IMG/VR virus record: IMGVR_UViG_3300042540_001822
Coordinates: 124,001-188,000 of that record
DNA: 64,000 nt
Reading direction: 5' to 3' (one strand)
In this document: piece after piece, positions 1 through 64,000 of the stretch
How positions within the stretch are numbered: the first letter of the stretch is position 1
Layout of the letters: each line of letters opens with the position of its first letter
Notes under the pieces: generated by a model
Databases searched by the model: none
What the model was told of the DNA's origin: nothing
Seen by the model: the letters and a program-made list of their open reading frames with translations, nothing else
Position numbers and translations under genes: made by a program

Positions 1-1126
1 TAGATAACGGCATTTTTATGCTTGGGTGGGATTGATAATTCTCCAATTTCCAGAAATCTGGTTTAAATTGTTCGATCTTTTGAGAAAATGGTATATCCAG
101 ATCCATCAAATAATGGTACTCGTCTTTCCCTAACATTTGTGGTAAAGAATAAGGCTTTCTTGTTAGCTGATCTTTAACCCCATCTATTTGATTCAAGTAA
201 ATGTGACAGTCTCCCATATTTGAAATGAGTTCATATGGTACCATACCAACCTCTTTAGCTATAATTGTTAATAATAGCCCATAAGATGCCAAATTAAAAG
301 GGGTCCCTAGTGGAACATCTTGACTTCTGGCATTGCACATTAAAGAGATTGCTCTGGTTGGGATATTAGATTTAGAAAGTTCAATGTGTATTTCATGCTC
401 GTTCATGTTTTCTGAATTTGAAGTGCAGTCAAAAAACTCTTCAAAGTAACTTAATCGTTCTTTAACGCTCAACTCTCTTGTATAAACTTGAAATCCATAA
501 TGACAAGGTGGAAGAGTCATCGAATCCAATTCACCTACATTCCAAGCTGAAACCATCAATCGTCTTGAGTCTGGGTTTGTTTTGAGTTCGTTGATTAGGT
601 TTTGGATTTGGTCTATTTTATTGTTTGGCCAAAATAAAGGTAGTTTATTTGGTCCAAAGTCATCTTGCCAACTTCTCCACTGCTTACCATAGATTGGACC
701 TAAATCACCCCACTTCTTAGCAAACTCATCATCTGTTTTAATTTTGTTGATAAATTCTTCTTTTGGATAAATTAGTTGTTTTTCTAATATCTGTATTGAT
801 ATCTCACTTCTGTCACCCTCAGTCCTGATAGCATGTTTATGTTTCTTTACATATGCTTTGTAACAATCACCATCCCAAATATGACAATCATTATCAACAA
901 GGTATTTAATATTTGTTTCTCCTCTTAAAAACCAAAGTAACTCAGTTACAATTGACTTCCAATGCATTTTTTTGGTTGTGAGTAATGGAAACCCCTCACT
1001 CATTTTATGACGGATTTGTCTACCAAATACTGAAATAGTACCAGTACCCGTTCTATCTTTCTTTTCCACTCCATTATCTAATATATCTTGGAGTAGTGAT
1101 TGATATTGTTTGTCTAAATTATTCAT
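1..1126 (-). CDS. thyA: Thymidylate synthase, running off the left edge within its last codons (not in ORF track)
   Basis: Manual translation: MNNLDKQYQSLLQDILDNGVEKKDRTGTGTISVFGRQ...FPLLTTKK...ELLWFLRG...LPPCHYGF...RSQDVPLGTPFNLASY...GDCHIYLNQ...YQSHPSIKMPLS. Confidence 0.97.
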   Translation of the reverse strand, partial: MNNLDKQYQSLLQDILDNGVEKKDRTGTGTISVFGRQIRHKMSEGFPLLTTKKMHWKSIVTELLWFLRGETNIKYLVDNDCHIWDGDCYKAYVKKHKHAIRTEGDRSEISIQILEKQLIYPKEEFINKIKTDDEFAKKWGDLGPIYGKQWRSWQDDFGPNKLPLFWPNNKIDQIQNLINELKTNPDSRRLMVSAWNVGELDSMTLPPCHYGFQVYTRELSVKERLSYFEEFFDCTSNSENMNEHEIHIELSKSNIPTRAISLMCNARSQDVPLGTPFNLASYGLLLTIIAKEVGMVPYELISNMGDCHIYLNQIDGVKDQLTRKPYSLPQMLGKDEYHYLMDLDIPFSQKIEQFKPDFWKLENYQSHPSIKMPLS

Positions 1127-1418
1127 CTGTCAATTCTTTAACGTATTCTTTTACAATGTAATCAGGTGCTGGTAAAATATCAAGTCGGTGTGCTATTTCT
1201 GTCAAACCAAATTCTTCATCTACCATCAATTCTTCTCTTAATGAATCTGCATCTTTCTTTGTTGGTTTATCCCAATACCCAACAAAGTGAAGTATGTTTA
1301 TCATATCACCTTCTTGGGTTGGATCAATAACTATCAATCCGTATTTAATGTCTTTTAGGTCTGGATCTTTATTCATAATCTTTGTTAAAGGAGGTATTGG
1401 TTTATCTAAATTATTCAT
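1119..1418 (-). CDS. Hypothetical protein; N-terminus (MNNLDK) shared with thyA
   Basis: ORF track; 8-bp overlap with thyA start. Confidence 0.75.
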   Translation of the reverse strand: MNNLDKPIPPLTKIMNKDPDLKDIKYGLIVIDPTQEGDMINILHFVGYWDKPTKKDADSLREELMVDEEFGLTEIAHRLDILPAPDYIVKEYVKELTDE

Positions 1419-1420
1419 CT

Positions 1421-1639
1421 TTACCTAAATTTTTTTAATCTCTCTACAATATTATTATTGATCCCAGTACAAAAATCACGTTCAAATATATTCATTAGTG
1501 CTTGTTCAGCATCAACACCGCATTCATTTGTTGCCAATGCTATACATTCATCATCTGTCTTATTGTGCCAGAATGATAAATGTTTCAAAAACCAAGCACC
1601 GTCTTCTATTATTATTTTTCTTGGTCCTTCGTTATTCAT
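1421..1639 (-). CDS. Hypothetical protein (MNNE start)
   Basis: ORF track; coupled overlap with upstream gene. Confidence 0.7.
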   Translation of the reverse strand: MNNEGPRKIIIEDGAWFLKHLSFWHNKTDDECIALATNECGVDAEQALMNIFERDFCTGINNNIVERLKKFR

Positions 1640-1817
1640 AATGTTCTAATTGTTGTTCGTTAAAAATGTGTAATAATCCATATTCATCCATTTCGGCTAC
1701 TAATCTAATTTCACCTTTTATTGTTGTGAATACGGATACAATTGTGCAAGGAAATTTATATCCTTTCGGTTTCCACGCTTTGTCTCCTACTTTAAATTTT
1801 GTGTTATTCATTTTCAT
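1632..1817 (-). CDS. Small hypothetical protein, KOW/SH3-like beta fold (FKVGDKAW...)
   Basis: ORF track; its 3' 76 bp are duplicated at 2772-2847. Confidence 0.7.
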   Translation of the reverse strand: MKMNNTKFKVGDKAWKPKGYKFPCTIVSVFTTIKGEIRLVAEMDEYGLLHIFNEQQLEHYE

Positions 1818-2091
1818 ATTTGTTAATTGTATCTTCCATCTGGTGGAACATTTGTTTAATTCTCATCCCAAGTTCATATGGGTCGGCGTACTTAACCCCT
1901 TCTAGTGTTATTGTTTGGTTGGCTTTGAACCATTGTGGTATTTTAGACCATTTCTCTTGACCCCAAAGTCCTTTATATTTTTTATACCCCACATCATGCA
2001 TTGTAACCAAACAATCAAATTTGATTTCACATACTCGTTGTGTATTTGCAACAACTTCGGGTACAGGTGTTATTTCAATTTCTTTATTCAT
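1804..2091 (-). CDS. Hypothetical protein
   Basis: ORF track; follows junction motif. Confidence 0.7.
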   Translation of the reverse strand: MNKEIEITPVPEVVANTQRVCEIKFDCLVTMHDVGYKKYKGLWGQEKWSKIPQWFKANQTITLEGVKYADPYELGMRIKQMFHQMEDTINKYENE

Positions 2092-2213
2092 AAACTTCTA
2101 TGTTCTAAATGTTTTTTCCAAATGGTTACTACCGCTTCTGTTATTGGGCCTTTTAGTTTTGACCAACGATTAATCCAGTGTTGAATTTCTTCTTTGTCAA
2201 TAAGTTTGTTCAT
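2088..2213 (-). CDS. Small hypothetical protein, 41 aa (MNKLIDKEEIQHWINRWSKLKGP...)
   Basis: Manual translation; exactly fills the gap, with 4-bp ATGA overlaps on both sides. Confidence 0.6.
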   Translation of the reverse strand: MNKLIDKEEIQHWINRWSKLKGPITEAVVTIWKKHLEHRSL

Positions 2214-2443
2214 CTTGGTAATTTGTTGTATTTATTTACGAACCAATCAATTCGAGTTATTCGCCACAAATAATAAAGAATAATCTTTTTCTTATTATTT
2301 GTCCATATTTTACTAGTCCCATTTTTATCCGAGAGGATTATATAAGGTGTCTCCACAACAATCCAAGGAGTATGAATAACTTTTCCTTTTACCTCTATGG
2401 TTTCTAACTTTAAGTCTATTGTTGGTATTTCTTCTTTACTCAT
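2210..2443 (-). CDS. Hypothetical protein
   Basis: ORF track; ATG sits in junction motif. Confidence 0.65.
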   Translation of the reverse strand: MSKEEIPTIDLKLETIEVKGKVIHTPWIVVETPYIILSDKNGTSKIWTNNKKKIILYYLWRITRIDWFVNKYNKLPR

Positions 2444-2449
2444 AACTTT

Positions 2450-2767
2450 CTATTGTTTAGTTGGTAATATCGTTATTCTACATTCTATAAAATCTACCGA
2501 TTTATTTAGTCGATGATAAATGTTAATCTCTTTTATTGGAGTCCCATCATCCAAACTCAACTCTCTTTCCTCAATCCGTAATCCCCATGTTTCGGGGAAC
2601 TCAGAATCGGTTTTACATTTGTTGATAAACTCTTGTTTTTTTAATTGTCTGTAATTTTTTTTGCCATCTCCATCATCTAACCAATTTTCTTCGGGATGAT
2701 ATACCATTTTTTCTAAATAATTTTCATACGCCTCATCAATCATCTGATTCATTTTTTCGTTATTCAT
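2450..2767 (-). CDS. MNNEK-family paralogue 1
   Basis: MNNEKMNQMIDEAYENYL...EFINKCKTDSEF..WGL.IEERELS. Confidence 0.85.
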   Translation of the reverse strand: MNNEKMNQMIDEAYENYLEKMVYHPEENWLDDGDGKKNYRQLKKQEFINKCKTDSEFPETWGLRIEERELSLDDGTPIKEINIYHRLNKSVDFIECRITILPTKQ

Positions 2768-2838
2768 AACTTTCTAATTGTTGTTCGTTAAAAATGTGTA
2801 ACAATCCATATTCATCCATTTCGGCTACTAATCTAATT

Positions 2839-3075
2839 TCACCTTTTTTTCTTTTGAACGATATCAATATATTCTTTTAATATATTCGCAGCCCTCTGAC
2901 TCGGTTTTCCATTCTCAACCGTGAACAAATACTTCTCAAAGAAATACCTCAGCGCTTCCACGTCCGATAGTTTTGCACCTGGCAATGTTTCCTTGTTCGA
3001 TTCCATACATTCTCCTGTGCAAGATTCTCCACAACTGTAAAGACATCCTTGCGTTCCTGAATAACCTATTCCCAT
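2839..3075 (-). CDS. Hypothetical protein with Cys-rich N-terminus
   Basis: ORF track. Confidence 0.6.
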   Translation of the reverse strand: MGIGYSGTQGCLYSCGESCTGECMESNKETLPGAKLSDVEALRYFFEKYLFTVENGKPSQRAANILKEYIDIVQKKKR

Positions 3076-3113
3076 ACTTTATCCTTTATGTGTTTTTTGT
3101 TATACATAATCTT

Positions 3114-3356
3114 CTATTGTTTCGTTGTATTTCCAAAGTGTGATATGTCATAGGACATTTTCTCTGTTTCTTCAACAGTATTATCATCTTTTATTTTACC
3201 AATACTTCTAGATGACACCCAAACAGTTTGATTTTGAGTAAGTAGTTTATTCACTTTTTTTGATGACTCACCATCATTAAATTGAATGGTCTTTCCTTCG
3301 TCTGTCGTGTATCCGACAATTTCACCATTATATTTTACAGGGATTTCTTTACTCAT
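3114..3356 (-). CDS. Hypothetical protein
   Basis: ORF track; junction motif at both ends. Confidence 0.7.
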   Translation of the reverse strand: MSKEIPVKYNGEIVGYTTDEGKTIQFNDGESSKKVNKLLTQNQTVWVSSRSIGKIKDDNTVEETEKMSYDISHFGNTTKQ

Positions 3357-3711
3357 AACTTTCTATTTTAGTTCCGTTGTATGTTATTGTGATTAGTTTG
3401 GTTGGGATGTTATCATTATTTAATTCTTCTTCAAGTTGTTTTCGTTTTATGTTTAAATAATATAAACCTCTAACATTGTGAGAATACTCAAATCGTTCTT
3501 CAAAACTCAACTCTCTTTCCTCAATCTTCAATCCCCATTTTTTTGAGAACTCAGAATCGGTTTTACATTTGTTTATGAACTCTTCTTTTGTTAATCTAAA
3601 TCCCAACTCTAACATTTTTTCTTTTGACATATTAGGTAAGATTCTGGCATCTTCAATTAAGTAATTCTCATACACCTCATCAATAATCTGATTGTATTTT
3701 TCGTTATTCAT
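3349..3711 (-). CDS. MNNEK-family paralogue 2
   Basis: Shared N-terminus, FINKCKTDSEF core and KLITITYNGTKIESYE tail. Confidence 0.85.
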   Translation of the reverse strand: MNNEKYNQIIDEVYENYLIEDARILPNMSKEKMLELGFRLTKEEFINKCKTDSEFSKKWGLKIEERELSFEERFEYSHNVRGLYYLNIKRKQLEEELNNDNIPTKLITITYNGTKIESYE

Positions 3712-4156
3712 ACCTTTCTATTTTAGTTCCGTTGTATGTTATTGTGATTAGTTTGGTTGGGATATTATGTTCATCACATAATTTGTTACAATAATCAAAC
3801 TCGGTCATATTAGGAGTTAAACCCGCCATCAACCATCTTTCCATCATGTCCAATTCTCTTTCCTCAATCTTTAATCCACCACCCACTTTAAAAAATGAAC
3901 GATTTGTAAGTTGAGTAAATCTTTGTTTACCATCTTTATCTGAAAATTTCACCATATACACTTTGTTTTCATCACGTTCATTTTCAGTTGATGGTACAAC
4001 ATATCTTATTTCACCAATTTCACCTTTGTCAATAGAATATCCATATTCACCATCATCTTCATTCTTTTCAATATCATATTTTAGTTCTACCAAATCACCT
4101 TTTAAGTAGTTCTCATACGCCTCATCAATAATTTGATTCATTTTTTCGTTATTCAT
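3704..4156 (-). CDS. MNNEK-family paralogue 3, chimeric (core replaced by unrelated ~75 aa)
   Basis: Keeps MNNEK N-terminus and LKIEEREL...IERYE tail; lacks FINKCKTD. Confidence 0.85.
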   Translation of the reverse strand: MNNEKMNQIIDEAYENYLKGDLVELKYDIEKNEDDGEYGYSIDKGEIGEIRYVVPSTENERDENKVYMVKFSDKDGKQRFTQLTNRSFFKVGGGLKIEERELDMMERWLMAGLTPNMTEFDYCNKLCDEHNIPTKLITITYNGTKIERYE

Positions 4157-4484
4157 GTATCCTTTTTAGTTTTTCATATTCAGGTCGAATACATTCAAAA
4201 ATTATTTCATCTGCCACCATCTGTGCTAACTGAGGAGAGCCTCCCATAGCATTCCAACCCATATCTTCGGCTATGGAATTTCTGAGAAAAAGTTTGACTG
4301 GCTTCATGTCTACACTAGGTATTTTAATTTCAACATCACATCCCAATGCACCTGCTGGTGCATCCTCGGAAGGAGCTAATCGATAGGCTTCACTGACAAT
4401 TTGAACATCGGTTCCTCCAAATGATCTTTTCATAAATTCAACTGCTATTGGAATTGCAGGAGGAACTTCTTTAATGTTTTCCAT
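4149..4484 (-). CDS. Hypothetical protein
   Basis: ORF track; coupled overlaps. Confidence 0.75.
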   Translation of the reverse strand: MENIKEVPPAIPIAVEFMKRSFGGTDVQIVSEAYRLAPSEDAPAGALGCDVEIKIPSVDMKPVKLFLRNSIAEDMGWNAMGGSPQLAQMVADEIIFECIRPEYEKLKRIHE

Positions 4485-4725
4485 TTTCTTTTATTAGTTT
4501 GTATAGAATAGATCTATCAATATGTTTAGATAGACAAGCTGCATTTATGTCTGGGTATTTTTCCTGAACGCCTTCATTTAGACAAAATTGGTAGCTCTCT
4601 TTATCGAATTGCGCCAATTCTTCATCTGTCATTTTATTCATCCATTCTTCATTGAATTCGTTTCTGATGATTGGTCTTTGCAGCAATTCTTGTATTGTTA
4701 TTGAATAATTGTTATTCTGTTCCAT
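4471..4725 (-). CDS. Hypothetical protein
   Basis: ORF track. Confidence 0.7.
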   Translation of the reverse strand: MEQNNNYSITIQELLQRPIIRNEFNEEWMNKMTDEELAQFDKESYQFCLNEGVQEKYPDINAACLSKHIDRSILYKLIKENGKH

Positions 4726-5275
4726 ATTCTCCTTTTACGATTCTACCTCGATCGATGTCGAGTTGAATCTCATTAGTGATAAAGTCGATCTCTTTTTGGA
4801 TCTCAGCTTCAACGTCCATTCCTTCTCGAAGTCGAAGCATTCCCGGATAGAAGAGAAATCCCTTCATAATCTTGTCGTTGACTGCTAGACGTTCTCCTCG
4901 GCTCATTTCCACTCGGTAACCAGGAAATCTTTCCTGTAGGCCTTTGAGGATCCGCCAGAAAGGACGACATTTCTCACCCAGTGCATTGTACTGTTCGGGG
5001 TCTTGAGAGGCAAACACCATTCCGCCGGATTCGTTGACGATGAAGTAACCTTGTCCGAATGAGTGTCCGTAAGATCCGTAGAGGTGAACTGATTCGTAAG
5101 AATGCACACTAATTCTTCCGCTTTCGTACTCGGTAACATGGTCTCCCATGTGGTTTCGATATTTACGTTTGATGGGTTGAGGTTCCATCGAAGGCTGAAA
5201 GCCTCGAATTTGATCTGCGATGGTGGTAGCCGCTACTTGTTTGACTATCGGGAATTTCAAGTTTTCGAATGACAT
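4712..5275 (-). CDS. Hypothetical protein; N-terminus LKFPIVKQVAATTIADQI recurs in huge-phage proteins
   Basis: ORF track; visibly more GC-rich than its flanks. Confidence 0.75.
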   Translation of the reverse strand: MSFENLKFPIVKQVAATTIADQIRGFQPSMEPQPIKRKYRNHMGDHVTEYESGRISVHSYESVHLYGSYGHSFGQGYFIVNESGGMVFASQDPEQYNALGEKCRPFWRILKGLQERFPGYRVEMSRGERLAVNDKIMKGFLFYPGMLRLREGMDVEAEIQKEIDFITNEIQLDIDRGRIVKGEYGTE

Positions 5276-5332
5276 TTTTAGTATGTTTTGAAAGGAGGTT
5301 TTGGCATGTTTTTCATTCTAATTAAATGGTGC

Positions 5333-5476
5333 TTATAGTTTCAGTTTTTTGATAAATTCTTCGCCAATTTCGGGGTTAAACAAAAGAGAAACCAAAATCA
5401 CCCCCGTGAAGATTATAAAAAACAGTGCAAACAAGGACGAGAGGAAGATGAAAATAAAATTAAGCAGGCTACTCAT
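5333..5476 (-). CDS. Small single-pass membrane protein, 47 aa (MSSLLNFIFIFLSSLFALFFIIFTGVILVSLLFNPE...)
   Basis: Manual translation; ATG sits in junction motif. Confidence 0.6.
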   Translation of the reverse strand: MSSLLNFIFIFLSSLFALFFIIFTGVILVSLLFNPEIGEEFIKKLKL

Positions 5477-5512
5477 AGATTTCTATTGTTCCGTTTTTAT
5501 ATGTTATTGTGA

Positions 5513-5854
5513 TTAGTTTGGTATTAATCCAAATCTAAAATAAGGTTTACCATAAGTTGCATTTGTAACTATAATCCCTTCAGATTCATTTATTTCTCTC
5601 ACATCAGATTCAGTTAATTCACTTCTGCATCGTAAGGGGATGAAGATATTGTTATCAACAGTTAATTCTAGATTCCCATTACCATCATCAACTAATTCAA
5701 GTGCATCTGGTTGGTATTTGCCACCAACAAGACATTTTCGTGTTTTTGACCAAATAACAAGAGATGGTGATTCTGTTGCTATTATTTTGGTTTGGTAAAC
5801 ACCTTTATTGATAAACCTAGTTACCGTTTCTTGTATTGTTTCTTCTTTATTCAT
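5513..5854 (-). CDS. Hypothetical protein
   Basis: ORF track; 3' end runs into an MNNEK tail remnant. Confidence 0.7.
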   Translation of the reverse strand: MNKEETIQETVTRFINKGVYQTKIIATESPSLVIWSKTRKCLVGGKYQPDALELVDDGNGNLELTVDNNIFIPLRCRSELTESDVREINESEGIIVTNATYGKPYFRFGLIPN

Positions 5855-6155
5855 AAACTTCTATTATTTCGTTTTTATAAACAACAATCAATTTATTTTT
5901 TCTTTTTGATGTTGTAATTATAACATCACCAAAATCTTCTGTATGTGGAATCAAGTCGTAAGTTTCTTTTATTAACAATCCCCACCTTTCAGAGAACTCT
6001 GAATCGGTTTTACATTTGTTTATGAAATCTTGTTTTGTTAGCGTGGGTAATTTAATTGAAGTTGGGCCAAATCCATCATATTGAGAGGTTTTAATACTAT
6101 CCCAATATCTCTCATACACCTCATCAATCATCTGATTGATTTTTTCGTTATTCAT
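5847..6155 (-). CDS. MNNEK-family paralogue 4
   Basis: MNNEKINQMIDEVYE...LTKQDFINKCKTDSEFSERWGL...IIEVYE. Confidence 0.85.
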   Translation of the reverse strand: MNNEKINQMIDEVYERYWDSIKTSQYDGFGPTSIKLPTLTKQDFINKCKTDSEFSERWGLLIKETYDLIPHTEDFGDVIITTSKRKNKLIVVYKNEIIEVYE

Positions 6156-6158
6156 GTC

Positions 6159-6560
6159 TTAATATTTGTAATAATTACCATCGTTCTCCTTATCAGTTAA
6201 AAAATAAACTTTAAATCCTTTCAGTACTGACATTGCTCTGTTCATACAGGTTTCAATAGAATCAAATTCACCCCAATTTTCAACTCTTAAAGAAAGTTCT
6301 TCATACGTCCTTAAAGATATGGGAGATGTGGTAGTTAATTTATATTTTTTATTGATAGGTGTAATAGTAAAACTTAATGGAAATTTGGAGTTATTAATCT
6401 TTCCAATAATGTATTCCTTATTTTCCATATTTAAGTGGGTTAAATCTTGACTTTCAGATTCAAAAGATATTAGACCTACTGTCGAATACCCGTTTGATGT
6501 AAATGGATTTGATAAACCTCTACTTTCAATATAATGTTTTTTCCAATTAATTATCAACAT
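6159..6560 (-). CDS. Hypothetical protein
   Basis: ORF track; ATG sits in junction motif. Confidence 0.7.
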   Translation of the reverse strand: MLIINWKKHYIESRGLSNPFTSNGYSTVGLISFESESQDLTHLNMENKEYIIGKINNSKFPLSFTITPINKKYKLTTTSPISLRTYEELSLRVENWGEFDSIETCMNRAMSVLKGFKVYFLTDKENDGNYYKY

Positions 6561-6933
6561 AACTTTCTACTATTTCGTTGTTATATGTTATTGTGATTAG
6601 TTTGGTTGGTACATTATGTTCATCACATAATTTGTTGCAATAATCAAACTCGGTCATATTAGGAGTTAAATCAGCCATTTTCCATCTTTCTTCCATAAAT
6701 AACTCTCTTTCTTCAATCTTTAGTCCCCACATTTCAGAGAACTCTGAATCGGTTTTACATTTGTTGATAAACTCTTCTTTTGTTAAGAGATTTATAAGAG
6801 CAACTCTAACTTTTTTTCCTTGTGAACGAAGTCTTTCGACTTCTTTCTTTTGAATGTCTCGTTGCGTCTCAATGTGCTTTTTATATTTCTCATACGCCTC
6901 ATCAATCATCTGATTCATTTTTTCGTTATTCAT
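6547..6933 (-). CDS. MNNEK-family paralogue 5 (start moved to the MNNEK ATG at 6933)
   Basis: Family motifs; tail DNA nearly identical to paralogue 3. Confidence 0.85.
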   Translation of the reverse strand: MNNEKMNQMIDEAYEKYKKHIETQRDIQKKEVERLRSQGKKVRVALINLLTKEEFINKCKTDSEFSEMWGLKIEERELFMEERWKMADLTPNMTEFDYCNKLCDEHNVPTKLITITYNNEIVESYVDN

Positions 6934-7687
6934 TATCTTTTTTTTCACGTCTAAACCAATTAATCATTCCATCATAAAAAACACTACCATGATTTATTGA
7001 ACCATAATCTTTGTGTTCTGCAAAATGTTCAGCATCCAACAAATCATCTTCGTTTTGTGTTGAGTTTGGTGGTTCTATATTTGATTTTCTTTTTTCTAAC
7101 TCATCCCACCATTCATCCGATGTCATATAACTCAAATCGGGATTAATCCTAATTTCTCCGGGTTCATACCCTAGTAAGATTGTTGCGGGTAATCCATAAT
7201 ACCATATTTTTCGCCCAATCTCTTCTTTCGGATTTAGAAAATTAAAAGGATGTTCTGATATTTTGCTTATCACATGCTGTGCTTCTGCTAATGACCCACC
7301 TAAATCTCCCCAATGAAATTTATAAACTTCCTTACCATTTGCTTTAATGGTGCATATCCCACCATTTCTAATGCTCCATTCATCCCACTTATATTTGGTT
7401 GAATTAAATTGTGCATAATTTACTTCCCAACAAACTCTATGAACCCCTTTATCAATGTATGGGATAAGCTCTCTTATAGTTGGTACTTCATCATCATTAT
7501 CCGAATGATAAACTGAATAGTCCAACCACCAAGTATCAGGACACCCATTCCATTTACCTAAATTGTGTTCATATCCTTCAATTGAATAAACTGGATAAAG
7601 TTTTTCTCTTATTAGAATATCAAATATTTTACGAGGTTTTCCAAATTTTTCGGTGGCCTGTTGTAATGTGTAATTTTGTTGTTCCAT
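6926..7687 (-). CDS. Hypothetical protein
   Basis: 253-aa ORF with coupled overlap. Confidence 0.8.
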   Translation of the reverse strand: MEQQNYTLQQATEKFGKPRKIFDILIREKLYPVYSIEGYEHNLGKWNGCPDTWWLDYSVYHSDNDDEVPTIRELIPYIDKGVHRVCWEVNYAQFNSTKYKWDEWSIRNGGICTIKANGKEVYKFHWGDLGGSLAEAQHVISKISEHPFNFLNPKEEIGRKIWYYGLPATILLGYEPGEIRINPDLSYMTSDEWWDELEKRKSNIEPPNSTQNEDDLLDAEHFAEHKDYGSINHGSVFYDGMINWFRREKKDNE

Positions 7688-7690
7688 AAC

Positions 7691-7993
7691 TTATTTTTCA
7701 AATTTTTTTAATTCATCGTATAAATCTTGATTTAACTCTTTGAGTTTATTTCCCAGTTCTAAAAGAGTGTGTTCGCTCCAATATCCTTTTCCATCTTCGG
7801 GTTCAAAATAGTAAAATCCATCAACGTCAGGAACAAAATAACCTATCAATTTTCCACCATGTTTCTTGGTGGTGATTTTAAAACTATTGTTTGATAGTTC
7901 GTAGTTTAACATTGAGTTTGTAGCTTTGTAAAGTACATGTCCATTAGGATAACTGGAGTAAAATTCTATCTTCTTTTTTAAAACATTCCCCAT
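7691..7993 (-). CDS. Hypothetical protein (start uncertain)
   Basis: ORF track. Confidence 0.65.
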   Translation of the reverse strand: MGNVLKKKIEFYSSYPNGHVLYKATNSMLNYELSNNSFKITTKKHGGKLIGYFVPDVDGFYYFEPEDGKGYWSEHTLLELGNKLKELNQDLYDELKKFEK

Positions 7994-8399
7994 TTATTAT
8001 CATATCCCCACTTTCATTTCTTTCAGTTTCAACGGTACAATAAATCCATCTGAGTTGTTGAAGGTGAGATACAACGCTAGATATTTTACACCATTTAGGT
8101 TTAAACATATCACTTGCCGTGTCTATATCATCTAACAACTTAAACATAAATTCAAGTTTATGTGTTAATGTTGCAATATTAATACCTCTACGTTGTGATA
8201 AATCAATAGCATAAGTATCTTCAATCATTTTAACTAATTCATCATCAACAGAGTGAGCCTCTTTTGCTTTGTTATAGCAATACTTCACATAATTTTTATT
8301 ACCTTCTATCCCTTCATACCCTTCGAGAATATCTTCAATTGATGATAACACATCTCTTAATTTGTTTGCTGAATATAGCATTTTGTCTTTGTCATTCAT
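7944..8399 (-). CDS. Hypothetical protein
   Basis: ORF track; ATG sits in junction motif. Confidence 0.75.
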   Translation of the reverse strand: MNDKDKMLYSANKLRDVLSSIEDILEGYEGIEGNKNYVKYCYNKAKEAHSVDDELVKMIEDTYAIDLSQRRGINIATLTHKLEFMFKLLDDIDTASDMFKPKWCKISSVVSHLQQLRWIYCTVETERNESGDMIINGECFKKEDRILLQLS

Positions 8400-8419
8400 A
8401 ACTTTCTATTGTTTACAGT

Positions 8420-9001
8420 TCAATTAGGATTAACAAGAAAATCAGGTTTTTTGTAATACTCCCATACTTCATCTAATTGTTTTGGGTCTTTCACCCACAT
8501 AATCCAATCATCTTTTTTAATTTCTTCCTCCAACACATCAATGTAAAATGTTTTCGGTGTAAATGGAAATCCTTTAATTTCCAAAATACTGCGAAATGGG
8601 TTTGTATTGTTGATAGCATCTTCTCGGGTCATATAAATAGTTCCCGACCAAGTTGTTCCATTAGGACATCTTTTGATAATAGCGTCATTATATGTAACCT
8701 TACCATCGTTATCCTTAAACAATCCACTTTCTCTTTTATTTTGATACCAGGGTTCACCTGCTATATCACTAATATCTCCCCACTCTTCATCTTTACCTGT
8801 AATAGGCCCCAGTGGTTTGTAGTTAGCTAATTTGTGAAATAACGATGCTACAATCGGGGCTGAACCACCTGAGTGTCCTTGCTTTGCGAAGACTTCCATT
8901 AGTTCCATAACCGCCTCTCCGATTGCTCCTCCATAGTCAGAATCTTCATCAAAGAAGCCTGCTAATTCTAATTCAAATTTTGCGTGTGATGTTGTGCTCA
9001 T
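8420..9001 (-). CDS. Conserved phage hypothetical protein (FAKQGHSGGSA motif)
   Basis: ORF track; GHSGxSA motif recognised from phage hypotheticals. Confidence 0.8.
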   Translation of the reverse strand: MSTTSHAKFELELAGFFDEDSDYGGAIGEAVMELMEVFAKQGHSGGSAPIVASLFHKLANYKPLGPITGKDEEWGDISDIAGEPWYQNKRESGLFKDNDGKVTYNDAIIKRCPNGTTWSGTIYMTREDAINNTNPFRSILEIKGFPFTPKTFYIDVLEEEIKKDDWIMWVKDPKQLDEVWEYYKKPDFLVNPN

Positions 9002-9005
9002 AGTT

Positions 9006-9626
9006 TTATTTTAAATTTGTAAAGTTTACTTCTCCGTTGGGCATACCAATGTTGATGTCAGTAGTAGTATTAGTCCACCTTATTCCAGTTCCATATTTTT
9101 TTGGATTAGGGACCATCTTATTACCCATAATACAACCACATATACCACTTCCACCATTTGTTGGATTACAAGAGCAAATACTTCCATAAGGGACTTCATC
9201 GGGTTCTGAACTTAGACTGAATCCACCTGGATGACTTTTGTCCCAAGTTGGAATATTTGGGATAGTTTCATCGTGTGGAATAGATCTATCATCTTGAATT
9301 TTTTCAAGAGTATCCAATTGTTTTTTGAATGCCTCTCTTTCAGTTTCTAAAACTAAAATATCCCTATCAAGTGATTTTCTTTCAGTTTCTAAAACTAAAA
9401 TATCCATATCAAGTGATTTGATATGTGATTTGATATCACTAATTGCTCTTTCAATTTTGTTCATAGTATTTGTTTTTTCAGTTTTGTAAAAACCAAGACC
9501 TACAACTTCTTCCCAAAGTTGCTTCATAGTTGTTCTAATGGAGTCTTTTTGATTTTGGTCTAATAAACCAAAATCGTGCCTATATCTCATCGCCATAGAG
9601 TCAATCAGTTTTGGGTCTGGTTTCAT
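9006..9626 (-). CDS. Hypothetical coiled-coil protein with internal 14-aa duplication and CSCNP...CGC motif
   Basis: ORF track. Confidence 0.75.
   Translation of the reverse strand: MKPDPKLIDSMAMRYRHDFGLLDQNQKDSIRTTMKQLWEEVVGLGFYKTEKTNTMNKIERAISDIKSHIKSLDMDILVLETERKSLDRDILVLETEREAFKKQLDTLEKIQDDRSIPHDETIPNIPTWDKSHPGGFSLSSEPDEVPYGSICSCNPTNGGSGICGCIMGNKMVPNPKKYGTGIRWTNTTTDINIGMPNGEVNFTNLK
9336..9419. repeat. 42-bp tandem duplication encoding KSLD(M/R)DILVLETER twice
   Basis: tctttcagtttctaaaactaaaatatcc(c/a)tatcaagtgattt at 9336 and 9378, one mismatch. Confidence 0.95.
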
Positions 9627-9628
9627 AA

Positions 9629-9916
9629 TTAATATAGTTGGGAAATTTTTATTTCTCTTTCTACTTCTATCAAAAAATTACTTTTCGGATGATTAGCCCA
9701 ATAAGCAGTTTGGGATTCATCATCATCTTCCCTCATAAACTGAAATATTTCTTTCACAACAGTCAATGCACATTCTTTGTAGTAAATGTTCGTTGGGATA
9801 GGTTTCATTGTGCCATCAGAAAAATCATTTGATTGATTTTTACTGAACATAACTGAATCTATCAGTTGTTCGGCTTTTTCTCTTGGTGTAATCGTGATTG
9901 GTTTGTATTTAGGCAT
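9629..9916 (-). CDS. Hypothetical protein, paralogue of 13593..13877
   Basis: Both contain QFMREDDDES.TAYWANHPKSNF. Confidence 0.85.
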   Translation of the reverse strand: MPKYKPITITPREKAEQLIDSVMFSKNQSNDFSDGTMKPIPTNIYYKECALTVVKEIFQFMREDDDESQTAYWANHPKSNFLIEVEREIKISQLY

Positions 9917-9927
9917 ACATTTGTTTT

Positions 9928-10293
9928 TTATCGGTCGAAGGTTTGTATTTTTGCATCAACCTCTCTTAATTCAGACCAGGTTCCCAGATAAGTTACCGCT
10001 CTGACTTTTCTATTATCAATCCAAACGTACTCTTGGCCATCCTTAATTGTTGGTTTGTCCATAATTAATCCGTGATATTTGAATCCATTTAAACTCAACC
10101 ATTCTTCTGTGACCATTCTGTCTTTTGATTCTCGAGCAGTGAAAAAGGTTATTATGTTTCCTTCATCAAACCACTTGTTGATGATCTTTTGTGCATCCAT
10201 AAAAGGTTTGGCACTCGAATACAAATGTGAATCTTCATTCGAAATATCATCACAGATAGTTCCATCAATGTCAATCAAAAAAATTCTGTTCAT
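9928..10293 (-). CDS. HAD-superfamily phosphatase
   Basis: FLIDIDGT motif I, FFTAR motif II, KP, WIDN. Confidence 0.85.
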   Translation of the reverse strand: MNRIFLIDIDGTICDDISNEDSHLYSSAKPFMDAQKIINKWFDEGNIITFFTARESKDRMVTEEWLSLNGFKYHGLIMDKPTIKDGQEYVWIDNRKVRAVTYLGTWSELREVDAKIQTFDR

Positions 10294-10311
10294 TTTTAAT
10301 CCATTTAAAGT

Positions 10312-10635
10312 TTAAACCTCCAACCAATTGAATATTTGGGCAAAGTCTGAATCTGATTTTACCCTTTCCCAAAATTCATCTTCTGTCATTATCCTGGTAC
10401 AATTTTGATTTGGATCATCAATTAGGTACCTGTAATTAACTTCCTCTAATGAAGAAGCAAAATCAAGATATCTGTTGTACATTATCGAAATACCATTGGG
10501 ATCTATATAGGATTCTTCCATCGAAGAAAGATCATCCCCTGTGTCTAATGGATGTTCCGATTTCATTCGTTCTTTTCCCCTTACCCATAGGAAGGCTAAC
10601 ACTAAAGAAACAATAAAAATTACAGTTAGAATCAT
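10312..10635 (-). CDS. Membrane-anchored protein with an MNNEK-like core
   Basis: N-terminal hydrophobic helix; YNRYL...MTEDEFWERVKSDSDFAQIF resembles LTKEEFINKCKTDSEFSE.W. Confidence 0.7.
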   Translation of the reverse strand: MILTVIFIVSLVLAFLWVRGKERMKSEHPLDTGDDLSSMEESYIDPNGISIMYNRYLDFASSLEEVNYRYLIDDPNQNCTRIMTEDEFWERVKSDSDFAQIFNWLEV

Positions 10636-10667
10636 AATTTAATTTTGAATAAAAGTAATTGAAAAAA

Positions 10668-10889
10668 TCAATCATCCTCAAGACCGTCTAACAAAGTTAC
10701 ATCCCAATCGGAAAATTCCGTGCCCAACCCCGAAAGGTCGGGAGACTCCTTCAAAATTTTGTCTTTAATCCAAGACTCATAACTTGGAATTTCATCTTCA
10801 CTTTTGAAGCTACCACTATCTTTCGACTGCTGGATAAAGTTATGATATTGTGTTTTTAAATTTATCATGTTCTTTAATTTAAACCTCAT
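10668..10889 (-). CDS. Hypothetical protein
   Basis: ORF track. Confidence 0.65.
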   Translation of the reverse strand: MRFKLKNMINLKTQYHNFIQQSKDSGSFKSEDEIPSYESWIKDKILKESPDLSGLGTEFSDWDVTLLDGLEDD

Positions 10890-11118
10890 CTGGATCGTCG
10901 TTTTCCCAAGAATCTCTAAATTTAGGTTTCGGCTTCAAGTCAACCTCATCCTCTGAATAAAATTCTCCAAAATAGAAAGATCCATCTGGACCAATTTGAA
11001 AATCATCATTCATTTGGTTGGGAGAAAATGAAACCTTCTTTTTCCATTCCTCAAAGTTCAAATTAGATCCTGGATTTTTATCCAAAAATTCCTGATATGA
11101 ATTTTGGGAAAATTTCAT
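10879..11118 (-). CDS. Hypothetical acidic protein
   Basis: ORF track. Confidence 0.65.
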   Translation of the reverse strand: MKFSQNSYQEFLDKNPGSNLNFEEWKKKVSFSPNQMNDDFQIGPDGSFYFGEFYSEDEVDLKPKPKFRDSWENDDPDEV

Positions 11119-11405
11119 TGTTTACTTGGCAAAAAAGAAAAAGTAAGTAAGAAAAGTAAACATCCCAAATAAATCAAAAGTTCTGCTTTCCAAAAAGACA
11201 AATCCCCAGCTCTTCGATTTCTAAAATTTAAAAGATTAAAAGATTTTATGTAATTACCTTCTATCCAAAGCTCTTCGGATTTAGAGAAATCTATTGTTAC
11301 CGAAGATCCCATAGCTCTAAAATAGAAAAAAAATCCCAATAACCATCCTTCAGCTTGTACGTGAAAGATTCCACAGGGTTTATATTTCCATTTGAACATA
11401 ATCAA
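11115..11405 (-). CDS. Hypothetical protein with C-terminal hydrophobic segment
   Basis: ORF track. Confidence 0.65.
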   Translation of the reverse strand: MIMFKWKYKPCGIFHVQAEGWLLGFFFYFRAMGSSVTIDFSKSEELWIEGNYIKSFNLLNFRNRRAGDLSFWKAELLIYLGCLLFLLTFSFLPSKQ

Positions 11406-11477
11406 TTGATTTTGAATATAAAACCAATTTTATACGAATAAAAAATAAAATAATTTCGATTTTTTTGGGTAAAAATC

Positions 11478-11711
11478 TTAAAGATCGGATGAAATCTTTT
11501 TCAAGATTCTCCAATCCTGAACGAAAGAATCTTTCGAATATCTATTGGAGGTTCCTAAATTAGAAGAATCTAATTCCTCCACCAGAATGGTTGTGGGTGT
11601 TTTCTCTATAACCTTGATTTTCATGTAGCTAGAAAAAAATTGAATCTCCTCGTTGGTTTCGGAATTCGGACCCAACAAATAAATTTCTCCCGGGATTAAA
11701 TCAAACCACAT
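11478..11711 (-). CDS. Hypothetical protein
   Basis: ORF track. Confidence 0.65.
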   Translation of the reverse strand: MWFDLIPGEIYLLGPNSETNEEIQFFSSYMKIKVIEKTPTTILVEELDSSNLGTSNRYSKDSFVQDWRILKKISSDL

Positions 11712-12200
11712 TTAGCAGTGAATTTTTTGAATCCTTTTAAGATGTCTACCCCCTTCAAAATCAGTTTTTAAAAAAATTTCTATTGATTTTATTGCCTCGA
11801 ACGTAGAAATAAATCTGGCAGGCAAACAAAGTAGATTTGCGTCGTTGTGTTTTCTTGAAAGAGCAGTAATATCAGAGTTCCAGCACAATGCTGCTCTAAC
11901 ATTTGGCCATTTGTTTGCAGTTATTGCAACCCCATTACCAGATCCGCAAATTAAAATTCCAATTCTGTCCGTGTCAATCAATCCTGCAACCCGGTGTGCA
12001 TAGTCTGGATAGTCTGTTGATTCTTGGTGGTAGGTACCTACGTCAATTACCTCATAATCATTTTCGCAAAACCAATCCAAGATTTTTGTTTTCAATTCAA
12101 ATCCTGCATGGTCTGAGCCTATTATGATGGTTTGGATATGATTTGACATGGAAGAAGAATAGATTTTTTTTCTTAATTTTCCATTCTTATATTTAAACAA
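11712..12200 (-). CDS. rpiB: Ribose-5-phosphate isomerase B (true start probably MSNHIQ)
   Basis: GSDHAG, DYPD, GILICGSGNG, ANK, RAAL, RKHNDAN, FEGGRH motifs. Confidence 0.95.
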   Translation of the reverse strand: MFKYKNGKLRKKIYSSSMSNHIQTIIIGSDHAGFELKTKILDWFCENDYEVIDVGTYHQESTDYPDYAHRVAGLIDTDRIGILICGSGNGVAITANKWPNVRAALCWNSDITALSRKHNDANLLCLPARFISTFEAIKSIEIFLKTDFEGGRHLKRIQKIHC

Positions 12201-12243
12201 TTACGAAATTGTTCCAGAAAAACCAATTTTTTTGAAAATAATT

Positions 12244-13011
12244 TTATCCAATATTAGAAAAAAAATTCGTCAGTAAATTTTTTCTTTCCTCTTCTGTCAT
12301 TTTTCGGGGAAGATCATAGTCTGATTTAGAATTTTCCTCAAGCCATTCATGTAAATCTTCGATAGTTTCACACAGTACATTTCCAGAAGAATCTGTCATA
12401 CGCAAATCTTTTCTCGTTCCCCATCCTTTTTCGTAACACCACCAATTGAAAGTTTCTAAACCTTCTTTTCCGTAGATGCTTCCGATTAACATGGAAACAA
12501 CACTTTGGAGTTCATCCTCAAAATTTCCCAAATCAATCCCATAATAACAAACTGCCCGGAATCTTTCTTGAGAGGATTTAAGTTTAAAAATAATTTCTTT
12601 AAAAACTTCGAAATTAATTTTATGTGAAAACATACTTTTTTTCATCTTTTGAATTAAAGGATGAAGATCCAAATGAGAAAATTCCTTATAAGGCAAGAAA
12701 ATTTTTTCCTTGTACTTCAAACCATGTTTCACAGCATTAACACCGTGAATAACAGTTGAATGATCCCTTCCAATTAAAGTTCCAATTTTACCGAAAGAAA
12801 ATATGTGACCAAATTTTTCTCTCAAAACGAACATGAGAAGGTGACGTGCTGCAACCAGGTGTTGGGTCTTTTTTTTGTTTTTAAGTTCGTCCAGACTGAA
12901 TCCAAAAACCCTATTTACCTCATTAACGTAGTGGTCAAAAATTAAAAGCTCTAACGTTGAATGGTACATTTTAAAAAAGATATGGATTACTATGGACGAA
13001 TGGCTAAACAA
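12244..13011 (-). CDS. DnaA C-terminal (domain IV) HTH-like domain fused to an unknown domain
   Basis: ARHLLMFVLRE...SFGKIGTLIGRDHSTVIHGV matches the DnaA signature GRDHSTVIHA. Confidence 0.75.
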   Translation of the reverse strand: MFSHSSIVIHIFFKMYHSTLELLIFDHYVNEVNRVFGFSLDELKNKKKTQHLVAARHLLMFVLREKFGHIFSFGKIGTLIGRDHSTVIHGVNAVKHGLKYKEKIFLPYKEFSHLDLHPLIQKMKKSMFSHKINFEVFKEIIFKLKSSQERFRAVCYYGIDLGNFEDELQSVVSMLIGSIYGKEGLETFNWWCYEKGWGTRKDLRMTDSSGNVLCETIEDLHEWLEENSKSDYDLPRKMTEEERKNLLTNFFSNIG

Positions 13012-13562
13012 TCAAAACCCCAGGGTCCCAGGCCGTAAGTAACTGAGAAACCTAGGGGTTCAAGAAATGAAATTAATTTTAGATTGTTAATGTGAACTGA
13101 CTCGTAATAAATTTGTTTGATGTCAAATTTTCTCCAGTCCAAACTGTAAAGAATTTGATCGTCGATTCCTTCGGCATCTAACATTAAATAATCTAAATGA
13201 TACAAATCAAATTCTTCTAAAATAGAAGAAAGAGTTCTTGCTGGAACGGAGATCTGAACCACTCTTTCTTTTTGGAGTAATCCGTGTCTTGGCTGGAAAA
13301 AATGATCTTGTGAAATAGATGATAAAGGATAATGTGGTCCATCATCCATGTGAAAAAAGAAAGAAGTTTTTCCCGTTGGTGTTGGATCTGGGACCACTGC
13401 ACAGTCCAAAATAACATGAGGAATTCCAAAATAAGCCTGTGAAATAATCCCGTGGTGAATTTTCAAAGGCTCTGCTAAAACAACTAATTCGGCATTATTT
13501 TCTTTAGCCAATTTAGGTAAATGGTCTTCAGCAGTAGAAGTTCCAACTTGTAAAATTTTCAT
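12990..13562 (-). CDS. FkbM-family SAM-dependent methyltransferase-like protein
   Basis: ILQVG, LVVLAEP, RTLSSIL, LDYLMLDAEG.D, IYYES. Confidence 0.75.
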   Translation of the reverse strand: MKILQVGTSTAEDHLPKLAKENNAELVVLAEPLKIHHGIISQAYFGIPHVILDCAVVPDPTPTGKTSFFFHMDDGPHYPLSSISQDHFFQPRHGLLQKERVVQISVPARTLSSILEEFDLYHLDYLMLDAEGIDDQILYSLDWRKFDIKQIYYESVHINNLKLISFLEPLGFSVTYGLGPWGFDCLAIRP

Positions 13563-13592
13563 TTTGTGAAAAGGGTTATTAAATTTGGGATT

Positions 13593-13877
13593 TTATGGAT
13601 TATAATCTTTAATTTCTCTTTCAACTTCCACCCAAAAATTACTTTTAGGATGGTTAGCCCAATAAGCAGTTTCGGATTCATCGTCATCTTCTCTCATGAA
13701 TTGAAGTATTTCTTTCACGATTGCCAAGGCACATTCTTTGTGGTAAATGTTTGTTGGGAGAGGTTTCATTATACCATCATAGTAATCTATCGATTGGTTT
13801 GTGCTAAAAGCCACCGATTCTATCAGTTGTTTTGCTTTTTCTTTAGGAGTTATTTCAATGGGTTTGTACTTAGACAT
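13593..13877 (-). CDS. Hypothetical protein, paralogue of 9629..9916
   Basis: Direct alignment. Confidence 0.85.
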   Translation of the reverse strand: MSKYKPIEITPKEKAKQLIESVAFSTNQSIDYYDGIMKPLPTNIYHKECALAIVKEILQFMREDDDESETAYWANHPKSNFWVEVEREIKDYNP

Positions 13878-14390
13878 TTATTTCCAGTCAATTTTAGGAC
13901 AATACTTGTAATAGGTTGCTTTAACCATTTCAACAGTAATATTAGAACTTTTTTCTTCTTTCGGTAGATTTTTCCTCCCCCATTTTCTTTCTTTTCTTTC
14001 TTTTATTTTATCTTGGATGTATTCAATAAACCAAGCACAACCCCAAGTCAAACCTACCGCCCATACAAAAAAACCGTAAATAATTAAATTTTCTAAAATA
14101 GATCCTTTATGTGGTGTGTGCCAAAATAACATAATGGGACTGAGAGCTGCAATTAAAAGCAAAAGTATAAACCAAGAAATGAAACTTATCCAAATTCTAT
14201 TACCAAGTGATTCGTTATACGTATCTTTATCTATAATAACATAAGGAAGGGAAAAAATAAATAGTGGGATTGCGAATACATAAGCTATTACCAATTTCCA
14301 AAAGTATGGACATAAGTTGGTTGGAAGTTCACTTGTTCTGTAAAACCAACGGAAGAGTTTTGCTGAGATTGAGTTTTTGTTGAGTTTCAT
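13878..14390 (-). CDS. Multi-pass membrane protein (NLCPYFW; YYKYCPKIDW)
   Basis: Three hydrophobic segments. Confidence 0.8.
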   Translation of the reverse strand: MKLNKNSISAKLFRWFYRTSELPTNLCPYFWKLVIAYVFAIPLFIFSLPYVIIDKDTYNESLGNRIWISFISWFILLLLIAALSPIMLFWHTPHKGSILENLIIYGFFVWAVGLTWGCAWFIEYIQDKIKERKERKWGRKNLPKEEKSSNITVEMVKATYYKYCPKIDWK

Positions 14391-14761
14391 ACTTTTACAA
14401 GTTTAAATTTTTCACCACCAATTACAATTTCTTTACCTTCGCAAGATTTGGGTCGGTTGTCTTTGATTATACCTTTTGAATTCTCAAAGTAGATTAGATT
14501 ACCTTGAGAATCCCATTCCTGCTTTAACCAATACCCAGTTGAATCCTCAAAGTAGATTCTATTACCTTGAGAATCCCATTCCTTCTTTGCCCAATATTTC
14601 TTTGAATTCTCATAGTAGATTTCATTACCTTGAGAATCGTATTCACTCTTTACCCAACGTTTATTTGAATTCTCAAAGTAGATTTTTTTGCCATTCGTGT
14701 CTAGGATTACCAATGTACCATTGGTCTTGAAATCCCATTTAATTTGTTGTGCGATTGTCAT
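14387..14761 (-). CDS. Beta-repeat family member, 3 internal units, 124 aa
   Basis: xWxKxE(W/Y)DSQGNxIYxE(N/D)S repeats, YD/RHS-like. Confidence 0.9.
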   Translation of the reverse strand: MTIAQQIKWDFKTNGTLVILDTNGKKIYFENSNKRWVKSEYDSQGNEIYYENSKKYWAKKEWDSQGNRIYFEDSTGYWLKQEWDSQGNLIYFENSKGIIKDNRPKSCEGKEIVIGGEKFKLVKV

Positions 14762-15069
14762 ACTTTTACAAGTTTAAATTTTTCACCATCGATTTCTACT
14801 ACTTTATTTTCGCAAGATTTAGGTCGGTTGTCTATGATTTTACCATTTGAATTCTCATAGTAGATTCTATTACCTTGAGAATCCCATTCTCGTTTTGACC
14901 AATATCCATCTGAATCATGATAGTAGGTTTGGTTACCTTGAGAATCGTATTCACACTTTCCCCAATATCCATCTGAATTCTCATAGTAGATTCTATTACC
15001 ATTCTTGTCTTTAATTTCCAAGTAACCGTTGGTCTCAAAGTCCCAGTTGATTTGTTGTCCTATTGTCAT
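14758..15069 (-). CDS. Beta-repeat family member, 2 units, 103 aa
   Basis: Same family motifs. Confidence 0.9.
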   Translation of the reverse strand: MTIGQQINWDFETNGYLEIKDKNGNRIYYENSDGYWGKCEYDSQGNQTYYHDSDGYWSKREWDSQGNRIYYENSNGKIIDNRPKSCENKVVEIDGEKFKLVKV

Positions 15070-15314
15070 ACTTTTACAAGTTTAAATTTTTCACCATCGA
15101 TTTCTACTACTTTGTTTTCACAAGACTTGGGTCGGTTGTCTCTGATTACGCCATATGAATTCTCATAGTAGATTTCTTTTCCTTGGGAATCCCACTCCTT
15201 CTTTGACCAATGTCCATTTGAATTCTCCCAGTAGATTTCTTTACCATTCTTGTCTTTAATTTCCAAGTTACCGTTGGCCTTGAAATCCCATTTGATTTGT
15301 TGTGCGATTGTCAT
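15066..15314 (-). CDS. Beta-repeat family member, 1 unit, 82 aa
   Basis: Same family motifs. Confidence 0.9.
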   Translation of the reverse strand: MTIAQQIKWDFKANGNLEIKDKNGKEIYWENSNGHWSKKEWDSQGKEIYYENSYGVIRDNRPKSCENKVVEIDGEKFKLVKV

Positions 15315-15622
15315 ACTTTTACAAGTTTAAATTTTTCACCATCAATTACGATTTCTTTATTTTCACAAGGCTTGGGTCGGTTGTCTTTGATTACACCACG
15401 TGAATTCTCAAGGTAGATTTCATTCCCTTCAGAATCCCATTCCTCCTTTACCCAATCTCCCTTTGAATCCCCAGAGTAGATACAATAGCCATTAGAATCG
15501 TATTCTTGTTTTGTCCAATACCCATATGAAGCCTCTCGGTAGATTTCTTTACCATTCTTGTCTTTGATTACCAAGGAACCATTGGTTTCAAAGTCCCATT
15601 TGATTTGTTGTGCTATTGTCAT
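15311..15622 (-). CDS. Beta-repeat family member, 2 units, 103 aa
   Basis: Same family motifs. Confidence 0.9.
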   Translation of the reverse strand: MTIAQQIKWDFETNGSLVIKDKNGKEIYREASYGYWTKQEYDSNGYCIYSGDSKGDWVKEEWDSEGNEIYLENSRGVIKDNRPKPCENKEIVIDGEKFKLVKV

Positions 15623-16014
15623 ACTTTTACAAGTTTAAATTTTTCACCACCAATTACAATTTCTTTGTTTTCACAGGATTTGGGTCGGTAGTCTACGATT
15701 GCACCATCTGAATCCTCGTGGTAGATTATATTACCTTTAGAATCGTATTCCCACTTTCTCCAATCTCCCTTTGAATTCTCCCAGTAGATTAATTTACCTT
15801 GAGAATCGTATTCACACTTTACCCAAAATCCATCTGAATTCTCATAGTAGATTAGATTGCCTTGAGAATCCATTTCATACTTTCTCCAAGTCCCATGTGA
15901 ATCCTCAAAGTAGATTAGGTTGTCATTCTTGTCTCGGATTATCAAGTCACCATTGGTCTTGAAATCCCATTTGATTTGTCGTGCTATTGTTTCCATAATT
16001 TTTTTAATCTTCAA
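15619..16014 (-). CDS. Beta-repeat family member, 3 units (start possibly METIARQ)
   Basis: Same family motifs. Confidence 0.9.
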   Translation of the reverse strand: MKIKKIMETIARQIKWDFKTNGDLIIRDKNDNLIYFEDSHGTWRKYEMDSQGNLIYYENSDGFWVKCEYDSQGKLIYWENSKGDWRKWEYDSKGNIIYHEDSDGAIVDYRPKSCENKEIVIGGEKFKLVKV

Positions 16015-16540
16015 ACAGATTTTCTAAATATCGACACATTTCCCCGAGTTGATGAGCTTGTCCTTCAACAAATCCAAGACTAGTTAAGAAATGGTCATTT
16101 TCTTTTTTATACATGTCAAACATACGGCTACCAGTCATTTTAGAGTATTGAACATTAGCTATTCTATCACAAAGTTTAACAAACACAGCTTCTTTGAAGT
16201 TACGAATTCCCTCGTAGTATTTGTCATTTGCACGTTCCTTACGGTTCTTACCCTTTTCATTGGTACATGCATATATGATATCCGCTGTAAATAGTCCAAG
16301 ATTTTCCTTTACATCATTATAAGAAACTCTTGTGTCTTCGATTAAATCGTGACCGTATGCGGCTAGTAGAACCATATCTCTCCATGCTGTTTCTCCATCA
16401 TTTAAATTGGGGATTAATTCTATGAACTTCTCTGCCACCTTAGCAACCATTCGCAGATGGAACTCATAAGGCAAATATGCGTCGTACATATGGTTTGTAG
16501 ATTCGTGTTGCTTAAGAATCCATTTGATTTTTTCATTCAT
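16004..16540 (-). CDS. HD-domain hydrolase, RelA/SpoT hydrolase-like (SAH/Mesh1-type)
   Basis: PYEFHLRMV, AAYGHDLIEDT, VKLCDRIANV. Confidence 0.85.
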   Translation of the reverse strand: MNEKIKWILKQHESTNHMYDAYLPYEFHLRMVAKVAEKFIELIPNLNDGETAWRDMVLLAAYGHDLIEDTRVSYNDVKENLGLFTADIIYACTNEKGKNRKERANDKYYEGIRNFKEAVFVKLCDRIANVQYSKMTGSRMFDMYKKENDHFLTSLGFVEGQAHQLGEMCRYLENLFED

Positions 16541-16593
16541 ATATTCGATTTCTTTTGTGAAATTAAAATTAAGGTAGGACGTTATTATTATTG

Positions 16594-18036
16594 TTAACCC
16601 TCTGATTTTTTGCTACTAGCCAAACCGTTCAACATTGATAAAATGTTTTTACCCTCCTCAGTTTGTTTTAGTCCTTCGAGTAAACCGTTAATTTGTGAAG
16701 CTCCTTTGGACGTGAAAAGGTCTGAAAGCTTTCCAATGCCGGATTGTACGTCTCCACTGTTAATGAGAAGCTTGAGATCAGCTGCGGATAAGGCTTTTGC
16801 CATAGATTCGTACTGTGCAACCCCGACCACTTGGCTCACCTCCACCTCTTTTACCCGAATCAAGTACTCTTGATAAGGTTTGTTTTCCCCGATCTCTTTG
16901 GCCAAAGTGGTCTGTGCAGAAACGCTGGCCAATTCCATCGCCTTTCTTGATTCAGCCTCTGATATACCTTTGGCCTTAATAACATCTGCCTCTGCAGAAC
17001 CAACAGTTTTGGTAGCCTCTGCCTCTTTACGTTTTGCTTCCAGTGCAGCTGATGCTTCTGTTTCAATACGGTATTTTTCGGCCATAGCACGAATTTCTGT
17101 CTTCTGTTTTTCTTGTTCTGCAGTGATGATCTCACGTTCTCTGTCGATCTCGGCTTGCTTGACTTGATTTACCTTTATAACTTCCATCTCTTGCTCGGCA
17201 GTCATTCTTTGTGATTTTGCGATCTCCGAGATAGATTCTTGTTCTGCAATTCCTGTGCGTTTCTTTGACTCTGCTTTGGCTATTCCGATGGCCTGTTGAG
17301 ATTGAGCCTGTGCCTCCCCTGCGATCTTTTCTGTTTCTGCAGTGGTGACGTCAATTTCTTTTCTGGCCTCTAGCTCTGCTTGTTTTGCCATCTTGTTGTT
17401 TTTCGCAACTTCAGTTCTTGATTCCATGTCTATGGCTGACATTCTTTTTGCCATGATTTGGTGGATGACCTGGGATCCGTCTGCGTCTCTTACGTCCATC
17501 AATTCAATGCTTTTGATAGCTTCTACCCCCCAGTTTTGCAAATCATTGTTGACCGCCTCTGTGAACTGCTTACCGAAAATGGATCTTTCCTCCATGATTT
17601 CTTCCAATTTTGATTTGGCCAAAATCGAACGGACTGCTCCTTGAACTACATTTTCTAACTGTCCTTTAAGTTCTTCAAATGATTCAACCTTTTGTGCTGC
17701 AACGTTTGTGTCAGATATATGAAAGAAAGCCTTTACGTCAACCACGAAAGGAACACGATCTTTATCATAGGCCTCATATCGTTTTAAATCGATGTCGAAG
17801 TTGCTAACTGGCAAAACACGTTTTGATACACCGAAGAAAGGAAGCCAACTTGGCCATTCATAGTATACGTTGGATTGTTTATTGGTTCCATATGAGACCG
17901 TCTGTTTTCCACGTTGAACAATGTGTACCACGTTGGTCGGCACGATTCGGCGAAGTGAAACAACGTAAATCAGAATGGAAATCCCGATGATGGTTGGTAA
18001 CGATAGAGCTACCATGGAGAGAATTGATAGAAACAT
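16594..18036 (-). CDS. SPFH/band-7 (flotillin-like) membrane protein
   Basis: N-terminal TM; VPTNVVHIV; DKDRVPFVVDVKAFFHI; GAVRSILA; long AE-rich coiled coil. Confidence 0.9.
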   Translation of the reverse strand: MFLSILSMVALSLPTIIGISILIYVVSLRRIVPTNVVHIVQRGKQTVSYGTNKQSNVYYEWPSWLPFFGVSKRVLPVSNFDIDLKRYEAYDKDRVPFVVDVKAFFHISDTNVAAQKVESFEELKGQLENVVQGAVRSILAKSKLEEIMEERSIFGKQFTEAVNNDLQNWGVEAIKSIELMDVRDADGSQVIHQIMAKRMSAIDMESRTEVAKNNKMAKQAELEARKEIDVTTAETEKIAGEAQAQSQQAIGIAKAESKKRTGIAEQESISEIAKSQRMTAEQEMEVIKVNQVKQAEIDREREIITAEQEKQKTEIRAMAEKYRIETEASAALEAKRKEAEATKTVGSAEADVIKAKGISEAESRKAMELASVSAQTTLAKEIGENKPYQEYLIRVKEVEVSQVVGVAQYESMAKALSAADLKLLINSGDVQSGIGKLSDLFTSKGASQINGLLEGLKQTEEGKNILSMLNGLASSKKSEG

Positions 18037-18091
18037 TTTTTTTGGGTTTAAATTGGTTTATGAAATTGGTTTTTGGATTTTAAAATTTAAA

Positions 18092-18739
18092 TTAAGAAAG
18101 AGAATTTGGAAGGTATAACAGAGTTGGATTCTTCTTTTGAATGTCGATATCTGGATACTTTTTTTTAAATTCCATCACATCAAACTTTTTTGTTATTAAA
18201 TGATGGCCGTTTTTCGTTGGAATAATTGCTTCTATCTTCGGACCCACTTTATGACCGATAGGAAATCCAGCTTCATCAAAGTCAACTTTGGTAATGGGTT
18301 GACAGGAATACTCCAGATGTGCCATCATAAGGGGGGATGGTGTTTGTGATCCATCTACATCCACAATCCATCTTTTCTCATGAGTTTGCATTTGACCAAC
18401 AACAGAATCAAAAAGATTTTTTTGGTTTGGTTGACCATTTCGAATTCTTTCAGCCAAGGAAACCATCATGTTTAAAGAAACATCTTTGTGATTTTGTTTC
18501 TGAACATGAATATAAGCTCTTGCTTTGAACATCTCGCACAATTGTTTTATCTCTTCATATCTTTGGTCGAGATGGTCAACACTTTCTATACAGTAGGTCT
18601 TGATTGTTCTGACCGACTGGTGGTTGTCTTTTTCACCCTCTGGTTGGTCTTTCTTCCTTTTGAAAACATACAACATGTAGAAATCTCCAGATTTCTCAAA
18701 ATTAAGAAGAGGTTTGATTAGAGGAAGATTGTCTATCAT
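18092..18739 (-). CDS. Prim-pol / archaeo-eukaryotic primase-like protein (start moved to MIDNLP)
   Basis: WIVDVD (hhhDhD) and IPTKNGHHLI (sxH) match AEP motifs I and II; canonical promoter just upstream of 18739. Confidence 0.6.
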   Translation of the reverse strand: MIDNLPLIKPLLNFEKSGDFYMLYVFKRKKDQPEGEKDNHQSVRTIKTYCIESVDHLDQRYEEIKQLCEMFKARAYIHVQKQNHKDVSLNMMVSLAERIRNGQPNQKNLFDSVVGQMQTHEKRWIVDVDGSQTPSPLMMAHLEYSCQPITKVDFDEAGFPIGHKVGPKIEAIIPTKNGHHLITKKFDVMEFKKKYPDIDIQKKNPTLLYLPNSLS

Positions 18740-18756
18740 TTGCTGTAAGTTGTAGC

Positions 18757-18789
18757 AAATATACGAAAAAGGATTCGATAAAAAACAAA
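18757..18789 (-). promoter_or_regulatory. Bacteroidota-type housekeeping sigma promoter (-33 TTTG / -7 TAnnTTTG)
   Basis: Minus strand TTTG (18789-18786), 21-nt spacer, TATATTTG (18764-18757). Confidence 0.6.
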
Positions 18790-18817
18790 AACCCAAATTT
18801 TTTTTGGGTTTTTTGTT
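18783..18817 (-). terminator. Hairpin, probable intrinsic terminator downstream of the tRNA-like RNA
   Basis: aaaaacccaaa-ttttt-tttgggttttt inverted repeat with A/T tails. Confidence 0.65.
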
Positions 18818-18824
18818 ATCTTTG

Positions 18825-18946
18825 CCAGAAGGGCGGGGTTCGAACCCGCGGCTCGCCATTACCTCGACCTTAGCGTGCATTCGATCTCGACTTTGCTTGC
18901 GCTTTCAGTGGGTTTCCTTGTAGCACGTTGTTACCCACACCTCCTG
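18825..18946 (-). ncRNA. 122-nt tRNA-like non-coding RNA without a canonical anticodon arm
   Basis: 7-bp acceptor stem CAGGAGG/CCTTCTG; T-arm GCGGG-TTCGAAC-CCCGC; TGGGT/ACCCA stem at D-arm position; GC-rich intergenic island; no CCA. Confidence 0.7.
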
Positions 18947-18950
18947 TTTT

Positions 18951-19178
18951 TTAGTCGTCGTTTCTTTCTCTGATTGAACCTGATGTTGAATCCGGAGGGA
19001 TTGCACCCCAAATTTTTGCAAAATTTTTGTCTTCTATTACACGGGCAATGAAGTCAGATTTTGAAAGCGGATCATTGGTTGTCATCATCCAGGCGTTGTA
19101 ATATTTCTGGTAAACAAGATCAATGTTAGATTTTTCTTCTCCGAAAGAAATTTGTTGTTTTTGTGAATTTGAAATCAT
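18951..19178 (-). CDS. Small protein with an MNNEK-like core
   Basis: VYQKYY...LSKSDFIARVIEDKNFAKIWG aligns with VYERYW...LTKQDFINKCKTDSEFSERWG. Confidence 0.7.
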   Translation of the reverse strand: MISNSQKQQISFGEEKSNIDLVYQKYYNAWMMTTNDPLSKSDFIARVIEDKNFAKIWGAIPPDSTSGSIRERNDD

Positions 19179-19191
19179 AAGAATTTTTTAT

Positions 19192-19929
19192 TTAAGAAAT
19201 TTCTCCTACAGATAGTTTTCCTTTAACATCAATAAGAAATTTACCAATTTCTAAAGCATCTGCCAAATAATATTTTCCACCCATATACTTTCTCATGTGA
19301 CCAAGATTTAAATCCTTAACTTGGGTGTGACCCACAATTTGAATAAAATTCTTTTTGATCCAATAATTTGAATCTGACCTCCTCTTTTTATTCGAAGCTA
19401 GTAGAGCGGGTATACGAATCCAAACAGGAGATTGTGTTACATCATTACCGTAAGAATTCCAACCAGAGAAACAAAAAGCTTTAGGTCGGAATACGAACAT
19501 TTCGTTTATCTTTTCAACCAGATTCCAACAATCCCAGCCATTTATTCCAAATGTATTTTCCATCCAAATGTGGCTGACCCCTGCGTGTGTACAAAGATAT
19601 CTATCGAAAGAGAATGACATTTGGAATTGAGGTAAGTTTTCGGACAGAACTGTGGAAATATCGAATTGTAAACCCGGTTGAAACCCTGAGTATGTTTCAC
19701 CAACGTGCATATAGTGAAGGTCGTGATTACCTACGAGTAAAACTACTTCCTTGTCACTTGACTTTTTAAATTCAACTATTTCCTTGAAGTTGTGTAATTG
19801 GTCTATGCCAGGAATATCAAAAGAATCAAAGTAATCCCCTAAGAATACAATTCTATCTGGATCCTCCTGCTGAATAATTTTTTTCCAGATGGATCTTCCG
19901 TGAATATCACCTATAAAAACTGTTTTCAT
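19192..19929 (-). CDS. Calcineurin-like metallophosphoesterase
   Basis: GDIHG, GDYFD, GNHD, THAG, GHT. Confidence 0.92.
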   Translation of the reverse strand: MKTVFIGDIHGRSIWKKIIQQEDPDRIVFLGDYFDSFDIPGIDQLHNFKEIVEFKKSSDKEVVLLVGNHDLHYMHVGETYSGFQPGLQFDISTVLSENLPQFQMSFSFDRYLCTHAGVSHIWMENTFGINGWDCWNLVEKINEMFVFRPKAFCFSGWNSYGNDVTQSPVWIRIPALLASNKKRRSDSNYWIKKNFIQIVGHTQVKDLNLGHMRKYMGGKYYLADALEIGKFLIDVKGKLSVGEIS

Positions 19930-19970
19930 TTAATTGTAAATGTGAATAATTATGGTTCTGTTATTTCTCA

Positions 19971-20429
19971 TTATGATTCTATTAGTTGTGCAACGATGTT
20001 CTTAACAGTTCCAATATCTGCTCTTCCTTGGAATCTTTTATTGAACTCACCGATAGTTTTTCCTTGAAGAGCTTGCGGATTTTTGATTGTATCGCTGAAT
20101 CCTTTCATGATCTCGATAAGAGAATCTGCGATTTCTTGGTCTGACATTTGAGCAGGCATGTACCTTCTTAAGACACACGCTTCATCACATTCTTTGCGGG
20201 CAAGTTCATCTCGTCCAGCATCCTCAAAGATCTTTTGAGATTCTTCTCTCTGCTTGATGGCTTTCACCAAAACTTTAACGACTTCTTCATCTTTTAAGTT
20301 TTGCGAAAACCCCGCTTTCTCGGCCTCGGTGATTTTTGCTTTTAAGCTGCTTAAAGCAGACTTCGCATTTTCATCTTTGGCTTTCATAGCCACCACGAAA
20401 TCTTTTTGAATTTGTTCTTTGAGTGTCAT
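19971..20429 (-). CDS. GatB/YqeY-domain protein
   Basis: MTLKEQIQKDFVVAMKAKD...IKQREES...GRDELA.KE...YMP.QMS. Confidence 0.9.
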   Translation of the reverse strand: MTLKEQIQKDFVVAMKAKDENAKSALSSLKAKITEAEKAGFSQNLKDEEVVKVLVKAIKQREESQKIFEDAGRDELARKECDEACVLRRYMPAQMSDQEIADSLIEIMKGFSDTIKNPQALQGKTIGEFNKRFQGRADIGTVKNIVAQLIES

Positions 20430-20430
20430 A

Positions 20431-21531
20431 CTATTTTTCGTTTTTAAGAAGGAACTTGTTGCTAATTGCCTTGAAAGAAATGGTAGTGTCCATACTACGA
20501 ATGACCACTCCTTCCCGTTCAGTATTGGGATTTAGAACTGATTTTCCTTCTGCTTGTTGTAGAAGTTCTTCGATGGTGTCTGGTAGAAGAAACTCAATCC
20601 CGAGAATTGGCACGGTTTCGAATCCCAATAACTTCATTATGTTGATAAAATCTCGAAGGTTTAGTCTTTCCTGCTTATCAATGTCAAAAGCATTGTAGAA
20701 ACGAACGGTATGACCTTTGAGCTTGTAAGGATTCTTTTGAATTCCTTCTCCGATCAATTCTCCTTGGATGCAAATGTTAAGACCGGTTGCTAGTAACTTT
20801 TTCTTAATGTCCATTTCACGAGCTACTTTCCAGAAAGTGTTTTCCTGCTTCGGTCTTTCCAAGCCATCTTCACACATTACAGTGCCAGGTACAAAATCTC
20901 CGGGGTCAGCAAGTTCCAGGTTGCGAGAGCAGACCCCAAATTCACCGTCCTTGATGTAGAATGTAGCAGAACTCCCATCCAACTTTTCAGTTGCATAGAA
21001 CTGGTGTTTGCTGGAGAACTTCCATTCCTCGTATTCCTTGGTTAGATTCTGCACCCTCTCTTCATCGGTCTTACGGATAAAAGATGGGAAGTAGCCTTTG
21101 ACCTTGCCGGCCAGCTCGGCAGGAACTGGCGGCTCGTACTTGACAATGTTCAACATTTCTGTAACATCTAGTCCTTCGAACCAGCCCATATCCAGGTTAG
21201 GAGTGCTACGTTTGTAGATCGCATAGGAATCTGCCAATGGTAGGATGAGACCTTGTGATACTTGCCCGCGAAGTTTGATCGTCTTCAATCGAAATCCTTC
21301 AGATCCGTCAGACATTTTTTTATACGAGCTCTTCCGAAGAAACTCAAACTCTGGCTCAATTGGCAAGTAAGAGTCGATCTCGCAATAGACTACAAGATCT
21401 CCCTCTTTGTGGCCTACGTTTTTGCCAACCACCACTTGCCAGGAATTGATGATTGCCAGTTCAATGGAGTCTGCTCCTTCGATTGGTCGAATCTCACGGA
21501 TTCTTTGTATGCTTGCTAATTTTCTTTCCAT
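20431..21531 (-). CDS. ATP-dependent RNA ligase (DRB0094/Rnl5-like) with N-terminal OB-like domain
   Basis: RKLASIQRI...ADSIE; TEKLDGSS (motif I), QGELIG, FYNAFD, REGVV, FKAISNKFL. Confidence 0.92.
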   Translation of the reverse strand: MERKLASIQRIREIRPIEGADSIELAIINSWQVVVGKNVGHKEGDLVVYCEIDSYLPIEPEFEFLRKSSYKKMSDGSEGFRLKTIKLRGQVSQGLILPLADSYAIYKRSTPNLDMGWFEGLDVTEMLNIVKYEPPVPAELAGKVKGYFPSFIRKTDEERVQNLTKEYEEWKFSSKHQFYATEKLDGSSATFYIKDGEFGVCSRNLELADPGDFVPGTVMCEDGLERPKQENTFWKVAREMDIKKKLLATGLNICIQGELIGEGIQKNPYKLKGHTVRFYNAFDIDKQERLNLRDFINIMKLLGFETVPILGIEFLLPDTIEELLQQAEGKSVLNPNTEREGVVIRSMDTTISFKAISNKFLLKNEK

Positions 21532-21533
21532 GG

Positions 21534-21791
21534 TTAAATTGGATTTGTTAGTTGTCTTGTTACAATTCGGCTATCTTCATCAGGACGGGACTCGATTCCC
21601 AAAGAAACGGACTTCCCGTAACATTTGGCAACAACAATTGGGTCTCCGTATATGGGGTCAAAATCTGATCTAAAGGAGACGAACCCGGCACCATCACATT
21701 TTCGATTATATCCTACCATATCCTTGTGTTGAATTGCCGCAGAAAAAACTATTGCGCTTCCGTCCACAATTACGTATTTTGCTTCGTACAT
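21534..21791 (-). CDS. Hypothetical protein
   Basis: ORF track. Confidence 0.75.
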   Translation of the reverse strand: MYEAKYVIVDGSAIVFSAAIQHKDMVGYNRKCDGAGFVSFRSDFDPIYGDPIVVAKCYGKSVSLGIESRPDEDSRIVTRQLTNPI

Positions 21792-21867
21792 AAATATTTA
21801 AATTTTATTAGAACAACAATAATTTCATATTCTTATTGAACGCTAAATTAATAATTTATTTCCAATT

Positions 21868-22281
21868 TCATTCGAATTTTTCCCGAAAATTGTGAATTTT
21901 TTCAAAGTAAAATTGTACAGGTGTACCAGTTTCAATAACCAATCCATAACGTTTGGCAAACTTGTATTGGGTGCTATATTCATTGAGAGAATTCACGAAT
22001 TGCTTGATATTTGACCTGAACTCTTCCACAGTAAATGAGTTCTTTTGGATATTACAACTGGGGCAGGCTGGATTAAAATTTTCTAAAATTTCATTTTCTG
22101 GATTCCTACATGTTCCCTTGTTTACAAACTTACCTTTTTTTCTGTCCCATTTACTATCTCTGACAATTGGTTGAACATGGTCTGCATGCCAACTTTTTGT
22201 TAAATTACATCCACAATATGCACATTTCCCGCCATACTTCTCAAAAATTTTGATCCTATCAGATTTTTTCATCCATTTCAA
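21868..22281 (-). CDS. HNH endonuclease
   Basis: CAYCG...DHVQP...NPACPSCNIQK. Confidence 0.9.
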   Translation of the reverse strand: MKWMKKSDRIKIFEKYGGKCAYCGCNLTKSWHADHVQPIVRDSKWDRKKGKFVNKGTCRNPENEILENFNPACPSCNIQKNSFTVEEFRSNIKQFVNSLNEYSTQYKFAKRYGLVIETGTPVQFYFEKIHNFREKFE

Positions 22282-22633
22282 TCTGTCTGATTTTGTGAAT
22301 GGCCTCCATAGGCATTGTCTTCACACAATATTCAACGATATGTTTGAATTCTTCCATAGGAAAAACTAGAAGTTCTAAGGAGAAGACTTTTGAATCTCGA
22401 TGTTCTTCTACCTGTAGGTGTTTACTAACCTTACCTACGATCTGTTCGGACAATCGTTGGGTTATTTCTTTGTATACAATTTTCTCAAAATCCACAGACG
22501 AATGTTCCAAGATATCTTTGGACAAAGTATGTTGACATTTGTGATGTGCATTTTCTAACATTAACGCTTGTTTGGCGGTTTGTAGAGATCTGACGAGTTC
22601 TCTAGAAACATGATCGAAATCTTGTGTGTTCAT
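22259..22633 (-). CDS. Hypothetical protein
   Basis: ORF track. Confidence 0.75.
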   Translation of the reverse strand: MNTQDFDHVSRELVRSLQTAKQALMLENAHHKCQHTLSKDILEHSSVDFEKIVYKEITQRLSEQIVGKVSKHLQVEEHRDSKVFSLELLVFPMEEFKHIVEYCVKTMPMEAIHKIRQIEMDEKI

Positions 22634-22637
22634 TTTT

Positions 22638-23339
22638 TTAGGAATTTATTTGAACGTCAAATATGGTATTTTTGTGGTAATCTGATACATAACAACCCAT
22701 AACGAGCAAAAATGTTTTTTCTCCGGGTATTCCAAAAAAACACCTCGAATCATTGGCGGAAAAGATTTCCAATTCAGATATTCCAACGAACAAAAGATTA
22801 TCAATCAATTCCCTTGTAGTCTTCATAGATAAGTAAACTCCATCCACATTAAAGTAATGATTTTCTGGTAAGTGGTAATGTCCAGTTTCCTCCGTGCCTG
22901 AGGGTATTTCACCTTCACCATCACATTTTTCACAATCAGATTCCGAACCACAACAGTCACACTCAATAGTTCCAAATCCATCACACTCAGAGCATTCTAT
23001 GTATTTTTCCGAAAATTCTGGAATTAATTTGATTTTTTCAAAAACTTCTTCAAAATCCTTGATTTTAATTCTACCGATAGGTCGGGGAACACCCTCGTAA
23101 AATTCGGAGAATTTCTCAACAACTGGAAGTGCCTTGATCCCTTCTGTATCCGAATAAATGTATCTGTTTTCAAAATTTTTATAATCAGGATCGTAGGTCC
23201 AAATTAATTTGTAAGAATCCGTAGCACAGACCCATCCATCGTCAAAACAGGTTGGTTTCAACATTTGTGTTCTAAGGATGCTATCCTTAGAACACCAGGA
23301 TTCAATGAACGTTTGATATTTTGGATGTTCTCTAAGCAT
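22638..23339 (-). CDS. Hypothetical protein with a DnaJ-type zinc-finger insert
   Basis: CSECDGFG...CDCCG...CEKCDGEG. Confidence 0.8.
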   Translation of the reverse strand: MLREHPKYQTFIESWCSKDSILRTQMLKPTCFDDGWVCATDSYKLIWTYDPDYKNFENRYIYSDTEGIKALPVVEKFSEFYEGVPRPIGRIKIKDFEEVFEKIKLIPEFSEKYIECSECDGFGTIECDCCGSESDCEKCDGEGEIPSGTEETGHYHLPENHYFNVDGVYLSMKTTRELIDNLLFVGISELEIFSANDSRCFFGIPGEKTFLLVMGCYVSDYHKNTIFDVQINS

Positions 23340-23535
23340 TATTTTTTTTATTTAGAAAAGAAACTAAGAAAAAAATACCGAAGAAAATGGTAAAACCCCA
23401 TCGGTGAGGTTCAATAGGACTATTGAACTTAAACTGACTAGTTGCGTAGGCGCCTAGCATTAAACTACAAATAAAGAATAGGAACAAGAAGAAGTATTTT
23501 TTCATTGGTTTTTTTTACAAATATACAGATAAATC

Positions 23536-23991
23536 TCAAACAAAGTGTGGAATATTCACTCGAACACAAGATTGTGGTTGACCCTCGTTCATCCAAAAAT
23601 TGTTAATGTAGCCCATAATGTTGGCGGATCCAATTGGGTTGGCCGAATGGGTGTAAACTAAGGGAAAAACGATACCAGATGATTTTTTTTCTGACCTACT
23701 TTCTTGAGTAATGTAATTGTCAAGATAGTGATTGACCAACCACTTAGCACAATCCATTCCCGTCTTTTCAAGGATGTTATTGTAATCCAATTTGTAGTTT
23801 GGACTCACGTTATTGAAATATTCATTCATCGCTGTATCATCCAAATCGTGATCCAAAGAAATAAGTTCAATATTTTCCAAACCCGTATTCGTGACAGTTT
23901 CCACGAATTGTTCGTAGTTCCTAACAACCACCCAATTTTCATCTTTGGGTGTCCTAACGTCATCTAAGTAAATTTGTTTTTTCATTTTCAA
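23536..23991 (-). CDS. Cyclic-phosphate-processing receiver-like domain protein
   Basis: IYLDDVRTP, ISLDHDL, GMDCAKWL, HSANPIG. Confidence 0.8.
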   Translation of the reverse strand: MKMKKQIYLDDVRTPKDENWVVVRNYEQFVETVTNTGLENIELISLDHDLDDTAMNEYFNNVSPNYKLDYNNILEKTGMDCAKWLVNHYLDNYITQESRSEKKSSGIVFPLVYTHSANPIGSANIMGYINNFWMNEGQPQSCVRVNIPHFV

Positions 23992-23997
23992 TTTTTT

Positions 23998-24240
23998 TTA
24001 AAGCCACTTCACGACGGATCCCCAAACGGAATCTATAGAGTTAAAGAAAACTCGGTGATTTCCATTTCCTAGGGTTTGGGGTATGAACTCGAATTTAAAA
24101 AACCCCCTTATATAGAGGAATCCGATTTGTTTGTGCATATAGAAACCTCCCTGAGTGAATTGTGGGGTTTCAATTTCAACATATGATCGACCTAGGATAA
24201 AATCGTACAATTTAGAAAAAAACAGCAAGAATAATTTCAT
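23998..24240 (-). CDS. Hypothetical protein
   Basis: ORF track. Confidence 0.6.
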   Translation of the reverse strand: MKLFLLFFSKLYDFILGRSYVEIETPQFTQGGFYMHKQIGFLYIRGFFKFEFIPQTLGNGNHRVFFNSIDSVWGSVVKWL

Positions 24241-24485
24241 AGATTGATGTAAGTTGTTTTTTTGATGCTCTCTCCTATTTTTTCTTTTTGATTTTCTTTA
24301 AAAAGTTCAATTACATCTTCGGCTTGTTTTTGGGTGGGGTATATGTGTCTAGACTTATCACTTGTTGATGTTGTGTGAGAATCCGAAATTATATTTTCCC
24401 ATGATTCCCATTCCCAAAATTTAACTTGTGGAGTATATCCCATCTCGCCAGAGTTTTTTTCCTCTACCATAATTCTGTATTTCAT
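24237..24485 (-). CDS. Hypothetical protein
   Basis: ORF track. Confidence 0.7.
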   Translation of the reverse strand: MKYRIMVEEKNSGEMGYTPQVKFWEWESWENIISDSHTTSTSDKSRHIYPTQKQAEDVIELFKENQKEKIGESIKKTTYINL

Positions 24486-25117
24486 TGTTTAGTTTGTTTG
24501 ATTAAAGTTCTATTCAATTTTCCATAGTTTGATTCACCGTCAAAAGCTCTACCAATACGGTACAAATGTTTAGGTGATAATCCAAAGTAACCATCACAAT
24601 GATAAAATTTATCCATTTGTTCTGGAAGCATATCAGAGTCATCATCTAAAATTGCATAATCCTCAACTTCAGGATTTTTATCTAACCATTGCTGTATTTC
24701 TTCTCCCCTCATACCAAACCCCCTTCCAGTAATCCCAACAAAAGTTCCCTCATTAAATCCAAAATGTACCAAAGCATCTTCCCACCACTCTGGAATTAAT
24801 TCTTTTTTCTTACCAAAATGATGTCTCCAAACAGATGAAACACAAATTTTAGTTCCAGTTTCATTACAAAAATTAGAAAGCCATTTCCATTTTTGTGGAC
24901 AAGTTTCTCCAATCAACCTTTTAAGCTGAAATTCGTAGGTGTAGTAAATATCGGGTGTTTTGTGATTTGCATAACTCACAGGTTTTGATTTGATACCTAA
25001 AAACTTTCTGATTAAGTAGTAGTAAGTCCTGGGTTTCAACCACCTTTTTTTGTGTCGGTTCTCGTAAAAAACTTCAGAGTTCATAACCCCATCAATATCT
25101 AAAAATATAACTTTCAT
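24482..25117 (-). CDS. HAD phosphatase of the Swiss-Army-knife RNA-repair type
   Basis: VIFLDIDGVMN, ICVSSVWR, RGEEIQQWL, YAILDDDSDM. Confidence 0.82.
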   Translation of the reverse strand: MKVIFLDIDGVMNSEVFYENRHKKRWLKPRTYYYLIRKFLGIKSKPVSYANHKTPDIYYTYEFQLKRLIGETCPQKWKWLSNFCNETGTKICVSSVWRHHFGKKKELIPEWWEDALVHFGFNEGTFVGITGRGFGMRGEEIQQWLDKNPEVEDYAILDDDSDMLPEQMDKFYHCDGYFGLSPKHLYRIGRAFDGESNYGKLNRTLIKQTKQ

Positions 25118-25425
25118 ACTTTTACAAGTTTAAAATTTTCGCCATCGATTAGGATTTCTTTGTTTTCGCAAGACTTAGGTCGGTTGTCTATGATTAGACC
25201 ACCTGAATCCTCAAAGTAGATTTTATTACCTTGAGAATCGTATTCTCGTTTAGCCCAAACTCCATCTGAATCCTCAACGTAGATTAGATTGCCTTGAGAA
25301 TCATATTCACACTTTTCCCAATATCCATTTAAATGCTCATAATAGATTTCATTACCATTCTTGTCTCGGATTACCAAGAGACCATTGGTCTTGAAGTTCC
25401 ATTTAATTTTTTGTGCGATTGTCAT
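25114..25425 (-). CDS. Beta-repeat family member, 103 aa
   Basis: Family motifs. Confidence 0.9.
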   Translation of the reverse strand: MTIAQKIKWNFKTNGLLVIRDKNGNEIYYEHLNGYWEKCEYDSQGNLIYVEDSDGVWAKREYDSQGNKIYFEDSGGLIIDNRPKSCENKEILIDGENFKLVKV

Positions 25426-25874
25426 ACTTTCACGAGTTTAAATTTTTCACCACCAATTAGGATTTCTTTGTTTTCACAAGGCTTGGGTCGGTAGTCTATG
25501 ATTTCACCATATGAATTCTCATAGTAGATTACATTACCATTCTTGTCTTTGATTTCCTTTAAGTTACCGTTGGCCTTGAAGTTCCATTTGACACTGGCCT
25601 TGAAGTTCCATTTGGCACAGGGTTTAGGTCGATCGTCTCTGATTTGGCCAACTGAATTTTCAAAGTAGATTACATTGCCTTGAGAATCCCATTCTCGTTT
25701 TGACCAATACCCATTTGAATCCTCCAAGTAGATTTGATTACCTTGAGAATCCCGTTCATACTTTTCCCAAAACCTATTTGAATCCTCAAAGTAGATTAGA
25801 TTATCATTCTTGTCTTGGATGTTCAAGCATCCATTGGTCTCAAAATCCCATTTGATTTGTTGTGCTATTGTCAT
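25422..25874 (-). CDS. Beta-repeat family member, chimeric, 150 aa (partial second copy fused in frame)
   Basis: RPKPCAKWNFKASVKWNFKANGNL...; 24-bp tandem repeat at 25571-25618. Confidence 0.88.
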   Translation of the reverse strand: MTIAQQIKWDFETNGCLNIQDKNDNLIYFEDSNRFWEKYERDSQGNQIYLEDSNGYWSKREWDSQGNVIYFENSVGQIRDDRPKPCAKWNFKASVKWNFKANGNLKEIKDKNGNVIYYENSYGEIIDYRPKPCENKEILIGGEKFKLVKV

Positions 25875-26185
25875 ACTTTCACGAGTTTAAATTTTTCACC
25901 ATCGATTTCTACTACTTTGTTTTCACAGGGTTTGGGTCGTTTGTCTTTGATTACACCTTTTGAATTCTCATAGTAGATTTCTTTACCTTGAGAATCCCAT
26001 TCTTGTTTTTCCCAATATCCATCTGAATTCTCATAGTAGATTAATTTTTCTTCAGAATTGTATTCATGCCTGTCCCAACCTCCCGTATTTTCAAAGTAGA
26101 TTAGATTACCATTCTTGTCTCGGATTTCCAAGACACCGTTGGTCTTGAAATCCCATTTGATTTGTTGTGCTATTGTCTGTATCAT
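25871..26185 (-). CDS. Beta-repeat family member, 104 aa
   Basis: Family motifs. Confidence 0.9.
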   Translation of the reverse strand: MIQTIAQQIKWDFKTNGVLEIRDKNGNLIYFENTGGWDRHEYNSEEKLIYYENSDGYWEKQEWDSQGKEIYYENSKGVIKDKRPKPCENKVVEIDGEKFKLVKV

Positions 26186-26523
26186 ACTTTTACAAGTTTA
26201 TATTTTCCACCAGGTGCAAACATAGAAAAAAGACCTAAGCCTTTAAATTCTACTACTTTACCTTCACAGGGCTTGGGTCGGCTGTCTATGATTTCACCAT
26301 ATGAATTCTCATAGTAGATTACTTTTCCTTCAGAATCCAGTTCCCACTTTCTCCAAGTCCCATGTGAATACTCCAAGTAGATCAATTTACCTTGAGAATC
26401 CCATTCATACTTTTCCCAAACTCCATCTGAATTCTCCAGGTAGATTGGTTTACCATTCTTGTCTCGGATTACCAAGAGACCATTGGTCTTGAAATCCCAT
26501 TTGATTTGCTGTGCTATCGTCAT
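26182..26523 (-). CDS. Beta-repeat family member, 113 aa, with C-cap insertion (GLGLFSMFAP)
   Basis: Family motifs. Confidence 0.9.
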   Translation of the reverse strand: MTIAQQIKWDFKTNGLLVIRDKNGKPIYLENSDGVWEKYEWDSQGKLIYLEYSHGTWRKWELDSEGKVIYYENSYGEIIDSRPKPCEGKVVEFKGLGLFSMFAPGGKYKLVKV

Positions 26524-26828
26524 ACTTTCACGAGTTTAAATTTTTCACCACCAAATTCTACTATCTTACCTTCACAAGACTTAGGTCGTTTGTCTTTAAT
26601 TAGACCATCTGAATTCTCATAATAGATTTCATTGCCTTCAGAATCGTATTCATGCTTTCTCCAATATCCCATTGAATTCTCACAGTAGATTTCTTTGCCT
26701 TTAGAATTCCGTTCCCACTTTGCCCAATATCCATCTAAATCCTCAAAGTAGATTATTTTACCATTCTTGTCTAGGATATCCAAGTCACCATTAGTGAAGT
26801 CCCATTTGATTTGTTGTGCTATTGTCAT
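26520..26828 (-). CDS. Beta-repeat family member, 102 aa
   Basis: Family motifs. Confidence 0.9.
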   Translation of the reverse strand: MTIAQQIKWDFTNGDLDILDKNGKIIYFEDLDGYWAKWERNSKGKEIYCENSMGYWRKHEYDSEGNEIYYENSDGLIKDKRPKSCEGKIVEFGGEKFKLVKV

Positions 26829-27076
26829 ACTTTCACTAGTTTATATTTTTCACCTTCAAATTCTACTATCTTACCTTCACAGGGCTTGGGTCGTTTGTCT
26901 ATGATTCTACCAAATGAATTCTCCCTGTAGATTAGATTGCCTTGAGAATCGTATTCGCTCTTTTCCCAAACCCTATTTGAATCCTCCCAGTAGATTAGTT
27001 TACCATTATTGTCTTTGATTCTCAATTCATCATTGGTCCTGAAATCCCATTTGATTTGTTGTGCTACTGTTTTCAT
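26825..27076 (-). CDS. Beta-repeat family member, 83 aa, 1 unit
   Basis: Family motifs. Confidence 0.9.
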   Translation of the reverse strand: MKTVAQQIKWDFRTNDELRIKDNNGKLIYWEDSNRVWEKSEYDSQGNLIYRENSFGRIIDKRPKPCEGKIVEFEGEKYKLVKV

Positions 27077-27384
27077 ACTTTTACAAGTTTAAATTTTTCA
27101 CCACCGATTAGGATTTCTTTGTTTTCACAAGATTTGGGTCGTTTGTCTGCGATTACACCATTTGAATCCTCACAGTAGATTACATTACCTTGAGAATCGA
27201 ATTCATACTTTGCCCAAAGTCCTTTTGAATCCTCCATGTAGATTAGATTGTCTTGAGAATCGTATTCACGCTTTGCCCAAAATCCACTTGAAGTCTCAAA
27301 GTAGATTAGGGAATCATTCTTGTCTCGGATTTGCAAGACGCCATTGGTCTTGAAATCCCACTTGATTTGTTGTGCTATTGTCAT
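27073..27384 (-). CDS. Beta-repeat family member, 103 aa
   Basis: Family motifs. Confidence 0.9.
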   Translation of the reverse strand: MTIAQQIKWDFKTNGVLQIRDKNDSLIYFETSSGFWAKREYDSQDNLIYMEDSKGLWAKYEFDSQGNVIYCEDSNGVIADKRPKSCENKEILIGGEKFKLVKV

Positions 27385-27388
27385 ACTT

Positions 27389-28000
27389 TCATTTTTTATT
27401 TTGTAATTCTTCTAAATAATCCTGAAGATCTGATGAGGTCATATATGTTTTACTAAAATCAGGTTCAATTTTCTTAATTTGTTTAATTGTGTCTTCTTTT
27501 TTACCAAGTCTGTAATAATGAGCCTCAATAGCATCTGCTAAGTCTTGAATATATTTTGGTGCAGCAACCGAGATTCTTAAATCATACCAAGACCATTTTG
27601 TTTTATAGTCTGTGAATGTTATTCCTTTGGTTAGTTTTCTATGCAAATTATGTAGTGTTCTATTACGAACTCTTACAATTGATTTATCATTACCAAATAC
27701 CTGAAGAAATCTAAGAAACCAACGAGGACACCACCAAGGTTTTGCTTCATAATCCATGGCCAAAACTAATGGGACCATAGCTTTATTATAGTATTTGTCA
27801 TCAGGTACAGAACCTAAATAACCATACTTTTGGGAAAAGTTTTTGGGAAAGAATATGAAACAAATATCACTCCACTTTAAATCACGAGTATAAATTATTC
27901 CTTTCTTTCTTCCTTTCCAAAATAGTAGAGATTGTCCAAAGTCTTTGACTTTATCAATAAGCGGACGATTGTCCTTAATGTAAAATTTACTTTTTTTCAT
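27389..28000 (-). CDS. Hypothetical protein (KPWWCPRWFLRFL)
   Basis: ORF track. Confidence 0.8.
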   Translation of the reverse strand: MKKSKFYIKDNRPLIDKVKDFGQSLLFWKGRKKGIIYTRDLKWSDICFIFFPKNFSQKYGYLGSVPDDKYYNKAMVPLVLAMDYEAKPWWCPRWFLRFLQVFGNDKSIVRVRNRTLHNLHRKLTKGITFTDYKTKWSWYDLRISVAAPKYIQDLADAIEAHYYRLGKKEDTIKQIKKIEPDFSKTYMTSSDLQDYLEELQNKK

Positions 28001-28134
28001 TTTTTGTAATTTTATGAAAGCATATCTTCAATTAACATGTACATTCCATAAAGGAAAAAAACCAAGATGGCAAATAAAATTAAATTAGAGATGAATGAGA
28101 AAATTGGGTTTATTTTTTGGGTTGACATATAAAA

Positions 28135-28461
28135 TTAATTTGAATCCGGGGAAGAATTAGAAATGGGTAAAGAATCAGGTTCACAGTGATTTCTGGTACA
28201 AATCTGTTGAATTTTTTCTATTACAATAATTGTGTCTTTTGTAGGAAGTTCTTCTACAATTTCCACTGGGGAATCCATAACTTTTGGTGAGGAAATCTCC
28301 GTTTTCACTGATTTAATTTGTAAGTGGATTAACCTTTGAAGCGGTTCTAAAATTTGAAAAACCAATCCTAGAATTAAAACACAAGTGACTAAAGTCATAA
28401 GCAACCCGGCCCAAAAGGCAATTTGGAATCCATAATTTCTAGGCTTTTTGTTCGAGCTCAT
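28135..28461 (-). CDS. Single-pass membrane protein
   Basis: N-terminal hydrophobic helix. Confidence 0.7.
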   Translation of the reverse strand: MSSNKKPRNYGFQIAFWAGLLMTLVTCVLILGLVFQILEPLQRLIHLQIKSVKTEISSPKVMDSPVEIVEELPTKDTIIVIEKIQQICTRNHCEPDSLPISNSSPDSN

Positions 28462-28897
28462 CTAAAATTGTTTTGAGTGAGTGTTTTATGTTAGAGGTTA
28501 TTTCCATTTCAAATCCAAGTCTCCGTTCTTCCATTTCAACATTGTAAAAGTCAATGAGTCTTTTCCAACTTCGATGACTGAGAGAAACTGAGTAAGAATG
28601 GACGTTGTTGATAATTTGAACGTGTTGGTTCTGCATGATGACATAGATCTCAAGTCTTTGATTTTTAATGTACCTCTTGTCTGTTAGAGGGGTCATTAAA
28701 ATGACAGAGTCTTTCATTTTGACTAGTTTTTTGCACAAAACTACACAGTCTCCCTCATGGGGAAGAAGCTCTGACCTATTGGAATAATCTATGTCGAATT
28801 TTCGTACAATCCAAATGTAAATTTTTTGGATCTTTCTTCGCAAGGAGTGTGAATTGAAGGGTTTATTAGTTATCATTTGAATTGATTTACTACCCAA
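28439..28897 (-). CDS. Hypothetical protein
   Basis: ORF track. Confidence 0.75.
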   Translation of the reverse strand: MGSKSIQMITNKPFNSHSLRRKIQKIYIWIVRKFDIDYSNRSELLPHEGDCVVLCKKLVKMKDSVILMTPLTDKRYIKNQRLEIYVIMQNQHVQIINNVHSYSVSLSHRSWKRLIDFYNVEMEERRLGFEMEITSNIKHSLKTILDELEQKA

Positions 28898-28952
28898 AAT
28901 TACAAAAAGATTTCCACAAATAAAAATAAAAAGGGTAAAATATTTTGTGCTT

Positions 28953-29837
28953 TTATGCCTTTTTTAAATTGTCCAGGTCAAGGTTTCGGGCAAAAGCAAG
29001 TGCTTTTTGTGTTCCCTCCCTGGGAATACCCTTGTCAATATTTGTAGCTGGTCCAGCATTGGCATTAGATACCGCCTTTGTTGCATTTTCTAGGTTGCTA
29101 AAATCGTTGTGGTCTTTATTGCCGTATTTGCGTTTAATTGTGGGATTATTGAGCATATCTCTAAAATAAAGGGCAACCACATCTGCTGCAACCTTAGAAT
29201 CACGATCTAATATTTCTGGATCAGAAACCAAATTTACATTAGATCCAATTGACTTTAAAAGGTCCGTATATCTTTGATAGTTGGATTTGAATGTTAGCCC
29301 ATTGTATCCCCTACCTCTATACTTCCATCCATCTCCTGGTGAAGTGTTCCCGTACCCTTGTGATGTACCACTTGGATCATCTTTTCCATAAACACGATCC
29401 CAAAATTTAGAATCATCTTTTTTTAGAGCATCTAATTCCGAATCTGAAAGTTCTTTGACCCTGGATCCAAAGATTTCTCTAATTCTAGAATTCGGAGTGG
29501 TTTTATAGGACATCTCCGCTCTCTTGTGATTGAAAGAGCTTTCTTTTGAAATTACACCAAGAACTCCCGCTTGAACATATGGATTTGTAATGCCTGCCTT
29601 TTTCAGAGAATCGATAATTTCCCCCATCGCCTCCTTAACATTGACCGGGGAAGAATCCAATTTTATTTCTCCTGAAACGGGTGAAGTTGAATTTTTTCCA
29701 TCCAAACCTTTTTCTATTTCTGATGCTAAACTGCTTACACTTTGTGTAGAATACACCCCCATCGCTTCTTTTCTTTGATTAACAAGCCATTTTTTGAAAT
29801 CATCTACACCAGATGAATTTTCTTTATCTTCGTTCAT
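28953..29837 (-). CDS. Glycoside hydrolase family 19 lysozyme/chitinase-like, probable lysin
   Basis: AGVLGVISKESSF, YGN..PGDGWKYRGRGYNGLT..SNY. Confidence 0.85.
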   Translation of the reverse strand: MNEDKENSSGVDDFKKWLVNQRKEAMGVYSTQSVSSLASEIEKGLDGKNSTSPVSGEIKLDSSPVNVKEAMGEIIDSLKKAGITNPYVQAGVLGVISKESSFNHKRAEMSYKTTPNSRIREIFGSRVKELSDSELDALKKDDSKFWDRVYGKDDPSGTSQGYGNTSPGDGWKYRGRGYNGLTFKSNYQRYTDLLKSIGSNVNLVSDPEILDRDSKVAADVVALYFRDMLNNPTIKRKYGNKDHNDFSNLENATKAVSNANAGPATNIDKGIPREGTQKALAFARNLDLDNLKKA

Positions 29838-29850
29838 AATTTGGTTTTAT

Positions 29851-29859
29851 TTATATATC
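29851..29859 (-). promoter_or_regulatory. GATATATAA putative phage late-promoter element, overlapping T4-like TATAAATA
   Basis: Exact copies also at 36021-36029, 47590-47598, 56804-56812 (minus) and 50064-50072 (plus), each upstream of a gene start. Confidence 0.6.
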
Positions 29860-29861
29860 CC

Positions 29862-30689
29862 TCACCAATTTGGAATAGATTGGTAATAAGAATCTGAATC
29901 TATAAATTGAAAGAGGTTTGAATTTTCGGCAACTCTAATTTCCATGTTTCTTACTTTTTGTTTGTGGTCAGAGAAAGACAAAAATTCTCGAGAAATCATG
30001 GGCCAAATGGTGTAATTCTGGATAGGAACTTTTTCTGACGTTATGAAGTGGTCAAAGTCTGGGAATTCTTTAGATTTTTGAATATTTTGTTCCACTTTTG
30101 AAATGATCGTGTTTCTATAAACCACAAAGTTAATTGTTGAGGCGTACCCTATCGGTTTGGAAAGATTCTCTGTTAGAATTTGCATTTCTCCAAAAAAATA
30201 ATGGTTTCCAATTAGACAATCCCAATCATAAGGCAAATCGTTGAATGCCAATTTCAACTTAGATAAGGCACCAGGTACCAAATAAGCGTCGTCCTCCATA
30301 ACAACTATACATTCTTCTTCTGATAGTCCTTGTTTGAGACAAGAAAAATGTGATTCAAAAATTGCAGACTGTCTGTCTTCTTTCTCAATTGCAGAAAATC
30401 TTGAAACTTCAAAGTTATCGAATAAATCGAAATTTCTGGATTTAAATTCATCCCATCGATCTGATCTTCTATCTAAATTTATAACATAAGCTTTGGAAGG
30501 GAATTTACATGGATTCAATTTCCGTAATTCACCAGAATCTATGGATTTCTTAATTCTTGATAAATTTTCTTCCTTGTTACTTTTGGAGACAGCTCTAAAA
30601 TAACCATGGCCCCCAGATGAACGTAAAGGATCATTCATCGTCCCAAAGATCAAAGTCTTCTTGTTCTTCGTAGGGATTTGTTTCTTCAA
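29862..30689 (-). CDS. Glycosyltransferase family 25-like
   Basis: YVINLDRRSDRW, SH, VMEDDA. Confidence 0.8.
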   Translation of the reverse strand: MKKQIPTKNKKTLIFGTMNDPLRSSGGHGYFRAVSKSNKEENLSRIKKSIDSGELRKLNPCKFPSKAYVINLDRRSDRWDEFKSRNFDLFDNFEVSRFSAIEKEDRQSAIFESHFSCLKQGLSEEECIVVMEDDAYLVPGALSKLKLAFNDLPYDWDCLIGNHYFFGEMQILTENLSKPIGYASTINFVVYRNTIISKVEQNIQKSKEFPDFDHFITSEKVPIQNYTIWPMISREFLSFSDHKQKVRNMEIRVAENSNLFQFIDSDSYYQSIPNW

Positions 30690-31032
30690 AAATCAACTCC
30701 CATCCATCAGATTCTTTCTTCCAAACTTTTGAAGAATAGGGGAGATCTACAGTCCAGGAATAATTTGATCCTTGATCAAATTCAACAAAGATTGATTCTA
30801 GAGATGCAATTAAATTCGAGAATTCTTCGTCCCCTAAAATTTCAACTCCATCCTCCTCCAAGAAAATCTCCCAAACCCCAATTTTTCCCACCTCGACACT
30901 TGATGAGATTTTTTCCAAAAGAACTTTATTGTAATTTAATTTTAGAATTTCGGATTGAATGAATTCTAATTTAGTTTTGTCTGCTTTTTCAGATGAGATC
31001 AAGTCGATCTGAAAAGATCCATAGTCGGACAT
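30631..31032 (-). CDS. Hypothetical acidic protein
   Basis: ORF track. Confidence 0.7.
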   Translation of the reverse strand: MSDYGSFQIDLISSEKADKTKLEFIQSEILKLNYNKVLLEKISSSVEVGKIGVWEIFLEEDGVEILGDEEFSNLIASLESIFVEFDQGSNYSWTVDLPYSSKVWKKESDGWELIFEETNPYEEQEDFDLWDDE

Positions 31033-31051
31033 GTTTTTTATTTTTTTTATA

Positions 31052-31648
31052 TTATTTTCTCAGACACCAAACAAATTGGTTTTCATATAAGTTTACCTGG
31101 TTTGGTGTAAAAATGGGTAAACTCAGAAATTCATCTACAGCTTGAACAACGCTAGGCCATTTAGGATTATAGTCATGACCTGCTATAAATCCTCCAATTT
31201 TGATTTTTGGGAACCAAGAAGTTATGTCTTCTTTAACATTTTCATATGAATGTCCGGCATCTATGAACACAAAATCTAAAGATCGATCATCATAATCAAA
31301 AGAGGCCAGATTGGATTTTTTGCGGACCGGATTGATAATTTCTTGAACAGGACTTACGTTTTTTAAAAACTCTTCATAAAGCCAATTTGGATCTTCAAGA
31401 ATTTTAGGGTTGAACGCGTATGAATTTGGATCGATGTGTTCATCAGATCCATCCCATGTATCAACACAATCAAATCTTATTTTTTTCTTTGAATTTATAA
31501 TTTCAACTGCCATATAGGATGAACTTCTTCCCTTCCATGACCCAACTTCGACAAAATGAGATCCATCTACAAAATGTGAAACCATTTGAGAATAAAAATC
31601 CGGATATGTAAACCAGTTTTCTCCTAGATTTTGATAAAAATGATCCAT
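31052..31648 (-). CDS. Class I SAM-dependent methyltransferase (Methyltransf_24-like)
   Basis: FVEVGSWKGRS, VDTW, LDFVFIDAGHSYE.VKEDI..W, GHDY. Confidence 0.9.
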   Translation of the reverse strand: MDHFYQNLGENWFTYPDFYSQMVSHFVDGSHFVEVGSWKGRSSSYMAVEIINSKKKIRFDCVDTWDGSDEHIDPNSYAFNPKILEDPNWLYEEFLKNVSPVQEIINPVRKKSNLASFDYDDRSLDFVFIDAGHSYENVKEDITSWFPKIKIGGFIAGHDYNPKWPSVVQAVDEFLSLPIFTPNQVNLYENQFVWCLRK

Positions 31649-31650
31649 TG

Positions 31651-33186
31651 TTATACGTTGGCCATTAAGGTGACTTTCAAACCTTTTGAAGGATGAATAA
31701 GATAACCGTGTAATGCCCGTGTAGATCCTTCATATCCATGGTTGTGGTGCCATCGATCTGATCCAGAAAGACTAGGCATTTGAAATACCTTTACTCCCTT
31801 ATAATCTTTTACCATTTCGTGGTGGAGGTGTCCAGTAAAAAAGCTTCTGTGTTTAGTTCTGGCCCAAGCTTCTTGCGCTTCGTTGGCCATAAGATAAGGA
31901 AGTTCTTGGAGTTTGGTTCCGTCTCCGTGTGTGAAGCCCAGCAGATTCTCCCCGTACTCAAAATACTGTCTGAATTTGTGGCACCGAATAACATTCACGT
32001 CCGAGCAGTTCCGATAATATGCACCCAGATATTGTAAGAGCACGTGTGAAAGTTTGAAATCGTGATTACCTGCGGTCAGAAGAATTTCAACAGGAGCTAT
32101 CTGTCTTAGTGTGTCAATAAATTCAACCATGAGCTGCTGACCTTCCACCATAATTTGGATGAATGTTCCGTCACAATCTTGAGGAGTACCTTTGGTGGTA
32201 GTACCACCTAAAGTATCAACATGGAAAAAATCAGATCCTACTGGAACTACAATTTTTTCCACATTGTAATGAACCACATCAGCTAAAATTTCTGCAGTCT
32301 TTGTCATTAACAGATCTTTCGCCATTTGCCTGCTATATGCTTCTCTGACTTCCCCAGACCAAGAATATTTTCCGTAGTGAAGATCGAAGGGAGAAATTAC
32401 CAAAGAATGAGGATCTCCATCGGGCAATTTCAATTTGGGTACCTCATACTGGGCAAAAACCTGGGAAAGTTTTTCAACTAAAGGGTTAATGATCAGTCCT
32501 CTAAATGCCCACCAATTGCTGGCCGCTTCTTTAATCATTTTTTCCTCTTCCCTAGTATATTTTTGAAAGAAAGAAAATTTTCTTTTTTGTAAAGCATCCG
32601 CCACCATTTCCTCCTCTTCTCTCATGAACATTTCCTCGTCGGTGAAAGGCTCAGAATCGTGGGTCCATCCCAGAATTGTCTTCAAAGCGACAAAGATGTT
32701 TCGAGGGATTTCAAAATTGCGGCAAATTTCGTTGATTGTCTCGGGTGATCCTGTTAAAGCAGAATATCTGCTTTTCATATCACGGATGATTGTACCTGTA
32801 AATTTGTAAGCTTTATTTTTGATGTAGACTATGTATAGATCTTTGGTCTCGTCATAGTAATAATCCGTGCTGTGTTTGTACTTTTTAAAAGCAGATCTAG
32901 CAGCAGATTCTTCCTCCTGGATCATTTGGTCCAAATCTTCATCGGTCACCTCCTCAGTTTTAAATTTTTCCTGGATGTGTTCCGTCACTTCCGATTCAGA
33001 ATCAGGTTCGGCCAAACGGGAAGAAATTGCTCGACGAAACGAATCCAATTGGGAAGAGCCTAAAGTTATGTTCTTGTCCTCGACAATTTTTTTTGCAATC
33101 TCCGTTTTGCTGAGACCAGATTGGTGCAACTGTCTAATTTCTTCTTCATACTTTAAAACTAAATCTCTAAGGGAAAATGAACTCAT
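31651..33186 (-). CDS. Metallophosphoesterase with N-terminal HTH-like and acidic regions
   Basis: DLHYG, GSDFFH, GNHD, THGD, GHLHH. Confidence 0.85.
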   Translation of the reverse strand: MSSFSLRDLVLKYEEEIRQLHQSGLSKTEIAKKIVEDKNITLGSSQLDSFRRAISSRLAEPDSESEVTEHIQEKFKTEEVTDEDLDQMIQEEESAARSAFKKYKHSTDYYYDETKDLYIVYIKNKAYKFTGTIIRDMKSRYSALTGSPETINEICRNFEIPRNIFVALKTILGWTHDSEPFTDEEMFMREEEEMVADALQKRKFSFFQKYTREEEKMIKEAASNWWAFRGLIINPLVEKLSQVFAQYEVPKLKLPDGDPHSLVISPFDLHYGKYSWSGEVREAYSRQMAKDLLMTKTAEILADVVHYNVEKIVVPVGSDFFHVDTLGGTTTKGTPQDCDGTFIQIMVEGQQLMVEFIDTLRQIAPVEILLTAGNHDFKLSHVLLQYLGAYYRNCSDVNVIRCHKFRQYFEYGENLLGFTHGDGTKLQELPYLMANEAQEAWARTKHRSFFTGHLHHEMVKDYKGVKVFQMPSLSGSDRWHHNHGYEGSTRALHGYLIHPSKGLKVTLMANV

Positions 33187-33269
33187 ATTGGGTTTGAATT
33201 TTATACCGAAACGGATTTTGCTATATACTTTAGAAGTGTTGAAAAATTTCGAATTCTAAAAAATTAATT

Positions 33270-33530
33270 TTAAGATTCTAAATTTTTTTGTTCTACGGAT
33301 TTTACAATCGATTCGATAAGGAGGTCTTTTTCTAATTTCGAAAAGAAATCAGTTACGTATTTACATTTCTCATATTCTTCCGTCGATTCGTAATAAATCA
33401 ACAAGGAAGTTTTAATGACATCTCTTCTTTGTATAAGATGAGGATGCATTAATGCACGAGATCCCATTTTCTCCATTCTTTGGAGAGCGCTCTCATAAAT
33501 ATTCCGATCCAGTTTTGGTTCGTTTTGCAA
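33270..33530 (-). CDS. Small protein with EEYEKC (UVR-like) motif
   Basis: YYESTEEYEKCKYV. Confidence 0.75.
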   Translation of the reverse strand: MQNEPKLDRNIYESALQRMEKMGSRALMHPHLIQRRDVIKTSLLIYYESTEEYEKCKYVTDFFSKLEKDLLIESIVKSVEQKNLES

Positions 33531-33539
33531 TTTATTTTT

Positions 33540-33743
33540 TTATTTTGAGTTGTTTCTCGGATCTTTTTTTTTGGTTAAAATCCTGTATAATTCTTCACAC
33601 TTTTCATATTCTTCAAAAGATTCCAAAATTTTTAAACAAGATTCACTTTGTGTCCAAAGAGAACTTCTTTCTCCATATTTTACCAGCTCCGAGTAAATTT
33701 GAAGTGCCCAATTAAGATCTTCGATTGATTTGGGGTTAGACAT
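33540..33743 (-). CDS. Small protein with EEYEKC motif
   Basis: LESFEEYEKCEEL. Confidence 0.7.
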   Translation of the reverse strand: MSNPKSIEDLNWALQIYSELVKYGERSSLWTQSESCLKILESFEEYEKCEELYRILTKKKDPRNNSK

Positions 33744-33788
33744 AAGTGAATCTGTAAATTCACTTATATATTCATAACAACAGATAAA

Positions 33789-34052
33789 TCAGTTTAAAAA
33801 TTGAAAAGAATCAGCAGGTTTTTGGAATGGTAAACCAAATTCCCCAGGTGCGTTATATTCAACCTGTAGAAGAGATTCATTTTGTTTGTTTTTATATACG
33901 TTCAAAACCTTGACAGTTTTTTTTGTAGAAGATTCTCTCAGTATATCTCCTTTTTCTACTCTCATTCCATGTACGTATGTAGAGCTGGCTAATTTGTAGT
34001 CTTTAAGTTCCATTTTTTTAATTTTTGTATTTGTTTTTTTACTTCTGCACAA
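33789..34052 (-). CDS. Hypothetical protein (start probably MELKDY)
   Basis: ORF track. Confidence 0.7.
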   Translation of the reverse strand: MCRSKKTNTKIKKMELKDYKLASSTYVHGMRVEKGDILRESSTKKTVKVLNVYKNKQNESLLQVEYNAPGEFGLPFQKPADSFQFLN

Positions 34053-34297
34053 ATTTCATACCGTTCCAATTCTTCACACCAAAGAAGAAAATTTTTGAGA
34101 AAAAGATCAAAATTTTGTCTTTCGATGATAATGGAATACCCTTCTCCACCGACCTCTTGATCGTCTATTTGAAAAATGATTGTGTAATCCTGTTTTTTTG
34201 TGATGGCTTTTGAAACCTGTGCATAGATGATGGACCAGAATTTATCCTTCTCCTCGAAAGAAAGATCGTCACTGAACGAAAAATTTGAGTTTTTCAC
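33989..34297 (-). CDS. Small protein with ERYEIC motif
   Basis: WCEELERYEICAEVKK. Confidence 0.75.
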   Translation of the reverse strand: MKNSNFSFSDDLSFEEKDKFWSIIYAQVSKAITKKQDYTIIFQIDDQEVGGEGYSIIIERQNFDLFLKNFLLWCEELERYEICAEVKKQIQKLKKWNLKTTN

Positions 34298-34307
34298 TAT
34301 TCAAATT

Positions 34308-35369
34308 TTATTTCGGGAGAATTGAATTTATAACACCAGAAAGATAATTGGTGATTTTATAAGGATCTGCATTTGAACCTGGCCTCCTGTCTTCTAGATA
34401 TCCTTTCCATGTTTGAGAGGTAGACAATGGAATTCTAATAGAAGCACCTCTGTCGCTAACTCCCCAGCTGAATTTATCAATGCTTTGGGTCTCATGCTTG
34501 CCTGTCAATCTCATTCGATTGTCAGAGCCGTAAAGAGAAATGGCGGTTTCGTGAGTTTTACCCAATTCCTCACAAATTTGTTCGAAGTATTCTTTGCCTC
34601 CAGATTCTCTCATTTCGAAGGTTGAGAAATTGGTGTGCATGCCAGAGCCATTCCAGTCCTCATGCTCGCCCATGGGCTTTGGATGAAAATCAACTTTTAT
34701 TTTATATGACTCTGCAATTCGAACCAGAAGAAATCTTGAAATCCATAGGTCGTCTGCCGCTGCCTTTTCTCCTTGACCAAAAATTTGGTATTCCCATTGG
34801 CCTAACATTACTTCTGCATTAGTTCCAGTGATGTTGATTCCACAAGACAAACAAGCTTCTAGATGTTGTTCCGAAATTTCTCTTCCTGCAGAATATGGGT
34901 GTCCAATTGAACAATAATATTTACCTTGTTCTTCCGGTACACGGAAATTTTCGAATCCTACAGGAAGAGTTTTGTCTTTATTAAACCATCGAAGAACATA
35001 TTCTTGTTCGAAGCCGAACCAAGTGTTGAAATCCTCATCGTTTATTTTAGCTCTAAAATTCGAGGTGTGTGGGGAATAATCTGAATTTAAAACTTCACAT
35101 AACACAATGAATGAAAATCCACCTTTGAGAGGGTCCGCATACATTTTCACGGGTTTTAAAATACAATCTGAAAGTTTTCCATCCGCTTGTCTAGTAGAAC
35201 TACCGTCAAAATTCCATTCTGGTATTTTCGAAAAGTGATTTCTTGCCCAGTGCATCGGAGAAAATGAACTTTCCCCTTCAAAGGGAACATCCAACACTTT
35301 AATTTTCGATCTTAGATTCGGCTCTGGTTCATATCCATCCAACCAGACATATTCCAATTTTATTTTCAT
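34308..35369 (-). CDS. glnA: Glutamine synthetase, type II (GlnII-like)
   Basis: LEYVWLDG, WNFDGSST, GFEQEY, AEVMLGQWEYQ, DWNGSGMHTNFS, RLTGKHET, RGASIRIP, YLEDRRP. Confidence 0.95.
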   Translation of the reverse strand: MKIKLEYVWLDGYEPEPNLRSKIKVLDVPFEGESSFSPMHWARNHFSKIPEWNFDGSSTRQADGKLSDCILKPVKMYADPLKGGFSFIVLCEVLNSDYSPHTSNFRAKINDEDFNTWFGFEQEYVLRWFNKDKTLPVGFENFRVPEEQGKYYCSIGHPYSAGREISEQHLEACLSCGINITGTNAEVMLGQWEYQIFGQGEKAAADDLWISRFLLVRIAESYKIKVDFHPKPMGEHEDWNGSGMHTNFSTFEMRESGGKEYFEQICEELGKTHETAISLYGSDNRMRLTGKHETQSIDKFSWGVSDRGASIRIPLSTSQTWKGYLEDRRPGSNADPYKITNYLSGVINSILPK

Positions 35370-35437
35370 ATGGGAATTTTAATTTTGATGTTGTTTATAC
35401 ATCAAATTTTAAAAAAATTTCCAATACAGAAATGAAA

Positions 35438-35614
35438 TTATTTAGATTGAAATCCAGTAAATGTTTTCTTGAAATCTTCGAATCCCATCAACTTTCCTAC
35501 AGTTGAATGTTTCAAACCTAAGGAACCTTGCTTTGTTCCAAAAATCTTTTGGTCGTACCACTTAATGAAATTATCTGGCGTGGTGTATTTTGCTTGTGGG
35601 GTAACTGTTTTCAT
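35438..35614 (-). CDS. Small protein, 58 aa (MKTVTPQAKY...KLMGFEDFKK...)
   Basis: Manual translation; fills the gap between flanking genes. Confidence 0.6.
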   Translation of the reverse strand: MKTVTPQAKYTTPDNFIKWYDQKIFGTKQGSLGLKHSTVGKLMGFEDFKKTFTGFQSK

Positions 35615-35617
35615 AAT

Positions 35618-36013
35618 TTAGGGGGTTTCCGATAGGAAAAATATTTTTGCCAGAATTCCAACCAGGGATGTAAAGAAAATCCAAAGAGCCTTGTTGACTC
35701 CAGATTTCCACTTTACTAAATCAGAGTGTTCTAAAACCATCTTTTGGTAGGCAGCATCCTCTCTTTCTTGCTTTCTTTCGAATTCTGCACGAAATCTGGT
35801 ATTTTCGTTTACTTTTACGATAACACCATCGTCTGGATCTAACAATTTGCGTTTAATGTCTGATAACTCTCTTTTCATTTCGGCTTGAGAGTTTTTAAGA
35901 TCCTCCATAGCCATCTGAATAATTCTAAGATCGCTAGAAGGAATTCCTCTCATGTTAGAAAGTTCTTCGTGAAGAATTGCACGGATAGTTTCGGCGAGTG
36001 GGGTAGGTTCCAT
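35618..36013 (-). CDS. Coiled-coil protein with C-terminal TM (holin/XhlA-like architecture)
   Basis: Heptads plus ALWIFFTSLVGILAKIFF; GATATATAA upstream. Confidence 0.65.
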   Translation of the reverse strand: MEPTPLAETIRAILHEELSNMRGIPSSDLRIIQMAMEDLKNSQAEMKRELSDIKRKLLDPDDGVIVKVNENTRFRAEFERKQEREDAAYQKMVLEHSDLVKWKSGVNKALWIFFTSLVGILAKIFFLSETP

Positions 36014-36048
36014 GGTTGGATTATATATCCAACATAAACCTGAAATTT

Positions 36049-36252
36049 TTAGGAATTAGATTCCCAGCATACACTTGTTTCGGAGGCAATAATGAAAGAA
36101 TCCACAGTTTCTGGATCGGTATCTATCACGAACATCCCATAATATTCACCGTTTAAAATTTTCGATTCAATTATAAGAGATTCGTGCATATTAATTAGGG
36201 TGCAAACTTCCAAATGTGATTTTGCACTTTTTGTTTTAATTGTTGTTATCAT
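36049..36252 (-). CDS. Hypothetical protein
   Basis: ORF track. Confidence 0.6.
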   Translation of the reverse strand: MITTIKTKSAKSHLEVCTLINMHESLIIESKILNGEYYGMFVIDTDPETVDSFIIASETSVCWESNS

Positions 36253-36719
36253 GATTCATCAATCTTTAAAATTATATTGTTGACTCTTGGAGAATCTACT
36301 ATGAAAAATTTGCTTTTATCAACTTCTTCAATTATAAATTCTGTGGGATTTATACTTCCTCTCAACCAATATTTGGTTTTTCCAATTTTGAATTCGGTAT
36401 CCAAATGATCTGGGGTTAACTTTGAAAGTCTTATCCATTTGCTTTGATTTCTGATAAACTGGGTTCGATAGTATTCCAACAAAGAATCCGTTGGTTTTTT
36501 TATTTCTCTAAAAATTTGGGCCATTAATTTGTTTTTTCCTTGAGTTATACAACCAATTGGAAAAATAATTTCCCCGGTTGAATTTGAATTTTTACTTACG
36601 ATTGTTGTGGTGTTTGCATTTGTAATCTCAAACTTGTTAGATCGTCCATAATAGGACCAAGAATGAAAAATTCCTTTGACTCTTTTCCCATCTCGCAAAC
36701 TCCAGGTTGGCAGTACCAA
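36249..36719 (-). CDS. Hypothetical protein (true start probably MAQIFRE at 36524)
   Basis: Track start overlaps the upstream gene by >100 bp. Confidence 0.6.
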   Translation of the reverse strand: MVLPTWSLRDGKRVKGIFHSWSYYGRSNKFEITNANTTTIVSKNSNSTGEIIFPIGCITQGKNKLMAQIFREIKKPTDSLLEYYRTQFIRNQSKWIRLSKLTPDHLDTEFKIGKTKYWLRGSINPTEFIIEEVDKSKFFIVDSPRVNNIILKIDES

Positions 36720-37339
36720 TAAATGTTATAGTGAAAATGATTGTGATCCCCCGAAGACATTCTCTTCGATCCATTGACCTCGTTGGTCCAAGGATCCTCT
36801 CCATCGACCAGATGTTTTAAAAGATAATTTCTATCCCAAATGGTGGCATTGTGGGAGTGTAAATAATTTTCTCCATCCGAGTACTTTAGAATTTGTTTTT
36901 TGTTTATTTCAAATGGGGTTGGCTCCAATTTATAGGATTCATAGTAGTGCAATTTGGTGTGGATTTTGATTGAGTTTGCATTGTGTAACTCAACAAAAGA
37001 AACCAATTCTTCTAAAACTTCATCCCCGGGATATGAAAAAGGCCACATATCTTCTTGGATGTAAATTACCCACTTAGAAGGAATACGTTCTAATGCCAAT
37101 CTCATCCTGGTAGAAAAACCATTTTTGTCTGTCAACCCTGTTAAAATTGGTGTAATACCGGGATTCACGGTATATGGAAGATTACGACAAGACAAATTGA
37201 TGTCATGTACATTTTTTTCCTCTGAAGCCCAATAGACCGGTACCTTTTCAAAATTCCAATTGAAGTCAAGACCATAAAGCATACCAAACCAATATTGTTG
37301 GTATGAATCACAGGTGTGAACGAGCAAAGAAAGATCCAT
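36596..37339 (-). CDS. Glycosyltransferase-like protein (GT-A fold)
   Basis: LLVHTCDSY...WVIYIQEDMW; cluster context. Confidence 0.6.
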   Translation of the reverse strand: MDLSLLVHTCDSYQQYWFGMLYGLDFNWNFEKVPVYWASEEKNVHDINLSCRNLPYTVNPGITPILTGLTDKNGFSTRMRLALERIPSKWVIYIQEDMWPFSYPGDEVLEELVSFVELHNANSIKIHTKLHYYESYKLEPTPFEINKKQILKYSDGENYLHSHNATIWDRNYLLKHLVDGEDPWTNEVNGSKRMSSGDHNHFHYNIYWYCQPGVCEMGKESKEFFILGPIMDDLTSLRLQMQTPQQS

Positions 37340-37340
37340 T

Positions 37341-38336
37341 TTAAAAATTTTGGAAATAATTCGATTTTTGAAGCTTTTCTAGATAATCTGTAATTTTAGA
37401 ACACTCTGATTCTCTCTTTTCCCCGTGTAAAACTTTGATCGATCTTTTTTCTTCCGGAATTTTATAAAAGCATAAAGAAGGATCTGGATTTTCCTCGGTC
37501 ATCCACGATGAAAATCCAGGTTGACCCTGTTCATAAAAATGTACGGTTGTCTCTAAACCATCTCTTAAATTAATGTAACACAAAGGCAAACCCTCGTTCG
37601 TTTTTTTCCAGGACAAAACATTGTAAATGGTTTCCTCGTGATAGGCAGCATAATAATTCAAATCTAAATTGAGTTTTGGTAACATAAAACAAAGCTCACG
37701 CCACATTTTCACAAAAGATAAACAATCTGGTGTGGCTAATATCACGTTAGTTGTTCTGTAGGTACCCCTCGAATCTGGAAACATCTGTAGAAATTGCATT
37801 AAAGGCCATTCTAAAGTTTTTGTGTGATCTGCCATGGGCCAACATCCTTCAAATGGATTACCTCTTTCTTTTCCAGATTCAATCATAATCATGTACTGAT
37901 GTATGCCTTCTGAACAGAGAGGATAGTTCTTAACAAGCGGAATCCAATCGAACAACTCGTCAACAATAGGAGTTCCTAAACAATCTGAATCTAGATAGCA
38001 AACCTCTTCGACACCAGACTCCAAAGCTTTTTCGATGGCAACAGTTTTGGCACAAAGGATTTGATAAATTCTTGGGCTTTTTCTTTCGATATAAAAATTT
38101 CCATCTGATTGTGTTCCAAAATCTTCAGGTCTCAAAGAATCGATAGGTAAATCAATATGAATTAGATGAACTTCCGTAATATCTTCGAAAGGATTGACGT
38201 TTTCCCGACAATTTATTCCATAAATTAGAATAGGAATGTCGGAAAATTTACGAATAGATAAAGCCAGATTTCTAGCGACCTGAAAATAATTTTCAGTCAC
38301 ATGGGTAATGTATGCTCTTTTCATAAGAACTCCCAT
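37341..38336 (-). CDS. Glycosyltransferase-like protein (DxD; start probably MKRAY)
   Basis: ARNLALSI, K..AI..AL, CYLDSDC, EETIYNVL. Confidence 0.65.
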   Translation of the reverse strand: MGVLMKRAYITHVTENYFQVARNLALSIRKFSDIPILIYGINCRENVNPFEDITEVHLIHIDLPIDSLRPEDFGTQSDGNFYIERKSPRIYQILCAKTVAIEKALESGVEEVCYLDSDCLGTPIVDELFDWIPLVKNYPLCSEGIHQYMIMIESGKERGNPFEGCWPMADHTKTLEWPLMQFLQMFPDSRGTYRTTNVILATPDCLSFVKMWRELCFMLPKLNLDLNYYAAYHEETIYNVLSWKKTNEGLPLCYINLRDGLETTVHFYEQGQPGFSSWMTEENPDPSLCFYKIPEEKRSIKVLHGEKRESECSKITDYLEKLQKSNYFQNF

Positions 38337-38443
38337 CCTCCACCTGGAAATTTTTCTTCTTGGACTAAAACATTAAAATTTTTTAGTTGTTCATTAAAAT
38401 AACAAATGTAATTAATGTACAGGTCTTGTAGTTTCATGGGTTA

Positions 38444-39271
38444 TTAATTAATTGATTTTATTTGATCAATGTTTCTTTTAGTATATCCTTCTTCTGGGAC
38501 ATTTACCAAAATCTTATTGATAAAAACCGACCTAAGGCTATTGCTTACCATATACTCACGAACACGCTCCCATAAATCACAATCACTTGGTGATACATTT
38601 CCAGTTTCCTCGTAAACATCCCGAAATAAAAGGGGTATTTTCACAAAATTCATGCAAACTGTTTGTGTTAATAAACGTGTGCAATGAGGGTAAATTTCGT
38701 GATAATCCTTGTCGCTCGGCAAACTATATAAAGGAAATTCCTGTCCATTTGTGAAATATCCTTTGGCAAAAACAAAGTCAGCCCCCGTTATCTTGATGCA
38801 CCGATTAACTTCCTCTAAATAAGTTGGATAGTAAAAATCATCATGGTTCTGCAAACATATAAAACTATGACCATCTCTCTTTGCCAACTCAATACCAGTA
38901 TTTATTGCATTTGCTCCGCCCGAACTCCAAAGCTTATCTCCATCTTCATATTTATCCCTCTCCTTGGCGTGAGGTAAATTTACAGCTTTGATTCTATGGT
39001 CGTAACTCTTGGCGATCTGGCCGAATTGTTCTTGGTCTGAGTATTTGTCACCAATCATGTAAACTTCAAAATCTTGGTGAGATTGAGCATAAATACTATC
39101 CAAAAGCCTGCGAATGTAAAATTCGCTTAGGCCATCGGGGCGTTGGTAAGTCGGAAATACTATTGGGAATGTCATATCTTTATTTTTTAATAATCCGGAA
39201 TCTAATGTTTGTTTCACATTAATCTTGATTTTTTTTATAAAAACGTTTATTTTCTGGTTGATACCATTCAT
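38444..39271 (-). CDS. Glycosyltransferase family 2 (start probably MTFPIV)
   Basis: IVFPTYQR, LLDSIYAQSHQDFE, AINTG, QNHDDFY. Confidence 0.85.
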   Translation of the reverse strand: MNGINQKINVFIKKIKINVKQTLDSGLLKNKDMTFPIVFPTYQRPDGLSEFYIRRLLDSIYAQSHQDFEVYMIGDKYSDQEQFGQIAKSYDHRIKAVNLPHAKERDKYEDGDKLWSSGGANAINTGIELAKRDGHSFICLQNHDDFYYPTYLEEVNRCIKITGADFVFAKGYFTNGQEFPLYSLPSDKDYHEIYPHCTRLLTQTVCMNFVKIPLLFRDVYEETGNVSPSDCDLWERVREYMVSNSLRSVFINKILVNVPEEGYTKRNIDQIKSIN

Positions 39272-40004
39272 CTAATGAAGCTGGGACTCTTGAATGGTAA
39301 CCTAAAAATTGTTGCATTTCATAAGTAAACGAATTCATTCTTTCATATCCTAAAGCTCTAGGATAATCTAATAATTGTTTCATAAATGATTTACTTATAG
39401 TAAAAGGAATAGCTCTTCTATTATTCTGGGTTTTATTAGGAGCTGAAGAATGCCACACATTAGAATTGAATATTAATATATCTCCTCTTTTTCCTGTTGC
39501 TTGGTGGGCATTGTTAAAAAACTCTTCATCGGTTGGTTTTCTTTCTTCTAAATGGGAACCGGTAAGAAGATAAGTCCCGCCATTCTCAATAGTAAAATCA
39601 TCTATCATAATTAAACAATTAAGCATTATAGGAAATTCTCCAGAATAAAATCTTAGATCACGATGTACTATGGATGAAAAATTAGGTTGGTTAGGTAAAT
39701 TATTTAAAGCACTAAATGAATTTAAAATACATTTACTATGGAAAAAATTATCTTGTAATGATTGAATAAACCCATTTTTAAGTAAAGTTTGTAAAAATTC
39801 TATAAATACCGGACTACTTAATAAAACATGAAGGGCAACCCCCATTGAATTAATATCATTATTATTATATAATTGAATATTTCTATGTTCTAAAAATGCT
39901 TTATCTATTTCACTAGATAGTATATCTAACCATTTTTTAGTTATTTGATTACGAACAATTACATAACCTTTTTCTTTTAATTCTTGGGATTGCTGTATTA
40001 TCAT
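39219..40004 (-). CDS. Phytanoyl-CoA dioxygenase (PhyH)-like 2OG-Fe(II) oxygenase
   Basis: HRD, ENGGT..L.GSH, GDILIF...WHSS..N...RR. Confidence 0.85.
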   Translation of the reverse strand: MIIQQSQELKEKGYVIVRNQITKKWLDILSSEIDKAFLEHRNIQLYNNNDINSMGVALHVLLSSPVFIEFLQTLLKNGFIQSLQDNFFHSKCILNSFSALNNLPNQPNFSSIVHRDLRFYSGEFPIMLNCLIMIDDFTIENGGTYLLTGSHLEERKPTDEEFFNNAHQATGKRGDILIFNSNVWHSSAPNKTQNNRRAIPFTISKSFMKQLLDYPRALGYERMNSFTYEMQQFLGYHSRVPASLDEWYQPENKRFYKKNQD

Positions 40005-40666
40005 TTTAAAAATTTTTCTCCTTCAACTCTATTTTTAATTATTTTAGCAGGGTTGCCGTATGCTAGTACATTTGATGGGATAGATTTAGTAACTAAACTA
40101 CCTGAGCCTATTACTGTGTTTTCTCCTATTTCTAATCTATCCATTATAGTTACCCCTAATGTAATAGCCGAAAATTTTCCAATTTTAACATATCCCCCTG
40201 TTAAGGATCCCGCAGATATACTAGCAAAATCTTCTATTTCATTATCATGTTCTACTTGTGCCCCTGTAGCAAAAAAAGTAAAATTACCTATTTTAGCTTT
40301 AGGATTAAAAATACATCCAGCCATTGCTACAATCCCTATTCCTAATTCAGTAGTATTTCCTATAATAACTGAGGGGTGAATAGCATTCACAAATTTAAAA
40401 TTAGGTATTAATTCATGTATTTGATTATAAACATAATACCTACTCCAATTATCTCCTATAGAAATTACTCCCCCATATATGTCATTTTGATTAATAATTT
40501 CTTTCAAATTTTCTTGACGACCTAAAATAGAATAACCAAATCTTTTACTTCCTATCTCATGGATTGAGTCAACAATACCAATAATATTATATTTTTTTTC
40601 TTTTTCAATAATATCTATAGTATAATGAGCTTGGTTACCTCCTCCTATTAAAATTATATTTTTCAC
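40001..40666 (-). CDS. Sugar acetyltransferase, NeuD/PglD hexapeptide-repeat family
   Basis: IILIGGGNQA, ISIGDN..R, IHPS, hexapeptide repeats, GNPAK. Confidence 0.92.
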   Translation of the reverse strand: MKNIILIGGGNQAHYTIDIIEKEKKYNIIGIVDSIHEIGSKRFGYSILGRQENLKEIINQNDIYGGVISIGDNWSRYYVYNQIHELIPNFKFVNAIHPSVIIGNTTELGIGIVAMAGCIFNPKAKIGNFTFFATGAQVEHDNEIEDFASISAGSLTGGYVKIGKFSAITLGVTIMDRLEIGENTVIGSGSLVTKSIPSNVLAYGNPAKIIKNRVEGEKFLK

Positions 40667-41289
40667 TTTGTATAAATTTTAAATTTAGATAAGTTGGGGT
40701 ATGGAAGCTCCAAATCAGCGTTATGCTTTTTGCTACCATCGGTGTTGTAAAATTGATTCATTAACAACAAGCCCCTCGTTGCAAGTTCGGGCATCATATA
40801 GAAATTCCATCCGAGCATATCAAAATGATCATCGTGATAACTGCACTCTCTCCTACCGCTATACCTTGCTCTTTTAAACCACAAATAAGCCTGATGATCA
40901 TCGGTAAGTATTGCTCCTCCCTTGGATAACTTAAAATGCTTGTACGGACCTGTAAACGATATGCACATATGGGTATTGGGAAGATACATATCAGCCGTAA
41001 ACCTTAAAGCACTATCCCAAACCCGGCTCGGTTTGAGTTGGTATGCGCCCTTCAATGTCGTTCCTTCAACTTCTTCAAAATCCACCCTTGCCCCTGCGTG
41101 GATGATTTCGCAAGGCACGGATGGGTATGTTCGTTCCGGGATAGTAATTGTTGTGCCTCCAACTTTCTCGTACATCAATGCTAAAAACAGTCCATTGGAT
41201 TGGTTGTCTAAGCACACTGCATAAGGAGCGCCGGTGTAGTCCGCAAGGCGTTTTTCAAATTCGTTGGTAATGTCATAAACAGTTTTCAT
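40663..41289 (-). CDS. Short DegT/DnrJ/EryC1/StrS aminotransferase-like protein (208 aa)
   Basis: FEKRLADYTG, DSA, SFTGPYKHF..SKGGAILTDD, GWNFYM. Confidence 0.8.
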   Translation of the reverse strand: MKTVYDITNEFEKRLADYTGAPYAVCLDNQSNGLFLALMYEKVGGTTITIPERTYPSVPCEIIHAGARVDFEEVEGTTLKGAYQLKPSRVWDSALRFTADMYLPNTHMCISFTGPYKHFKLSKGGAILTDDHQAYLWFKRARYSGRRECSYHDDHFDMLGWNFYMMPELATRGLLLMNQFYNTDGSKKHNADLELPYPNLSKFKIYTK

Positions 41290-41324
41290 CCAGATAATTT
41301 TTTTTCTTCTTGGTGAATAAAATT

Positions 41325-41966
41325 TTAAATTTTGATTTTTTTTAAATAACCATTAGGGTTGAAAGTAACATTGTAACCATAAAAATCACACCATTTTCTA
41401 TCTATTTCGAATTGTGGATTTTGGGGCAAAAATTCTCCTATTGCTCTAAGAGGACCTCCGTCATAGTTTTTTTCGATGCCCATCCAATTCACAGTTCCAT
41501 CTTCAACGATCATATAGGAATCTTCGCTGATTAAATCTTTGAATTTATTCATCACAGACAAAACATCGTTATATTTGTGTGACCCGTCTTCAATCAACAT
41601 AATTTTTTCAAATGAGGATGCATAATCCAAGTTGTATTCTTGATAACCTCCCAAGAATCTCTGAATTCTTGGATGTCGATTAATCAAACCCCTCTTTTCT
41701 TCGGAATTTGATAAAAAAGTTTCATCCTGAATATCCACAGTATGAACCATACCTTTACCTATATTATTTAAAATATCACCCAAATACAGGCAGGATCCTC
41801 CATAATTAGTCCCTATCTCTATTATCAAATCGGGTTTTATTTCATTAATTATCATTTGATACATTACGTAATCAAATGGGGATTTTTCAGTTATGATTCC
41901 TCTATATAAAGTTTTTAGATGTCCATCCATGATACCATCTAAATTTAAGTTGTATGAATTGTTCAT
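41325..41966 (-). CDS. CmcI / rhamnosyl O-methyltransferase family
   Basis: EKSPFD, KPDLIIEIGT..GGS, EDGSH, YMIVED. Confidence 0.88.
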   Translation of the reverse strand: MNNSYNLNLDGIMDGHLKTLYRGIITEKSPFDYVMYQMIINEIKPDLIIEIGTNYGGSCLYLGDILNNIGKGMVHTVDIQDETFLSNSEEKRGLINRHPRIQRFLGGYQEYNLDYASSFEKIMLIEDGSHKYNDVLSVMNKFKDLISEDSYMIVEDGTVNWMGIEKNYDGGPLRAIGEFLPQNPQFEIDRKWCDFYGYNVTFNPNGYLKKIKI

Positions 41967-41975
41967 TTTTTTATT

Positions 41976-42380
41976 TTAAAGATCCACTCTCATAGTATTG
42001 CACTCCCTGAAAAATCCACATCTTTCATAGAAATTTATTCTCTCATCAAAACAGGATAGAATAACCTTATAACATCCAAGATATCTTGCTTTTTCCAATG
42101 CTTTTTGAACTAATAAATAACCAATTTTATTACCTCTAAATTTTTCTTTTACTGCTACATCCTCAATATACCCAGCTATTCCCCCGTTCCTTATTAATTT
42201 TTTTTGAATATGAAGGGTAATTGTTCCTATAATTTCTTCCCCTTCAACCGCTACAAAGTTATGATTGTTAAGCATCCACTGGTCTAAATTGTGAATTTCA
42301 ATTTCTGTAATCCACCATGTTTCACTAAGGACTTTCAATAAACCTAGTTCATCTCCTTTTTGAAATTCTCGAATAATCAT
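41976..42380 (-). CDS. GNAT acetyltransferase, glucosamine-6-P N-acetyltransferase-like
   Basis: GYIEDVAV...RGNKIG..LV...GCYKVILSC...FYERCGF. Confidence 0.88.
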   Translation of the reverse strand: MIIREFQKGDELGLLKVLSETWWITEIEIHNLDQWMLNNHNFVAVEGEEIIGTITLHIQKKLIRNGGIAGYIEDVAVKEKFRGNKIGYLLVQKALEKARYLGCYKVILSCFDERINFYERCGFFRECNTMRVDL

Positions 42381-42385
42381 GATAT

Positions 42386-43546
42386 TTATTTTTGAGATTC
42401 TAAAACTCGATCAATTACAAATTCAATTTCTTCGTCTCTTAAATAAAGATGCAAAGGAAGACTGATGATTTTTTCGCTTGAAATTAAAGAATTGGGGTTT
42501 AGCCCAAATTGAGATTTATACATCTCATAATTAGTATTGTCTCTATAATGAACCCCGGGATAGATTCCGTTCATATTCAAGTATTCCATAGTTTTATTTC
42601 TTTCCTCTACAATTATTTGGTACAAATGTCTGGAAGAGATTTCCGTATAAGGAGAAACTTTAACTGATTTAATGCCAGATGATTCAAAAGCAGTTTCATA
42701 AATTTTGCAGATCTCCCTCCTTCTTTCATTATCTTCTTCCAAATATTTGAGACCTACCAAAGCCATAGAAGCCATCATAGAATTTCCATGGTATTTAAAT
42801 CCGACATCTACCAGATCATATTCCCATTTATAACTCCCTTTATCATGGGATCTCTGGTAAGTGTCTTTTGAAATTCCAAGCCAAGATAATTTTCTAGCTA
42901 AAGCGTCGTAATCCTCGTTTTTAAAACAGATCATTCCTGAATCAGCGGTAGGGAGGTTTTTAACAGCCTGAAAACTAAAAATGGAAACATCAGCATCTAA
43001 ACCAACATGGTCTTTCGAGTATCCAACCCCAATCTCTGTTTTGTTTTTGACCCAGGTTCCGGCCATATGTGCGGCGTCTAAAATAATTTTTAGGCCTTTT
43101 TTTTTGCAAAGTTTTACTATTTCATCAAACCTACCGGCATTACCACCAATACCAACAAATAAAACAGCTTTGGTTTTTTTAGTAATTTTTGATTCAACTG
43201 ACTTAGGATCTAAGCAAAGAAATTCATCCACGTCCGCAAAAATTGGTTTCAACCTTTCGTACAAAATCGCATGATTCGAAGAAACGAAAGTTAGAGGAGA
43301 CGTGATAACCTCATCTCCATCTTTCCATTTATTTGCATCTTTCAAAATTTTCAAGGCAAGATGTAAACCTGATGTGTTAGAATTTATAAAATGCGAATGG
43401 TTGAATCCAGTGTACTTTTTCCATTCTTCTTCAATCTGCTGAGTTTTAAAACCTAAACCAGTCCAGCCCATTTCCATACATTCCTCCATTATTTCGAAAA
43501 TTTCGGAAGTTCTAAATTTAGGTTTAAATAATTGAATATTTTTCAC
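42386..43546 (-). CDS. DegT/DnrJ/EryC1/StrS PLP-dependent sugar aminotransferase
   Basis: NSNTSGLHLAL, DAAH, FSFQAVKNL...DSGM. Confidence 0.95.
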   Translation of the reverse strand: MKNIQLFKPKFRTSEIFEIMEECMEMGWTGLGFKTQQIEEEWKKYTGFNHSHFINSNTSGLHLALKILKDANKWKDGDEVITSPLTFVSSNHAILYERLKPIFADVDEFLCLDPKSVESKITKKTKAVLFVGIGGNAGRFDEIVKLCKKKGLKIILDAAHMAGTWVKNKTEIGVGYSKDHVGLDADVSIFSFQAVKNLPTADSGMICFKNEDYDALARKLSWLGISKDTYQRSHDKGSYKWEYDLVDVGFKYHGNSMMASMALVGLKYLEEDNERRREICKIYETAFESSGIKSVKVSPYTEISSRHLYQIIVEERNKTMEYLNMNGIYPGVHYRDNTNYEMYKSQFGLNPNSLISSEKIISLPLHLYLRDEEIEFVIDRVLESQK

Positions 43547-44649
43547 AACAAATAATAATTTTTTACTAGAGCATACTTAGACAAGTTTTCTCTTTTAATT
43601 TTTATAGAATCTGTGAATTGACATGTTTCATCTCCTATATTCTGTAATTTTTTTGTAAAAACTACAGAATCCCCATCTACAAACAAATCATTCAATTTTT
43701 CTTTGTACCAAGTTCCTTTTCTCAAAATAATTTCTCGTTTATAAAATAATTCGCCATTTTCATTTTCAATCTGAATTTCGAATTTTATTTCTTCCCCGAA
43801 AAAACCGTAGTCTACTTCCAAAAGCAATGAACATTCACTAAGATCTTCTTTCCAAAATATCGAAGAAGTTGTTTGGGAATGTAAAGAACTAGGTCCTGGT
43901 TGTATAACTGAACTTTTTAAGTTCCAATTCCCAATTCCAAAAAAATTATCTAATTCTTCATAATTGCAAATTAAATTGTCGTCTTGAACAAAAAGTTGTA
44001 AAATTACATCTTCACCAGAGCAATTAGGAAAATGTTTTTGATAAACTGAATTATCAGAAAAATCTATATTTGGAATTCTGTTTATTAAAATTTCATCAAC
44101 GCTGAATCCGAAAAAGAATCCAGAAAACCAACTGCTAAAATTTGGGCTATTTCTAATAAAGAAATTCCTTTTTTTTCCTAGGTCATTAAAAACCTGATTA
44201 AATTTTTCTAGGATATTATCTGGGCATTTAAAATCACCTACAAAATAAAAAGAAAAATCATAACCTTTAGAATGAACAAATTTTATAGAGTTAAAAAATT
44301 GGGACATAATAGCAACAGACCAACCAGTGATTACTACATAATCTCTAAACATCTCGTTTCCAATAGTCATAAATTTCATATAAATTGGATTCGATATACC
44401 TTGTAAATTGTAATTTAAAATGTCGGAATCAAGGAAATGGTAATTGTTTTTCTTTTCAAAAATAAAATAAGTCGAGTTTTCAATTATTTCTGGAGTACAC
44501 GGGTGATGGCTGGTAAGTAAAACATCTATGTTATTTAATTTGAATTTTTTTAAGTTCTCTAATAGAATTTTCTGTTCATCTTCTGTTTGAGGATAAGCAT
44601 CAATAATAACACAAAATTTTTTTTCTGTGTAATTTTTTTTGGAGTCCAT
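43543..44649 (-). CDS. Unknown protein, paralogous N-terminal domain with 50458..51390 (GT-like?)
   Basis: AYP...KIL.E.L...LLTSHHP...Y.IFEK.N. Confidence 0.65.
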   Translation of the reverse strand: MDSKKNYTEKKFCVIIDAYPQTEDEQKILLENLKKFKLNNIDVLLTSHHPCTPEIIENSTYFIFEKKNNYHFLDSDILNYNLQGISNPIYMKFMTIGNEMFRDYVVITGWSVAIMSQFFNSIKFVHSKGYDFSFYFVGDFKCPDNILEKFNQVFNDLGKKRNFFIRNSPNFSSWFSGFFFGFSVDEILINRIPNIDFSDNSVYQKHFPNCSGEDVILQLFVQDDNLICNYEELDNFFGIGNWNLKSSVIQPGPSSLHSQTTSSIFWKEDLSECSLLLEVDYGFFGEEIKFEIQIENENGELFYKREIILRKGTWYKEKLNDLFVDGDSVVFTKKLQNIGDETCQFTDSIKIKRENLSKYALVKNYYLL

Positions 44650-44683
44650 TCTTTAAAAAATATTTAATTTTTCTTCCAAATTA

Positions 44684-45598
44684 TCAATTTTTCCAAGCCC
44701 ATATCATGTTTCCAGTGTGGTGTGTTTGGAATCCATTTTCTGAAAAGATAAGCAACAATTGATCCGGAGGATGAATATGATATTCTAAAACTATCTTTGG
44801 TATAGACTTTAAAAATTCAGAGCTTAAGTAAGGCAAAATTTCCCATTCACATCCTTCACAGTCGATTTTCAAAAAATCTATTTTTACTCCAGATTCTCTA
44901 GCCCATTCTTCCAGAACAACTCCTTGGCAAGAAACACTTTCATCAGTATGATCAAACGAAAAAGAAACTGAATTCAAAACACTAAAGTCATGTATGTTTA
45001 ATCTTAAATCTTTTTTTTCAGACCACACGGCTGAATTGTTAACATGAATTGGTAAATCCCCAAAATTTGTTTGTATAAAGTTTGATAATTTGGGATCTGG
45101 TTCAAAAGAGTGAACTTTAGAAGCACCTTGTGTAATTGAAAAATAAGTGAATAAACCAATATTAGCCCCAATATCAACAACAACATCTCCAGGTTCTACT
45201 TTACAACGATCGTGGTTATATTCACCGTTAAGAAAAATCTCCCAAAGTACCAATCCGGTTGATAAGTCTTTTTTTGAAAGATTACTCCCTATATTTTTCA
45301 ACTTGTTTTTTTGGTCTAAATTTCTTACATCATGTTGAAAAACATCCGAGTAATCACAAACTTGAAGTAGGATTTCTTCAGTTTTAGAATCTTCCACTAC
45401 AAAAGTCATTAATTTTGTAATTCTACCGTCATAAGATGCCCAGTAGGAACATTTTGGAAGGACTTTCATTGTTTCCCCCCTGAAAATTAAACTAGTATAT
45501 GAATCAATGAACTTAATTACAATTTCTTTTTCTTCATCAAAATGACTTGTAAAATCTATTCCGTTTCTATCTGGTAAAATGTGATTCAATGAGATCAT
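44684..45598 (-). CDS. FkbM-family methyltransferase
   Basis: VVDIGANIG, FEP, IDFLKIDCEGCE, VLEYH. Confidence 0.92.
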   Translation of the reverse strand: MISLNHILPDRNGIDFTSHFDEEKEIVIKFIDSYTSLIFRGETMKVLPKCSYWASYDGRITKLMTFVVEDSKTEEILLQVCDYSDVFQHDVRNLDQKNKLKNIGSNLSKKDLSTGLVLWEIFLNGEYNHDRCKVEPGDVVVDIGANIGLFTYFSITQGASKVHSFEPDPKLSNFIQTNFGDLPIHVNNSAVWSEKKDLRLNIHDFSVLNSVSFSFDHTDESVSCQGVVLEEWARESGVKIDFLKIDCEGCEWEILPYLSSEFLKSIPKIVLEYHIHPPDQLLLIFSENGFQTHHTGNMIWAWKN

Positions 45599-45604
45599 AA
45601 TTTA

Positions 45605-46381
45605 TTATTTGTTGTTTTGTTTAAGAACTTCTTTTTCTTTATTGAAGCAATGTAAAGAAGTGATGTGCATGGTAAAAAGTCCAGGTTTTACATTTTCCCA
45701 AGATTCGGGACTTCTCTCTTTCAATTTTTCTAGAACCCAAAAAACTTTGCGGCAAGCCATGTAAATATCGTCCCTGAAATGGCGGAGGTAGTCGCAAGAC
45801 CTTATGTAATACACGATGTGTAAATAATCTGCTCTTCTCATAAAATGATAACCGATTGTACAAGGAACTCGTTCACCGTGAACAGAACCAGTGTCTTCAG
45901 GGAACCACAAAGGAAGAAATGCCTGCCTTGTAAAAGGTTCTCTTTGTAGCAAATCGATCACATCCCCAAAGTCACCATAATGGTACCTGATACCAAACAT
46001 GGTAGATTTGGGTTCTTCCGATGCAAATTTAGGCCAGAGCCTTTCGGGATAAGTGTGAGAAAATTTCTCCTCGATTTTAAACTGGGCGTTCTTCTTTTGG
46101 TTGAAAGGCCACCATTCGTTCGAAGGTGGTGGATTTAAAGGTTGGCCCCCTATTCTTTCTTCAAAATGATCGTCCGCCCAGGGAAGATTAGGTCTGACCT
46201 CCTCGCGTAGCTCCTGAAGTGTACCTGGCACAAACATAGAGAAAGATGTATTTAAAGTTTCCCACATGTCGTCGGGAGAAGTTATACCCTGCCATCTCTC
46301 GGTCTGTACAACATATCCATAGTCGATCAATTTTTCCTTAGCCCACTTGATGGCTTGTGAGGGCTTTTGAAATGTTTTCAA
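45605..46381 (-). CDS. Thymidylate-synthase-fold pyrimidine-modifying enzyme, dCMP hydroxymethylase-like
   Basis: TRQA, VPCT (catalytic Cys), IRSCDYLRHFRDD with Asp at the TS Asn177-equivalent position, SLH. Confidence 0.8.
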   Translation of the reverse strand: MKTFQKPSQAIKWAKEKLIDYGYVVQTERWQGITSPDDMWETLNTSFSMFVPGTLQELREEVRPNLPWADDHFEERIGGQPLNPPPSNEWWPFNQKKNAQFKIEEKFSHTYPERLWPKFASEEPKSTMFGIRYHYGDFGDVIDLLQREPFTRQAFLPLWFPEDTGSVHGERVPCTIGYHFMRRADYLHIVYYIRSCDYLRHFRDDIYMACRKVFWVLEKLKERSPESWENVKPGLFTMHITSLHCFNKEKEVLKQNNK

Positions 46382-46455
46382 TTGAAATAAATTTTGAAAA
46401 TTATACAGATCAGAAACTATAAGTTTCTGTTTGATTTTATTTTATCTCAAAAATT

Positions 46456-47109
46456 TTATTGGTTCAACCAAAAAAATAATTCTTCATTACCAATCAAATT
46501 TAAATCCCTAACTCTATTTTTTTGAAAAACTTTATATTCGAAATATGGGTTGTCAAAGGGAACGAGCTCTTGTCTTCCTCTTTTAATAAGACCAACTCCC
46601 TCATCGATATTAAGAGTACAAATATTTAAGTCAGATCTAGTTGCCTTTAATTTATAAATCGTTTTCCAAACCGTTCCGTTCCATGGCTGTCCCCAATTAT
46701 CCTCAACTAATCTGGTATAATTTTCTTCATACATAAATGGGTCACAATCATGCAAAACAATAACACCATTTTCTGATAAGTGATTCAAAGAATTCAATAT
46801 GTCTTTTTCCACCTGATAAGAAAGATGTAATCCATCAATAAAAATTAGGTCCCACTTATAATCAGGAGGTAAATCCAACAAATTATTTTCTAGCCTAATA
46901 AAGAATTCATCCGATGTGTATTGGTATTTAACTGGATTTTCCTGGTACTCTAAACCTGGATCTACCCCGGATTTTTCTGGACATTGAATTAAATCGAAAC
47001 AATCCCACGGGAATCTAACTCCTATTTCTAAATAGGTATTAAAATTTTTTGTTTGAATGATTTGGTTGATTACTTCAGATCTGTGCATGAATATAAACTT
47101 GTTTACCAA
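46456..47109 (-). CDS. Class I SAM-dependent methyltransferase-like
   Basis: YLEIGV, GVDP, DLIFIDGLH, VLHDC, WNGTVWK. Confidence 0.85.
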   Translation of the reverse strand: MVNKFIFMHRSEVINQIIQTKNFNTYLEIGVRFPWDCFDLIQCPEKSGVDPGLEYQENPVKYQYTSDEFFIRLENNLLDLPPDYKWDLIFIDGLHLSYQVEKDILNSLNHLSENGVIVLHDCDPFMYEENYTRLVEDNWGQPWNGTVWKTIYKLKATRSDLNICTLNIDEGVGLIKRGRQELVPFDNPYFEYKVFQKNRVRDLNLIGNEELFFWLNQ

Positions 47110-47172
47110 TTGTACTGAATTGATAATTAAAGTTTCTTGGATACAAAAAATAGCAGGATTTAATCCTATAAA

Positions 47173-47583
47173 TTATCTATTCTTACTGCTCATTTTCCGG
47201 TACAACTTGTATTCTGGTGTTTCCTCAATGGAATCTAATTCGAATCTCTGGAAATTTCCGAACCTCATAGGTCCATTTAAATTAAACCTTTTGTGTGGTT
47301 CGACTGAATCCTCGTAAAATTGACAAATTTGCTCGTGATATTCGGAATCTTTTTCAATAAAATATTCTTCTGGGTTGTGATAGTAGTCAAAAAGATACTC
47401 TGCCCATTCGGAGGGATTCTTTCCTCCTCCAAATTGTTCGACAAATTTTTCCATTTGGATTTCTTCATCCGTCATGCTTATACCCAAATTTTGGAAACCT
47501 GAAATCAAATCATCTAGATCTGACCCAATATCATTATTTTCATTCAAAATTGAGAACACCCAAAAGGATTTTAAATTATTCAT
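47173..47583 (-). CDS. Hypothetical protein, possibly virion-associated
   Basis: MNNLKSFWVFSILNE N-terminus; GATATATAA directly upstream of ATG. Confidence 0.75.
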   Translation of the reverse strand: MNNLKSFWVFSILNENNDIGSDLDDLISGFQNLGISMTDEEIQMEKFVEQFGGGKNPSEWAEYLFDYYHNPEEYFIEKDSEYHEQICQFYEDSVEPHKRFNLNGPMRFGNFQRFELDSIEETPEYKLYRKMSSKNR

Positions 47584-47615
47584 GATAAATTATATATCCA
47601 TTTTTTTGCCCACAA

Positions 47616-47644
47616 AAAACCCGACCTGAATTGGGTCGGGTTTT
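47616..47644 (-). terminator. Intrinsic terminator after the lipoprotein gene
   Basis: aaaacccgacc-tgaattg-ggtcgggtttt hairpin with U-tract on the minus strand. Confidence 0.8.
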
Positions 47645-47658
47645 AAGCTTGTCCGGAA

Positions 47659-47817
47659 TTACTGAACTGCCGTGGTTGAATCTACAGAGGTAGTGTCCGC
47701 AGATTCAACTACTGTAGAATCCACTGTTGTCTCCTCGGAAGGAGCAGTTTCTTCTGTTGGTGTAGCACATGAGCTCAGAATCAAAGCTGAGACAAGCAAG
47801 AAAAACAAATTTTTCAT
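47659..47817 (-). CDS. Small lipoprotein, 52 aa (MKNLFFLLVSALILSSCATPTEETAPSEETTVDST...)
   Basis: Manual translation; signal peptide with LSSC lipobox; Ser/Thr/Asp-rich tail; own terminator. Confidence 0.8.
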   Translation of the reverse strand: MKNLFFLLVSALILSSCATPTEETAPSEETTVDSTVVESADTTSVDSTTAVQ

Positions 47818-47887
47818 TTTTTTGGTTTTGAATTTTAAATTATATATTCATTTCGAAGAATGTTTCAATGAATTCAATATTTTTTAT

Positions 47888-48133
47888 TCAAATAGAAGAA
47901 GATCCATATTCCATTTCGAGGTAAGACATCTCTATTTCTGCTTTTTTCTGGTCATATCCAAATTCATTCTGAATTAAATTTACACCATATTGTCTCCATT
48001 CCAAAAGCGTTTCCCCCTTCAAAGGAAAATTCAAATTCCAATAGGGATCTTTATTTAAAACTTCTTGTTTCAGATCAAGATAAATTCTGTGTCTCTCTTT
48101 TAGAGCGGCAAAAATTTTGTTTTTGTTTTTCAT
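47888..48133 (-). CDS. Hypothetical protein
   Basis: ORF track. Confidence 0.7.
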   Translation of the reverse strand: MKNKNKIFAALKERHRIYLDLKQEVLNKDPYWNLNFPLKGETLLEWRQYGVNLIQNEFGYDQKKAEIEMSYLEMEYGSSSI

Positions 48134-48149
48134 TTAATTTTTGATTTTA

Positions 48150-48938
48150 TTAAAATTTTGAGGATTCGAGATATTGTCTTTTTCTTTCATTCAGTGTTTT
48201 TCTTCCTTCCGATAACCAATTTTCCTGTGCGTTTGAATTTTCATCTTTAGTTTCTGATGGATAAGTTAATGAATTAGGATGAACACGATAAACATAACTG
48301 GGATATTGAAGATATTCAATTTTTCCTCTTAGAGAAAGCTCAAAGTTCATCGGCCAGTCGGAATAAGGAAATTCTTCCATATATTTTTGAAATAAATCAG
48401 GATAATTCACAAAAAATCTAGAAGATGAAGTAACACAGTTGTGTTGATTAGCAATAAAATCCGAAGAAGTATATTCCTCTTTTTGTAAGTGTTCAGGAGG
48501 CCCAAAAAAATAATTTCCTGTTCTTAGAGGTTCGAATTTTTTTTCATTCTCGTTGTATATTATGTAAGCCGTGAAACACATTGATAAATCTTTATTATTT
48601 TCCATAATTTCATACTGATTTTGGAGTTTGTTCGGATCTATCCAATAGTCATCAGCATCTAAATAAGCTATGTAATCACCGGTTGCCTGTTCAAGTAAAA
48701 ATTTTGTATTTTGTATTTCTCCGGAATTAGATCTAGAAAAATAGCGAAACGAAAATTTATGTCCTGGAAGTATATTTTTAAAGTACTCTAAAACTTCTAA
48801 ACTTTGATCCGTAGATCCATCATCCGAAACCAGAATTTCTACGGGGAAAGAAGTTTGTTGACATAAAACGGAAAATAAACAGGTGTCCAAAAATCTACCA
48901 TAATTATAATTAGGTATAATGACCGTTACTTTTTTCAT
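48150..48938 (-). CDS. Glycosyltransferase family 2
   Basis: VTVIIPNYNYGRFL, VSDDGSTD, YIAYLDADDYW. Confidence 0.93.
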   Translation of the reverse strand: MKKVTVIIPNYNYGRFLDTCLFSVLCQQTSFPVEILVSDDGSTDQSLEVLEYFKNILPGHKFSFRYFSRSNSGEIQNTKFLLEQATGDYIAYLDADDYWIDPNKLQNQYEIMENNKDLSMCFTAYIIYNENEKKFEPLRTGNYFFGPPEHLQKEEYTSSDFIANQHNCVTSSSRFFVNYPDLFQKYMEEFPYSDWPMNFELSLRGKIEYLQYPSYVYRVHPNSLTYPSETKDENSNAQENWLSEGRKTLNERKRQYLESSKF

Positions 48939-48948
48939 TTTTAAAAAA

Positions 48949-49629
48949 TTATTGATTTACAAAATAAAACATTGTTTGATGTTCCCCGTTATTATTTACA
49001 TCCCAATAAAAAGAATGTCTAACTTTTCCTGGAATAAAAAAAGTTTCATTAAGAATAGGATCGTGTGTTTCTACTGCTATTTTATTTATTTTATTTAAAA
49101 TTGATTCATCCAAGTTTTGGAATAAATCATATTCTCCACCTTCAATGTCACACTTCAAAAAGTCAATTTTTTCCAAATTGAAAATTTTGAAAACATCCTC
49201 CATTTGCAAATAAAGGGGGTTGTGTTTTGGTGACCATAAGTGTGTTGGATGTAGGGATTTTCCCAAAACAGAAGCATTCAAATATTTTACATTGTTGTGT
49301 TCTTTTGTATTTTCTATAAGACAAGAAAAAACTTCATAACCTCCATCTATAGCTATTATTTCTTTACATTTTTTTGCTGCCAAGTGAGTAAAGAAACCAA
49401 CATTTGCCCCCAAATCAACCACCACATCTTCTGGATTAAGTTTGCAATCCCACATTTCATAAATGCAATTAGTTTCAGAGAATTCCCAGCCATAAATTTC
49501 CTTGAAGAGAAATTCATAACCAAAAAAAGAATTGGAACTTAAAACAAAATCAAGATTTTGATTCCAATAATGGTTATTCTTGTCTGAAAAAAGTTTCCAA
49601 TTTTTTCCTGTCATTTTATTTATATTCAT
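48949..49629 (-). CDS. FkbM-family methyltransferase
   Basis: VVDLGANVG, IDFLKCDIEGGEY, AVETH. Confidence 0.9.
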   Translation of the reverse strand: MNINKMTGKNWKLFSDKNNHYWNQNLDFVLSSNSFFGYEFLFKEIYGWEFSETNCIYEMWDCKLNPEDVVVDLGANVGFFTHLAAKKCKEIIAIDGGYEVFSCLIENTKEHNNVKYLNASVLGKSLHPTHLWSPKHNPLYLQMEDVFKIFNLEKIDFLKCDIEGGEYDLFQNLDESILNKINKIAVETHDPILNETFFIPGKVRHSFYWDVNNNGEHQTMFYFVNQ

Positions 49630-50055
49630 TTATTTTTGGCTATCACCTTTCGAAACCCGATAAGAATCTGACTCAATGTGGTGAGTTGAAACTTCAAAGA
49701 TTATACCCTCTGTTATTGCTTCCAGTTGATGTGGTGTTCCTGGCTTTTGTCTCACACAGTCACCTTTTTTTAAGGTTGTCTCAACTACATCTGCATTCCT
49801 GGTGTCGATGAATCTATAAATGAAAGTTCCTTCCTGAACATACCACGTTTCATCCTTAATCAAATGGTAGTGCATAGAAAATTTGGCTCCGGCTTTGAAG
49901 CAAAGAAGTTTCCCACAATACAATTCGTTGTTTTCGAAAACAATCTCTTGCCCCCACCCTTTTGGTATATTACAACTGGGGCATTCCAAAGCATTGTAAA
50001 TATGTGAAAGGTTGATTTCAATCATTTCAATTGGAGGATTTGGCAAATAGGACAT
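49630..50055 (-). CDS. Cupin-domain protein, sugar isomerase-like
   Basis: PKGWGQE, YCGKLL, SMHYH..KDETWYV, PGTPHQL. Confidence 0.85.
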   Translation of the reverse strand: MSYLPNPPIEMIEINLSHIYNALECPSCNIPKGWGQEIVFENNELYCGKLLCFKAGAKFSMHYHLIKDETWYVQEGTFIYRFIDTRNADVVETTLKKGDCVRQKPGTPHQLEAITEGIIFEVSTHHIESDSYRVSKGDSQK

Positions 50056-50135
50056 TTTAATTCGATATATAATTTTATGGAATTTGAATAAAAGTTTTCG
50101 AATTTTGGTTTATATTTGTAAATAATTAATTAATA

Positions 50136-50342
50136 ATGGAAATTGATAAAATAATCAATTCGATCAAAAATCACCTGCTGAGCATCGAGCTTTCATCTGA
50201 TGGGGAAGATAAAAAAAATCATTTGATTGTAATTAAGCAGGAAGTTGAAAACTTATCTGTGGAATATCAAAAATTAAAAGAAACACACGATACAATCATT
50301 TCTCAGTTGAAACAGGAAATTTCTAGATTGAATAGGCTTTGA
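50136..50342 (+). CDS. Small coiled-coil protein
   Basis: ORF track; upstream GATATATAA (50064) and TATATTTG (50111) on plus strand. Confidence 0.7.
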   Translation: MEIDKIINSIKNHLLSIELSSDGEDKKNHLIVIKQEVENLSVEYQKLKETHDTIISQLKQEISRLNRL

Positions 50343-50364
50343 TTTCAATTATTTAAAATTTTTG

Positions 50365-50449
50365 CGGAGAGGGAGGGATTCGAACCCCCGGATCCTTGCG
50401 GATCGGCTGTTTTCAAGACAGCTCTCGTAAACCACTTGAGTACCTCTCC
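50365..50449 (-). tRNA. tRNA-Ser, anticodon TGA; CCA not encoded
   Basis: Acceptor GGAGAGG/CCTCTCC; anticodon arm GCTGT-CTTGAAA-ACAGC; long variable arm GATCC-GCAA-GGATC; T-loop TTCGAAT. Confidence 0.95.
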
Positions 50450-50457
50450 AATTTTTA

Positions 50458-51390
50458 TCAAACGAAAAATTCTAACAAACCTCTTTGGTTGTATTTGACC
50501 TTATTTTCTTCATTCAAAACAAATTTTTTTGTAAGGATAAATTCTTTATCTTGTATTTTAACTTCTGTTAATTCTTCAGAAGGATAATACCAATACGTTC
50601 CAGGGTATAGATCAAAACTTTTACCATTCACTTCACACTGTAAACCATAATCTTTATTGTTCATAATATACAAATAATAGCCTTGATCAGAAGGAATAGT
50701 TTCACAGATTATTTCAATCCCGGAAATTCTATTAATATAACTGTTTTCGAAACCTTGAATAGAATTAAATCCATCACACGATTTTATCAAAAATAATTCC
50801 TCTTCTGGATAAAAAAAATTATAAAAATCATCTTCTAAATATCCACTTAAATTTTTGATGTCTGGACTTTCTTTAGTAATTGGAAATCTAAAATTCCTAA
50901 CGAAAAAATCAATATTTCCACCAAACAATAAAGTATGATAGCCATAACTTGATTCAGTTGGATATTTGTGAAAAATCAATTTTTTATTTTCTTTCAACAT
51001 CTCTGAAAGATGTAAATCAAATGTTTGTAAATCAATATCACCAATTAGATTGTCACACTCAGTGAAAAAAAAGTTGACAAATCCCAAACGTTGACCTAGT
51101 GAAATTCCATTGATCATATTTCTTAAAATAGCGATAGAGTGACCTGGATTTGAGATAGAAACTCTAAATTGGGAGTTAGCGAACCAAAACCAAGATGTAG
51201 ATTCTAACATGATGTTTTCCGAATCATAAACACAATAATCAACCATTTTTTGAATTTCTTCTGGTATTGGGAGGTGTGAGCACACCATCAATTTGTAATT
51301 TGTTTTTTTCAATCTGGTCAAACAATCTTTTAAAATATCCAAATGATATTGACTAGAGTGATAAGAATTGACAATAATTATCTTTTCCAT
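50458..51390 (-). CDS. Unknown protein, paralogous to 43543..44649
   Basis: SY...DILKDCL...LMVCSHLP...DYCVYDSEN. Confidence 0.7.
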
Positions 51391-51392
51391 AA

Positions 51393-51842
51393 AAAGGCGT
51401 AGTTCTGCGATTTTATCCCTCTGTCTGGGAATTTTTTTTGTTTGAAATATCGTTGAACCTCATTTGGCTCAACTCGTAATTTGCGTTGACCTGAGCCCAG
51501 AGTTTATCACATCTGGAATCCAATTGTTTCTGTAATGATTCAAATAGTTCTTTTTCAGCTCTTATTCTCGAGTCTTCTCGTTTGCCGATTTCATCTGTAA
51601 CTTCATCGATTCTACTGTGGATGTAAGAATCATCAGAATGTAGGTTTCCCCTTGTAATTTCAATCTCTTTCCAAACCGATTCAATGCGGTCAGAGATTTT
51701 GTTTGTGATTTTTCGGTCTAAATCCGAATTCATCTTAAACACGCCCACCACAGTGACCAAGACCACCACGGTAAGCGCACCTAAAAGAAAATAAAGTGTT
51801 TCCATAATTTTTAAATTTTTTTTGAAGCAGAACTACGCCTTT
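51393..51842. repeat. Perfect 16-bp inverted repeats flanking one gene
   Basis: aaaggcgtagttctgc (51393-51408) and gcagaactacgccttt (51827-51842). Confidence 0.95.
51413..51805 (-). CDS. Membrane-anchored coiled-coil protein
   Basis: N-terminal hydrophobic helix. Confidence 0.8.
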   Translation of the reverse strand: METLYFLLGALTVVVLVTVVGVFKMNSDLDRKITNKISDRIESVWKEIEITRGNLHSDDSYIHSRIDEVTDEIGKREDSRIRAEKELFESLQKQLDSRCDKLWAQVNANYELSQMRFNDISNKKNSQTEG

Positions 51843-51875
51843 GGGATTTGTATATGAAATTCCACAAAAGTTTCC

Positions 51876-51906
51876 AAAAAAAAAAGTTTGTCCGAAGACA
51901 AACTTT
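51876..51906 (-). terminator. Intrinsic terminator after tmRNA
   Basis: AAAGTTTGTC-TTCG-GACAAACTTT followed by U-tract. Confidence 0.85.
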
Positions 51907-51910
51907 GTTG

Positions 51911-52347
51911 TGGAGCTGGGCGGATTCGAACCGCCGTCCTGTTAGGTAGATCTTGGAAACTCATTCACAGGCTTAGTCTATTTTTATAAACAGACAAATC
52001 TTTACCTCCTAGTTTTTGACTGTGATAGGAGATAATCCACAGCGTCTTCCCTTACAGCGATCTGAAGGGTATTGGGCCGGAGCCCGCAGGGTTACTGAGG
52101 GTCGACGAATTTTGTGGTACTATTAACCCTTTTTCCCACAATTGTGACTTTCTGTTCCTGGGCGTCACCTCCCGGTGTTTAGGCTGCCAAGGCAACTTCA
52201 ACCGACTCCACTGAACCTAGTCCAGCAAGAGCAAAAAATGGATTTTCGCCATTTGAAAAGTACTTAGGATATTTAGGTGCTTCCAAAGCTAGCACCGCCT
52301 GCATCATGTCAAAGAACTTGTTCCTCCAGTCGATTCCTGTCAGCCCC
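51911..52347 (-). ncRNA. ssrA: tmRNA, 437 nt; tag reading frame 52250-52179 = (A)GENPFFALAGLGSVESVEVALAA*
   Basis: 5' GGGGCTGACAGGAATCGAC; acceptor GGGGCTG/CAGCTCC with G3:U; T-arm GGCGG-TTCGAAT-CCGCC; tag ends ALAA-stop. Confidence 0.95.
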
Positions 52348-52382
52348 GAAGTTGTGTTTATATATGTACGAAAAAAAAAGTT

Positions 52383-52775
52383 TCATAATTTGACCTCAAA
52401 TCTTTTCGCCATAGCATCTAACTTGTCAGAAGGAACTCCGTGAACATTTTCACCCATGTGTCGGTTTTCTACGATCGCGGTGGAAACCAGATAACCGAAT
52501 TTTTCGGCCATTTGAAAATAAGGTTCCATTTCCCATTCCTGTGTAAATGTATTTGATACGATAATTAAAGGGTGGTCCAAAAACATCCAATCTTTAACCA
52601 TTGTTTGGCACCACTCGTGAGCCTGCTTTAATTTGTCACCTTGGAATTTATATTCTCCATCTACCATGAAAAATTGGTCAGCTTCAACGTGAAAAACCCC
52701 ATAACCTCCTAACCTTTTGGCCAAAGTTGATTTACCAGATCCGGGCAAACCCCGGAGTAAAAGAAGTGTATTCAT
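52383..52775 (-). CDS. P-loop kinase (AAA_33 / polynucleotide-kinase-like)
   Basis: LLRGLPGSGKSTLA, EADQFF, IIVSNTF..EWEMEPY. Confidence 0.85.
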   Translation of the reverse strand: MNTLLLLRGLPGSGKSTLAKRLGGYGVFHVEADQFFMVDGEYKFQGDKLKQAHEWCQTMVKDWMFLDHPLIIVSNTFTQEWEMEPYFQMAEKFGYLVSTAIVENRHMGENVHGVPSDKLDAMAKRFEVKL

Positions 52776-52788
52776 GATTTAAATTTGT

Positions 52789-53463
52789 TTAATTGGTTTT
52801 CTTTGTGATTACCCCATCGATGATTCCATAGGCCTTGGCTTCCTCGGCATCGAGCCAAAAATCACGGGTTGCGTCCTCCTGAACCTTTGCCGGATCCTTA
52901 CCACAAAAATCACCAAGTAGTTCAAATAGGATTTTATTCACCTTTTCCCATTCTTGAAAGTCAATTTTTGCGTCCTGGATGTTTCCTTCGAAGCCTCCAG
53001 AAGATTGGTGCAACATCACCTTAGAGAAGCGAAGAGAAAATCTTTTTCCCTTGGTCCCAGCACCTAATAGCACAGATCCCATAGAAGCTGCCATGCCCGT
53101 GTTGATTGTGGAGATGTCAGATTTAATGTACTGCATGACATCCACCATTGAAAGTCCAGATTTAACCGATCCCCCTGGTGAATCGATGTGCATTGTGATG
53201 TCCCTTTCATCAACGGAATCTAAAAACATCAGCTGTGCCTGAACTACTGTCGACATGGAATCACGGACCGGACCTGCCACCCATAAAATTCTGTCCATCA
53301 TGAGTCTTGAAAAAATGTCCAATTGTGTCACCCGAAGTTCTCTTTCTTCTAGAATGTAGGGGGTTAGTGAGCTTTGAACTTGTTTTTCATAGTAGTCCAA
53401 AGTGGAGGAACTAATTCCTTGAGATAGGGAGAATTTTTGAAATTCCGAAAAAAGTTTTGACAT
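52789..53463 (-). CDS. clpP: ATP-dependent Clp protease proteolytic subunit
   Basis: DIFSRLMMDRI, IDSPGGSV, AASMGS, MLHQ, RDFWL.AEEAKAYG. Confidence 0.96.
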   Translation of the reverse strand: MSKLFSEFQKFSLSQGISSSTLDYYEKQVQSSLTPYILEERELRVTQLDIFSRLMMDRILWVAGPVRDSMSTVVQAQLMFLDSVDERDITMHIDSPGGSVKSGLSMVDVMQYIKSDISTINTGMAASMGSVLLGAGTKGKRFSLRFSKVMLHQSSGGFEGNIQDAKIDFQEWEKVNKILFELLGDFCGKDPAKVQEDATRDFWLDAEEAKAYGIIDGVITKKTN

Positions 53464-53662
53464 GGTTTTAATTTAAAATGTAAAATTTTCTAACCCAAAT
53501 ATACGAACAAGAGAACTTAAAATTCCCTTACTTGTGATAATTAATTAACCTTTGATGATTCCTTTTAAAAAGGTTTCTTTAGCAATACACTCATCCTCAA
53601 ATTCGTTCAAAAGCATGAACATGAAACCAAACAAAAATATGGCCCAAAACATGCTATGAAAT

Positions 53663-53974
53663 TTAAATCAAAGAGGTGTTTACTGTTCTATTTGCAACCC
53701 CGGCTATTCCTGGAAAAGAAGAAAAAACGTTGGTCATATCTTTAATCGTCGTGTCCCAAGGAGAATGGCTTTCGTTAAATCTGACCATAGGATAAAATAC
53801 TGGTGATTCGTAATTTCCACCCCGGATTGGCATTTTGCACCTGACTGGCGGGTGACTAACCGCCTGTAAATAAAAAACTGCAGATCCATCTGGAGTAAAT
53901 CGAATTTCGGACACCTCAATGTCACTTCTCTCTTTTCCAGTGAGAAAATTTTTTAACTCGTCTCTGAAGTTCAT
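53663..53974 (-). CDS. Hypothetical protein
   Basis: ORF track. Confidence 0.65.
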   Translation of the reverse strand: MNFRDELKNFLTGKERSDIEVSEIRFTPDGSAVFYLQAVSHPPVRCKMPIRGGNYESPVFYPMVRFNESHSPWDTTIKDMTNVFSSFPGIAGVANRTVNTSLI

Positions 53975-54255
53975 AATTCTGAAGTGTGTTTTTGAATGAG
54001 ATCCTGATAAAAACCTTCGGGTTTCAAACCTTTAACGTTTTCTAAAACTGAATTTTCTTTCATAAATAAAACCGTAGGCAAAGATCTAATTCCAAATTCC
54101 GCTGTTCTTTCCTTATTTTCATCAACGTTAATTTTCACAATTTCAACGTTTGGATTTTTTGATTTTAAATTTTCTAAAATTGGATTAAGCATACGGCAGG
54201 GTCCACACCATTCGGCATAAAAATCTAAAATTGTAAGTGGAGTAGGGTTTGACAT
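53971..54255 (-). CDS. trxA: Thioredoxin
   Basis: DFYAEWCGPCRML, IRSLPT. Confidence 0.95.
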   Translation of the reverse strand: MSNPTPLTILDFYAEWCGPCRMLNPILENLKSKNPNVEIVKINVDENKERTAEFGIRSLPTVLFMKENSVLENVKGLKPEGFYQDLIQKHTSEL

Positions 54256-54300
54256 AAAAGTTTTTAAAATATTAGATAAAATAGAAAAAATTGTTTCTTT

Positions 54301-54621
54301 TCAATAAACAATAGTTTGTGTCATATCTGGATTTGTTCTGTAAATTACCTCGGGACCAGGTGACATGATAACTGAAAGTTCATCTGACAGTGTTTGCAAA
54401 CTTTGGATAAAATTTTGAACGTCGTCTTTTTTGGAAGCGGGAAAATTAAAATGAGTCATAACATCATTAGTCAGGGACTCAATAGAATCATCAAATTGCC
54501 CGGCATCATGAAAATCCATGTCCTTTTCATATTTTGAAACGAAGTCTTTGATTTCGTCCTGTTCTACCTGTGACAAAGAAAGATTCGACACAAAATCATC
54601 AAATTCTAGAATTCTTTTCAT
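54301..54621 (-). CDS. Hypothetical protein with MKRILEFDDFV N-terminus, possible internal head protein
   Basis: ORF track; (TA)n element at 54637-54650. Confidence 0.75.
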   Translation of the reverse strand: MKRILEFDDFVSNLSLSQVEQDEIKDFVSKYEKDMDFHDAGQFDDSIESLTNDVMTHFNFPASKKDDVQNFIQSLQTLSDELSVIMSPGPEVIYRTNPDMTQTIVY

Positions 54622-54669
54622 ATGACAAATTTTTTTGATATATATATATTATAACCAAATAAATACAAA

Positions 54670-55116
54670 ATGGAAAAACATGATAAGGATAAAGATTTCT
54701 TGATCCAAGATTCGACAGAAGAATTTGAAACAACTGATTTGGATTCAAATGATGAATTCACCCTTGAAGAGGAGGATTTTGACGAAGAGCCAGCAGAAGA
54801 TATCGTAATTCAACCCCAAGAAGATAAAGACGAGGATGAAGATGATGATGATGAGGAAGATGATGACGAAGATCAGAAATCATCTGACACCGAAGATGAA
54901 ATTTCCATGCAATATTACATGGATGATGAACCAGGAAAACCGGAGTTTAAAAAATCTAATAAAGAAGAAGATGATGGGGAAGATGATGAGGATGATGAAG
55001 ATGAATATATTTCTTTAAGTCACTCAGGGGAAGAACACAAAACCCCACAGAAATCCTCAAAAGGAACAAAGATACTTTCATTTGAAGATTTTGTAGATGG
55101 TCTGGACGAGGATTAA
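54670..55116 (+). CDS. Extremely acidic (poly-Asp/Glu) protein ending KILSFEDFVDGLDED
   Basis: ORF track; divergent from 54301..54621. Confidence 0.8.
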   Translation: MEKHDKDKDFLIQDSTEEFETTDLDSNDEFTLEEEDFDEEPAEDIVIQPQEDKDEDEDDDDEEDDDEDQKSSDTEDEISMQYYMDDEPGKPEFKKSNKEEDDGEDDEDDEDEYISLSHSGEEHKTPQKSSKGTKILSFEDFVDGLDED

Positions 55117-55295
55117 TCCTCTGAAGTAGTACTTCTTCCAAGATCTCTACGGATCAGTTTTCTGACATAGTGAGAAATAGAAACTGGGGGATCACCTTTA
55201 GTTAAAGCTTGTTTCGAGATTTTTTTCCCAAGTTCTTCTAGATCTTCGCTAGAAAGCAACACTTGGATTTTTTCGGATTTTTCTTCTTTTGCCAT
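55113..55295 (-). CDS. Small ribbon-helix-helix/CopG-like DNA-binding protein
   Basis: KIQVLLSSEDLEEL...SISHYVRKLIRRDL. Confidence 0.55.
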   Translation of the reverse strand: MAKEEKSEKIQVLLSSEDLEELGKKISKQALTKGDPPVSISHYVRKLIRRDLGRSTTSED

Positions 55296-55308
55296 GATTG
55301 ATTTTTTT

Positions 55309-56781
55309 TTAAATTGATTCGAATTTTATACCTCCATGAGGCATTCCTTTTGTTTTAAGTGGTCTGTAACCTTTCATTTCGTCTGTAACTACGAATGCCT
55401 TATGAGGATTAACCATTACCCCCATTCTTTTCATTAAACCTCTATTTGCCAAAAAAGGAGTGCTTTTTTGAATTCTGTCAGTAGGTGCAACCTTAACATC
55501 GGAAATTTTAACTCCATTGAGCATCAAATCCAATGATATAATAGGTCTTTTTTCTTTTTCCCTTCCAATTTCAGTGTTTGTGTAACCTATAATTTCATCT
55601 GCGAAAGTATTTTCACCTATTTTCCAATATAGAACTCCATTTTTTTCCTCCAATTCATCAGCGTGAATCGAAGAGGCTGAAGATCCATTACCAGTGTCAA
55701 ATTTTGCCACCATTTTACCAATTCTGGGAATATCTAAAGTTTCTAAATAGCCAACCTCCATTTTGCTATAGCTCCAATTATTCTTGTCTATAACATAGTC
55801 AATAACATCTCCAACAATAGGTCTTCCAATTGCCTGAGAAATACCTTCTGTTCCAGGAGAAGAATTGACCTCCAAAATGTAGGGTTTACCCGATTCAGCA
55901 TCAATCATGATGTCTACTCCACACCAGTGGCTTCCGACTGCATTAGCGGCTTCACAAGCGAGAGCTGCTGTTTCTTCGTCGATATCATAGGATGAAACCT
56001 GCCCTCCCAAAGAGTAATTAGTTCTAAAGTCTTTTTCAACAGCTTCTCTTTTCATGGAACCGAGAATGGTGTAATTTCCTTTTTTTGAAATAAGTGGATC
56101 GAATCTTTTAACGATTACCTGAATTCTAAGATCAAAATTAGAATTAATCTTTTCTTGTATCAAAATTTCCTTTTCCGGGTCTAGCTTTGCTATGGTCTGA
56201 TAAACCGACTTTAAAGAAGCATAAGAATCAACAATCGAAACTCCAATTCCCTGGGTCCCAGACAGTAATTTCATAACGACAGGAAATTTACCTCCAATCT
56301 GCTCCAAAGCGGAATCTAGATTGTCTTCCCCGTTGACTAATGCGTATCTAGGAACGGGTAAACCCTCACCCTCCAAAATCCGGGAGGTAAGAAATTTGCT
56401 TTCACAAATCTCAATTGATTCTAAAGAGTTAACGCAAAAATATCTAGATGCCTCCAAATCTCTCATGATTTGTTTGGTGTAGGAGTTGGTAATAACTCCT
56501 CTCCGAGGAATAATTGCAGTTTTATCTGGTTTAATTAGAATTTCTTTGCCATCTTTTTTTCCTTCACGAACCATGTGTCCGTTGTAAATTTTTTCCAACG
56601 TTATGTTGTTTATGTCCACCACGTTGCAGACGATTCCCCGATTTTCACACTCGGCCATAAAAGATTTAGAGGTAGGGCTGGGTTTGGCGGTACCGGACAG
56701 GATAAGAATTTCTACCCCATCTGAGGACTCGGATTCATTCAAGAAGGTTGAAAAATTAACAACAGAAGGAGCAAAGGACAT
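55309..56781 (-). CDS. RimK-family ATP-grasp ligase fused to a C-terminal retropepsin-like (RimB/DUF785-type) protease; start moved to MSFAPS
   Basis: SKFLT..IL...GLPVP, FPVVMK...GTQGIGV, IQEKI, DLRI, FRTNYSLGG, GVDIM, LEVNSSPG; then AKFDTGNG...SSIHA. Confidence 0.88.
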   Translation of the reverse strand: MSFAPSVVNFSTFLNESESSDGVEILILSGTAKPSPTSKSFMAECENRGIVCNVVDINNITLEKIYNGHMVREGKKDGKEILIKPDKTAIIPRRGVITNSYTKQIMRDLEASRYFCVNSLESIEICESKFLTSRILEGEGLPVPRYALVNGEDNLDSALEQIGGKFPVVMKLLSGTQGIGVSIVDSYASLKSVYQTIAKLDPEKEILIQEKINSNFDLRIQVIVKRFDPLISKKGNYTILGSMKREAVEKDFRTNYSLGGQVSSYDIDEETAALACEAANAVGSHWCGVDIMIDAESGKPYILEVNSSPGTEGISQAIGRPIVGDVIDYVIDKNNWSYSKMEVGYLETLDIPRIGKMVAKFDTGNGSSASSIHADELEEKNGVLYWKIGENTFADEIIGYTNTEIGREKEKRPIISLDLMLNGVKISDVKVAPTDRIQKSTPFLANRGLMKRMGVMVNPHKAFVVTDEMKGYRPLKTKGMPHGGIKFESI

Positions 56782-56810
56782 GAAAGTGGGAAGAAATTTT
56801 TCCTTATATA

Positions 56811-57440
56811 TCACTTTTTTTCAACAAACTCTGTAAAATAATGTTGATCTGTCTCGAAATTTGTTTTATTTTCTACCGAATAAACATTCATATCAATTTT
56901 GTAACCAGGATTTTTTTCTATCCTCTTAAATGTCCACGCATTATCCATCCAAATTATTCTATTATTTGGATAGATGAAATAATTTCCATTGTCCATCTTG
57001 AAAACGTGTCCACATTTGTGTTCTGGTGTTTCTGAAAAATTGGTATCTAATAAGGATCTATTTTCAAAAGACCAATCAAGAGTAAAAAGGTAAATCCCCT
57101 GTCTTTTTAAACCCGAAATTGAAATTAAATCTGCTCTTAATCCGCTCATTCTTGCCCTCACCTGAACATCGATGTACGAGCTAAAGCAATCCCAATAAAT
57201 ATGCTCGCTTAAAGGCAATAATTCAGCATCCTTTTTCCAACAAAAAGCGTTAATGGGTCTTCTTGTCCAATTGACCCCATTTTCCAAAAAAGCTTCAAAT
57301 AATGGAACTCTTTTTTCAATCGAAGCAACCGAATGAACATCTGCTAAGGTAAAATCACCGTGTCCTTTTTCGTGGTTAAATAAAAATTCATTTCTGATGA
57401 AACAGGTCAGAGTTGGGATGTTGTGATTTAGATAGGGCAT
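56811..57440 (-). CDS. Conserved phage hypothetical protein
   Basis: 209-aa ORF (YLNHNIP...WDCFS...YPNNRIIW). Confidence 0.8.
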   Translation of the reverse strand: MPYLNHNIPTLTCFIRNEFLFNHEKGHGDFTLADVHSVASIEKRVPLFEAFLENGVNWTRRPINAFCWKKDAELLPLSEHIYWDCFSSYIDVQVRARMSGLRADLISISGLKRQGIYLFTLDWSFENRSLLDTNFSETPEHKCGHVFKMDNGNYFIYPNNRIIWMDNAWTFKRIEKNPGYKIDMNVYSVENKTNFETDQHYFTEFVEKK

Positions 57441-57468
57441 TTTTTGGAATTAAAATCGATTTTCGAAT

Positions 57469-57732
57469 TTAAATATCAAGCAAATATTGGATTTCTACTG
57501 CATTCTTGATTTTAAGAAGTTCTGCACACTGTGTGTAATTTTCTTCTAACAACAAAAAATCGATTATTTCCTGAACTCTCTCGCACTTAAATCCGGAGGT
57601 AAAGGTGGGGTCAGAAATAAATTCAAATTTGTATTTCAAAATTTGGTTGGCATTTTCAAACATGAATTGCCTGTAATCTTCAAATTCTTGGTCAATCTCG
57701 TCCAGAAGTGGGGTTGTCGTTTCTTTTTTCAT
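57469..57732 (-). CDS. Small protein with EENYTQCAEL (UVR-like) motif
   Basis: ORF track. Confidence 0.7.
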   Translation of the reverse strand: MKKETTTPLLDEIDQEFEDYRQFMFENANQILKYKFEFISDPTFTSGFKCERVQEIIDFLLLEENYTQCAELLKIKNAVEIQYLLDI

Positions 57733-57892
57733 TTTGAATTAATTGTTTCATATAAGACATAGATTCTTCGGGTCCAGTCAAAGCGTCGGGCTTGTGCCAA
57801 TACAGTTTCATGAATCTTTGGTCATCTGCCATTCTTTCCCTAATAAGAATTAGTTCCTCTACAGAAGGTAAAGTGCGTCGGTGGAATCCCAT
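57692..57892 (-). CDS. Hypothetical protein
   Basis: ORF track. Confidence 0.65.
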   Translation of the reverse strand: MGFHRRTLPSVEELILIRERMADDQRFMKLYWHKPDALTGPEESMSYMKQLIQNEKRNDNPTSGRD

Positions 57893-57893
57893 T

Positions 57894-59060
57894 TTAAAAA
57901 AGAGTATTAATCATGAAAAGGTTGGGAGAAATCGGGTGGTGACCCATTACTTCTATGAAGCGGTTGATTGGATCTAAAATTGTTTTGGTGAACTGTTGGT
58001 CTAAATCCACCGGAGGAGCATACTCGTAAGGGTAATTTCCTTGAGAATAGGCAAAAACATTGTTTTCCTGTGGATTATTGGTTTTAACAAAGTAAAATCT
58101 AACTTTTTCTCCGCTTCCTAACAGGGGATATTTGTCCTTGTACTTCGAGTTGTTTAGTATGTAATTATGATAGCCAGAAGCTCTGACGTGAATAGGGGTA
58201 GCCTTGGCAAATTCGAAACCTGTGGTGTCGTTTAAAATGAACTTCTCGTAGTTGTTAACCGAAATAGCCAAGGCGATCCGTTCTGGTTCCTGGGCTTTAA
58301 AATCTTTCTTGATTGATTTTAACTCTGTAACGAACTCCCTAATGTTGAAAGACCTACCTTTCGTTAAAATAAACTTAGTTAAGTACATTAGCTTCTCACG
58401 AACAAAGGCAGGTGTGCCTCCTTTTATCATCTCAACTCCAGTGGTTTTGATGTTGCTTAGAGGTTCGAACTCCACACCATCTGAGTAAACTGTGTTCGTA
58501 ACATATTTTTTCTTGCCAAGAAAGATGGCATTAATCGACAAGGTCTCAAGTTCGAAATCCTGATAGTTTTCCGTGTTCCATTTTTTGGCGTAAATCTCAA
58601 AGCACTTTTTAAGATAACCTTTTAATCTAAATTCATTGATTTTTAAAATCAATTCCTTTGGATCTCCTTGCCAGTTACAAGACGCCACGACTTCCTGAAA
58701 TGTTACATAATTGGAGTCAGTATCACCATAGATAGTTAAGGGCCGGTGTACCTTCTTGACATCGGTGACTCCTAGTTTTTCATGAAGATCGACATCATCG
58801 TGCCAGAAATCGTGAAAGTATCTATGAATAATTTTTTCTGAATACTTGATTAAATCCTGTCCCTGAAGAGTAACTGCTTCTGCAACGTCTGTATTAAAGC
58901 AAGCAAAGAAATTATTTCCTACCGCTCCATAGATGGAGTTCATCGTTAACTTTACGGCTTGTTCCTCGTTCTTGAGCTCATTCTTTAGGGAGGTGAGCTC
59001 TTCTATTTTTAATTTTAGTTCTTTCGCATTTAGATTATGTGGTTCCATTCTTGTTCCCAA
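57894..59060 (-). CDS. Family-B DNA polymerase, C-terminal subunit only (split polymerase)
   Basis: KLTMNSIYG (motif B), AVTLQGQ, YGDTDS (motif C), KKKY; no exonuclease domain or motif A. Confidence 0.9.
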   Translation of the reverse strand: MGTRMEPHNLNAKELKLKIEELTSLKNELKNEEQAVKLTMNSIYGAVGNNFFACFNTDVAEAVTLQGQDLIKYSEKIIHRYFHDFWHDDVDLHEKLGVTDVKKVHRPLTIYGDTDSNYVTFQEVVASCNWQGDPKELILKINEFRLKGYLKKCFEIYAKKWNTENYQDFELETLSINAIFLGKKKYVTNTVYSDGVEFEPLSNIKTTGVEMIKGGTPAFVREKLMYLTKFILTKGRSFNIREFVTELKSIKKDFKAQEPERIALAISVNNYEKFILNDTTGFEFAKATPIHVRASGYHNYILNNSKYKDKYPLLGSGEKVRFYFVKTNNPQENNVFAYSQGNYPYEYAPPVDLDQQFTKTILDPINRFIEVMGHHPISPNLFMINTLF

Positions 59061-59066
59061 TCTAAT

Positions 59067-59828
59067 TTATTTCTCGATGATTCCAATCGCAGTGGAAGTT
59101 TTTGTCTGCTCTGAACAGAAAACGATGCGATTATCGTGAACATAACAGTGGGATGATTCAGAGTCTACATAATTCAAATGCGATTTGTAAATTGAGGAAT
59201 CCATTTTACCTGACCCCTTGATTTCTGAAGTTCCAATGTTTAATTTAAAGTCAAAAGAATCTCCGGTTACCCTAACGTTGTCTTTTTCAATTCGGAAAAC
59301 AAGAAGTTCCTCTGCGTTGGACTCCATGCCACACAAAGAAGATAAAGAAGAAAAATCGGAAGAATACAATTTGAAGTTTGCTTCTGAATCTTCTTTCGAA
59401 TGAACCATTTCTCCAATTGAATCCTCGACATAAGACAGCAAAGAAAGATCTGCACACTTAATCTTAATTTTCAGCGAGTTTGAAATGACATTGAGTTCGG
59501 TAGCCACACAAGATCCATCCAATTTAGAAATCTCAAGATTCAAAAAGATTTCTTCTTCTGCACGGTAGTACCTGAAGCAGTCTATCAATCTAACGACATC
59601 GATCAAACCAATTTTAATTCTTTCGCACTTCAATTTTGCGAATCCTTCGAGTGGTTCGAAAATTTGATCTACTGGAATCGATGCAAATTTCATAACAGAT
59701 TTATCTGGTGTGTGAATTTTGCAAAAAAGTTCAGTTTCATTCAATTCCAATAGAACGCTTCGATCTACAACCTTTAATTTCTTCAGAAATGCGATTAAGT
59801 TGGTGGTACTTAAAACCCTAATTTTCAT
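59067..59828 (-). CDS. Probable sliding clamp (gp45/PCNA-like)
   Basis: 253 aa, alternating helix/strand pattern, directly upstream of the polymerase; no diagnostic motif. Confidence 0.45.
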   Translation of the reverse strand: MKIRVLSTTNLIAFLKKLKVVDRSVLLELNETELFCKIHTPDKSVMKFASIPVDQIFEPLEGFAKLKCERIKIGLIDVVRLIDCFRYYRAEEEIFLNLEISKLDGSCVATELNVISNSLKIKIKCADLSLLSYVEDSIGEMVHSKEDSEANFKLYSSDFSSLSSLCGMESNAEELLVFRIEKDNVRVTGDSFDFKLNIGTSEIKGSGKMDSSIYKSHLNYVDSESSHCYVHDNRIVFCSEQTKTSTAIGIIEK

Positions 59829-59892
59829 GTGTTTAAATTTTTATGTTTATTGTATGTCGGGCCCGAGATTTGTTTTCGTCTTTGCCCAAAAT

Positions 59893-61278
59893 TTATTCTT
59901 CTTCTTGTTCTTCGGTTGGTGTTTCTTCTTCTACCTCGAAAATTTGAATGTCGGAATCCAAATTTCTGACGGAAGGTTGTGAAGAGGTAACAAGTAAGGT
60001 GGCAGAAGTCTTTTTAACCGGAATCACCTCGAGAAGTTTTACGACCTTTTCTTGTGCTTTAATAGCCACCTGTGTTGTCTTTATTTGTTGTTTGATGGAT
60101 TTAATTTCCTCTTGAATTTCAACAATGTGATTGGTAGAAAGCTTTACTAGTTGAATCGATGAAAGACGTCCAGAGATGGATTTATTAAACTGGGTCAGGA
60201 ATTCCAAAATCTCTTCGTTTTTCCTTTTGCTTCCGCTCATGTAAATTAAAAATTTCAATTTTGCCTCCAGAAATTCCATTTCGTTGGTCAAATCCTGAAC
60301 ATCCCGATTTAATCTTTTAAGTTTAACATATTCAAGATGAGATTTGAATTCTTCGAGATAGGACTTTACAGAATCAAACTGCCTGACCCCTCCATCTTTG
60401 ATAAAAACAATGTCCTCCTTAACCAAAATTTGAGTTAGCTTTTTTACTGTCTGTGTTAAAGATGTAAACTCGGCAGAGGTGCTTTTATAAAACCAAAGGG
60501 TAATGTCACACTTGCTTTGTGAGTTATTGTTTAACTTGTAGTCGACGCCCAGATTTTCCAATTTTCTGACAATTTTTTCCATAAAGGAATCAAATCTCAT
60601 CACTGGGGGAAGATCAAAAATACGTATGGATTTTTTTTGTTGGTTAGCCTCAAACCCGCTCTCCAATAACCACACATTTTCGTGATCTTCGTATTTGTAA
60701 ATTTTACCGGAGAAATCTTTAAAGTAGGGCTTTAATACCTTGTTCTTTCCCTGTAAAAATTCAACAATGTCCTCAAGCTTACGTGGCAAGATATTGGTTC
60801 GATATCCTACTGCTATGCCAATGATATGGGTTAGCAATCCGATGGGTATTTCCACGTTAAGCCAGTCGTGGCCTCCCTCTTCGTTCTGCTCATTCAAATC
60901 GGAATGCCGAGTAATGATATCTTTCACACCACGGTTTATTCTCACCGAAGTGTATCTTGGAGCGGATGGATTTGGATTGACCGGTGATCCAAAAAATCCA
61001 TCTCCTTCTAAAATGGAGAAGGAACATCCAAAGGGTCTGGCCAATTTTGAAATAGCTCCGGCCAAAGAAGAATCTCCGTGGTGATATAAACCAGTTCTGA
61101 TGACCTCTCCAACTAAACCAATTGTTTTGTGAAAAGTAGACGGACTATTTTCTAAAATAATTCTTTGAACTGGGGTTAGAGAATCGTAGAAATTTGGAAT
61201 ACCTCTGGACTGAAGAACATAAAGAGCATAATCCCTATATTGGGTATTAATTTGGTCTGTAATCGAAATAAAGTTCAA
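59893..61278 (-). CDS. Type II DNA topoisomerase subunit A (GyrA/ParC/gp52-like)
   Basis: YALYV..SRGIP...DSLTPVQR, YHHGDSS, GDGFFGS, SAPRYT (catalytic Tyr). Confidence 0.93.
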   Translation of the reverse strand: MNFISITDQINTQYRDYALYVLQSRGIPNFYDSLTPVQRIILENSPSTFHKTIGLVGEVIRTGLYHHGDSSLAGAISKLARPFGCSFSILEGDGFFGSPVNPNPSAPRYTSVRINRGVKDIITRHSDLNEQNEEGGHDWLNVEIPIGLLTHIIGIAVGYRTNILPRKLEDIVEFLQGKNKVLKPYFKDFSGKIYKYEDHENVWLLESGFEANQQKKSIRIFDLPPVMRFDSFMEKIVRKLENLGVDYKLNNNSQSKCDITLWFYKSTSAEFTSLTQTVKKLTQILVKEDIVFIKDGGVRQFDSVKSYLEEFKSHLEYVKLKRLNRDVQDLTNEMEFLEAKLKFLIYMSGSKRKNEEILEFLTQFNKSISGRLSSIQLVKLSTNHIVEIQEEIKSIKQQIKTTQVAIKAQEKVVKLLEVIPVKKTSATLLVTSSQPSVRNLDSDIQIFEVEEETPTEEQEEE

Positions 61279-61377
61279 TTTTCAAATTTTTAATTATAGC
61301 AACAAGAAAAGCTCAATGTTTCTCATTTTAAAATTTAAACGAGTAAACAAAAGATGTGATTTGAAATTAGTGAATGG

Positions 61378-62517
61378 TTAAGAGGTAGACTTATCGCCCT
61401 CGCCTTTAATTGCAGAAGCCAGAACAGGAGCTGGAACATCGTCCATTTCTACCAAAACAAAGTCAATTTGATTCTGGTTTTCCTTCCTCATTTCTTGAAG
61501 AACTTTTTGTAAATCGGTTGCATTTTTGAAAACGATACATCCAGCTGAATACCAACCTATTTCTTCTGTGGTGCCTGTTTTATTTCCTCTGTGAATGTTG
61601 ATTCCATAATTTCCAGTTTCCGCATTTCCAGGAGAAAAGGTGGTGAACTTGGCCTTATTCACATCATCGACAATTGGGAATCTTTCTACCTTTACAGGTC
61701 CAGCCTGTACCAAAGCATCATAATCATTATGTTTACCAATTTTGTAAGGATATACCCCTGGCCGTAAAATTGCCAATCCATCTGGATTAAGAGCTTCTTT
61801 GCTTTTGGCGAACCAATAATTTCTCAATTTAGAAATTAGAAAACTAGCACCTGGAACCGTGGTTCCTTGCATGATGGACAAAGATTTTTCATTTTCTGGA
61901 CTCATCAAAATCAAAGCATCAATAAATCTATTGGGATAATTCTTTTTAACCGAAAGGTAATTTCTAAGACCAACCAGGTTATATTTTTTAAAGTTCATTT
62001 CCCTGGCCAAACCTTTTTTTTCTAAAATGTATTTTAATCCTTCCCAAGACAAATCTTTAACGTCGTCAAATTTGTAATCTCCAGATTTTAATTCTTTGAA
62101 AATTTCTTTTGTTTCAGCCTCATCTGCAGTGGAAACCCCGGCAGAATTTAAAGCCTCAATGTCTTTTTCGGTTGTATCTTTAGAATTAGAAGATTGATCA
62201 CCGGATGTCCAATCCTGAGGGAGAATCCCCTTTTTTTTCAAAGCATCGAGTAATTCTTTATTTTCGTCCTTATGGAATTCCCCGGCAATTTTTTTGCCAA
62301 TTTCGGTTCCATAAAAAAGGTCTGCAACGGAGATCGAGCTTTTACCCAGAGAGGTTGATTTGGACGTACTAGAACTATCCTCAGATGAAGATTTTGTTTC
62401 TTTTGTTGCTTGTTTTAAAATAGATTCACTGGAATCTTCCTGAATTTTGGTGTAGCTATTAGAATTCAGAATAACGAAAAATTCAGAAAATTTCAAAATG
62501 TTTTGTGACACAGACAA
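61378..62517 (-). CDS. Protein with C-terminal YkuD/L,D-transpeptidase-like domain
   Basis: GINIHRG...IGWYSAGCIVF (H...SxGC); N-terminal ILKFSEF motif and Ser/Thr/Lys-rich linker. Confidence 0.65.
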   Translation of the reverse strand: MSVSQNILKFSEFFVILNSNSYTKIQEDSSESILKQATKETKSSSEDSSSTSKSTSLGKSSISVADLFYGTEIGKKIAGEFHKDENKELLDALKKKGILPQDWTSGDQSSNSKDTTEKDIEALNSAGVSTADEAETKEIFKELKSGDYKFDDVKDLSWEGLKYILEKKGLAREMNFKKYNLVGLRNYLSVKKNYPNRFIDALILMSPENEKSLSIMQGTTVPGASFLISKLRNYWFAKSKEALNPDGLAILRPGVYPYKIGKHNDYDALVQAGPVKVERFPIVDDVNKAKFTTFSPGNAETGNYGINIHRGNKTGTTEEIGWYSAGCIVFKNATDLQKVLQEMRKENQNQIDFVLVEMDDVPAPVLASAIKGEGDKSTS

Positions 62518-62526
62518 GAATTTTTT

Positions 62527-62880
62527 TTAGATTTCTCCATCTGTATATATCTTTCCTGGACTATTTTTTATTAGATAAACAATTAGGGTATTAATAATGA
62601 CACTTGCCCCGCTAATCCAAAATCCAGAAAAAAGTATTGTTAGAATTTGGTAAAAATACCCATCATATTCCAATAAAAACATGAAAGGATTAACCATCTG
62701 ATTGGCGGAAATCAGCAAACCAAATAAGATTCCCACCCAAAAGCCAGAACACTGCATACAGGTCAATAATTTTCCCAAAGTTGGGTACATTACCTGCAAA
62801 TAAATTCTGAGAGGATCAAATATGGAACCATTGACTAAAATACTGGTGATGGCCCAACCTAAAAAACTAAATTCAATCAT
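62527..62880 (-). CDS. DUF1360-like membrane protein
   Basis: LGKLLTCMQCSGFWVG between TM helices. Confidence 0.65.
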   Translation of the reverse strand: MIEFSFLGWAITSILVNGSIFDPLRIYLQVMYPTLGKLLTCMQCSGFWVGILFGLLISANQMVNPFMFLLEYDGYFYQILTILFSGFWISGASVIINTLIVYLIKNSPGKIYTDGEI

Positions 62881-63914
62881 GACGGAAAGATTTTCTTGTA
62901 AGTAGACAAGAAATCCCTTTGTGTTTCATTTAATTCTTTAGGAATTCTTAATTTTAATCTGATTAATATGTCTCCTCTGAAATCAGAGTTAAATTCAGGA
63001 ATTCCCTTTCCTGCTAACCGGAGAATCTTTCCTGGATCTGATCCAGGAGGTATTGAAATTTTATATTCTCCGTCTGGAATTTCTAAATTTGGAATTTTAA
63101 CCTCTGCACCCATACAGGCATCATAAAAATCAACATCCATATCACAATACAAATTCAGGGAATCACGTTTGTAAAAATGATGTTGAATATCCTCTACAGA
63201 CACAATTAAGTCTCCAGGATCACATGGGGATTTTTCAAAATCTCCACCTCCGTCGATCTTGAAATTTATACCCGTAACTGAACCTTTAGGAACCGTAATG
63301 TCTACCTGTGTTGTCTGTCTTATGGTTCCAGAACCAGAACAAGAATGGCAAGGTGTTTTGGCAGTTTCTCCAAATCCACCACAGGAAAAACACGTTCCAT
63401 CCACAGCCATTTGACCAAACCCTGTATTTACAATTTTTCTATTTACTCCTGTTCCATTACACTGAACACAAAAAACGACCTCAGCATTATGTGCTCCTGT
63501 CCCTTTGCACGGTTCACAAGGAAATCTTTTGAATAGTGTTACCTTTTTCTGTGCTCCCTTTAGTACATCCGCTAGATTAATTTGCAATCTGGCGTTTATA
63601 TTTTTCCCCTTTCGAATTTGTGTTTTATGTTGATGCCAGGAGTTTGCTGAATTGAAATTATTAAAAAAATCTGCAAATGGACTTCCCCAGTTTGCTTGAT
63701 TAGGTCCGCTCCACTTCGGAGAATCATATGCTTTCTTTTTTGAAGGATCCCCTAAAGTTTCGTAGGCTTCGTTTATTTGTTTAAATTTTGCCTCTGCAGA
63801 GGTGTCTCCTGGATTTTTATCTGGATGATATTTTAAGGCCAATCTCCTGTAACTTTTTTTTATTGCATCAGAAGACGCTTCTCTTCCAACTTCTAAAATT
63901 TGATAAAAGTCCAT
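62877..63914 (-). CDS. dnaJ: DnaJ chaperone
   Basis: J-domain with HPD; four CxxCxGxG repeats; C-terminal GDLIV / GDILI. Confidence 0.96.
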   Translation of the reverse strand: MDFYQILEVGREASSDAIKKSYRRLALKYHPDKNPGDTSAEAKFKQINEAYETLGDPSKKKAYDSPKWSGPNQANWGSPFADFFNNFNSANSWHQHKTQIRKGKNINARLQINLADVLKGAQKKVTLFKRFPCEPCKGTGAHNAEVVFCVQCNGTGVNRKIVNTGFGQMAVDGTCFSCGGFGETAKTPCHSCSGSGTIRQTTQVDITVPKGSVTGINFKIDGGGDFEKSPCDPGDLIVSVEDIQHHFYKRDSLNLYCDMDVDFYDACMGAEVKIPNLEIPDGEYKISIPPGSDPGKILRLAGKGIPEFNSDFRGDILIRLKLRIPKELNETQRDFLSTYKKIFPS

Positions 63915-64000
63915 TTGGGATTTTAAAATGTGGATTTAAGCCATGATCTAAGTTGATCGATCTTGGTTTTTTTCTTTTTAGGAAGGGATTTCCATTTTTG

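Follow-up and report, generated by a model that had tools for sequence, protein, structure and literature searches.

The minus strand of the window (the whole 64,000-nt stretch of DNA analysed here) carries a 122-nt tRNA-like element at positions 18825–18946, recognised by a motif reading of the sequence and by a descriptor scan. The element combines the acceptor stem and T-arm of a tRNA with a central region that lacks an anticodon arm. It lies at the end of an RNA ligase operon, is present in some close relatives and absent from others, and is strongly conserved where it occurs. We infer that it is transcribed and processed, and that it serves as a decoy or competitor. Our preferred reading, held tentatively and with a little less than even confidence, is that the element is a real, selected, single-copy, accessory, non-decoding small RNA derived from a tRNA, with a putative competitor or decoy role. 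The window belongs to the record IMGVR_UViG_3300042540_001822, a 219-kb contig of a freshwater jumbo phage that probably infects Bacteroidota.

Anatomy and detection of the tRNA-like element

Element position n corresponds to window coordinate 18947 − n. The two ends of the element form a 7-bp acceptor stem, in which the 5' strand CAGGAGG (18940–18946) pairs at seven of seven positions with the 3' strand CCTTCTG (18832–18826), including one wobble pair (G4·U69). The 3' strand abuts the T-arm, GCGGG TTCGAAC CCCGC (18833–18849), which exhibits a consensus T-loop and G53–C61, and retains five of five pairs in all six sequence variants. The discriminator base G73 is followed by CAA (18822–18825), and CCA is not encoded. 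The element thus contains the tRNA hallmarks of a 7-bp acceptor stem with a discriminator base, and of a T-arm with a 5-bp stem, a T54-T55-C56-R57-A58 loop and G53–C61.

The 5' half is less regular. U8 and G9 precede a D-like arm (18909–18937), predicted from the sequence, with the strands TGGGT (18937–18933) and ACCCA (18913–18909) enclosing the 19-nt loop AACAACGTGCTACAAGGAA, in which A-A immediately follows the stem and GGA precedes the second strand. A canonical D-arm has a stem of 3–4 bp and a loop of 7–11 nt with G18 G19, whereas here the stem has 5 bp and the loop, which includes GG, has 19 nt; the stem is invariant, and a rival pairing exists. The anticodon-arm position is occupied by an irregular hairpin visible in the sequence (18872–18903), with 4 + 3 + 3 bp (10 bp) and an AGAT loop, reading 5' to 3' AGCG-CAA-GCA-AAG-TCG-AGAT-CGA-A-TGC-A-CGCT. 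An anticodon arm proper, with a 5-bp stem, a 7-nt loop, U33 and an anticodon, is absent from the element, which therefore cannot decode. Between this hairpin and the T-arm lies a 22-nt segment resembling a variable arm, GGTCGAGGTAATGGCGAGCC (18850–18871), delimited from the sequence and from the alignment of variants.

The initial annotation had described an unannotated 122-nt tRNA mimic with these acceptor, T-arm and TGGGT/ACCCA features and a missing anticodon arm. All of them were found on the minus strand where they had been placed, and ARAGORN likewise finds no anticodon arm.

The window was scanned with a descriptor consisting of a 5-bp T stem, a TTCRANY loop, G53–C61, and a perfect 7-bp acceptor stem within 40–220 nt upstream. 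Across both strands of the 64 kb, the descriptor matched only a true tRNA-Ser (50365–50449) and the element, and no matches were obtained in 30 shuffled sequences. The tRNA-like anatomy is therefore beyond chance, which confirms the observation. Standard tools did not call the element. ARAGORN with default settings returned only the tRNA-Ser and a tmRNA in the window, and when introns were allowed, at thresholds of 80% and 60%, it gave only implausible models that used other sequence as the acceptor. At the gathering score, Rfam also returned only the tRNA-Ser and the tmRNA in the window, and the element did not reach the 29-bit cut-off of RF00005. A search at E ≤ 10 of 551 nt around the element yielded 13 weak chance matches driven by the terminator, with no tRNA, tmRNA or Y RNA family among them. 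A comparison with Rfam models had been proposed in the initial annotation, and its outcome is consistent with an element that tRNA finders overlook.

The folding energy of the 122 nt is unexceptional (z = −1.0). Both the minimum free energy (MFE) fold and RNAalifold favour a 12-bp terminal helix, pairing CAGGAGG-U-GUGGG with CCCGC-CCUUCUG, over the T-arm and D-stem, so that GUGGG/CCCGC is a rival pairing to the D-like stem. A fold constrained to contain the acceptor, D-like stem and T-arm lies only 1.1 kcal/mol above the optimum and is predicted to be a class II-like cloverleaf with a variable-arm hairpin.

Comparison of the element with a canonical class II tRNA (RF00005) shows that they share the 7-bp acceptor, U8, the T-arm with TTCGAAC and G53–C61, and the discriminator, and that the element differs in its absent anticodon arm, its 19-nt D-loop and its total length of 122 nt. 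Its source tRNA was probably of class II (Leu/Ser-like). The best local match of the 3' part is the window's own tRNA-Ser (21/25), but this score is part of a continuous distribution and does not establish the source tRNA; derivation from tRNA-Ser was retained as a weak lead only. The tRNA-like domain of tmRNA resembles the element in having an acceptor and T-arm joined by non-tRNA sequence, and the tmRNA of the window (51908–52347) has the same type of trailer. In contrast to tmRNA, the element has G3–C70 in place of G3·U70, lacks pseudoknots and a tag ORF with a resume codon, is four times shorter, and gave no match to RF00023.

tRNA-like 3' modules that are cut out by tRNA-processing enzymes are known elsewhere, in the mascRNA of MALAT1 and the small stable RNAs of the T4 tRNA cluster. 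Like these, the element would be a tRNA-like fold placed terminally (3') or internally in a longer transcript, and it is predicted to be released by RNase P and the 3' processing enzymes; there is no sequence relationship.

The trailer offers a further comparison with tRNA genes of this phage group. The discriminator is followed by CAAAAA in the window's tRNA-Ser (after G), by CAACAA in the tmRNA (after A), by CAAAG, extending to CAAAGA, in the element (after G), and by CAAAAG in the diverged variant at the related locus L110 (after A). Among the 53 distinct tRNAs listed from related loci, all but a few that run CCA show N73-C and then A/T-rich sequence. The N73-C-AA trailer of the element is therefore the local signature of genes that enter the tRNA 3'-processing pathway. 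In L110, the element is followed about 25 nt on, the usual tRNA spacing, by a conserved RNA of about 190 nt that is represented by its 5' part. In L122–L127, this RNA lies inside tRNA arrays, immediately after tRNA-Leu(TAA), and contains the Rfam freshwater-1 motif. The place of the element is thus that of a tRNA.

In five related loci (L039, L048, L037, L004 and L045), the gene that follows the element in the window is immediately preceded by tRNA arrays or odd tRNAs. Oversized tRNAs were recognised by RF00005 in L045 (1834–1951, 40.8 bits), L004 (476–607, 31.5 bits) and L127 (1049–1146, 41.4 bits), and another is present in L015 (1703–1855). These tRNAs come from the same phage group, several of them from the same genome region, and have normal acceptor and T arms, with big insertions that enlarge the D-loop or the anticodon/variable region. 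Unlike the element, they reach the gathering score (31–45 bits) and have a canonical D-arm, and their homology to the element is confined to the T-arm. The remodelled D-loops and anticodon regions indicate that tRNA remodelling is a habit of this phage group, and the element looks like the extreme of that tendency.

Operon context and a cargo hot spot

The element forms the end of an operon on the minus strand, between the last stop codon and the terminator. The operon encodes an RNA ligase (20431–21531; PF21189 and PF09414; TIGR02306, DRB0094-type, 191.6 bits), a YqeY protein (19971–20429) and a metallophosphoesterase (19192–19929), followed by a 75-aa gene with no assigned function (18951–19178), whose stop codon lies 4 nt before the element. 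An intrinsic terminator (18778–18813), comprising a hairpin at 18813–18787 and a T tract, follows 11 nt downstream of the element; the initial annotation had also noted a terminator hairpin there. In relatives with an empty site, an equivalent terminator lies directly 3' of the stop codon. No −7 box was found on the strand of the element within 600 nt upstream, which makes co-transcription with the operon the simplest assumption.

Beyond the terminator lies a 215-aa gene (phrog_14949; 18092–18739, minus strand), followed on the same strand by genes for an SPFH protein (16594–18036) and an HD-domain protein (16004–16540). The conserved block between the terminator and the 215-aa gene, TTTTTCGTATATTTGCTACA, carries a Bacteroidota-type −7 box, TATATTTG (18763–18756). 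A conserved block that includes this box, TTTTTCGTATATTTGnTACA, and the ATG at 18739 are common to all relatives. A mechanical ORF call of 262 aa (18092–18880) overlaps the 3' half of the element. This ORF is falsely extended and the start lies at 18739, because homologues align from that ATG and are called as 215 aa where the upstream sequence differs. The false extension and the Bacteroidota-type promoter upstream of 18739 had both been proposed in the initial annotation, and the relatives bear them out. Gene callers cover missed RNA genes of this kind with extended ORFs.

The same annotation had labelled the downstream gene a prim-pol, which we could not confirm. The 215-aa protein gave no match in Pfam, NCBIfam or PDB sequence searches, and a Foldseek search of PDB with an alignment-based AlphaFold model (pLDDT 70.7) gave nothing at E ≤ 0.001. 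A protein-atlas search provides a weak lead that the protein may be AEP-like. Homologues of phrog_14949 in cultured or named phages all belong to Bacteroidota phages (Cellulophaga, Tenacibaculum, Prevotella Lak and crAss-like), in agreement with the Bacteroidota-type promoter.

To the extent that it was traced, the distribution of the element is very narrow, confined to a few close relatives. Among 80 related loci found via the downstream gene, the element was present in the window's own contig only. Further copies were reached by tracing the upstream gene, in its 75-aa and 131-aa forms, through the protein collection. The element was seen in at least six independent metagenome datasets, and the 2-kb stretch around it in at least 17 lake-water or freshwater DNA runs dating from 2016 to 2025. 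Scans of IMG/VR with exact and degenerate patterns returned the window's own contig only, the L110 variant being absent, and a JGI metagenome scan returned only two identical copies. No match was found in GenBank phages by megablast or blastn with the element. A pattern scan of representative genomes of 185,579 species gave none, including for a 22-mer spanning the T-arm and acceptor; the element is therefore not a captured host tRNA end. No paralogue was detected in the window or in related loci totalling about 1 Mb with nhmmer and blastn-short, using the element, its halves and a six-sequence profile as queries. A region-limited protein search for variants with the false N-terminal extension yielded no candidates.

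The stretch that separates the upstream gene's stop codon from the terminator is a hot spot for cargo and occurs in at least five states. The site is empty in L101–L103 and L106, with the terminator 5 nt after the stop. It contains the element in the window (identical to L107 and L108), L099, L116, L117 and L119–L121, and also, up to the contig ends, in L100 and L118. A 68-aa ORF on the opposite strand occupies the site in L091–L098, and a 129-aa ORF in L104, L105 and L004. In L111–L115, the first 36 nt of the element are joined to two unrelated genes, and the same stump is present in decayed form in L089 and L090. L110 contains a mosaic element. Cargo junctions thus lie within the element's own sequence, at 36/37 in both L111 and L089 and near position 63 in L110. 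Many close relatives lack the element, having the site empty or filled with other cargo, which shows that it is accessory, open to loss or to replacement by other sequence. Every state has the RNA ligase operon upstream, so the operon does not depend on the element. A proposed association with band-7 (SPFH) genes does not hold: the SPFH gene adjoins sites without the element in L091, L094 and L111, and in L117 the element has no SPFH gene next to it.

Conservation of the element between diverged flanks

The copies in L116 and L117, where the upstream gene has its 131-aa form, are the most informative comparison with the window. They differ from it at 3 of 122 positions in the element, compared with 15–17% over the final 162 nt of the upstream gene, 15% over the 85-nt spacer, terminator and promoter, and 17% over the first 300 nt of the downstream gene. 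The difference between 3/122 in the element and 90/547 in the adjacent coding and intergenic DNA is significant (Fisher p = 8e-6, binomial p = 1e-6). Identity in the element is 97.5–99%, against 83–85% in the flanks. Similarly, L119 and L121 show 2/122 differences in the element versus 15–18% downstream, and L099 shows 1/122. The near-invariant block extends from the last codons of the upstream gene to about 7 nt past the discriminator base. Logan contigs of X18 and X19, which are probably DNA libraries, have 11 differences in 18771–18824 and one listed in the stretch of the element covered by both.

The low divergence could also reflect a recent exchange of the cassette. Such an exchange would be expected to have carried the terminator along, yet the terminator is diverged, and purifying selection on the element is for this reason the simpler reading of these sequence differences.

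The few substitutions were examined for their effect on pairing. At 18829, the wobble pair G4·U69 of the window and L099 is replaced by G4–C69 in L116, L117, L119–L121 and the X18/X19 contigs, and pairing is kept. At 18835, a G–C pair of the T-stem becomes G·U in L117 (pair 100–112), and pairing is again kept. Position 18868, either G or A, is unpaired in the tRNA-like model. The change at 18900 in L116 breaks pair 47–72 of the central hairpin.

L110 is a mosaic, in which the upstream gene and the first 63 nt of the element are nearly identical to the window and the remainder is about 25% diverged. Its T-arm, GAAGG TTCAAGC CCTTC, exhibits two compensatory changes, at pairs 99–113 (C–G to A–U) and 100–112 (G–C to A–U), and its loop matches the consensus. 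In the central hairpin, three pairs are broken without compensation, and the acceptor has three mismatches; the 3' strand CCTGATA would require the 5' strand TATCAGG. All six variants, the diverged L110 among them, have the same TCGAGGTAATGGCGAG within the variable-arm-like segment. The D-like stem, whose pairing is predicted, is invariant in all copies.

Covariation among the six distinct sequences amounts to the two compensatory T-stem pairs, both from a single lineage (L110), and two wobble changes, and RNAalifold, which scores its own different structure, reports no double-sided changes. With only six closely related sequences, statistical covariation is not attainable. The pairing-preserving changes indicate that the T-arm and, more weakly, the acceptor behave as real helices. 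Compensatory changes in homologues had been suggested as a check, and the outcome differs between the parts of the molecule: changes in the acceptor and T-stem of near-identical copies preserve pairing, and those in the central hairpin are uncompensated. The long irregular hairpin described in the initial annotation is accordingly present in the sequence, but as a conserved structure it was rejected, with one pair broken in L116 and three in L110.

Two metatranscriptomes bear on the locus. Coverage in X20 was limited to 18024–18247, leaving the element uncovered, and in X26 a fraction of 0.18 of the element's sampled words was present.

Possible roles and alternative explanations

We propose that the element is made as the 3' end of the transcript of the RNA ligase/YqeY/phosphoesterase operon, with no promoter of its own recognised. 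RNase P would release it by cutting 5' of C1, and 3' trimming and CCA addition would follow, as for the phage's tRNA-Ser and tmRNA. The element would retain the "top half" of a tRNA, with the acceptor stacked on the T-arm, and the D-like arm could form an elbow. The mature RNA, of about 122–125 nt, may then act in trans through its acceptor/T-arm surface, as a competitor or decoy for a tRNA-binding protein such as a tRNA-directed defence enzyme of the host or a factor that processes or modifies tRNAs. Phage tRNAs are now regarded as tools against host tRNA-cleaving defences. The behaviour of the element as accessory cargo in a hot spot appears typical of phage counter-defence genes, and together with the RNA-repair neighbours it makes a decoy or competitor for a tRNA-binding host factor the most likely role.

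A more specific version, which we consider distinctly unlikely, is that the element is a chargeable, anticodon-less tRNA of class II type used outside decoding as a donor, sponge or bait. The G73 discriminator, the long variable-arm-like segment, and recognition of the SerRS/LeuRS type, which needs no anticodon, would be the basis for charging. The RNA could then serve as an aminoacyl donor, as a sponge for EF-Tu, an aminoacyl-tRNA synthetase or the CCA enzyme, or as bait for a host nuclease or toxin that targets tRNA, with the adjacent RNA ligase/phosphoesterase operon re-sealing the bait RNA. If true, the element would be one case of a wider, hitherto undescribed remodelling of tRNA bodies in jumbo phages of Bacteroidota, as in L004, L015, L045 and L127.

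The observations also permit readings without a function in trans. The element might be a cis-acting part of the 3' end of the RNA-ligase operon mRNA, either a processing or punctuation site or a 3' stabiliser. Its place 4 nt past the stop codon and ahead of the terminator, with no promoter of its own, would suit this, as would the long terminal helix preferred by RNAalifold and the MFE fold and the punctuation-like position in L110, where it precedes the freshwater-1 RNA at tRNA-array spacing. Against this, relatives with the same operon and terminator lack the element entirely, so the operon mRNA does not need it; the terminator hairpin already protects the 3' end; and conservation of all 122 nt, loops included, exceeds the needs of a simple processing site. 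We regard a purely cis-acting role as unlikely. An unlikely account, too, is that of a relic without function: a tRNA pseudogene, decaying or chimeric, that remained when a tRNA array at this position was deleted. Against this, the element is 2.5% diverged where both flanks, protein-coding DNA included, are 15–17% diverged, and five lineages retain a perfect 7-bp acceptor and a canonical T-arm whose stem changes keep pairing. What a relic would explain are the arrays and odd tRNAs upstream of the same downstream gene in the five loci named above, the link to a tRNA-array RNA in L110, the stumps in L089 and L111, the L110 chimera, the absent anticodon arm and the lack of a match to the tRNA model. 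The conserved unit might instead be a feature of the DNA, namely a recombination or integration target (a tRNA-like att site) or a small cassette that co-infecting phages exchanged recently. The hot spot with its at least five states and the junctions within the element fit such a feature, and in L110 the 3' part has been replaced by a diverged copy and then foreign DNA, as happens when elements enter tRNA genes. There is, on the other hand, no integrase nearby, the element is single-copy with no second one in about 1 Mb of related phage DNA, and the adjacent terminator and promoter, which would be expected passengers of an exchange, are 15% diverged; a DNA-level explanation therefore appears very unlikely.

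Protein coding is highly improbable. The frame past the TAA of the 75-aa gene is open for 26 codons, the L116 change at 18900 is synonymous in this readthrough frame, and a 23-codon ORF is present there in L110 too; alternatively, an ORF of 18–22 codons could start behind AGGAGG. However, the stop of the upstream gene varies between TAA and TGA across copies and is therefore a true stop, the frame spans only element positions 1–77 whereas conservation reaches 122, an indel in L110 alters the C-terminal residues, and the T-arm and acceptor geometry would be left unexplained. The initial annotation had also suggested a YrlA-type Y RNA acting with a Ro60 orthologue as a scaffold for RNA repair or decay. 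A tRNA-like RNA beside an RNA ligase does recall the rsr-yrlBA-rtcBA operon (PMC4201824; PMC7790460). Some YrlA and other bacterial Y RNAs are cut by RNase P, receive CCA and are encoded near RNA repair genes (PMC4201824). In YrlA, however, it is the Ro-binding helix that joins the two ends, the acceptor-like stem being a closed stem-loop (PMC4201824), whereas the ends of the element form the acceptor stem, a circularly different topology. The Ro-binding motif GNCGAAN0-1G (PMC4201824) is absent from the element: of its CGAA stretches, GATCGAATG has A rather than G two bases before CGAA and lies mid-molecule, and the other, GTTCGAAC, is in the T-loop and fails the motif as well. No TROVE/Ro60 gene was found within 4 kb of the element or among the 12 ORFs of at least 330 aa in the window (64 kb of the 219-kb genome), and no Y RNA family among the Rfam models searched matched at E ≤ 10. 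The Y RNA proposal is thus largely refuted, and we assign it hardly any likelihood.

Under the preferred reading of a selected, non-decoding small RNA, a near-invariant anticodon-less tRNA amid gene drift of about 15% would exemplify a tRNA body retained for a role other than decoding. Such genes escape standard tRNA and Rfam annotation. The class may exceed one locus, as several other remodelled tRNAs are present in the same phage group.

The insertion site and the neighbouring RNA ligase operon

The 122-nt anticodon-less tRNA-like element occupies a cargo hot spot, which extends from the stop codon of the upstream 75/131-aa gene to the terminator and has at least five alternative contents. 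A conserved terminator-plus-promoter cassette borders the hot spot, which lies at 18947-18950 in the window and at the equivalent site in related phage loci L091-L121.

Where the upstream RNA ligase/YqeY operon of the window carries a metallophosphoesterase (19192-19929), sister lineages have a SAM-dependent methyltransferase instead (L100, 728-1369; L101, 3344-3985; L111, 2340-2981). This phosphoesterase/methyltransferase swap is reminiscent of Pnkp/Hen1 RNA repair. A ~100-nt intergenic stretch 3' of the phosphoesterase gene in sister-lineage locus L084 (3720-3830) resembles a long imperfect hairpin (GCAGATAAGC...GCTTATGTGCTG), and lacks tRNA-like character.

Elsewhere, the window contains unusual phage auxiliary genes encoding a glutamine-synthetase-like protein (34308-35369), a RimK-type ATP-grasp ligase (55309-56814) and a full DnaJ (62877-63914).

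3' ends and oversized tRNAs

The window also encodes a phage tmRNA (51908-52347, minus strand; RF00023, 67.2 bits), for which ARAGORN predicts an atypical tag, VPQNSSTLSNPAGSGPIPFRSL. In this phage group the tRNA genes, like the window's tmRNA and the element, all end in N73-C followed by A/T-rich sequence, and almost none of them encodes a full CCA. Such ends are found in the window at 50361-50364, 51905-51908 and 18822-18825, and in tRNAs of L015, L037, L039, L048, L065 and L076.

Related freshwater jumbo phages contain oversized tRNAs of 98-153 nt, which combine normal acceptor and T arms with large insertions in the D-loop or the anticodon/variable region. Oversized or odd tRNAs are present in L045 (1834-1951 and 2046-2128), L004 (476-607), L015 (1703-1855), L065 (3338-3453) and L127 (1049-1146), and several of the set start with AGTCAGG. 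In the tRNA at L045 2046-2128, the anticodon loop is 20 nt long and includes AUUUAAU, which offers UUA as a possible anticodon and makes this tRNA a candidate ochre suppressor.

A freshwater-1 RNA in phage tRNA arrays

Phage tRNA arrays contain a conserved ~190-nt RNA bearing the Rfam freshwater-1 motif (RF02979), located ~25 nt 3' of tRNA-Leu(TAA). It is present in L122 (about 7835-8010, with freshwater-1 at 7926-7988) and L124 (8418-8479); in the mosaic locus L110 (1530-1645), a diverged variant of the element is followed by the 5' part of this RNA. The orphan freshwater-1 motif now has a setting, in phage tRNA arrays.

What the first reader, a model, noticed from the sequence alone, without database searches (positions are those of the whole stretch)
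36596..51390. 15-kb viral glycan-tailoring cluster
Seen: two clear GT2 plus two more GT-like ORFs, two DegT-type aminotransferases, NeuD/PglD and GNAT acetyltransferases, CmcI, two FkbM and another SAM methyltransferase, a PhyH oxygenase and a cupin. More GT25, methyltransferase and FkbM genes lie at 29862, 31052 and 12990. Established: these families make and decorate amino- and methyl-sugars in O-antigen and capsule pathways. Inference: the product is a DNA-base glycan, a virion-protein glycan or a host-surface modification for superinfection exclusion. Sequence alone cannot tell which.
Basis: partly seen in the sequence, partly recalled or inferred. Interest (0 to 1): 0.6.

Follow-up and report, generated by a model that had tools for sequence, protein, structure and literature searches.

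The report
Phage glycan-building island around thymidylate-synthase homolog
A large uncultured lake phage carries a real, swappable 15-kb block of sugar-building and sugar-decorating genes wrapped around a cytosine-type thymidylate-synthase homolog; such islands are known in big aquatic phages, and what the sugar is attached to is still open.

Summary
Window 36.6-51.8 kb (all on the minus strand) carries two Pfam GT2 genes, three more GT-A-fold proteins, one full DegT aminotransferase and a conserved 208-aa mini-DegT. It also has NeuD/PglB/VioB and GNAT acetyltransferases, CmcI, two FkbM and one Methyltransf_24 methyltransferases, PhyH and a cupin.

It is phage DNA, not host or chimeric. The contig is a 219-kb virus record. 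The same gene order occurs on independent contigs, and the central 6 kb is in at least 20 lake or freshwater runs from 17 studies.

- a thymidylate-synthase homolog with Asp at the Asn177 position, in mid-island (45605-46381);
- a tRNA-Ser, a flanking tmRNA, and a 52-aa Ser/Thr-rich lipoprotein;
- the mosaic nature of the island, whose modules are swapped among relatives.

The held record has no NDP-sugar synthesis genes and the island encodes no polytopic membrane protein.

The target remains unresolved. My estimates are host envelope glycan remodelling 0.35, virion glycosylation 0.25, and DNA cytosine glycan 0.2. Comparable islands are described in cyano- and pelagimyophages, so this is a new variant of a known kind.

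The parts
51908..52347 (-). tmRNA gene flanking the island on its upstream side, followed by its own terminator-like hairpin (51906-51883)
   Evidence: Rfam RF00023, 67.2 bits, E 1.4e-24, full model. ARAGORN also finds it. One reading frame ends in ...VALAA-stop.
51413..51805 (-). 130-aa protein with one N-terminal hydrophobic segment; function unknown; conserved gene at the island edge
   Evidence: No Pfam family above cut-off. TM-like segment at residues 1-28. 83-86% identical in L001 and L003.
50458..51390 (-). GT-A-fold glycosyltransferase-like protein with a C-terminal beta-sandwich
   Evidence: AF2 pLDDT 86.2. VIA-align Z 12-14.4 over residues 1-220 to many GT-A glycosyltransferases. Foldseek supports this. 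Three paralogous copies lie next to DegT+GNAT in the unrelated viral contig L081.
50365..50449 (-). tRNA-Ser (anticodon TGA) inside the island
   Evidence: ARAGORN; Rfam RF00005, 53 bits.
49630..50055 (-). Cupin_2 protein; possibly a sugar isomerase, epimerase or oxygenase (function inferred only)
   Evidence: Pfam 3.7e-9; phrog_7851 3.9e-35. 64-79% identical in L001, L003, L012 and L112.
48949..49629 (-). FkbM-family SAM methyltransferase
   Evidence: Pfam PF05050, 4.9e-7.
48150..48938 (-). GT2 glycosyltransferase, soluble
   Evidence: Pfam PF00535, 8.3e-26. No TM segment. About 51-54% identical in L001, L111 and L112.
47659..47817 (-). 52-aa lipoprotein ORF. It has a lipobox (LSSC) and a Ser/Thr-rich mature part with three D-(S/T)-(A/I/L/V/M/T) motifs. 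It has its own sigma70-like promoter (47868-47839) and a hairpin + T-run (about 47640-47605).
   Evidence: Sequence read; promoter 11/12 match; motif scan. Equivalent small lipoproteins that keep the motifs occur in L001, L003, L018, L019 and L021. A 52-53-aa gene is called at this position in L090, L111 and L112.
47173..47583 (-). 136-aa acidic protein of unknown function
   Evidence: No family hit. 63% identical in L003.
46456..47109 (-). Methyltransf_24 SAM methyltransferase
   Evidence: Pfam 3.4e-8; phrog_27561 9e-10.
45605..46381 (-). Thymidylate-synthase homolog, a second copy beside a canonical ThyA. In E. coli ThyA numbering: catalytic Cys is kept, Asn177 is Asp, Asp169 is kept, and Leu143 is Arg.
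   Evidence: phrog_160 5e-25; TIGR03283 1.3e-6. Alignments to L. casei TS and T4 gp42. C174, R194-S-C-D197 and D205 are invariant in 45 homologs. The canonical ThyA at G000 123996-125126 keeps Leu, Asp and Asn at these positions.
44684..45598 (-). FkbM-family SAM methyltransferase
   Evidence: Pfam PF05050, 1.6e-11.
43543..44649 (-). GT-A-fold glycosyltransferase-like protein with a C-terminal beta-sandwich; the most constant member of the glycan cassette
   Evidence: AF2 pLDDT 90.6. Foldseek finds GT-A hits (XylT1, glycogenin, GTA/GTB, PBCV-1 A64R). Homologs occur fused to GT92 or GT17 domains. Present in L001, L003, L110, L111 and L112.
42386..43546 (-). Full-length DegT/DnrJ/EryC1 sugar aminotransferase
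   Evidence: Pfam 1.1e-72. Best NCBIfam hits are ArnB and PseC, both below cut-off.
41976..42380 (-). GNAT N-acetyltransferase, paired with the DegT gene
   Evidence: Pfam 8e-19. The DegT+GNAT pair recurs in L001, L081, L082, L084 and L111.
41325..41966 (-). CmcI / rhamnosyl O-methyltransferase family protein
   Evidence: Pfam PF04989, 4.5e-32. 98% identical in L001.
40663..41289 (-). 208-aa mini-DegT-like protein
   Evidence: Pfam matches profile positions 23-98 only. Sequence read. 78-82% identical in L003, L110 and L111.
40001..40666 (-). NeuD/PglB/VioB-family sugar N-acetyltransferase
   Evidence: TIGR03570, 166.3 bits, above the 160.8 cut-off. PglD_N + Hexapep.
39219..40004 (-). PhyH-type 2OG/Fe(II) dioxygenase
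   Evidence: Pfam PF05721, 8.8e-21, full length. Absent from the IMG/VR relatives fetched up.
38444..39271 (-). GT2 glycosyltransferase
   Evidence: Pfam PF00535, 1.6e-11 in two stretches. Confirmed by the own-genome scan.
37341..38336 (-). GT-A-like protein resembling GT8 / nucleotide-diphospho-sugar transferases
   Evidence: Atlas feature and structure neighbours are GT8, Nucleotid_trans and DUF6625, and domains of viral GT-methyltransferase fusions. 40-63% identical in L001, L003, L012, L110, L111 and L112.
36596..37339 (-). 247-aa protein of unknown function that always travels with 37341-38336; left end of the island
   Evidence: No family hit. 49-68% identical in L001, L003, L110, L111 and L112. 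In run X8 the flanking core differs by about 2% and the island by 0.07%, with the switch at about 36264-36292.

Best explanation
What it is (about 0.9 sure). This is an accessory, horizontally exchanged glycan-assembly and glycan-tailoring island in a large (at least 219 kb) uncultured freshwater phage. The phage is only distantly related to T4-like phages and probably infects Bacteroidota.

How it works.
- The island encodes only soluble enzymes.
- No sugar-activating or dehydratase genes were found in the held record, so it must draw on host NDP-sugars. These probably include NDP-4-keto-6-deoxyhexoses.
- It turns part of that pool into N-acylated amino-dideoxy sugars, using DegT+GNAT and mini-DegT+NeuD/VioB-like pairs.
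- It assembles an oligosaccharide with five GT-A-type transferases.
- It O-methylates the product with CmcI, two FkbM and Methyltransf_24 enzymes.

What it acts on (inferred, about 0.35). The enzymes work at the cytoplasmic face on the host's own lipid-linked envelope glycans (LPS O-units, capsule, or the Bacteroidota protein O-glycan). The host's flippase and transfer machinery then exports the altered glycan. The infected cell's surface is re-decorated, possibly including the island's own exported Ser/Thr-rich lipoprotein. This would block superinfection or adsorption of progeny to infected cells and debris.

The TS homolog in the middle is taken to be a conserved nucleotide-metabolism gene around which the cassette has inserted.
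For: Families and folds.

No polytopic membrane protein anywhere in the island. No PF01370 epimerase/dehydratase and no PF00483 nucleotidyltransferase in the 219-kb record.

Viral and not chimeric.

Mosaic, swappable content.
- Identity to L001 ranges from 32 to 98% gene by gene.
- L003 swaps in ATP-grasp, TylF and carbamoyltransferase-like genes.
- L111 adds a sugar N-formyltransferase (Formyl_trans_N + N_formyltrans_C), WbqC and a GNAT-NodS fusion.
- L112 lacks the amino-sugar branch altogether.
- L006, L010, L013 and L016 have no such genes next to the TS homolog.
This is the diversification pattern of O-antigen loci.

The core cassette (43543, DegT, acetyltransferase, GT2, 37341, mini-DegT, 36596) also sits on a 254-kb contig with no TS homolog within 10 kb.

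The exported lipoprotein with three D-(S/T)-x motifs is conserved in relatives.

Signs of a Bacteroidota host: a T9SS Por_Secre_tail protein next to the island in relative L112, and a tmRNA tag frame starting GEN... and ending ALAA (taxonomic meaning from my own knowledge).

Precedent: LPS or cell-wall gene sets in hypervariable regions of cyano- and pelagimyophages are read as host-surface modification (PMC12801897, PMC7029224). Several glycosyltransferase groups are core in large freshwater 'moraphages' with predicted Bacteroidota hosts (PMC12619734).
Against: - There is no initiating phosphoglycosyltransferase, flippase, polymerase, ligase or Gtr-type membrane protein.
- Every proven phage O-antigen modification system that I know of belongs to temperate phages and includes membrane proteins.
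- No integrase was looked for or noticed.
- The host-surface reading of the analogous cyano- and pelagiphage islands has never been tested experimentally.
- The TS homolog with Asp177 sits inside the island in at least six related loci (window, L001, L003, L012, L111, L112). That is what a DNA-hypermodification cluster looks like.
- A second GT/methyltransferase group lies in the plus-strand block among tandem ~270-aa paralogs taken to be structural genes.
- The host is not identified.
Confidence: 0.35

Rival explanations
1. Virion glycosylation. The soluble GT-A enzymes glycosylate capsid, tail or fibre proteins in the cytoplasm before or during assembly, with an N-acyl-amino-sugar, O-methylated glycan. 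The glycan shields or tunes the particle, as in mycobacteriophages and giant viruses.
For: - All island proteins are soluble and no lipid-carrier or export component is present. This fits a purely cytoplasmic pathway best.
- Two of the GT-A proteins carry an extra beta-sandwich that could bind a protein acceptor.
- Structural hits include the PBCV-1 capsid-glycan transferase A64R.
- A second group of glycosyltransferase and methyltransferase genes (G000 about 105.3-112.2 kb) lies on the plus strand among tandem ~270-aa paralogs taken to be structural genes.
- Mycobacteriophage capsid and tail-tube glycans are documented (cited in PMC12619734).
- From my own knowledge: Mimivirus fibril glycans use an aminotransferase + acetyltransferase + methyltransferase logic.
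Against: - No direct evidence exists.
- The island lies among nucleotide-metabolism and replication genes rather than structural genes.
- Expression timing could not be inferred: the T4 late promoter is not used and the candidate motif was inconclusive.
- Virion glycosylation is not known in T4-like or Bacteroidota phages.
Confidence: 0.25
2. DNA hypermodification. The TS homolog makes a C5-modified dCMP (5-hydroxymethyl type) that enters phage DNA. Island glycosyltransferases then attach tailored sugars to it, protecting the genome from restriction and other DNA-targeting defences.
For: - The TS homolog keeps the catalytic Cys and has Asp at the Asn177 position. A canonical ThyA with Asn is also present, which mirrors the T4 td + gene 42 pairing.
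- Asn177Asp switches preference to dCMP, and Asp-177 homologs are enriched on contigs with modified cytosine (PMC13326640, PMC8670742).
- TS-homolog-associated GT-A and GT-B clusters are proven DNA glycosylation pathways (10.1101/2023.12.21.572611, PMC13326640).
- The TS homolog lies inside the island in six related loci.
- Relatives carry a carbamoyltransferase (L012; a weaker homolog in L003) and a non-specific endonuclease beside it.
- A small P-loop kinase lies 6 kb upstream. A P-loop kinase family also sits near the TS homolog in 24 distant loci.
- All enzymes are soluble.
Against: - No dCTPase/MazG, dUTPase, dCMP deaminase or thymidylate-kinase-like gene was found in the 219-kb record.
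- Position 143 is Arg, not the Asp/Glu of hydroxymethylases. Asp169 is kept, so it is not a 5-hydroxy-dCMP synthase. A plain dCMP methylase would give no hydroxyl to glycosylate.
- The TS homolog is a widespread backbone gene. It lies next to dCMP deaminase and PolB in distant phages and is annotated as thymidylate synthase in Gordonia and Mycobacterium phages.
- The glycan cassette exists without a TS homolog within 10 kb in L110.
- All GT-like proteins are acidic (pI 4.9-6.2), against pI 9.05 for T4 beta-GT.
- Five transferases and four methyltransferases would make an unusually large DNA adduct.
- Carbamoyltransferases also decorate sugars.
Confidence: 0.2
3. A mixed bag. The interval is a hyperplastic region where unrelated accessory genes pile up: some for DNA cytosine modification, some for glycans with different targets, some decaying. 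There is no single pathway.
For: - Gene-by-gene identity to the nearest relatives is strongly uneven.
- A tRNA, a tmRNA, a separately transcribed lipoprotein gene and an internal terminator split the interval.
- The mini-DegT is truncated.
- GT and methyltransferase genes are scattered elsewhere in the genome.
Against: - A defined subset (43543, DegT, acetyltransferase, GT2, 37341, mini-DegT, 36596) travels together into different genomic contexts. This argues for a functional unit.
- Genes are tightly packed and co-directional, with overlapping stops and starts.
- GC content matches the rest of the genome.
Confidence: 0.15

Closest known systems
LPS / cell-wall synthesis-and-modification gene sets of T4-like cyanomyoviruses (P-SSM2, S-SCSM1, S-SCSM2R) and pelagimyophages
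   Same: - Large aquatic myoviruses with many glycosyltransferases and sugar-tailoring genes in hypervariable, poorly syntenic regions.
- The target has not been tested experimentally.
- They are usually read as host-surface modification (PMC12801897, PMC7029224).
   Different: - Those sets include NDP-sugar epimerases/dehydratases, KdsA/B, RmlC or RfaE. Here no SDR epimerase/dehydratase or nucleotidyltransferase was found.
- Pelagimyophage islands sit in the structural 'host recognition cluster'. This island sits among nucleotide-metabolism genes and wraps a TS homolog.
- The phage backbone is only 24-30% identical to T4-like PolB and topoisomerase.
Thymidylate-synthase-homolog-associated DNA glycosylation clusters (T4 gene 42 + beta-gt; RB69/DLP3 arabinosyl-5-hydroxycytosine; RL38JI; metaviromic GT-A/GT-B pathways)
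   Same: - A second TS homolog with Asp at position 177 sits beside a canonical ThyA.
- Glycosyltransferases and sugar-modifying genes lie immediately around it.
- Content varies among relatives.
- All enzymes are soluble (PMC13326640, 10.1101/2023.12.21.572611, PMC8670742).
   Different: - No dCTPase or Tmk-type nucleotide kinase was detected; a T4 gp1-type dNMP kinase was not searched for.
- Residue 143 is Arg and residue 169 is Asp, so it fits neither the hydroxymethylase nor the 5-hydroxy signature exactly.
- The transferases are acidic GT-A proteins with no demonstrated JGT-like motif.
- Amino-sugar, N-acyl and O-methyl tailoring has not been reported for DNA glycans in the papers read.
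Virion glycosylation systems (mycobacteriophage capsid/tail-tube glycans; chlorovirus PBCV-1 A64R; Mimivirus fibril glycans)
   Same: - A cytoplasmic pathway of soluble transferases.
- Methyltransferases are combined with GT-A enzymes.
- Aminotransferase + acetyltransferase logic.
- There are structural hits to A64R.
   Different: - No glycan has been shown on this phage's particles.
- Giant viruses encode their own 4,6-dehydratases, and this phage does not.
- The comparison with Mimivirus rests on my own knowledge and not on a tool result.
Bacterial O-antigen amino-sugar branches (VioA/VioB, PglE/PglD, PseC/PseH, sugar N-formyltransferases)
   Same: DegT next to a GNAT, and a DegT-like gene next to a NeuD/PglB/VioB acetyltransferase. 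An N-formyltransferase and WbqC occur in a relative's island.
   Different: - No equivalog-level NCBIfam match: DegT scores 194 bits against cut-offs of 423-631.
- The upstream dehydratase and the downstream steps (for example PseG/I/F) are missing.
'Moraphages', large freshwater phages with predicted Bacteroidota hosts (PMC12619734)
   Same: Freshwater origin, 200-307 kb, glutamine-synthetase-like gene, Clp protease, two PolB orthologous groups (here a split PolB), and several core glycosyltransferase groups.
   Different: Membership was not tested by sequence. The one cheap marker tried (a class II Lys-tRNA-ligase domain) was absent from the record.

Membership tests
Pre-replicative cytosine hypermodification cluster (TS homolog + DNA glycosyltransferase) | TS homolog with catalytic Cys146 and Asp at position 177 (dCMP preference) | tested here: met
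   C174 and D205 are invariant in 45 homologs. D205 aligns with D179 of T4 gp42. The RSCD motif is identical to E. coli ThyA, with the Asp at +11 from the Arg. Criterion taken from PMC13326640 and PMC8670742.
Pre-replicative cytosine hypermodification cluster (TS homolog + DNA glycosyltransferase) | Acidic residue at position 143 (hydroxymethylase) or Asn at position 169 (5-hydroxy-dCMP synthase) | tested here: not met
   Position 143 is an invariant Arg (R171) and position 169 is Asp (D197). The product therefore cannot be predicted from the published signatures.
Pre-replicative cytosine hypermodification cluster (TS homolog + DNA glycosyltransferase) | dCTPase and a dedicated dNMP/nucleotide kinase in the genome | tested here: not met
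   There is no MazG, no dUTPase/DCD, and only a 12-bit Thymidylate_kin fragment in 219 kb. A 130-aa AAA_33 P-loop protein at 52383-52775 is the only candidate kinase. A T4 gp1-type dNMP kinase was not searched for. The record is about 88% complete, so absence is not proven.
Pre-replicative cytosine hypermodification cluster (TS homolog + DNA glycosyltransferase) | Glycosyltransferase of a DNA-acting type (beta-GT-like GT-B, or JGT/TarP-like GT-A with a basic DNA groove) | tested here: inconclusive
   A GT-A fold is present with TarP, GT8 and A64R among many hits. However, all five proteins have pI 4.9-6.2, against 9.05 for T4 beta-GT. The JGT motif could not be tested because no JGT sequence was on hand.
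Pre-replicative cytosine hypermodification cluster (TS homolog + DNA glycosyltransferase) | Modified cytosine in virion DNA | not testable with these tools
   Needs nucleoside mass spectrometry or native long-read signal.
Bacterial-type O-antigen / capsule locus | Initiating phosphoglycosyltransferase, flippase/polymerase or ABC exporter, ligase | tested here: not met
   No protein in 36.2-51.8 kb has more than one hydrophobic segment, and no such Pfam family was hit.
Bacterial-type O-antigen / capsule locus | NDP-sugar synthesis genes (nucleotidyltransferase, 4,6-dehydratase) | tested here: not met
   PF00483 and PF01370 are absent from the whole record, while the control genomes all ring.
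Bacterial-type O-antigen / capsule locus | Several glycosyltransferases plus amino-sugar, acyl and methyl tailoring enzymes | tested here: met
Gtr-type seroconversion module of temperate phages | GtrA flippase, membrane-anchored GtrB, polytopic GtrC | tested here: not met
   There are no polytopic membrane proteins, and the GT2 proteins lack TM segments.
Hypervariable glycan (LPS-gene) islands of large aquatic myoviruses | Multiple GT and sugar-tailoring genes in a region whose content differs between otherwise syntenic relatives | tested here: met
   Presence/absence and identity matrix across 89 loci. Gene orders.
Hypervariable glycan (LPS-gene) islands of large aquatic myoviruses | T4-like cyano- or pelagimyophage backbone | tested here: inconclusive
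   RNA ligase, gp47-like exonuclease, topoisomerase II and PolB are present. But identity to T4-likes is only 24-30%, and blastp finds no match to T4 gp41, UvsX or gp44/62.

The most novel reading that the evidence does not exclude
The island is a DNA-hypermodification gene cluster of a kind not yet described. The Asp-177 TS homolog supplies a C5-hydroxymethyl-type cytosine. Acidic GT-A enzymes then build on it an oligosaccharide containing N-acylated 4-amino-dideoxy sugars and O-methyl sugars. The N-acetyl, N-formyl, carbamoyl and methyl decorations are swapped between related lake phages as an arms-race variable.
Probability: 0.15. Interest if true: 0.85.

Novelty: new variant of a known kind. 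Interest (0 to 1): 0.5.

Why it matters
Large aquatic phages spend a striking share of their genomes on sugar chemistry, and for none of these islands has the acceptor been shown.

This locus is a good test case for four reasons.
- It is abundant and stable in many lakes.
- It has a compact conserved core with interchangeable amino-sugar branches.
- It sits around a cytosine-type TS homolog.
- It carries an exported, possibly glycosylated lipoprotein.

Three cheap assays would separate the three readings: nucleoside MS, virion glycoproteomics, and host envelope profiling.

If the DNA reading were right, the known chemistry of DNA glycans would extend to amino and methyl sugars. If the host-surface or lipoprotein reading were right, it would be the first mechanistic case of a lytic phage rewriting a Bacteroidota cell surface.

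Tried and rejected
Searches that found nothing useful:
- Megablast of the island against GenBank phages gave no match.
- tblastn of 43543-44649 and 37341-38336 against GenBank phages gave no match. These families are known only from uncultured sequence.
- The profile of the 43543 family had no sequence match in the PDB.
- blastp of T4 gp41, UvsX, gp44, gp62, beta-gt and gp42 against all ORFs of the genome hit only PolB, and none of these proteins themselves.
- A profile scan of IMG/VR with the 43543 family returned only the five relatives already known.

Expression timing:
- The T4 late promoter TATAAATA is not used; only 2 of 20 copies lie upstream of genes.
- Two enriched upstream 'motifs' turned out to be the conserved coding ends of two multi-copy paralog families.
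- GATATATA lies within 45 nt upstream of an ORF start in 38 of 50 copies. PHROG annotation of ten such genes did not show that they are late genes. No timing claim is made.
- Sigma70-like sites in the island are no more frequent than in shuffles (79 vs 75.7).

Host:
- The DegT scan of species genomes gave only an Acidobacteriota MAG at 54% and a Prevotella at 26%. No host can be inferred from that.
- No T9SS tail domain was found in the phage record itself.

Other:
- Moraphage marker test: no class II Lys-tRNA-ligase domain.
- Raw-read runs X21 and X22 laid no reads, so they gave no depth test. One exact-protein look-up failed.
- The mycobacteriophage virion-glycosylation paper is not held.
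- I considered that the short DegT is a fresh pseudogene and rejected this. It has the same length and 78-82% identity in three other islands.
- The large profile search and the complex predictor were not used.

Full report
**Setting.** The window is bases 124001-188000 of a single 219,475-bp contig with 35.8% G+C. It is held as an IMG/VR virus record, linear, about 88% complete by CheckV. Almost all window genes lie on the minus strand. The island is flanked by phage genes:
- RNA ligase at 20431-21531;
- a gp47-like repair exonuclease at 31651-33186;
- topoisomerase II at 59893-61278;
- the polymerase half of a family-B DNA polymerase at 57894-59060;
- a canonical thymidylate synthase at the window's start.

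Identity to T4-like phages is low: topoisomerase about 28% and PolB 24-30%. blastp finds no match to T4 gp41, UvsX or gp44/62. I therefore call it a large phage distantly related to T4-likes. Its traits resemble the 'moraphages' described from lake metagenomes (PMC12619734): freshwater origin, more than 200 kb, a glutamine-synthetase-like gene at 34308-35369 and ClpP at 52789-53463, a split PolB, and many glycosyltransferases. I could not test membership by sequence, and one marker tried was absent.

**The observation.**
- The second 'DegT' (40663-41289) is a 208-aa mini-protein. Only its first 75 residues match the profile, though an active-site-like stretch is still readable. It has the same length and 78-82% identity in three other islands, so it is maintained.
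- There are three 'GT-like' ORFs. 50458-51390 and 43543-44649 fold with high confidence (pLDDT 86 and 91) into a GT-A domain followed by a beta-sandwich. VIA-align gives Z up to 14.4 to GT-A transferases. Foldseek hits include glycogenin, xylosyltransferase and the PBCV-1 capsid-glycan transferase.
- The nearest Atlas clusters to 37341-38336 are GT8-like and DUF6625-like, together with domains of viral GT-methyltransferase fusions.
- Homologs of 43543-44649 occur fused to GT92 or GT17 domains.

Counting the two Pfam GT2 genes, the island holds five putative transferases, four SAM methyltransferases, two N-acetyltransferases, one and a half aminotransferases, a PhyH dioxygenase and a cupin.

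**Is it host DNA or a chimera?** No.
- G+C is even across the interval.
- The exact TS-homolog protein, with the same neighbours, is on 10 contigs. These include a 231-kb GenBank metagenome contig and independent Logan assemblies.
- The central 6 kb is held nearly word for word in at least 20 lake or freshwater runs from 17 studies dated 2016-2025.
- Contigs of two runs tile the left junction at even depth.
- In run X8 the flanking core genes differ from the window by about 2% (26 differences in 1,245 bases). The island part differs by 3 in 4,237, and the switch falls at 36264-36292, the island's left edge. That looks like a recombination breakpoint.

1. The gene at 45605-46381 is a thymidylate-synthase homolog (phrog_160, 5e-25; Pfam below threshold).
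2. A tRNA-Ser lies at 50365-50449. A full-length tmRNA lies at 51908-52347 with its own terminator, just upstream of the island.
3. Between 47888 and 47583 lies a separately transcribed 52-aa lipoprotein gene. It has an 11/12 sigma70-like promoter, a lipobox, and a hairpin with a T-run. Its mature part is 43% Ser/Thr, and all three Asp residues sit in D-(S/T)-(A/I/L/V/M/T) motifs. Small lipoproteins at the equivalent place in relatives have diverged in sequence but keep such motifs. From my own knowledge, this is the sequon of the general protein O-glycosylation system of Bacteroidota. That is a lead, not a test.

**Comparative anatomy.** Relatives of the TS homolog were found at 77 viral loci. 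I compared gene content across the 89 viral loci fetched up to that point.
- The TS homolog is a backbone gene.
- The glycan genes around it vary. The nearest relatives (L001, L002, L028) share about 15 genes, at identities from 32 to 98%.
- L003 replaces several genes with an ATP-grasp enzyme, TylF-type and class I methyltransferases and a carbamoyltransferase-like gene.
- L012 has a strong carbamoyltransferase, a non-specific endonuclease and an FkbM-GT34 fusion.
- L111 adds a sugar N-formyltransferase, WbqC and a GNAT-NodS fusion.
- L112 keeps only the core and lacks the amino-sugar branch.
- L006, L010, L013 and L016 have the TS homolog directly beside the core genes. Giant GT1-FkbM and GT4/GT9 proteins lie 6-10 kb away.

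A constant core emerges: 43543, 37341, 36596 and a GT2, usually with the cupin and a methyltransferase. Amino-sugar and acyl branches attach to it interchangeably. The core with DegT, acetyltransferase and mini-DegT also occurs on a 254-kb contig with no TS homolog within 10 kb.

**What the pathway can and cannot do.**
- No protein in the island has more than one hydrophobic segment. There is therefore no flippase, polymerase, ligase, initiating transferase or Gtr-type component.
- The whole record lacks SDR epimerases/dehydratases and sugar nucleotidyltransferases, while all control genomes ring.
- It follows, as inference, that the enzymes tap host NDP-sugars. The aminotransferase needs a host-made keto-sugar.
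- The gene pairs DegT+GNAT and mini-DegT+NeuD/PglB/VioB mirror PseC/PseH and PglE/PglD or VioA/VioB. No equivalog-level match exists, so the sugar cannot be named.

**The TS homolog.** In E. coli ThyA numbering it keeps Cys146 and Asp169, has Asp at 177 and Arg at 143. These residues are invariant in 45 homologs. D205 aligns with Asp179 of T4 dCMP hydroxymethylase (hhalign probability 82.6%). The phage's other TS (G000 123996-125126) is canonical: Leu, Asp and Asn at those positions, with an insertion.

Published work bears on this.
- Asn177Asp shifts preference to dCMP.
- Asp/Glu at 143 goes with hydroxymethylation, and Asp169Asn with 5-hydroxylation (PMC13326640).
- Asp-177 homologs are enriched on contigs with modified cytosine, and a TS homolog plus carbamoyltransferase makes 5-carbamoyloxymethylcytosine (PMC8670742).
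- GT-A as well as GT-B transferases next to TS homologs glycosylate DNA (10.1101/2023.12.21.572611).

So this phage probably makes some C5-modified cytosine nucleotide. Whether the product has a hydroxyl group cannot be read from the sequence.

Against a DNA glycan:
- No dCTPase/MazG, dUTPase, dCMP deaminase or Tmk-like kinase was found.
- In distant phages the same TS family sits between a P-loop kinase, dCMP deaminase or dUTPase and PolB, an ordinary nucleotide-metabolism context.
- Cultured-phage homologs are annotated simply as thymidylate synthase.
- The glycan cassette can live apart from the TS homolog.
- All five GT-like proteins are acidic, while T4 beta-GT is basic.
- Carbamoyltransferases of this family also decorate sugars (my own knowledge).

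**Host.** A close relative (L112: TS homolog 83%, exonuclease 77%) encodes a 628-aa protein with a T9SS C-terminal sorting domain next to its island. The tmRNA tag frame begins GEN... and ends ALAA. G+C is low, and the moraphage paper predicts Bacteroidota hosts. Together these point to Bacteroidota. The phage record itself has no T9SS-tail protein.

**Weighing the three targets.**
- Host envelope remodelling (0.35) fits the enzyme families, the O-antigen-like swapping of acyl and methyl decorations, the dependence on host sugar pools, the exported Ser/Thr-rich lipoprotein and the precedent readings in cyano- and pelagimyophages (PMC12801897, PMC7029224). It is weakened by the absence of any polytopic membrane component and by the lack of experimental precedent in lytic phages.
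- Virion glycosylation (0.25) fits the all-soluble set, the extra beta-sandwich domains, and a second GT/methyltransferase group lying among tandem paralogs in the plus-strand block at G000 about 105-112 kb.
- A DNA glycan (0.2) rests on the TS homolog. It is the most novel reading.
- A mixed bag cannot be excluded (0.15).

All three main readings are testable with standard assays.

**Verdict.** The finding is real and more elaborate than described. In kind it matches the glycan-gene islands already reported from large aquatic phages. Its particular make-up is a new variant: no sugar activation genes, GT-A plus beta-sandwich families known only from uncultured viruses, modular amino-sugar branches, a cytosine-type TS homolog, and a tRNA, tmRNA and lipoprotein in or beside it. 

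Noticed in passing
window 51908-52347 (-): Full-length phage-encoded tmRNA (Rfam 67 bits) with its own terminator. ARAGORN's tag peptide looks wrong: another frame gives a long tag that starts GEN... and ends ...VALAA-stop.
   Followed up: partly
window 47659-47817 (-), promoter 47868-47839, hairpin about 47640-47605: Stand-alone 52-aa lipoprotein gene. Its Ser/Thr-rich mature peptide carries three D-(S/T)-x motifs. Relatives have diverged small lipoproteins at the same place that keep the motifs. It may be an O-glycosylated surface peptide or a superinfection-exclusion factor.
   Followed up: partly
window 45605-46381 (-) and window 1-1126 (G000 123996-125126): Two thymidylate-synthase-family genes in one phage. 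One is canonical (Leu143, Asp169, Asn177) with an insertion of roughly 40 residues between the Cys and RSxD motifs. The other is divergent, with Arg143 and Asp177. The divergent family is widespread: 77 viral loci, plus Gordonia, Mycobacterium, Streptomyces and Serratia phages at 40-46% identity.
   Followed up: yes
window 57894-59060 (G000 181894-183060) and G000 202484-204055: The family-B DNA polymerase is split into an exonuclease-half gene and a polymerase-half gene about 19 kb apart.
   Followed up: no
G000 105.3-112.2 kb (L096 12304-19183), + strand: A second glycan-like gene group lies in the plus-strand block. It has a 427-aa glycosyltransferase (phrog_24687, 4e-170; 45-49% identical to Xanthomonas and Stenotrophomonas jumbo phages), a 433-aa methyltransferase-domain protein, a metallophosphoesterase and a GT2. 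One more GT2 hit lies at G000 196321-196698.
   Followed up: partly
G000 77.2-114.7 kb (+) and 191972-192844 (-): About 17 paralogous genes of roughly 270 aa, many in tandem, share a nearly identical junction. The coding end reads ...GFDELGLF-stop, then about 30 bases containing GGATATATA, then a start MKH.... They may be a fibre or decoration protein family.
   Followed up: no
window 13878-15622 and 24482-27076; G000 59.4-60.7 kb: A second multi-copy family: at least 17 tandem genes of about 100 aa sharing a conserved internal block (about 70 nt, containing ACCGACCCAA).
   Followed up: no
whole genome; e.g. window 47592-47599, 36029, 29859: The octamer GATATATA occurs 50 times, and 38 copies lie within 45 nt upstream of a same-strand ORF start. 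Many of these are repeat-family junctions. It is a candidate promoter or translation-start element. The T4 late promoter TATAAATA is not used.
   Followed up: partly
window 34619-40500, run X8: In an independent 2025 freshwater run the core genes left of the island differ by about 2%, while the island differs by 0.07%. The switch is at 36264-36292, suggesting recent exchange of the island between strains.
   Followed up: partly
window 34308-35369, 52383-52775, 52789-53463, 53971-54255, 55309-56814, 12244-13011: Other accessory genes nearby: a glutamine-synthetase-like protein, a 130-aa AAA_33 P-loop protein, ClpP, thioredoxin, a RimK/ATP-grasp protein, and a protein with a DnaA C-terminal helix-turn-helix.
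   Followed up: no
L112 1615-3501 (-); L012 7054-9346; L111 6140-9938: Relatives' islands carry other genes. L112 has a T9SS Por_Secre_tail protein, a pointer to a Bacteroidota host. L012 has a 557-aa carbamoyltransferase plus a non-specific endonuclease. L111 has a sugar N-formyltransferase, WbqC and a GNAT-NodS fusion.
   Followed up: partly

What the first reader, a model, noticed from the sequence alone, without database searches (positions are those of the whole stretch)
45605..46381. Second thymidylate-synthase homologue with the dCMP-specificity Asp, inside a sugar-modification cluster
Seen: RSCD-YLRHFRD-D places Asp eight residues after the RSxD Asp, whereas the canonical ThyA in this window has Asn there (RSQD-VPLGTPF-N). 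Established: E. coli TS Asn177 selects dUMP; T4 dCMP hydroxymethylase (RSND-VVFGFRN-D) has Asp179 and selects dCMP. Inference: the phage makes a modified cytosine. The flanking glycosyl-, amino-, acetyl- and methyltransferases and the 2OG oxygenase could build an unusually elaborate sugar on it, i.e. a possibly new DNA hypermodification.
Basis: partly seen in the sequence, partly recalled or inferred. Interest (0 to 1): 0.78.

Follow-up and report, generated by a model that had tools for sequence, protein, structure and literature searches.

The report
Divergent phage dCMP-modifying thymidylate-synthase homologue
A large marine phage carries, beside a normal thymidylate synthase, a second very divergent copy whose active site looks built for cytosine rather than uracil nucleotides, so the phage probably makes a modified cytosine for its DNA; the neighbouring sugar genes are a lineage-specific insertion and nothing ties them to the DNA.

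Summary
Window 45605-46381 (-) is a real 258-aa gene with a full thymidylate-synthase (TS) fold (pLDDT 96; Z about 20 to TS, MilA, T4 dCMP hydroxymethylase and phage dCMP hydroxylase). It keeps the catalytic Cys174 and R194-S195-x-D197, and has Asp205 where E. coli ThyA has Asn177.

It belongs to a large, essentially phage-only clade that includes Mycobacterium phage Muddy gp46. I found no experimental characterisation of this clade. In it the Asp is 98% conserved. The clade also has Thr/Ser at the H147 position, Arg at L143, His at G173 and only a 14-residue C-terminal tail.

It branches beside T4 gp42 and RB69 gp48, not with ThyA or the Xp12 dCMP methylase. It coexists with a true ThyA or ThyX in the window phage, its jumbo relatives and phage Zuko. 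Its usual neighbours are replication and nucleotide genes.

The best reading is a pre-replicative dCMP C5-modifying enzyme whose product is unknown but probably not a methyl group.

The sugar cluster is real. It is a hypervariable, roughly 9-kb insertion found only in the window's closest relatives, next to a conserved backbone gene. A glycosylated DNA base is therefore possible (RB69 is a precedent) but unsupported. Virion or host-protein glycosylation is at least as likely.

The parts
45605..46381 (-). TS-like gene (258 aa), putative dCMP C5-modifying enzyme
   Evidence: ORF. phrog_160 at 5e-25 and PF00303 at 20.6 bits, below the 24.3 cut-off. AlphaFold2 pLDDT 96.4. TS fold over residues 1-258.
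45860..45862 (-). Codon of catalytic Cys174 (E. coli C146), in the motif R171-V-P-C-T
   Evidence: Alignments. Cys is 98% and Arg171 99% conserved. A family member carries an intein at exactly this Cys.
45767..45802 (-). R194-S-C-D197...D205 motif (E. coli R166, S167, D169, N177 positions)
1..1126 (-). Canonical ThyA (376 aa with insertions, Asn at position 177); its 3' end runs 5 nt past the window start
   Evidence: PF00303 at 309.7 bits. 35% identity to E. coli ThyA. Key residues.
44684..45598 (-). FkbM-family methyltransferase, 7 nt downstream of the TS-like gene
   Evidence: PF05050 and TIGR01444.
43543..44649 (-). 368-aa virus-specific protein whose relatives occur fused to GT1/GT9/GT2 domains (probable glycosyltransferase-associated domain)
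   Evidence: No Pfam or PHROG hit. Atlas structure neighbours.
42386..43546 (-). DegT/ArnB/PseC-type sugar aminotransferase
   Evidence: PF01041 at 1e-72. NCBIfam.
41976..42380 (-). GNAT acetyltransferase
   Evidence: PF00583.
41325..41966 (-). CmcI / rhamnosyl O-methyltransferase-like
   Evidence: PF04989 at 4.5e-32. NF045824.
40663..41289 (-). 208-aa protein with only the N-terminal part of a DegT aminotransferase
   Evidence: PF01041 residues 5-79. The same cluster is present in L033.
40001..40666 (-). NeuD/PglB/VioB-family sugar N-acetyltransferase
   Evidence: TIGR03570 at 166 bits, above its cut-off. PF17836.
39219..40004 (-). PhyH-type 2OG/Fe(II) oxygenase
   Evidence: PF05721 at 8.8e-21.
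38444..39271 (-). GT2 glycosyltransferase
   Evidence: PF00535.
37341..38336 (-). 331-aa GT8-like / nucleotide-diphospho-sugar transferase-like protein, shared by the window clade
   Evidence: Atlas features and structure. Present in L024, L025, L027, L032, L033.
36596..37339 (-). 247-aa unknown protein, last gene of the clade-specific island
36267..36509 (-). Backbone gene 'c1', which in other relatives lies within about 3 kb downstream of the TS-like gene and here follows the island
   Evidence: tblastn. Gene orders.
46456..47109 (-). Methyltransf_24 class-I methyltransferase upstream of the TS-like gene
   Evidence: PF13578. Same position in L024, L032, L100.
47659..47817 (-). 52-aa lipoprotein with three D(S/T)(A/I/L/V/M/T) motifs
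48150..50055 (-). Upstream variable genes: GT2 (48150-48938), FkbM methyltransferase (48949-49629), cupin (49630-50055)

Best explanation
The gene encodes a thymidylate-synthase-fold enzyme of a distinct, phage-restricted clade. It acts on a cytosine deoxynucleotide (dCMP) rather than dUMP. Cys174 attacks C6 and Asp205 reads and protonates the N3/N4 face of cytosine. A one-carbon group is then put on C5; the cofactor is most likely folate, because the Asp169 equivalent is kept. The clade lacks the C-terminal tail and Tyr209 that methyl-forming enzymes use to close the site for hydride transfer. The product is therefore more likely a hydroxymethyl-type or otherwise non-methyl group than 5-methyl-dCMP. 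The modified dCMP would be phosphorylated and incorporated during replication, while the separate canonical ThyA supplies dTMP. Shown: the fold, the residues, their conservation, coexistence with true TS genes, and the genomic contexts. Inferred: substrate, cofactor, product and incorporation into DNA. The surrounding sugar island is treated as a separate, lineage-specific module whose target is unknown.
For: The TS fold covers the whole length (pLDDT 96.4; Foldseek top hits MilA, phage HY126 dCMP hydroxylase and T4 dCH; Z 19-21). Family-wide invariants are C174, R194, S195, D197, D205 and H244. The residue pattern is T/S at H147, F at Y209 and a 14-residue tail, like gp42 and RB69 gp48 and unlike ThyA and Xp12, whose tails are 57-68 residues. 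In the tree the clade is monophyletic (0.92) and sister to gp42+gp48 (0.93), with the Xp12/PaMx74 methylases outside. It coexists with ThyA in the window and in five jumbo relatives, and with ThyX in Zuko. In small phages it sits in a conserved module of dNMP kinase, NTP pyrophosphatase, X, TS-like, dCMP deaminase and PolA. That is the neighbourhood reported for cytosine-modified phage contigs (bioRxiv 10.1101/2024.12.05.627091; PMC8670742). In some jumbo relatives a NUDIX (4 loci) or Metallophos (21 of 85 loci) hydrolase lies just upstream. One member carries an intein exactly at the catalytic Cys, which is typical of replication and nucleotide enzymes. No DHFR was found in five genomes carrying the clade, whereas Xp12 and PaMx74 place DHFR beside their methylase. 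The rule that Asn177 changed to Asp gives dCMP preference is taken from PMC13326640 and PMC8670742.
Against: No member of the clade has a measured activity that I could find. The Glu58 equivalent appears to be Asn/Asp, but the N-terminal half aligns only by structure, so this is uncertain. Arg at the L143 position and His at G173 have no precedent, so the product rules do not apply cleanly. The held genome record shows no dCTPase, MazG, NUDIX, dUTPase, deaminase or thymidylate kinase. That record is incomplete, however: it lacks a whole segment present in a 93%-identical relative, which includes the deaminase. In the NEB screen, deaminase-linked Asp177 TS homologues mostly made 5-methyl-dCMP.
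Confidence: 0.5

Rival explanations
1. It is an Xp12-like dCMP methyltransferase that makes 5-methyl-dCMP. In phages with the linked deaminase, part of the 5-methyl-dC pool is deaminated to give thymidine nucleotides.
For: Asp is at the N177 position. In small phages the TS-like gene is followed directly by a dCMP deaminase and PolA. That is the module in which five of seven tested TS homologues made 5mdCMP (bioRxiv 10.1101/2024.12.05.627091). Muddy, Serbin and PMBT14 have no other TS, so they would need such a route or the host's TS.
Against: Xp12 and PaMx74 enzymes are ThyA-like: E58, G173 and Y209 are kept, the C-terminal tail is 63 residues, and DHFR is adjacent. This clade lacks all of these features, branches away from them, and no DHFR was found in five carrier genomes.
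Confidence: 0.2
2. It is a flavin-dependent dCMP hydroxylase (5-hydroxy-dCMP synthase, as in RB69 gp48 and HY126 AfhB). The hydroxyl would be the acceptor for the sugars built by the neighbouring genes.
For: The best VIA-align matches are the HY126 dCMP hydroxylase structures (Z 20.9 and 20.6). It has the same 14-residue tail and Phe at Y209 as RB69 gp48. In RB69 the TS homologue also sits among sugar-nucleotide genes (PMC13326640).
Against: The diagnostic Asp169-to-Asn change reported for all tested 5hodCMP synthases (PMC13326640) is absent: Asp197 is 96% conserved. The Z-scores of all TS-family structures lie within 1.5 units of each other, so the ranking does not discriminate.
Confidence: 0.1
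3. It does not serve DNA at all. Like MilA (CMP hydroxymethylase), it would modify a ribonucleotide or nucleotide-linked intermediate as part of the adjacent glycan or small-molecule pathway.
For: The top Foldseek hit is MilA. In the window it is embedded among sugar-tailoring genes on the same strand, with gaps of a few bases.
Against: The gene is far more widespread than the island and is usually found beside PolA/PolB, deaminase, kinase and RNase HII genes. L037 has the same backbone and no sugar genes within 7 kb. One member has an intein at the active site. Atlas relatives are fused to deaminase or thymidylate kinase.
Confidence: 0.07
4. It acts on dUMP, either as a spare thymidylate synthase or as a dUMP hydroxymethylase for thymine replacement.
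For: It is annotated as 'thymidylate synthase' in 138 GenBank phages. The module with dUTPase and dCMP deaminase would feed dUMP, as in SPO1-type phages (my own knowledge).
Against: Asp, not Asn, is at position 177 in 98% of members. It coexists with ThyA or ThyX. It scores below Pfam's TS threshold.
Confidence: 0.06

Closest known systems
T4 gp42 deoxycytidylate hydroxymethylase (PDB 1B5E, 6A9A)
   Same: TS fold, catalytic Cys followed by Thr, R-S-x-D, the 'F-R-x-D' segment with Asp at the N177 position, no long C-terminal tail, and coexistence with a true TS in the same phage. It is in the sister clade in my tree.
   Different: Sequence identity is only about 14-15% in the structural alignments. 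The L143 position is Arg, not Asp. The Glu60 equivalent is apparently Asn/Asp. G173 is His and Arg127 is Gln. The N-terminal half has its own invariant motif (W68, H72, E75, R76, N83, P84, W91).
RB69 gp48 / HY126 AfhB 5-hydroxy-dCMP synthase (PDB 9IQC, 9IQU; PMC13326640)
   Same: A compact TS fold of similar length, a 14-residue tail, Phe at Y209, Thr at H147, Asp at N177, and (in RB69) a location inside a sugar-nucleotide and glycosyltransferase cluster.
   Different: It keeps Asp169 where these enzymes have Asn, and has Arg where they have Glu at L143. No flavin evidence can be obtained here.
Xp12 / PaMx74 dCMP methyltransferase with a linked 5mC-selective deaminase (bioRxiv 10.1101/2024.12.05.627091)
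   Same: Asp at N177. In small phages the same gene neighbourhood is found (pyrophosphatase, TS homologue, deaminase, PolA).
   Different: Those enzymes are ThyA-like in sequence (E. coli ThyA E 8e-29), with a long tail and an adjacent DHFR. This clade matches them only at E 1e-7 to 1e-11 over the C-terminal core.
MilA CMP hydroxymethylase (PDB 5JNH)
   Same: Best Foldseek match (TM 0.72). It has Asp at both specificity positions, according to PMC13326640.
   Different: MilA is a bacterial antibiotic-pathway enzyme acting on a ribonucleotide, with 13% identity. The clade here is phage-only and sits in replication contexts.
Giant-virus and phage virion glycosylation clusters (for example the Mimivirus viosamine/bacillosamine genes; my own knowledge)
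   Same: The island's content: a DegT aminotransferase, an N-acetyltransferase, several glycosyltransferases and O-methyltransferases.
   Different: Those clusters are not associated with a TS homologue. Here the target of the glycan is unknown.

Membership tests
Thymidylate synthase superfamily (fold) | TS alpha/beta fold over the whole protein | tested here: met
   AlphaFold2 pLDDT 96.4. Foldseek E 5e-13 and TM 0.65-0.73 over about 258 columns. VIA Z 19-21. Family profile against PDB TS at E 1.6e-12.
Thymidylate synthase superfamily (fold) | Catalytic Cys plus phosphate-binding Arg/Ser (C146, R166, S167, R126) | tested here: met
   C174, R194, S195 and R152 are each at least 94% conserved. 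R127 is Gln.
Canonical ThyA (dUMP to dTMP) | Asn at position 177 | tested here: not met
   Asp205; 99 of 101 members have Asp.
Canonical ThyA (dUMP to dTMP) | Pfam PF00303 above its gathering score; long C-terminal tail; Tyr209; Glu58 | tested here: not met
   20.6 bits against 24.3. The tail is 14 residues against 57-68. Phe is at the Y209 position. Asn is at the apparent E58 position, but that alignment is uncertain.
T4 gp42-type dCMP hydroxymethylase | Asp at the N177 position and Asp169 kept | tested here: met
   D205 and D197.
T4 gp42-type dCMP hydroxymethylase | Acidic residue at the L143 position (PMC13326640) | tested here: not met
   Arg171, 99% conserved.
T4 gp42-type dCMP hydroxymethylase | Formation of 5-hydroxymethyl-dCMP from dCMP and methylene-THF | not testable with these tools
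   Needs an enzyme assay or LC-MS.
5-hydroxy-dCMP synthase (RB69 gp48 / AfhB) | Asp169 replaced by Asn (diagnostic according to PMC13326640) | tested here: not met
   Asp197 is conserved in 97 of 101 members.
Xp12-type dCMP methyltransferase | ThyA-like core with a C-terminal tail; DHFR and deaminase adjacent | tested here: not met
   A deaminase is adjacent only in small-phage members of the clade, not in the window.
DNA glycosylation gene cluster (RB69/DLP3 type) | The TS homologue, NDP-sugar synthesis genes and a DNA glycosyltransferase are co-located, and the co-location is conserved among relatives | tested here: not met
   Co-location holds in the window and six close relatives. It is absent in L037 and the L003-type, L065/L068-type, PolB-type and PolA-type loci. 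The island is an insertion between the TS-like gene and backbone gene c1.
DNA glycosylation gene cluster (RB69/DLP3 type) | A glycosyltransferase that acts on DNA | not testable with these tools
   The GT2, GT8-like and GT-associated proteins carry no feature that tells DNA from protein or lipid acceptors.

The most novel reading that the evidence does not exclude
The clade is a new class of dCMP C5-modifying enzymes, with an Arg/His-lined active site and an unknown product. In the window's lineage its product in DNA would be decorated after replication by the adjacent hypervariable island with aminated, N-acetylated and O-methylated sugars. That would be a DNA hypermodification of a kind not yet described, and the strain-to-strain variation of the island would reflect an arms race with modification-dependent host nucleases or glycosylases.
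Probability: 0.12. Interest if true: 0.9.

Novelty: new variant of a known kind. Interest (0 to 1): 0.55.

Why it matters
TS homologues are the entry point of most pre-replicative pyrimidine modifications in phage DNA. This clade is large: more than 4,800 clusters at 90% identity, and 138 GenBank phages. It is routinely annotated as plain 'thymidylate synthase'. It occurs in cultured and medically used phages such as Muddy, as well as in abundant aquatic jumbo phages. If it makes a modified cytosine, those genomes carry an unrecognised base. That would affect restriction and CRISPR evasion, sequencing bias, phage engineering and therapeutic use. Its unusual active site (Arg at L143, His at G173, no Glu58) could mean new chemistry on the TS scaffold. 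The question can be tested directly, because several carriers are in culture.

Tried and rejected
1. Megablast of 12 kb of the window against GenBank phages gave no match.
2. Pfam, NCBIfam and a single-sequence PDB search gave only weak TS hits. A family profile was needed.
3. I tested whether the clade is the Xp12/PaMx74 methylase type and rejected it.
4. I searched the held genome for dCMP deaminase, MazG, PRA-PH, dUTPase, NUDIX and thymidylate kinase. All were negative. I then found that the record lacks a whole segment present in a near relative, so these negatives are not informative.
5. The 'X' proteins next to the gene in small phages (Muddy gp47 and others) look like a second, even more divergent TS-like paralogue with Cys and Asp. 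They have no homologue in this genome, so I did not pursue them.
6. The structural ranking among TS-family enzymes does not discriminate function; all Z-scores are 19-21.
7. Literature searches for any report on the DNA of Muddy, GTE2, PMBT14, Serbin or Strzyga found nothing. The NEB preprint's supplement, which might show whether tested enzymes belong to this clade, is not held.
The single-protein scan found only four MAG contigs, which fits a virus-restricted family.
9. I could not inspect model coordinates, so the placement of Arg171, His201 and the N-terminal invariants around C5 is inferred from alignment only.
Full report
OBSERVATION. The ORF at 45605-46381 on the minus strand is real: 258 aa with a TTG start. 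Homologues start at the same residue. It contains R194-S-C-D197-Y-L-R-H-F-R-D-D205 at window 45802-45767. The window also holds a canonical ThyA at 1-1126 (-), which scores 310 bits to PF00303 and has RSQD...N. T4 gp42, read from NC_000866, has RSND-VVFGFRN-D. A profile-profile alignment of 100 family members against ThyA, Xp12, gp42 and gp48 has probability 98.8% and E 8e-17. It aligns C174, R194, S195, D197, D205 and H244 with E. coli C146, R166, S167, D169, N177 and H207, with no gap between D197 and D205.

WHAT THE PROTEIN IS. Single-sequence searches barely see TS: PF00303 gives 20.6 bits against a 24.3 cut-off, and the best PDB E-value is 0.014. PHROG 160 matches at 5e-25, and a family profile hits solved TS structures at 1.6e-12. 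AlphaFold2 with a 100-sequence alignment gives mean pLDDT 96.4 and pTM 0.93. The whole chain superposes on TS-family structures. The Foldseek top hits are MilA CMP hydroxymethylase, the phage HY126 dCMP hydroxylase, TS and T4 dCMP hydroxymethylase. VIA-align Z-scores are 19-21 for all of them, with the HY126 enzyme first by a margin too small to carry meaning. So this is a genuine but deeply divergent TS-fold enzyme.

THE FAMILY. There are 4,873 clusters at 90% identity with E below 1e-5. At 50% identity, 145 clusters score below 1e-30 and 698 below 1e-3. 138 GenBank phages carry it, all annotated 'thymidylate synthase' or hypothetical. They include Mycobacterium phage Muddy (gp46), many Gordonia phages, Streptomyces phage Zuko, Serratia phage Serbin, Pseudomonas phage PMBT14 and Yersinia phage P744. 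Among 185,579 species genomes only four MAG contigs hold a close relative, and Atlas clusters are viral. The family is essentially phage-only. I found no paper that reports its activity or the DNA composition of a carrier.

ACTIVE SITE. Across 101 diverse members the following are at least 94% conserved: C174, R194, S195, D197 (= D169), D205 (= N177; 99 of 101 are Asp), H244 (= H207) and R152 (= R126). Three clade-specific residues are also conserved: R171 at the L143 position (99%), H201 at the G173 position (91%), and Q153 for R127. The residue after the Cys is Thr/Ser, as in gp42 and gp48; it is His in ThyA. The Y209 position is Phe, as in gp48. Only 14 residues follow H244, the same as in gp48. 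gp42 has 30, and the methyl-forming enzymes (E. coli ThyA, the window ThyA, Xp12, PaMx74) have 57-68. The N-terminal half has its own invariant set (W30, Q31, W68, H72, E75, R76, N83, P84, W91, H109, Y111, E113, R114, W116). It aligns with TS only structurally, so the apparent replacement of Glu58 by Asn/Asp is uncertain.

I applied three published rules (PMC13326640; PMC8670742). Asn177 changed to Asp gives dCMP preference, and this is met. An acidic residue at L143 goes with hydroxymethyl rather than methyl products; this is not met, because the residue is Arg. Asp169 changed to Asn marks 5-hydroxy-dCMP synthases; this is not met, because Asp is kept. The enzyme therefore fits none of the characterised product classes cleanly.

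PHYLOGENY. In a FastTree LG+gamma tree on 245 trimmed columns (22 family members and 6 references), the family is monophyletic (support 0.92). It is sister to T4 gp42 plus RB69 gp48 (0.93). The Xp12/PaMx74 dCMP methylases branch outside this group but inside an all-Asp177 clade (0.999). The branches are long, so the sister relation should be taken cautiously.

NON-REDUNDANCY AND CONTEXT. The window phage has a true ThyA as well. So do the complete 373-kb, 434-kb and 344-kb jumbo relatives, a 250-kb relative, and a 230-kb relative whose TS-like protein is 93% identical. Zuko has ThyX as well. The gene is therefore not simply the phage's thymidylate synthase.

I clustered the neighbours in 85 related loci (TS-like 48-93% identical). 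They are mostly replication and nucleotide genes. A dCMP deaminase occurs in 13 loci and PolA in 10, both directly downstream in the PolA-type loci I inspected. In other groups I found PolB, RNase HII, a Metallophos hydrolase immediately upstream (21 loci), an IMPDH/FMN-type oxidoreductase immediately upstream, and NUDIX with a non-specific endonuclease just upstream.

In small cultured phages the module is fixed. It reads thymidylate/dNMP kinase, NTP pyrophosphatase (MazG, dUTPase_2 or PRA-PH type), an unknown protein X, the TS-like gene, dCMP deaminase and PolA. That is the neighbourhood found enriched on cytosine-modified contigs (PMC8670742; bioRxiv 10.1101/2024.12.05.627091). Atlas structural relatives include fusions to deaminase and to thymidylate kinase. 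One member (P0121) has an intein inserted exactly at the catalytic Cys. All of this points to DNA-precursor metabolism.

THE SUGAR ISLAND. The genes from 36.6 to 45.6 kb and from 46.4 to 50.1 kb encode the following:
- two GT2 enzymes;
- a GT8-like protein;
- a virus-specific domain otherwise found fused to GT1/GT9 (Aah/TibC-like) transferases;
- a DegT/PseC/ArnB-type aminotransferase;
- a NeuD/PglB/VioB N-acetyltransferase;
- a GNAT acetyltransferase;
- FkbM (two copies), CmcI-like and MT24 methyltransferases;
- a PhyH oxygenase;
- a cupin.

Close relatives (TS-like 83-94% identical: L024, L025, L027, L032, L033, L100) also have sugar and methyl-transfer genes around the TS-like gene, but the sets differ. 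More distant relatives with the same backbone do not. L037 (75% identical) reads NUDIX, c194, endonuclease, TS-like, c195, c1, c5, GlnS-like, with no glycosyltransferase within 7 kb. The L003 type reads MGS, Metallophos, TS-like, c1, c11, c5 and so on. In the window the backbone genes c1, c11, c5, GlnS-like, c6 and c7 are all present in the same order, but they begin at 36509. The island is therefore a lineage-specific, hypervariable insertion of about 9 kb beside a conserved gene.

This does not exclude a functional link. RB69 shows that a TS homologue can sit in a DNA-arabinosylation cluster (PMC13326640), and phage GT-A enzymes can glycosylate DNA (bioRxiv 10.1101/2023.12.21.572611). But conservation gives the link no support, and the enzyme set resembles the protein or surface glycan clusters of large viruses (my own knowledge).

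A conserved 52-54-aa lipoprotein gene inside the region (47659-47817) carries two or three D(S/T)(A/I/L/V/M/T) motifs in every relative. From memory, this motif is the Bacteroidota protein O-glycosylation sequon. That is a small hint towards a protein target and a Bacteroidota host. The host inference also fits the polymerase relatives (Lak and Chryseobacterium phages), a T9SS-tail protein in relatives and a Saprospirales-binned contig.

THE GENOME. The window is 124001-188000 of a 219,475-bp IMG/VR record. The phage has T4-like replication genes: RNR, topoisomerase II, a split PolB, a gp41-type helicase and a gp46/47-type nuclease. Its PolB is nearest to 460-735-kb uncultured 'huge' phages. 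Searches of the record for deaminase, MazG, PRA-PH, dUTPase, NUDIX and thymidylate kinase were negative. However, none of 17 ORFs from an 18-kb segment of the 93%-identical relative G005 has a counterpart in the record. That segment includes the relative's dCMP deaminase, a sigma factor and proteins of 1220 and 902 aa. The record is incomplete and the negatives are not informative. All five jumbo relatives tested have a deaminase, a ThyA and the TS-like gene, which is the T4 trio of cd, td and gene 42. A small AAA_33 P-loop kinase lies at 52383-52775.

MECHANISM AND RIVALS. I commit to a pre-replicative dCMP C5-modifying enzyme (confidence 0.5). I expect folate-dependent transfer without hydride reduction, that is, a hydroxymethyl-type or other non-methyl product. 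The reasons are the retained Asp169, the missing closing tail, Tyr209 changed to Phe, and the absence of DHFR in five carrier genomes, whereas the Xp12 and PaMx74 methylases have DHFR alongside. The rivals are:
- an Xp12-like methylase (0.2), favoured by the deaminase-PolA module;
- a flavin-dependent hydroxylase (0.1), favoured by the structural and tail similarity to gp48/AfhB but contradicted by Asp169;
- a non-DNA, MilA-like role in the island (0.07);
- a dUMP enzyme (0.06).
I put the probability that the island decorates the modified base at about 0.12.

NOVELTY. The kind of system, a phage TS homologue retargeted to dCMP, is known. This clade is a distinct, apparently uncharacterised variant with its own active-site signature, and it is widely mis-annotated. 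The claim of an elaborate new sugar hypermodification remains speculation.

Noticed in passing
window 47659-47817 (-); L024 6798-6959, L025 8759-8923, L027 9738-9896, L028 3434-3592: A conserved 52-54-aa lipoprotein gene (signal peptide, lipobox Cys) with an acidic Thr/Ser-rich tail. The tail carries 2-3 D(S/T)(A/I/L/V/M/T) motifs in every relative although the sequence drifts. From memory, this is the Bacteroidota O-glycosylation sequon.
   Followed up: partly
protein P0121 (636 aa, metagenomic family member): An intein (Hint/intein-splicing domains) is inserted exactly at the catalytic Cys of the TS-like enzyme (RVP|C...HN|CTIGYHF). Other members (P0217, P0262) carry LAGLIDADG-containing insertions.
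   Followed up: partly
L018 5214-6047, L019 5192-6001, L021 6045-6938, L023 5886-6947, L030 5144-5932: The unknown protein 'X' just upstream of the TS-like gene in Muddy, Zuko, Serbin, P744 and PMBT14 (phrog_13667 / phrog_34294) aligns weakly with the TS core. It keeps a Cys, an Arg and an Asp at the C146, R166 and N177 positions but lacks D169. It may be a second, even more divergent TS-fold paralogue. It is absent from the window genome.
   Followed up: partly
G000 as a whole; L113 (G005 18001-36000): The window's genome record lacks any counterpart of an 18-kb segment of a 93%-related phage. The segment has 17 ORFs, including a dCMP deaminase, a sigma-70-type factor and proteins of 1220 and 902 aa. 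No ORF in the record is longer than 821 aa, so the stated 88% completeness is probably too high.
   Followed up: yes
window 1-1126 (-); G005 220086-220367 and 221457-222191: The canonical ThyA is 376 aa with two large insertions relative to E. coli ThyA. In the near relative G005 the ThyA match is split into two pieces about 1.1 kb apart, possibly by an intron or homing element.
   Followed up: no
window 34308-35369 (-), 55309-56814 (-), 52789-53463 (-): The phage carries a glutamine-synthetase-like gene, a RimK/ATP-grasp ligase and a ClpP protease. The first two are conserved backbone genes in the jumbo relatives.
   Followed up: no
window 57894-59060 (-); L016 15484-17055 (-): The family-B DNA polymerase is split into two separate genes about 20 kb apart (388 aa and 523 aa). 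The related 300-430-kb phages also carry the C-terminal PolB part as a separate ~382-aa gene.
   Followed up: no
L068, L076, L083, L090 (IMG/VR loci): In one group of relatives a 355-aa IMPDH/GMP-reductase/FMN-dehydrogenase-type protein lies immediately upstream of the TS-like gene. In the L003-type jumbo phages it lies about 5 kb downstream. It could be a redox or cofactor partner.
   Followed up: no
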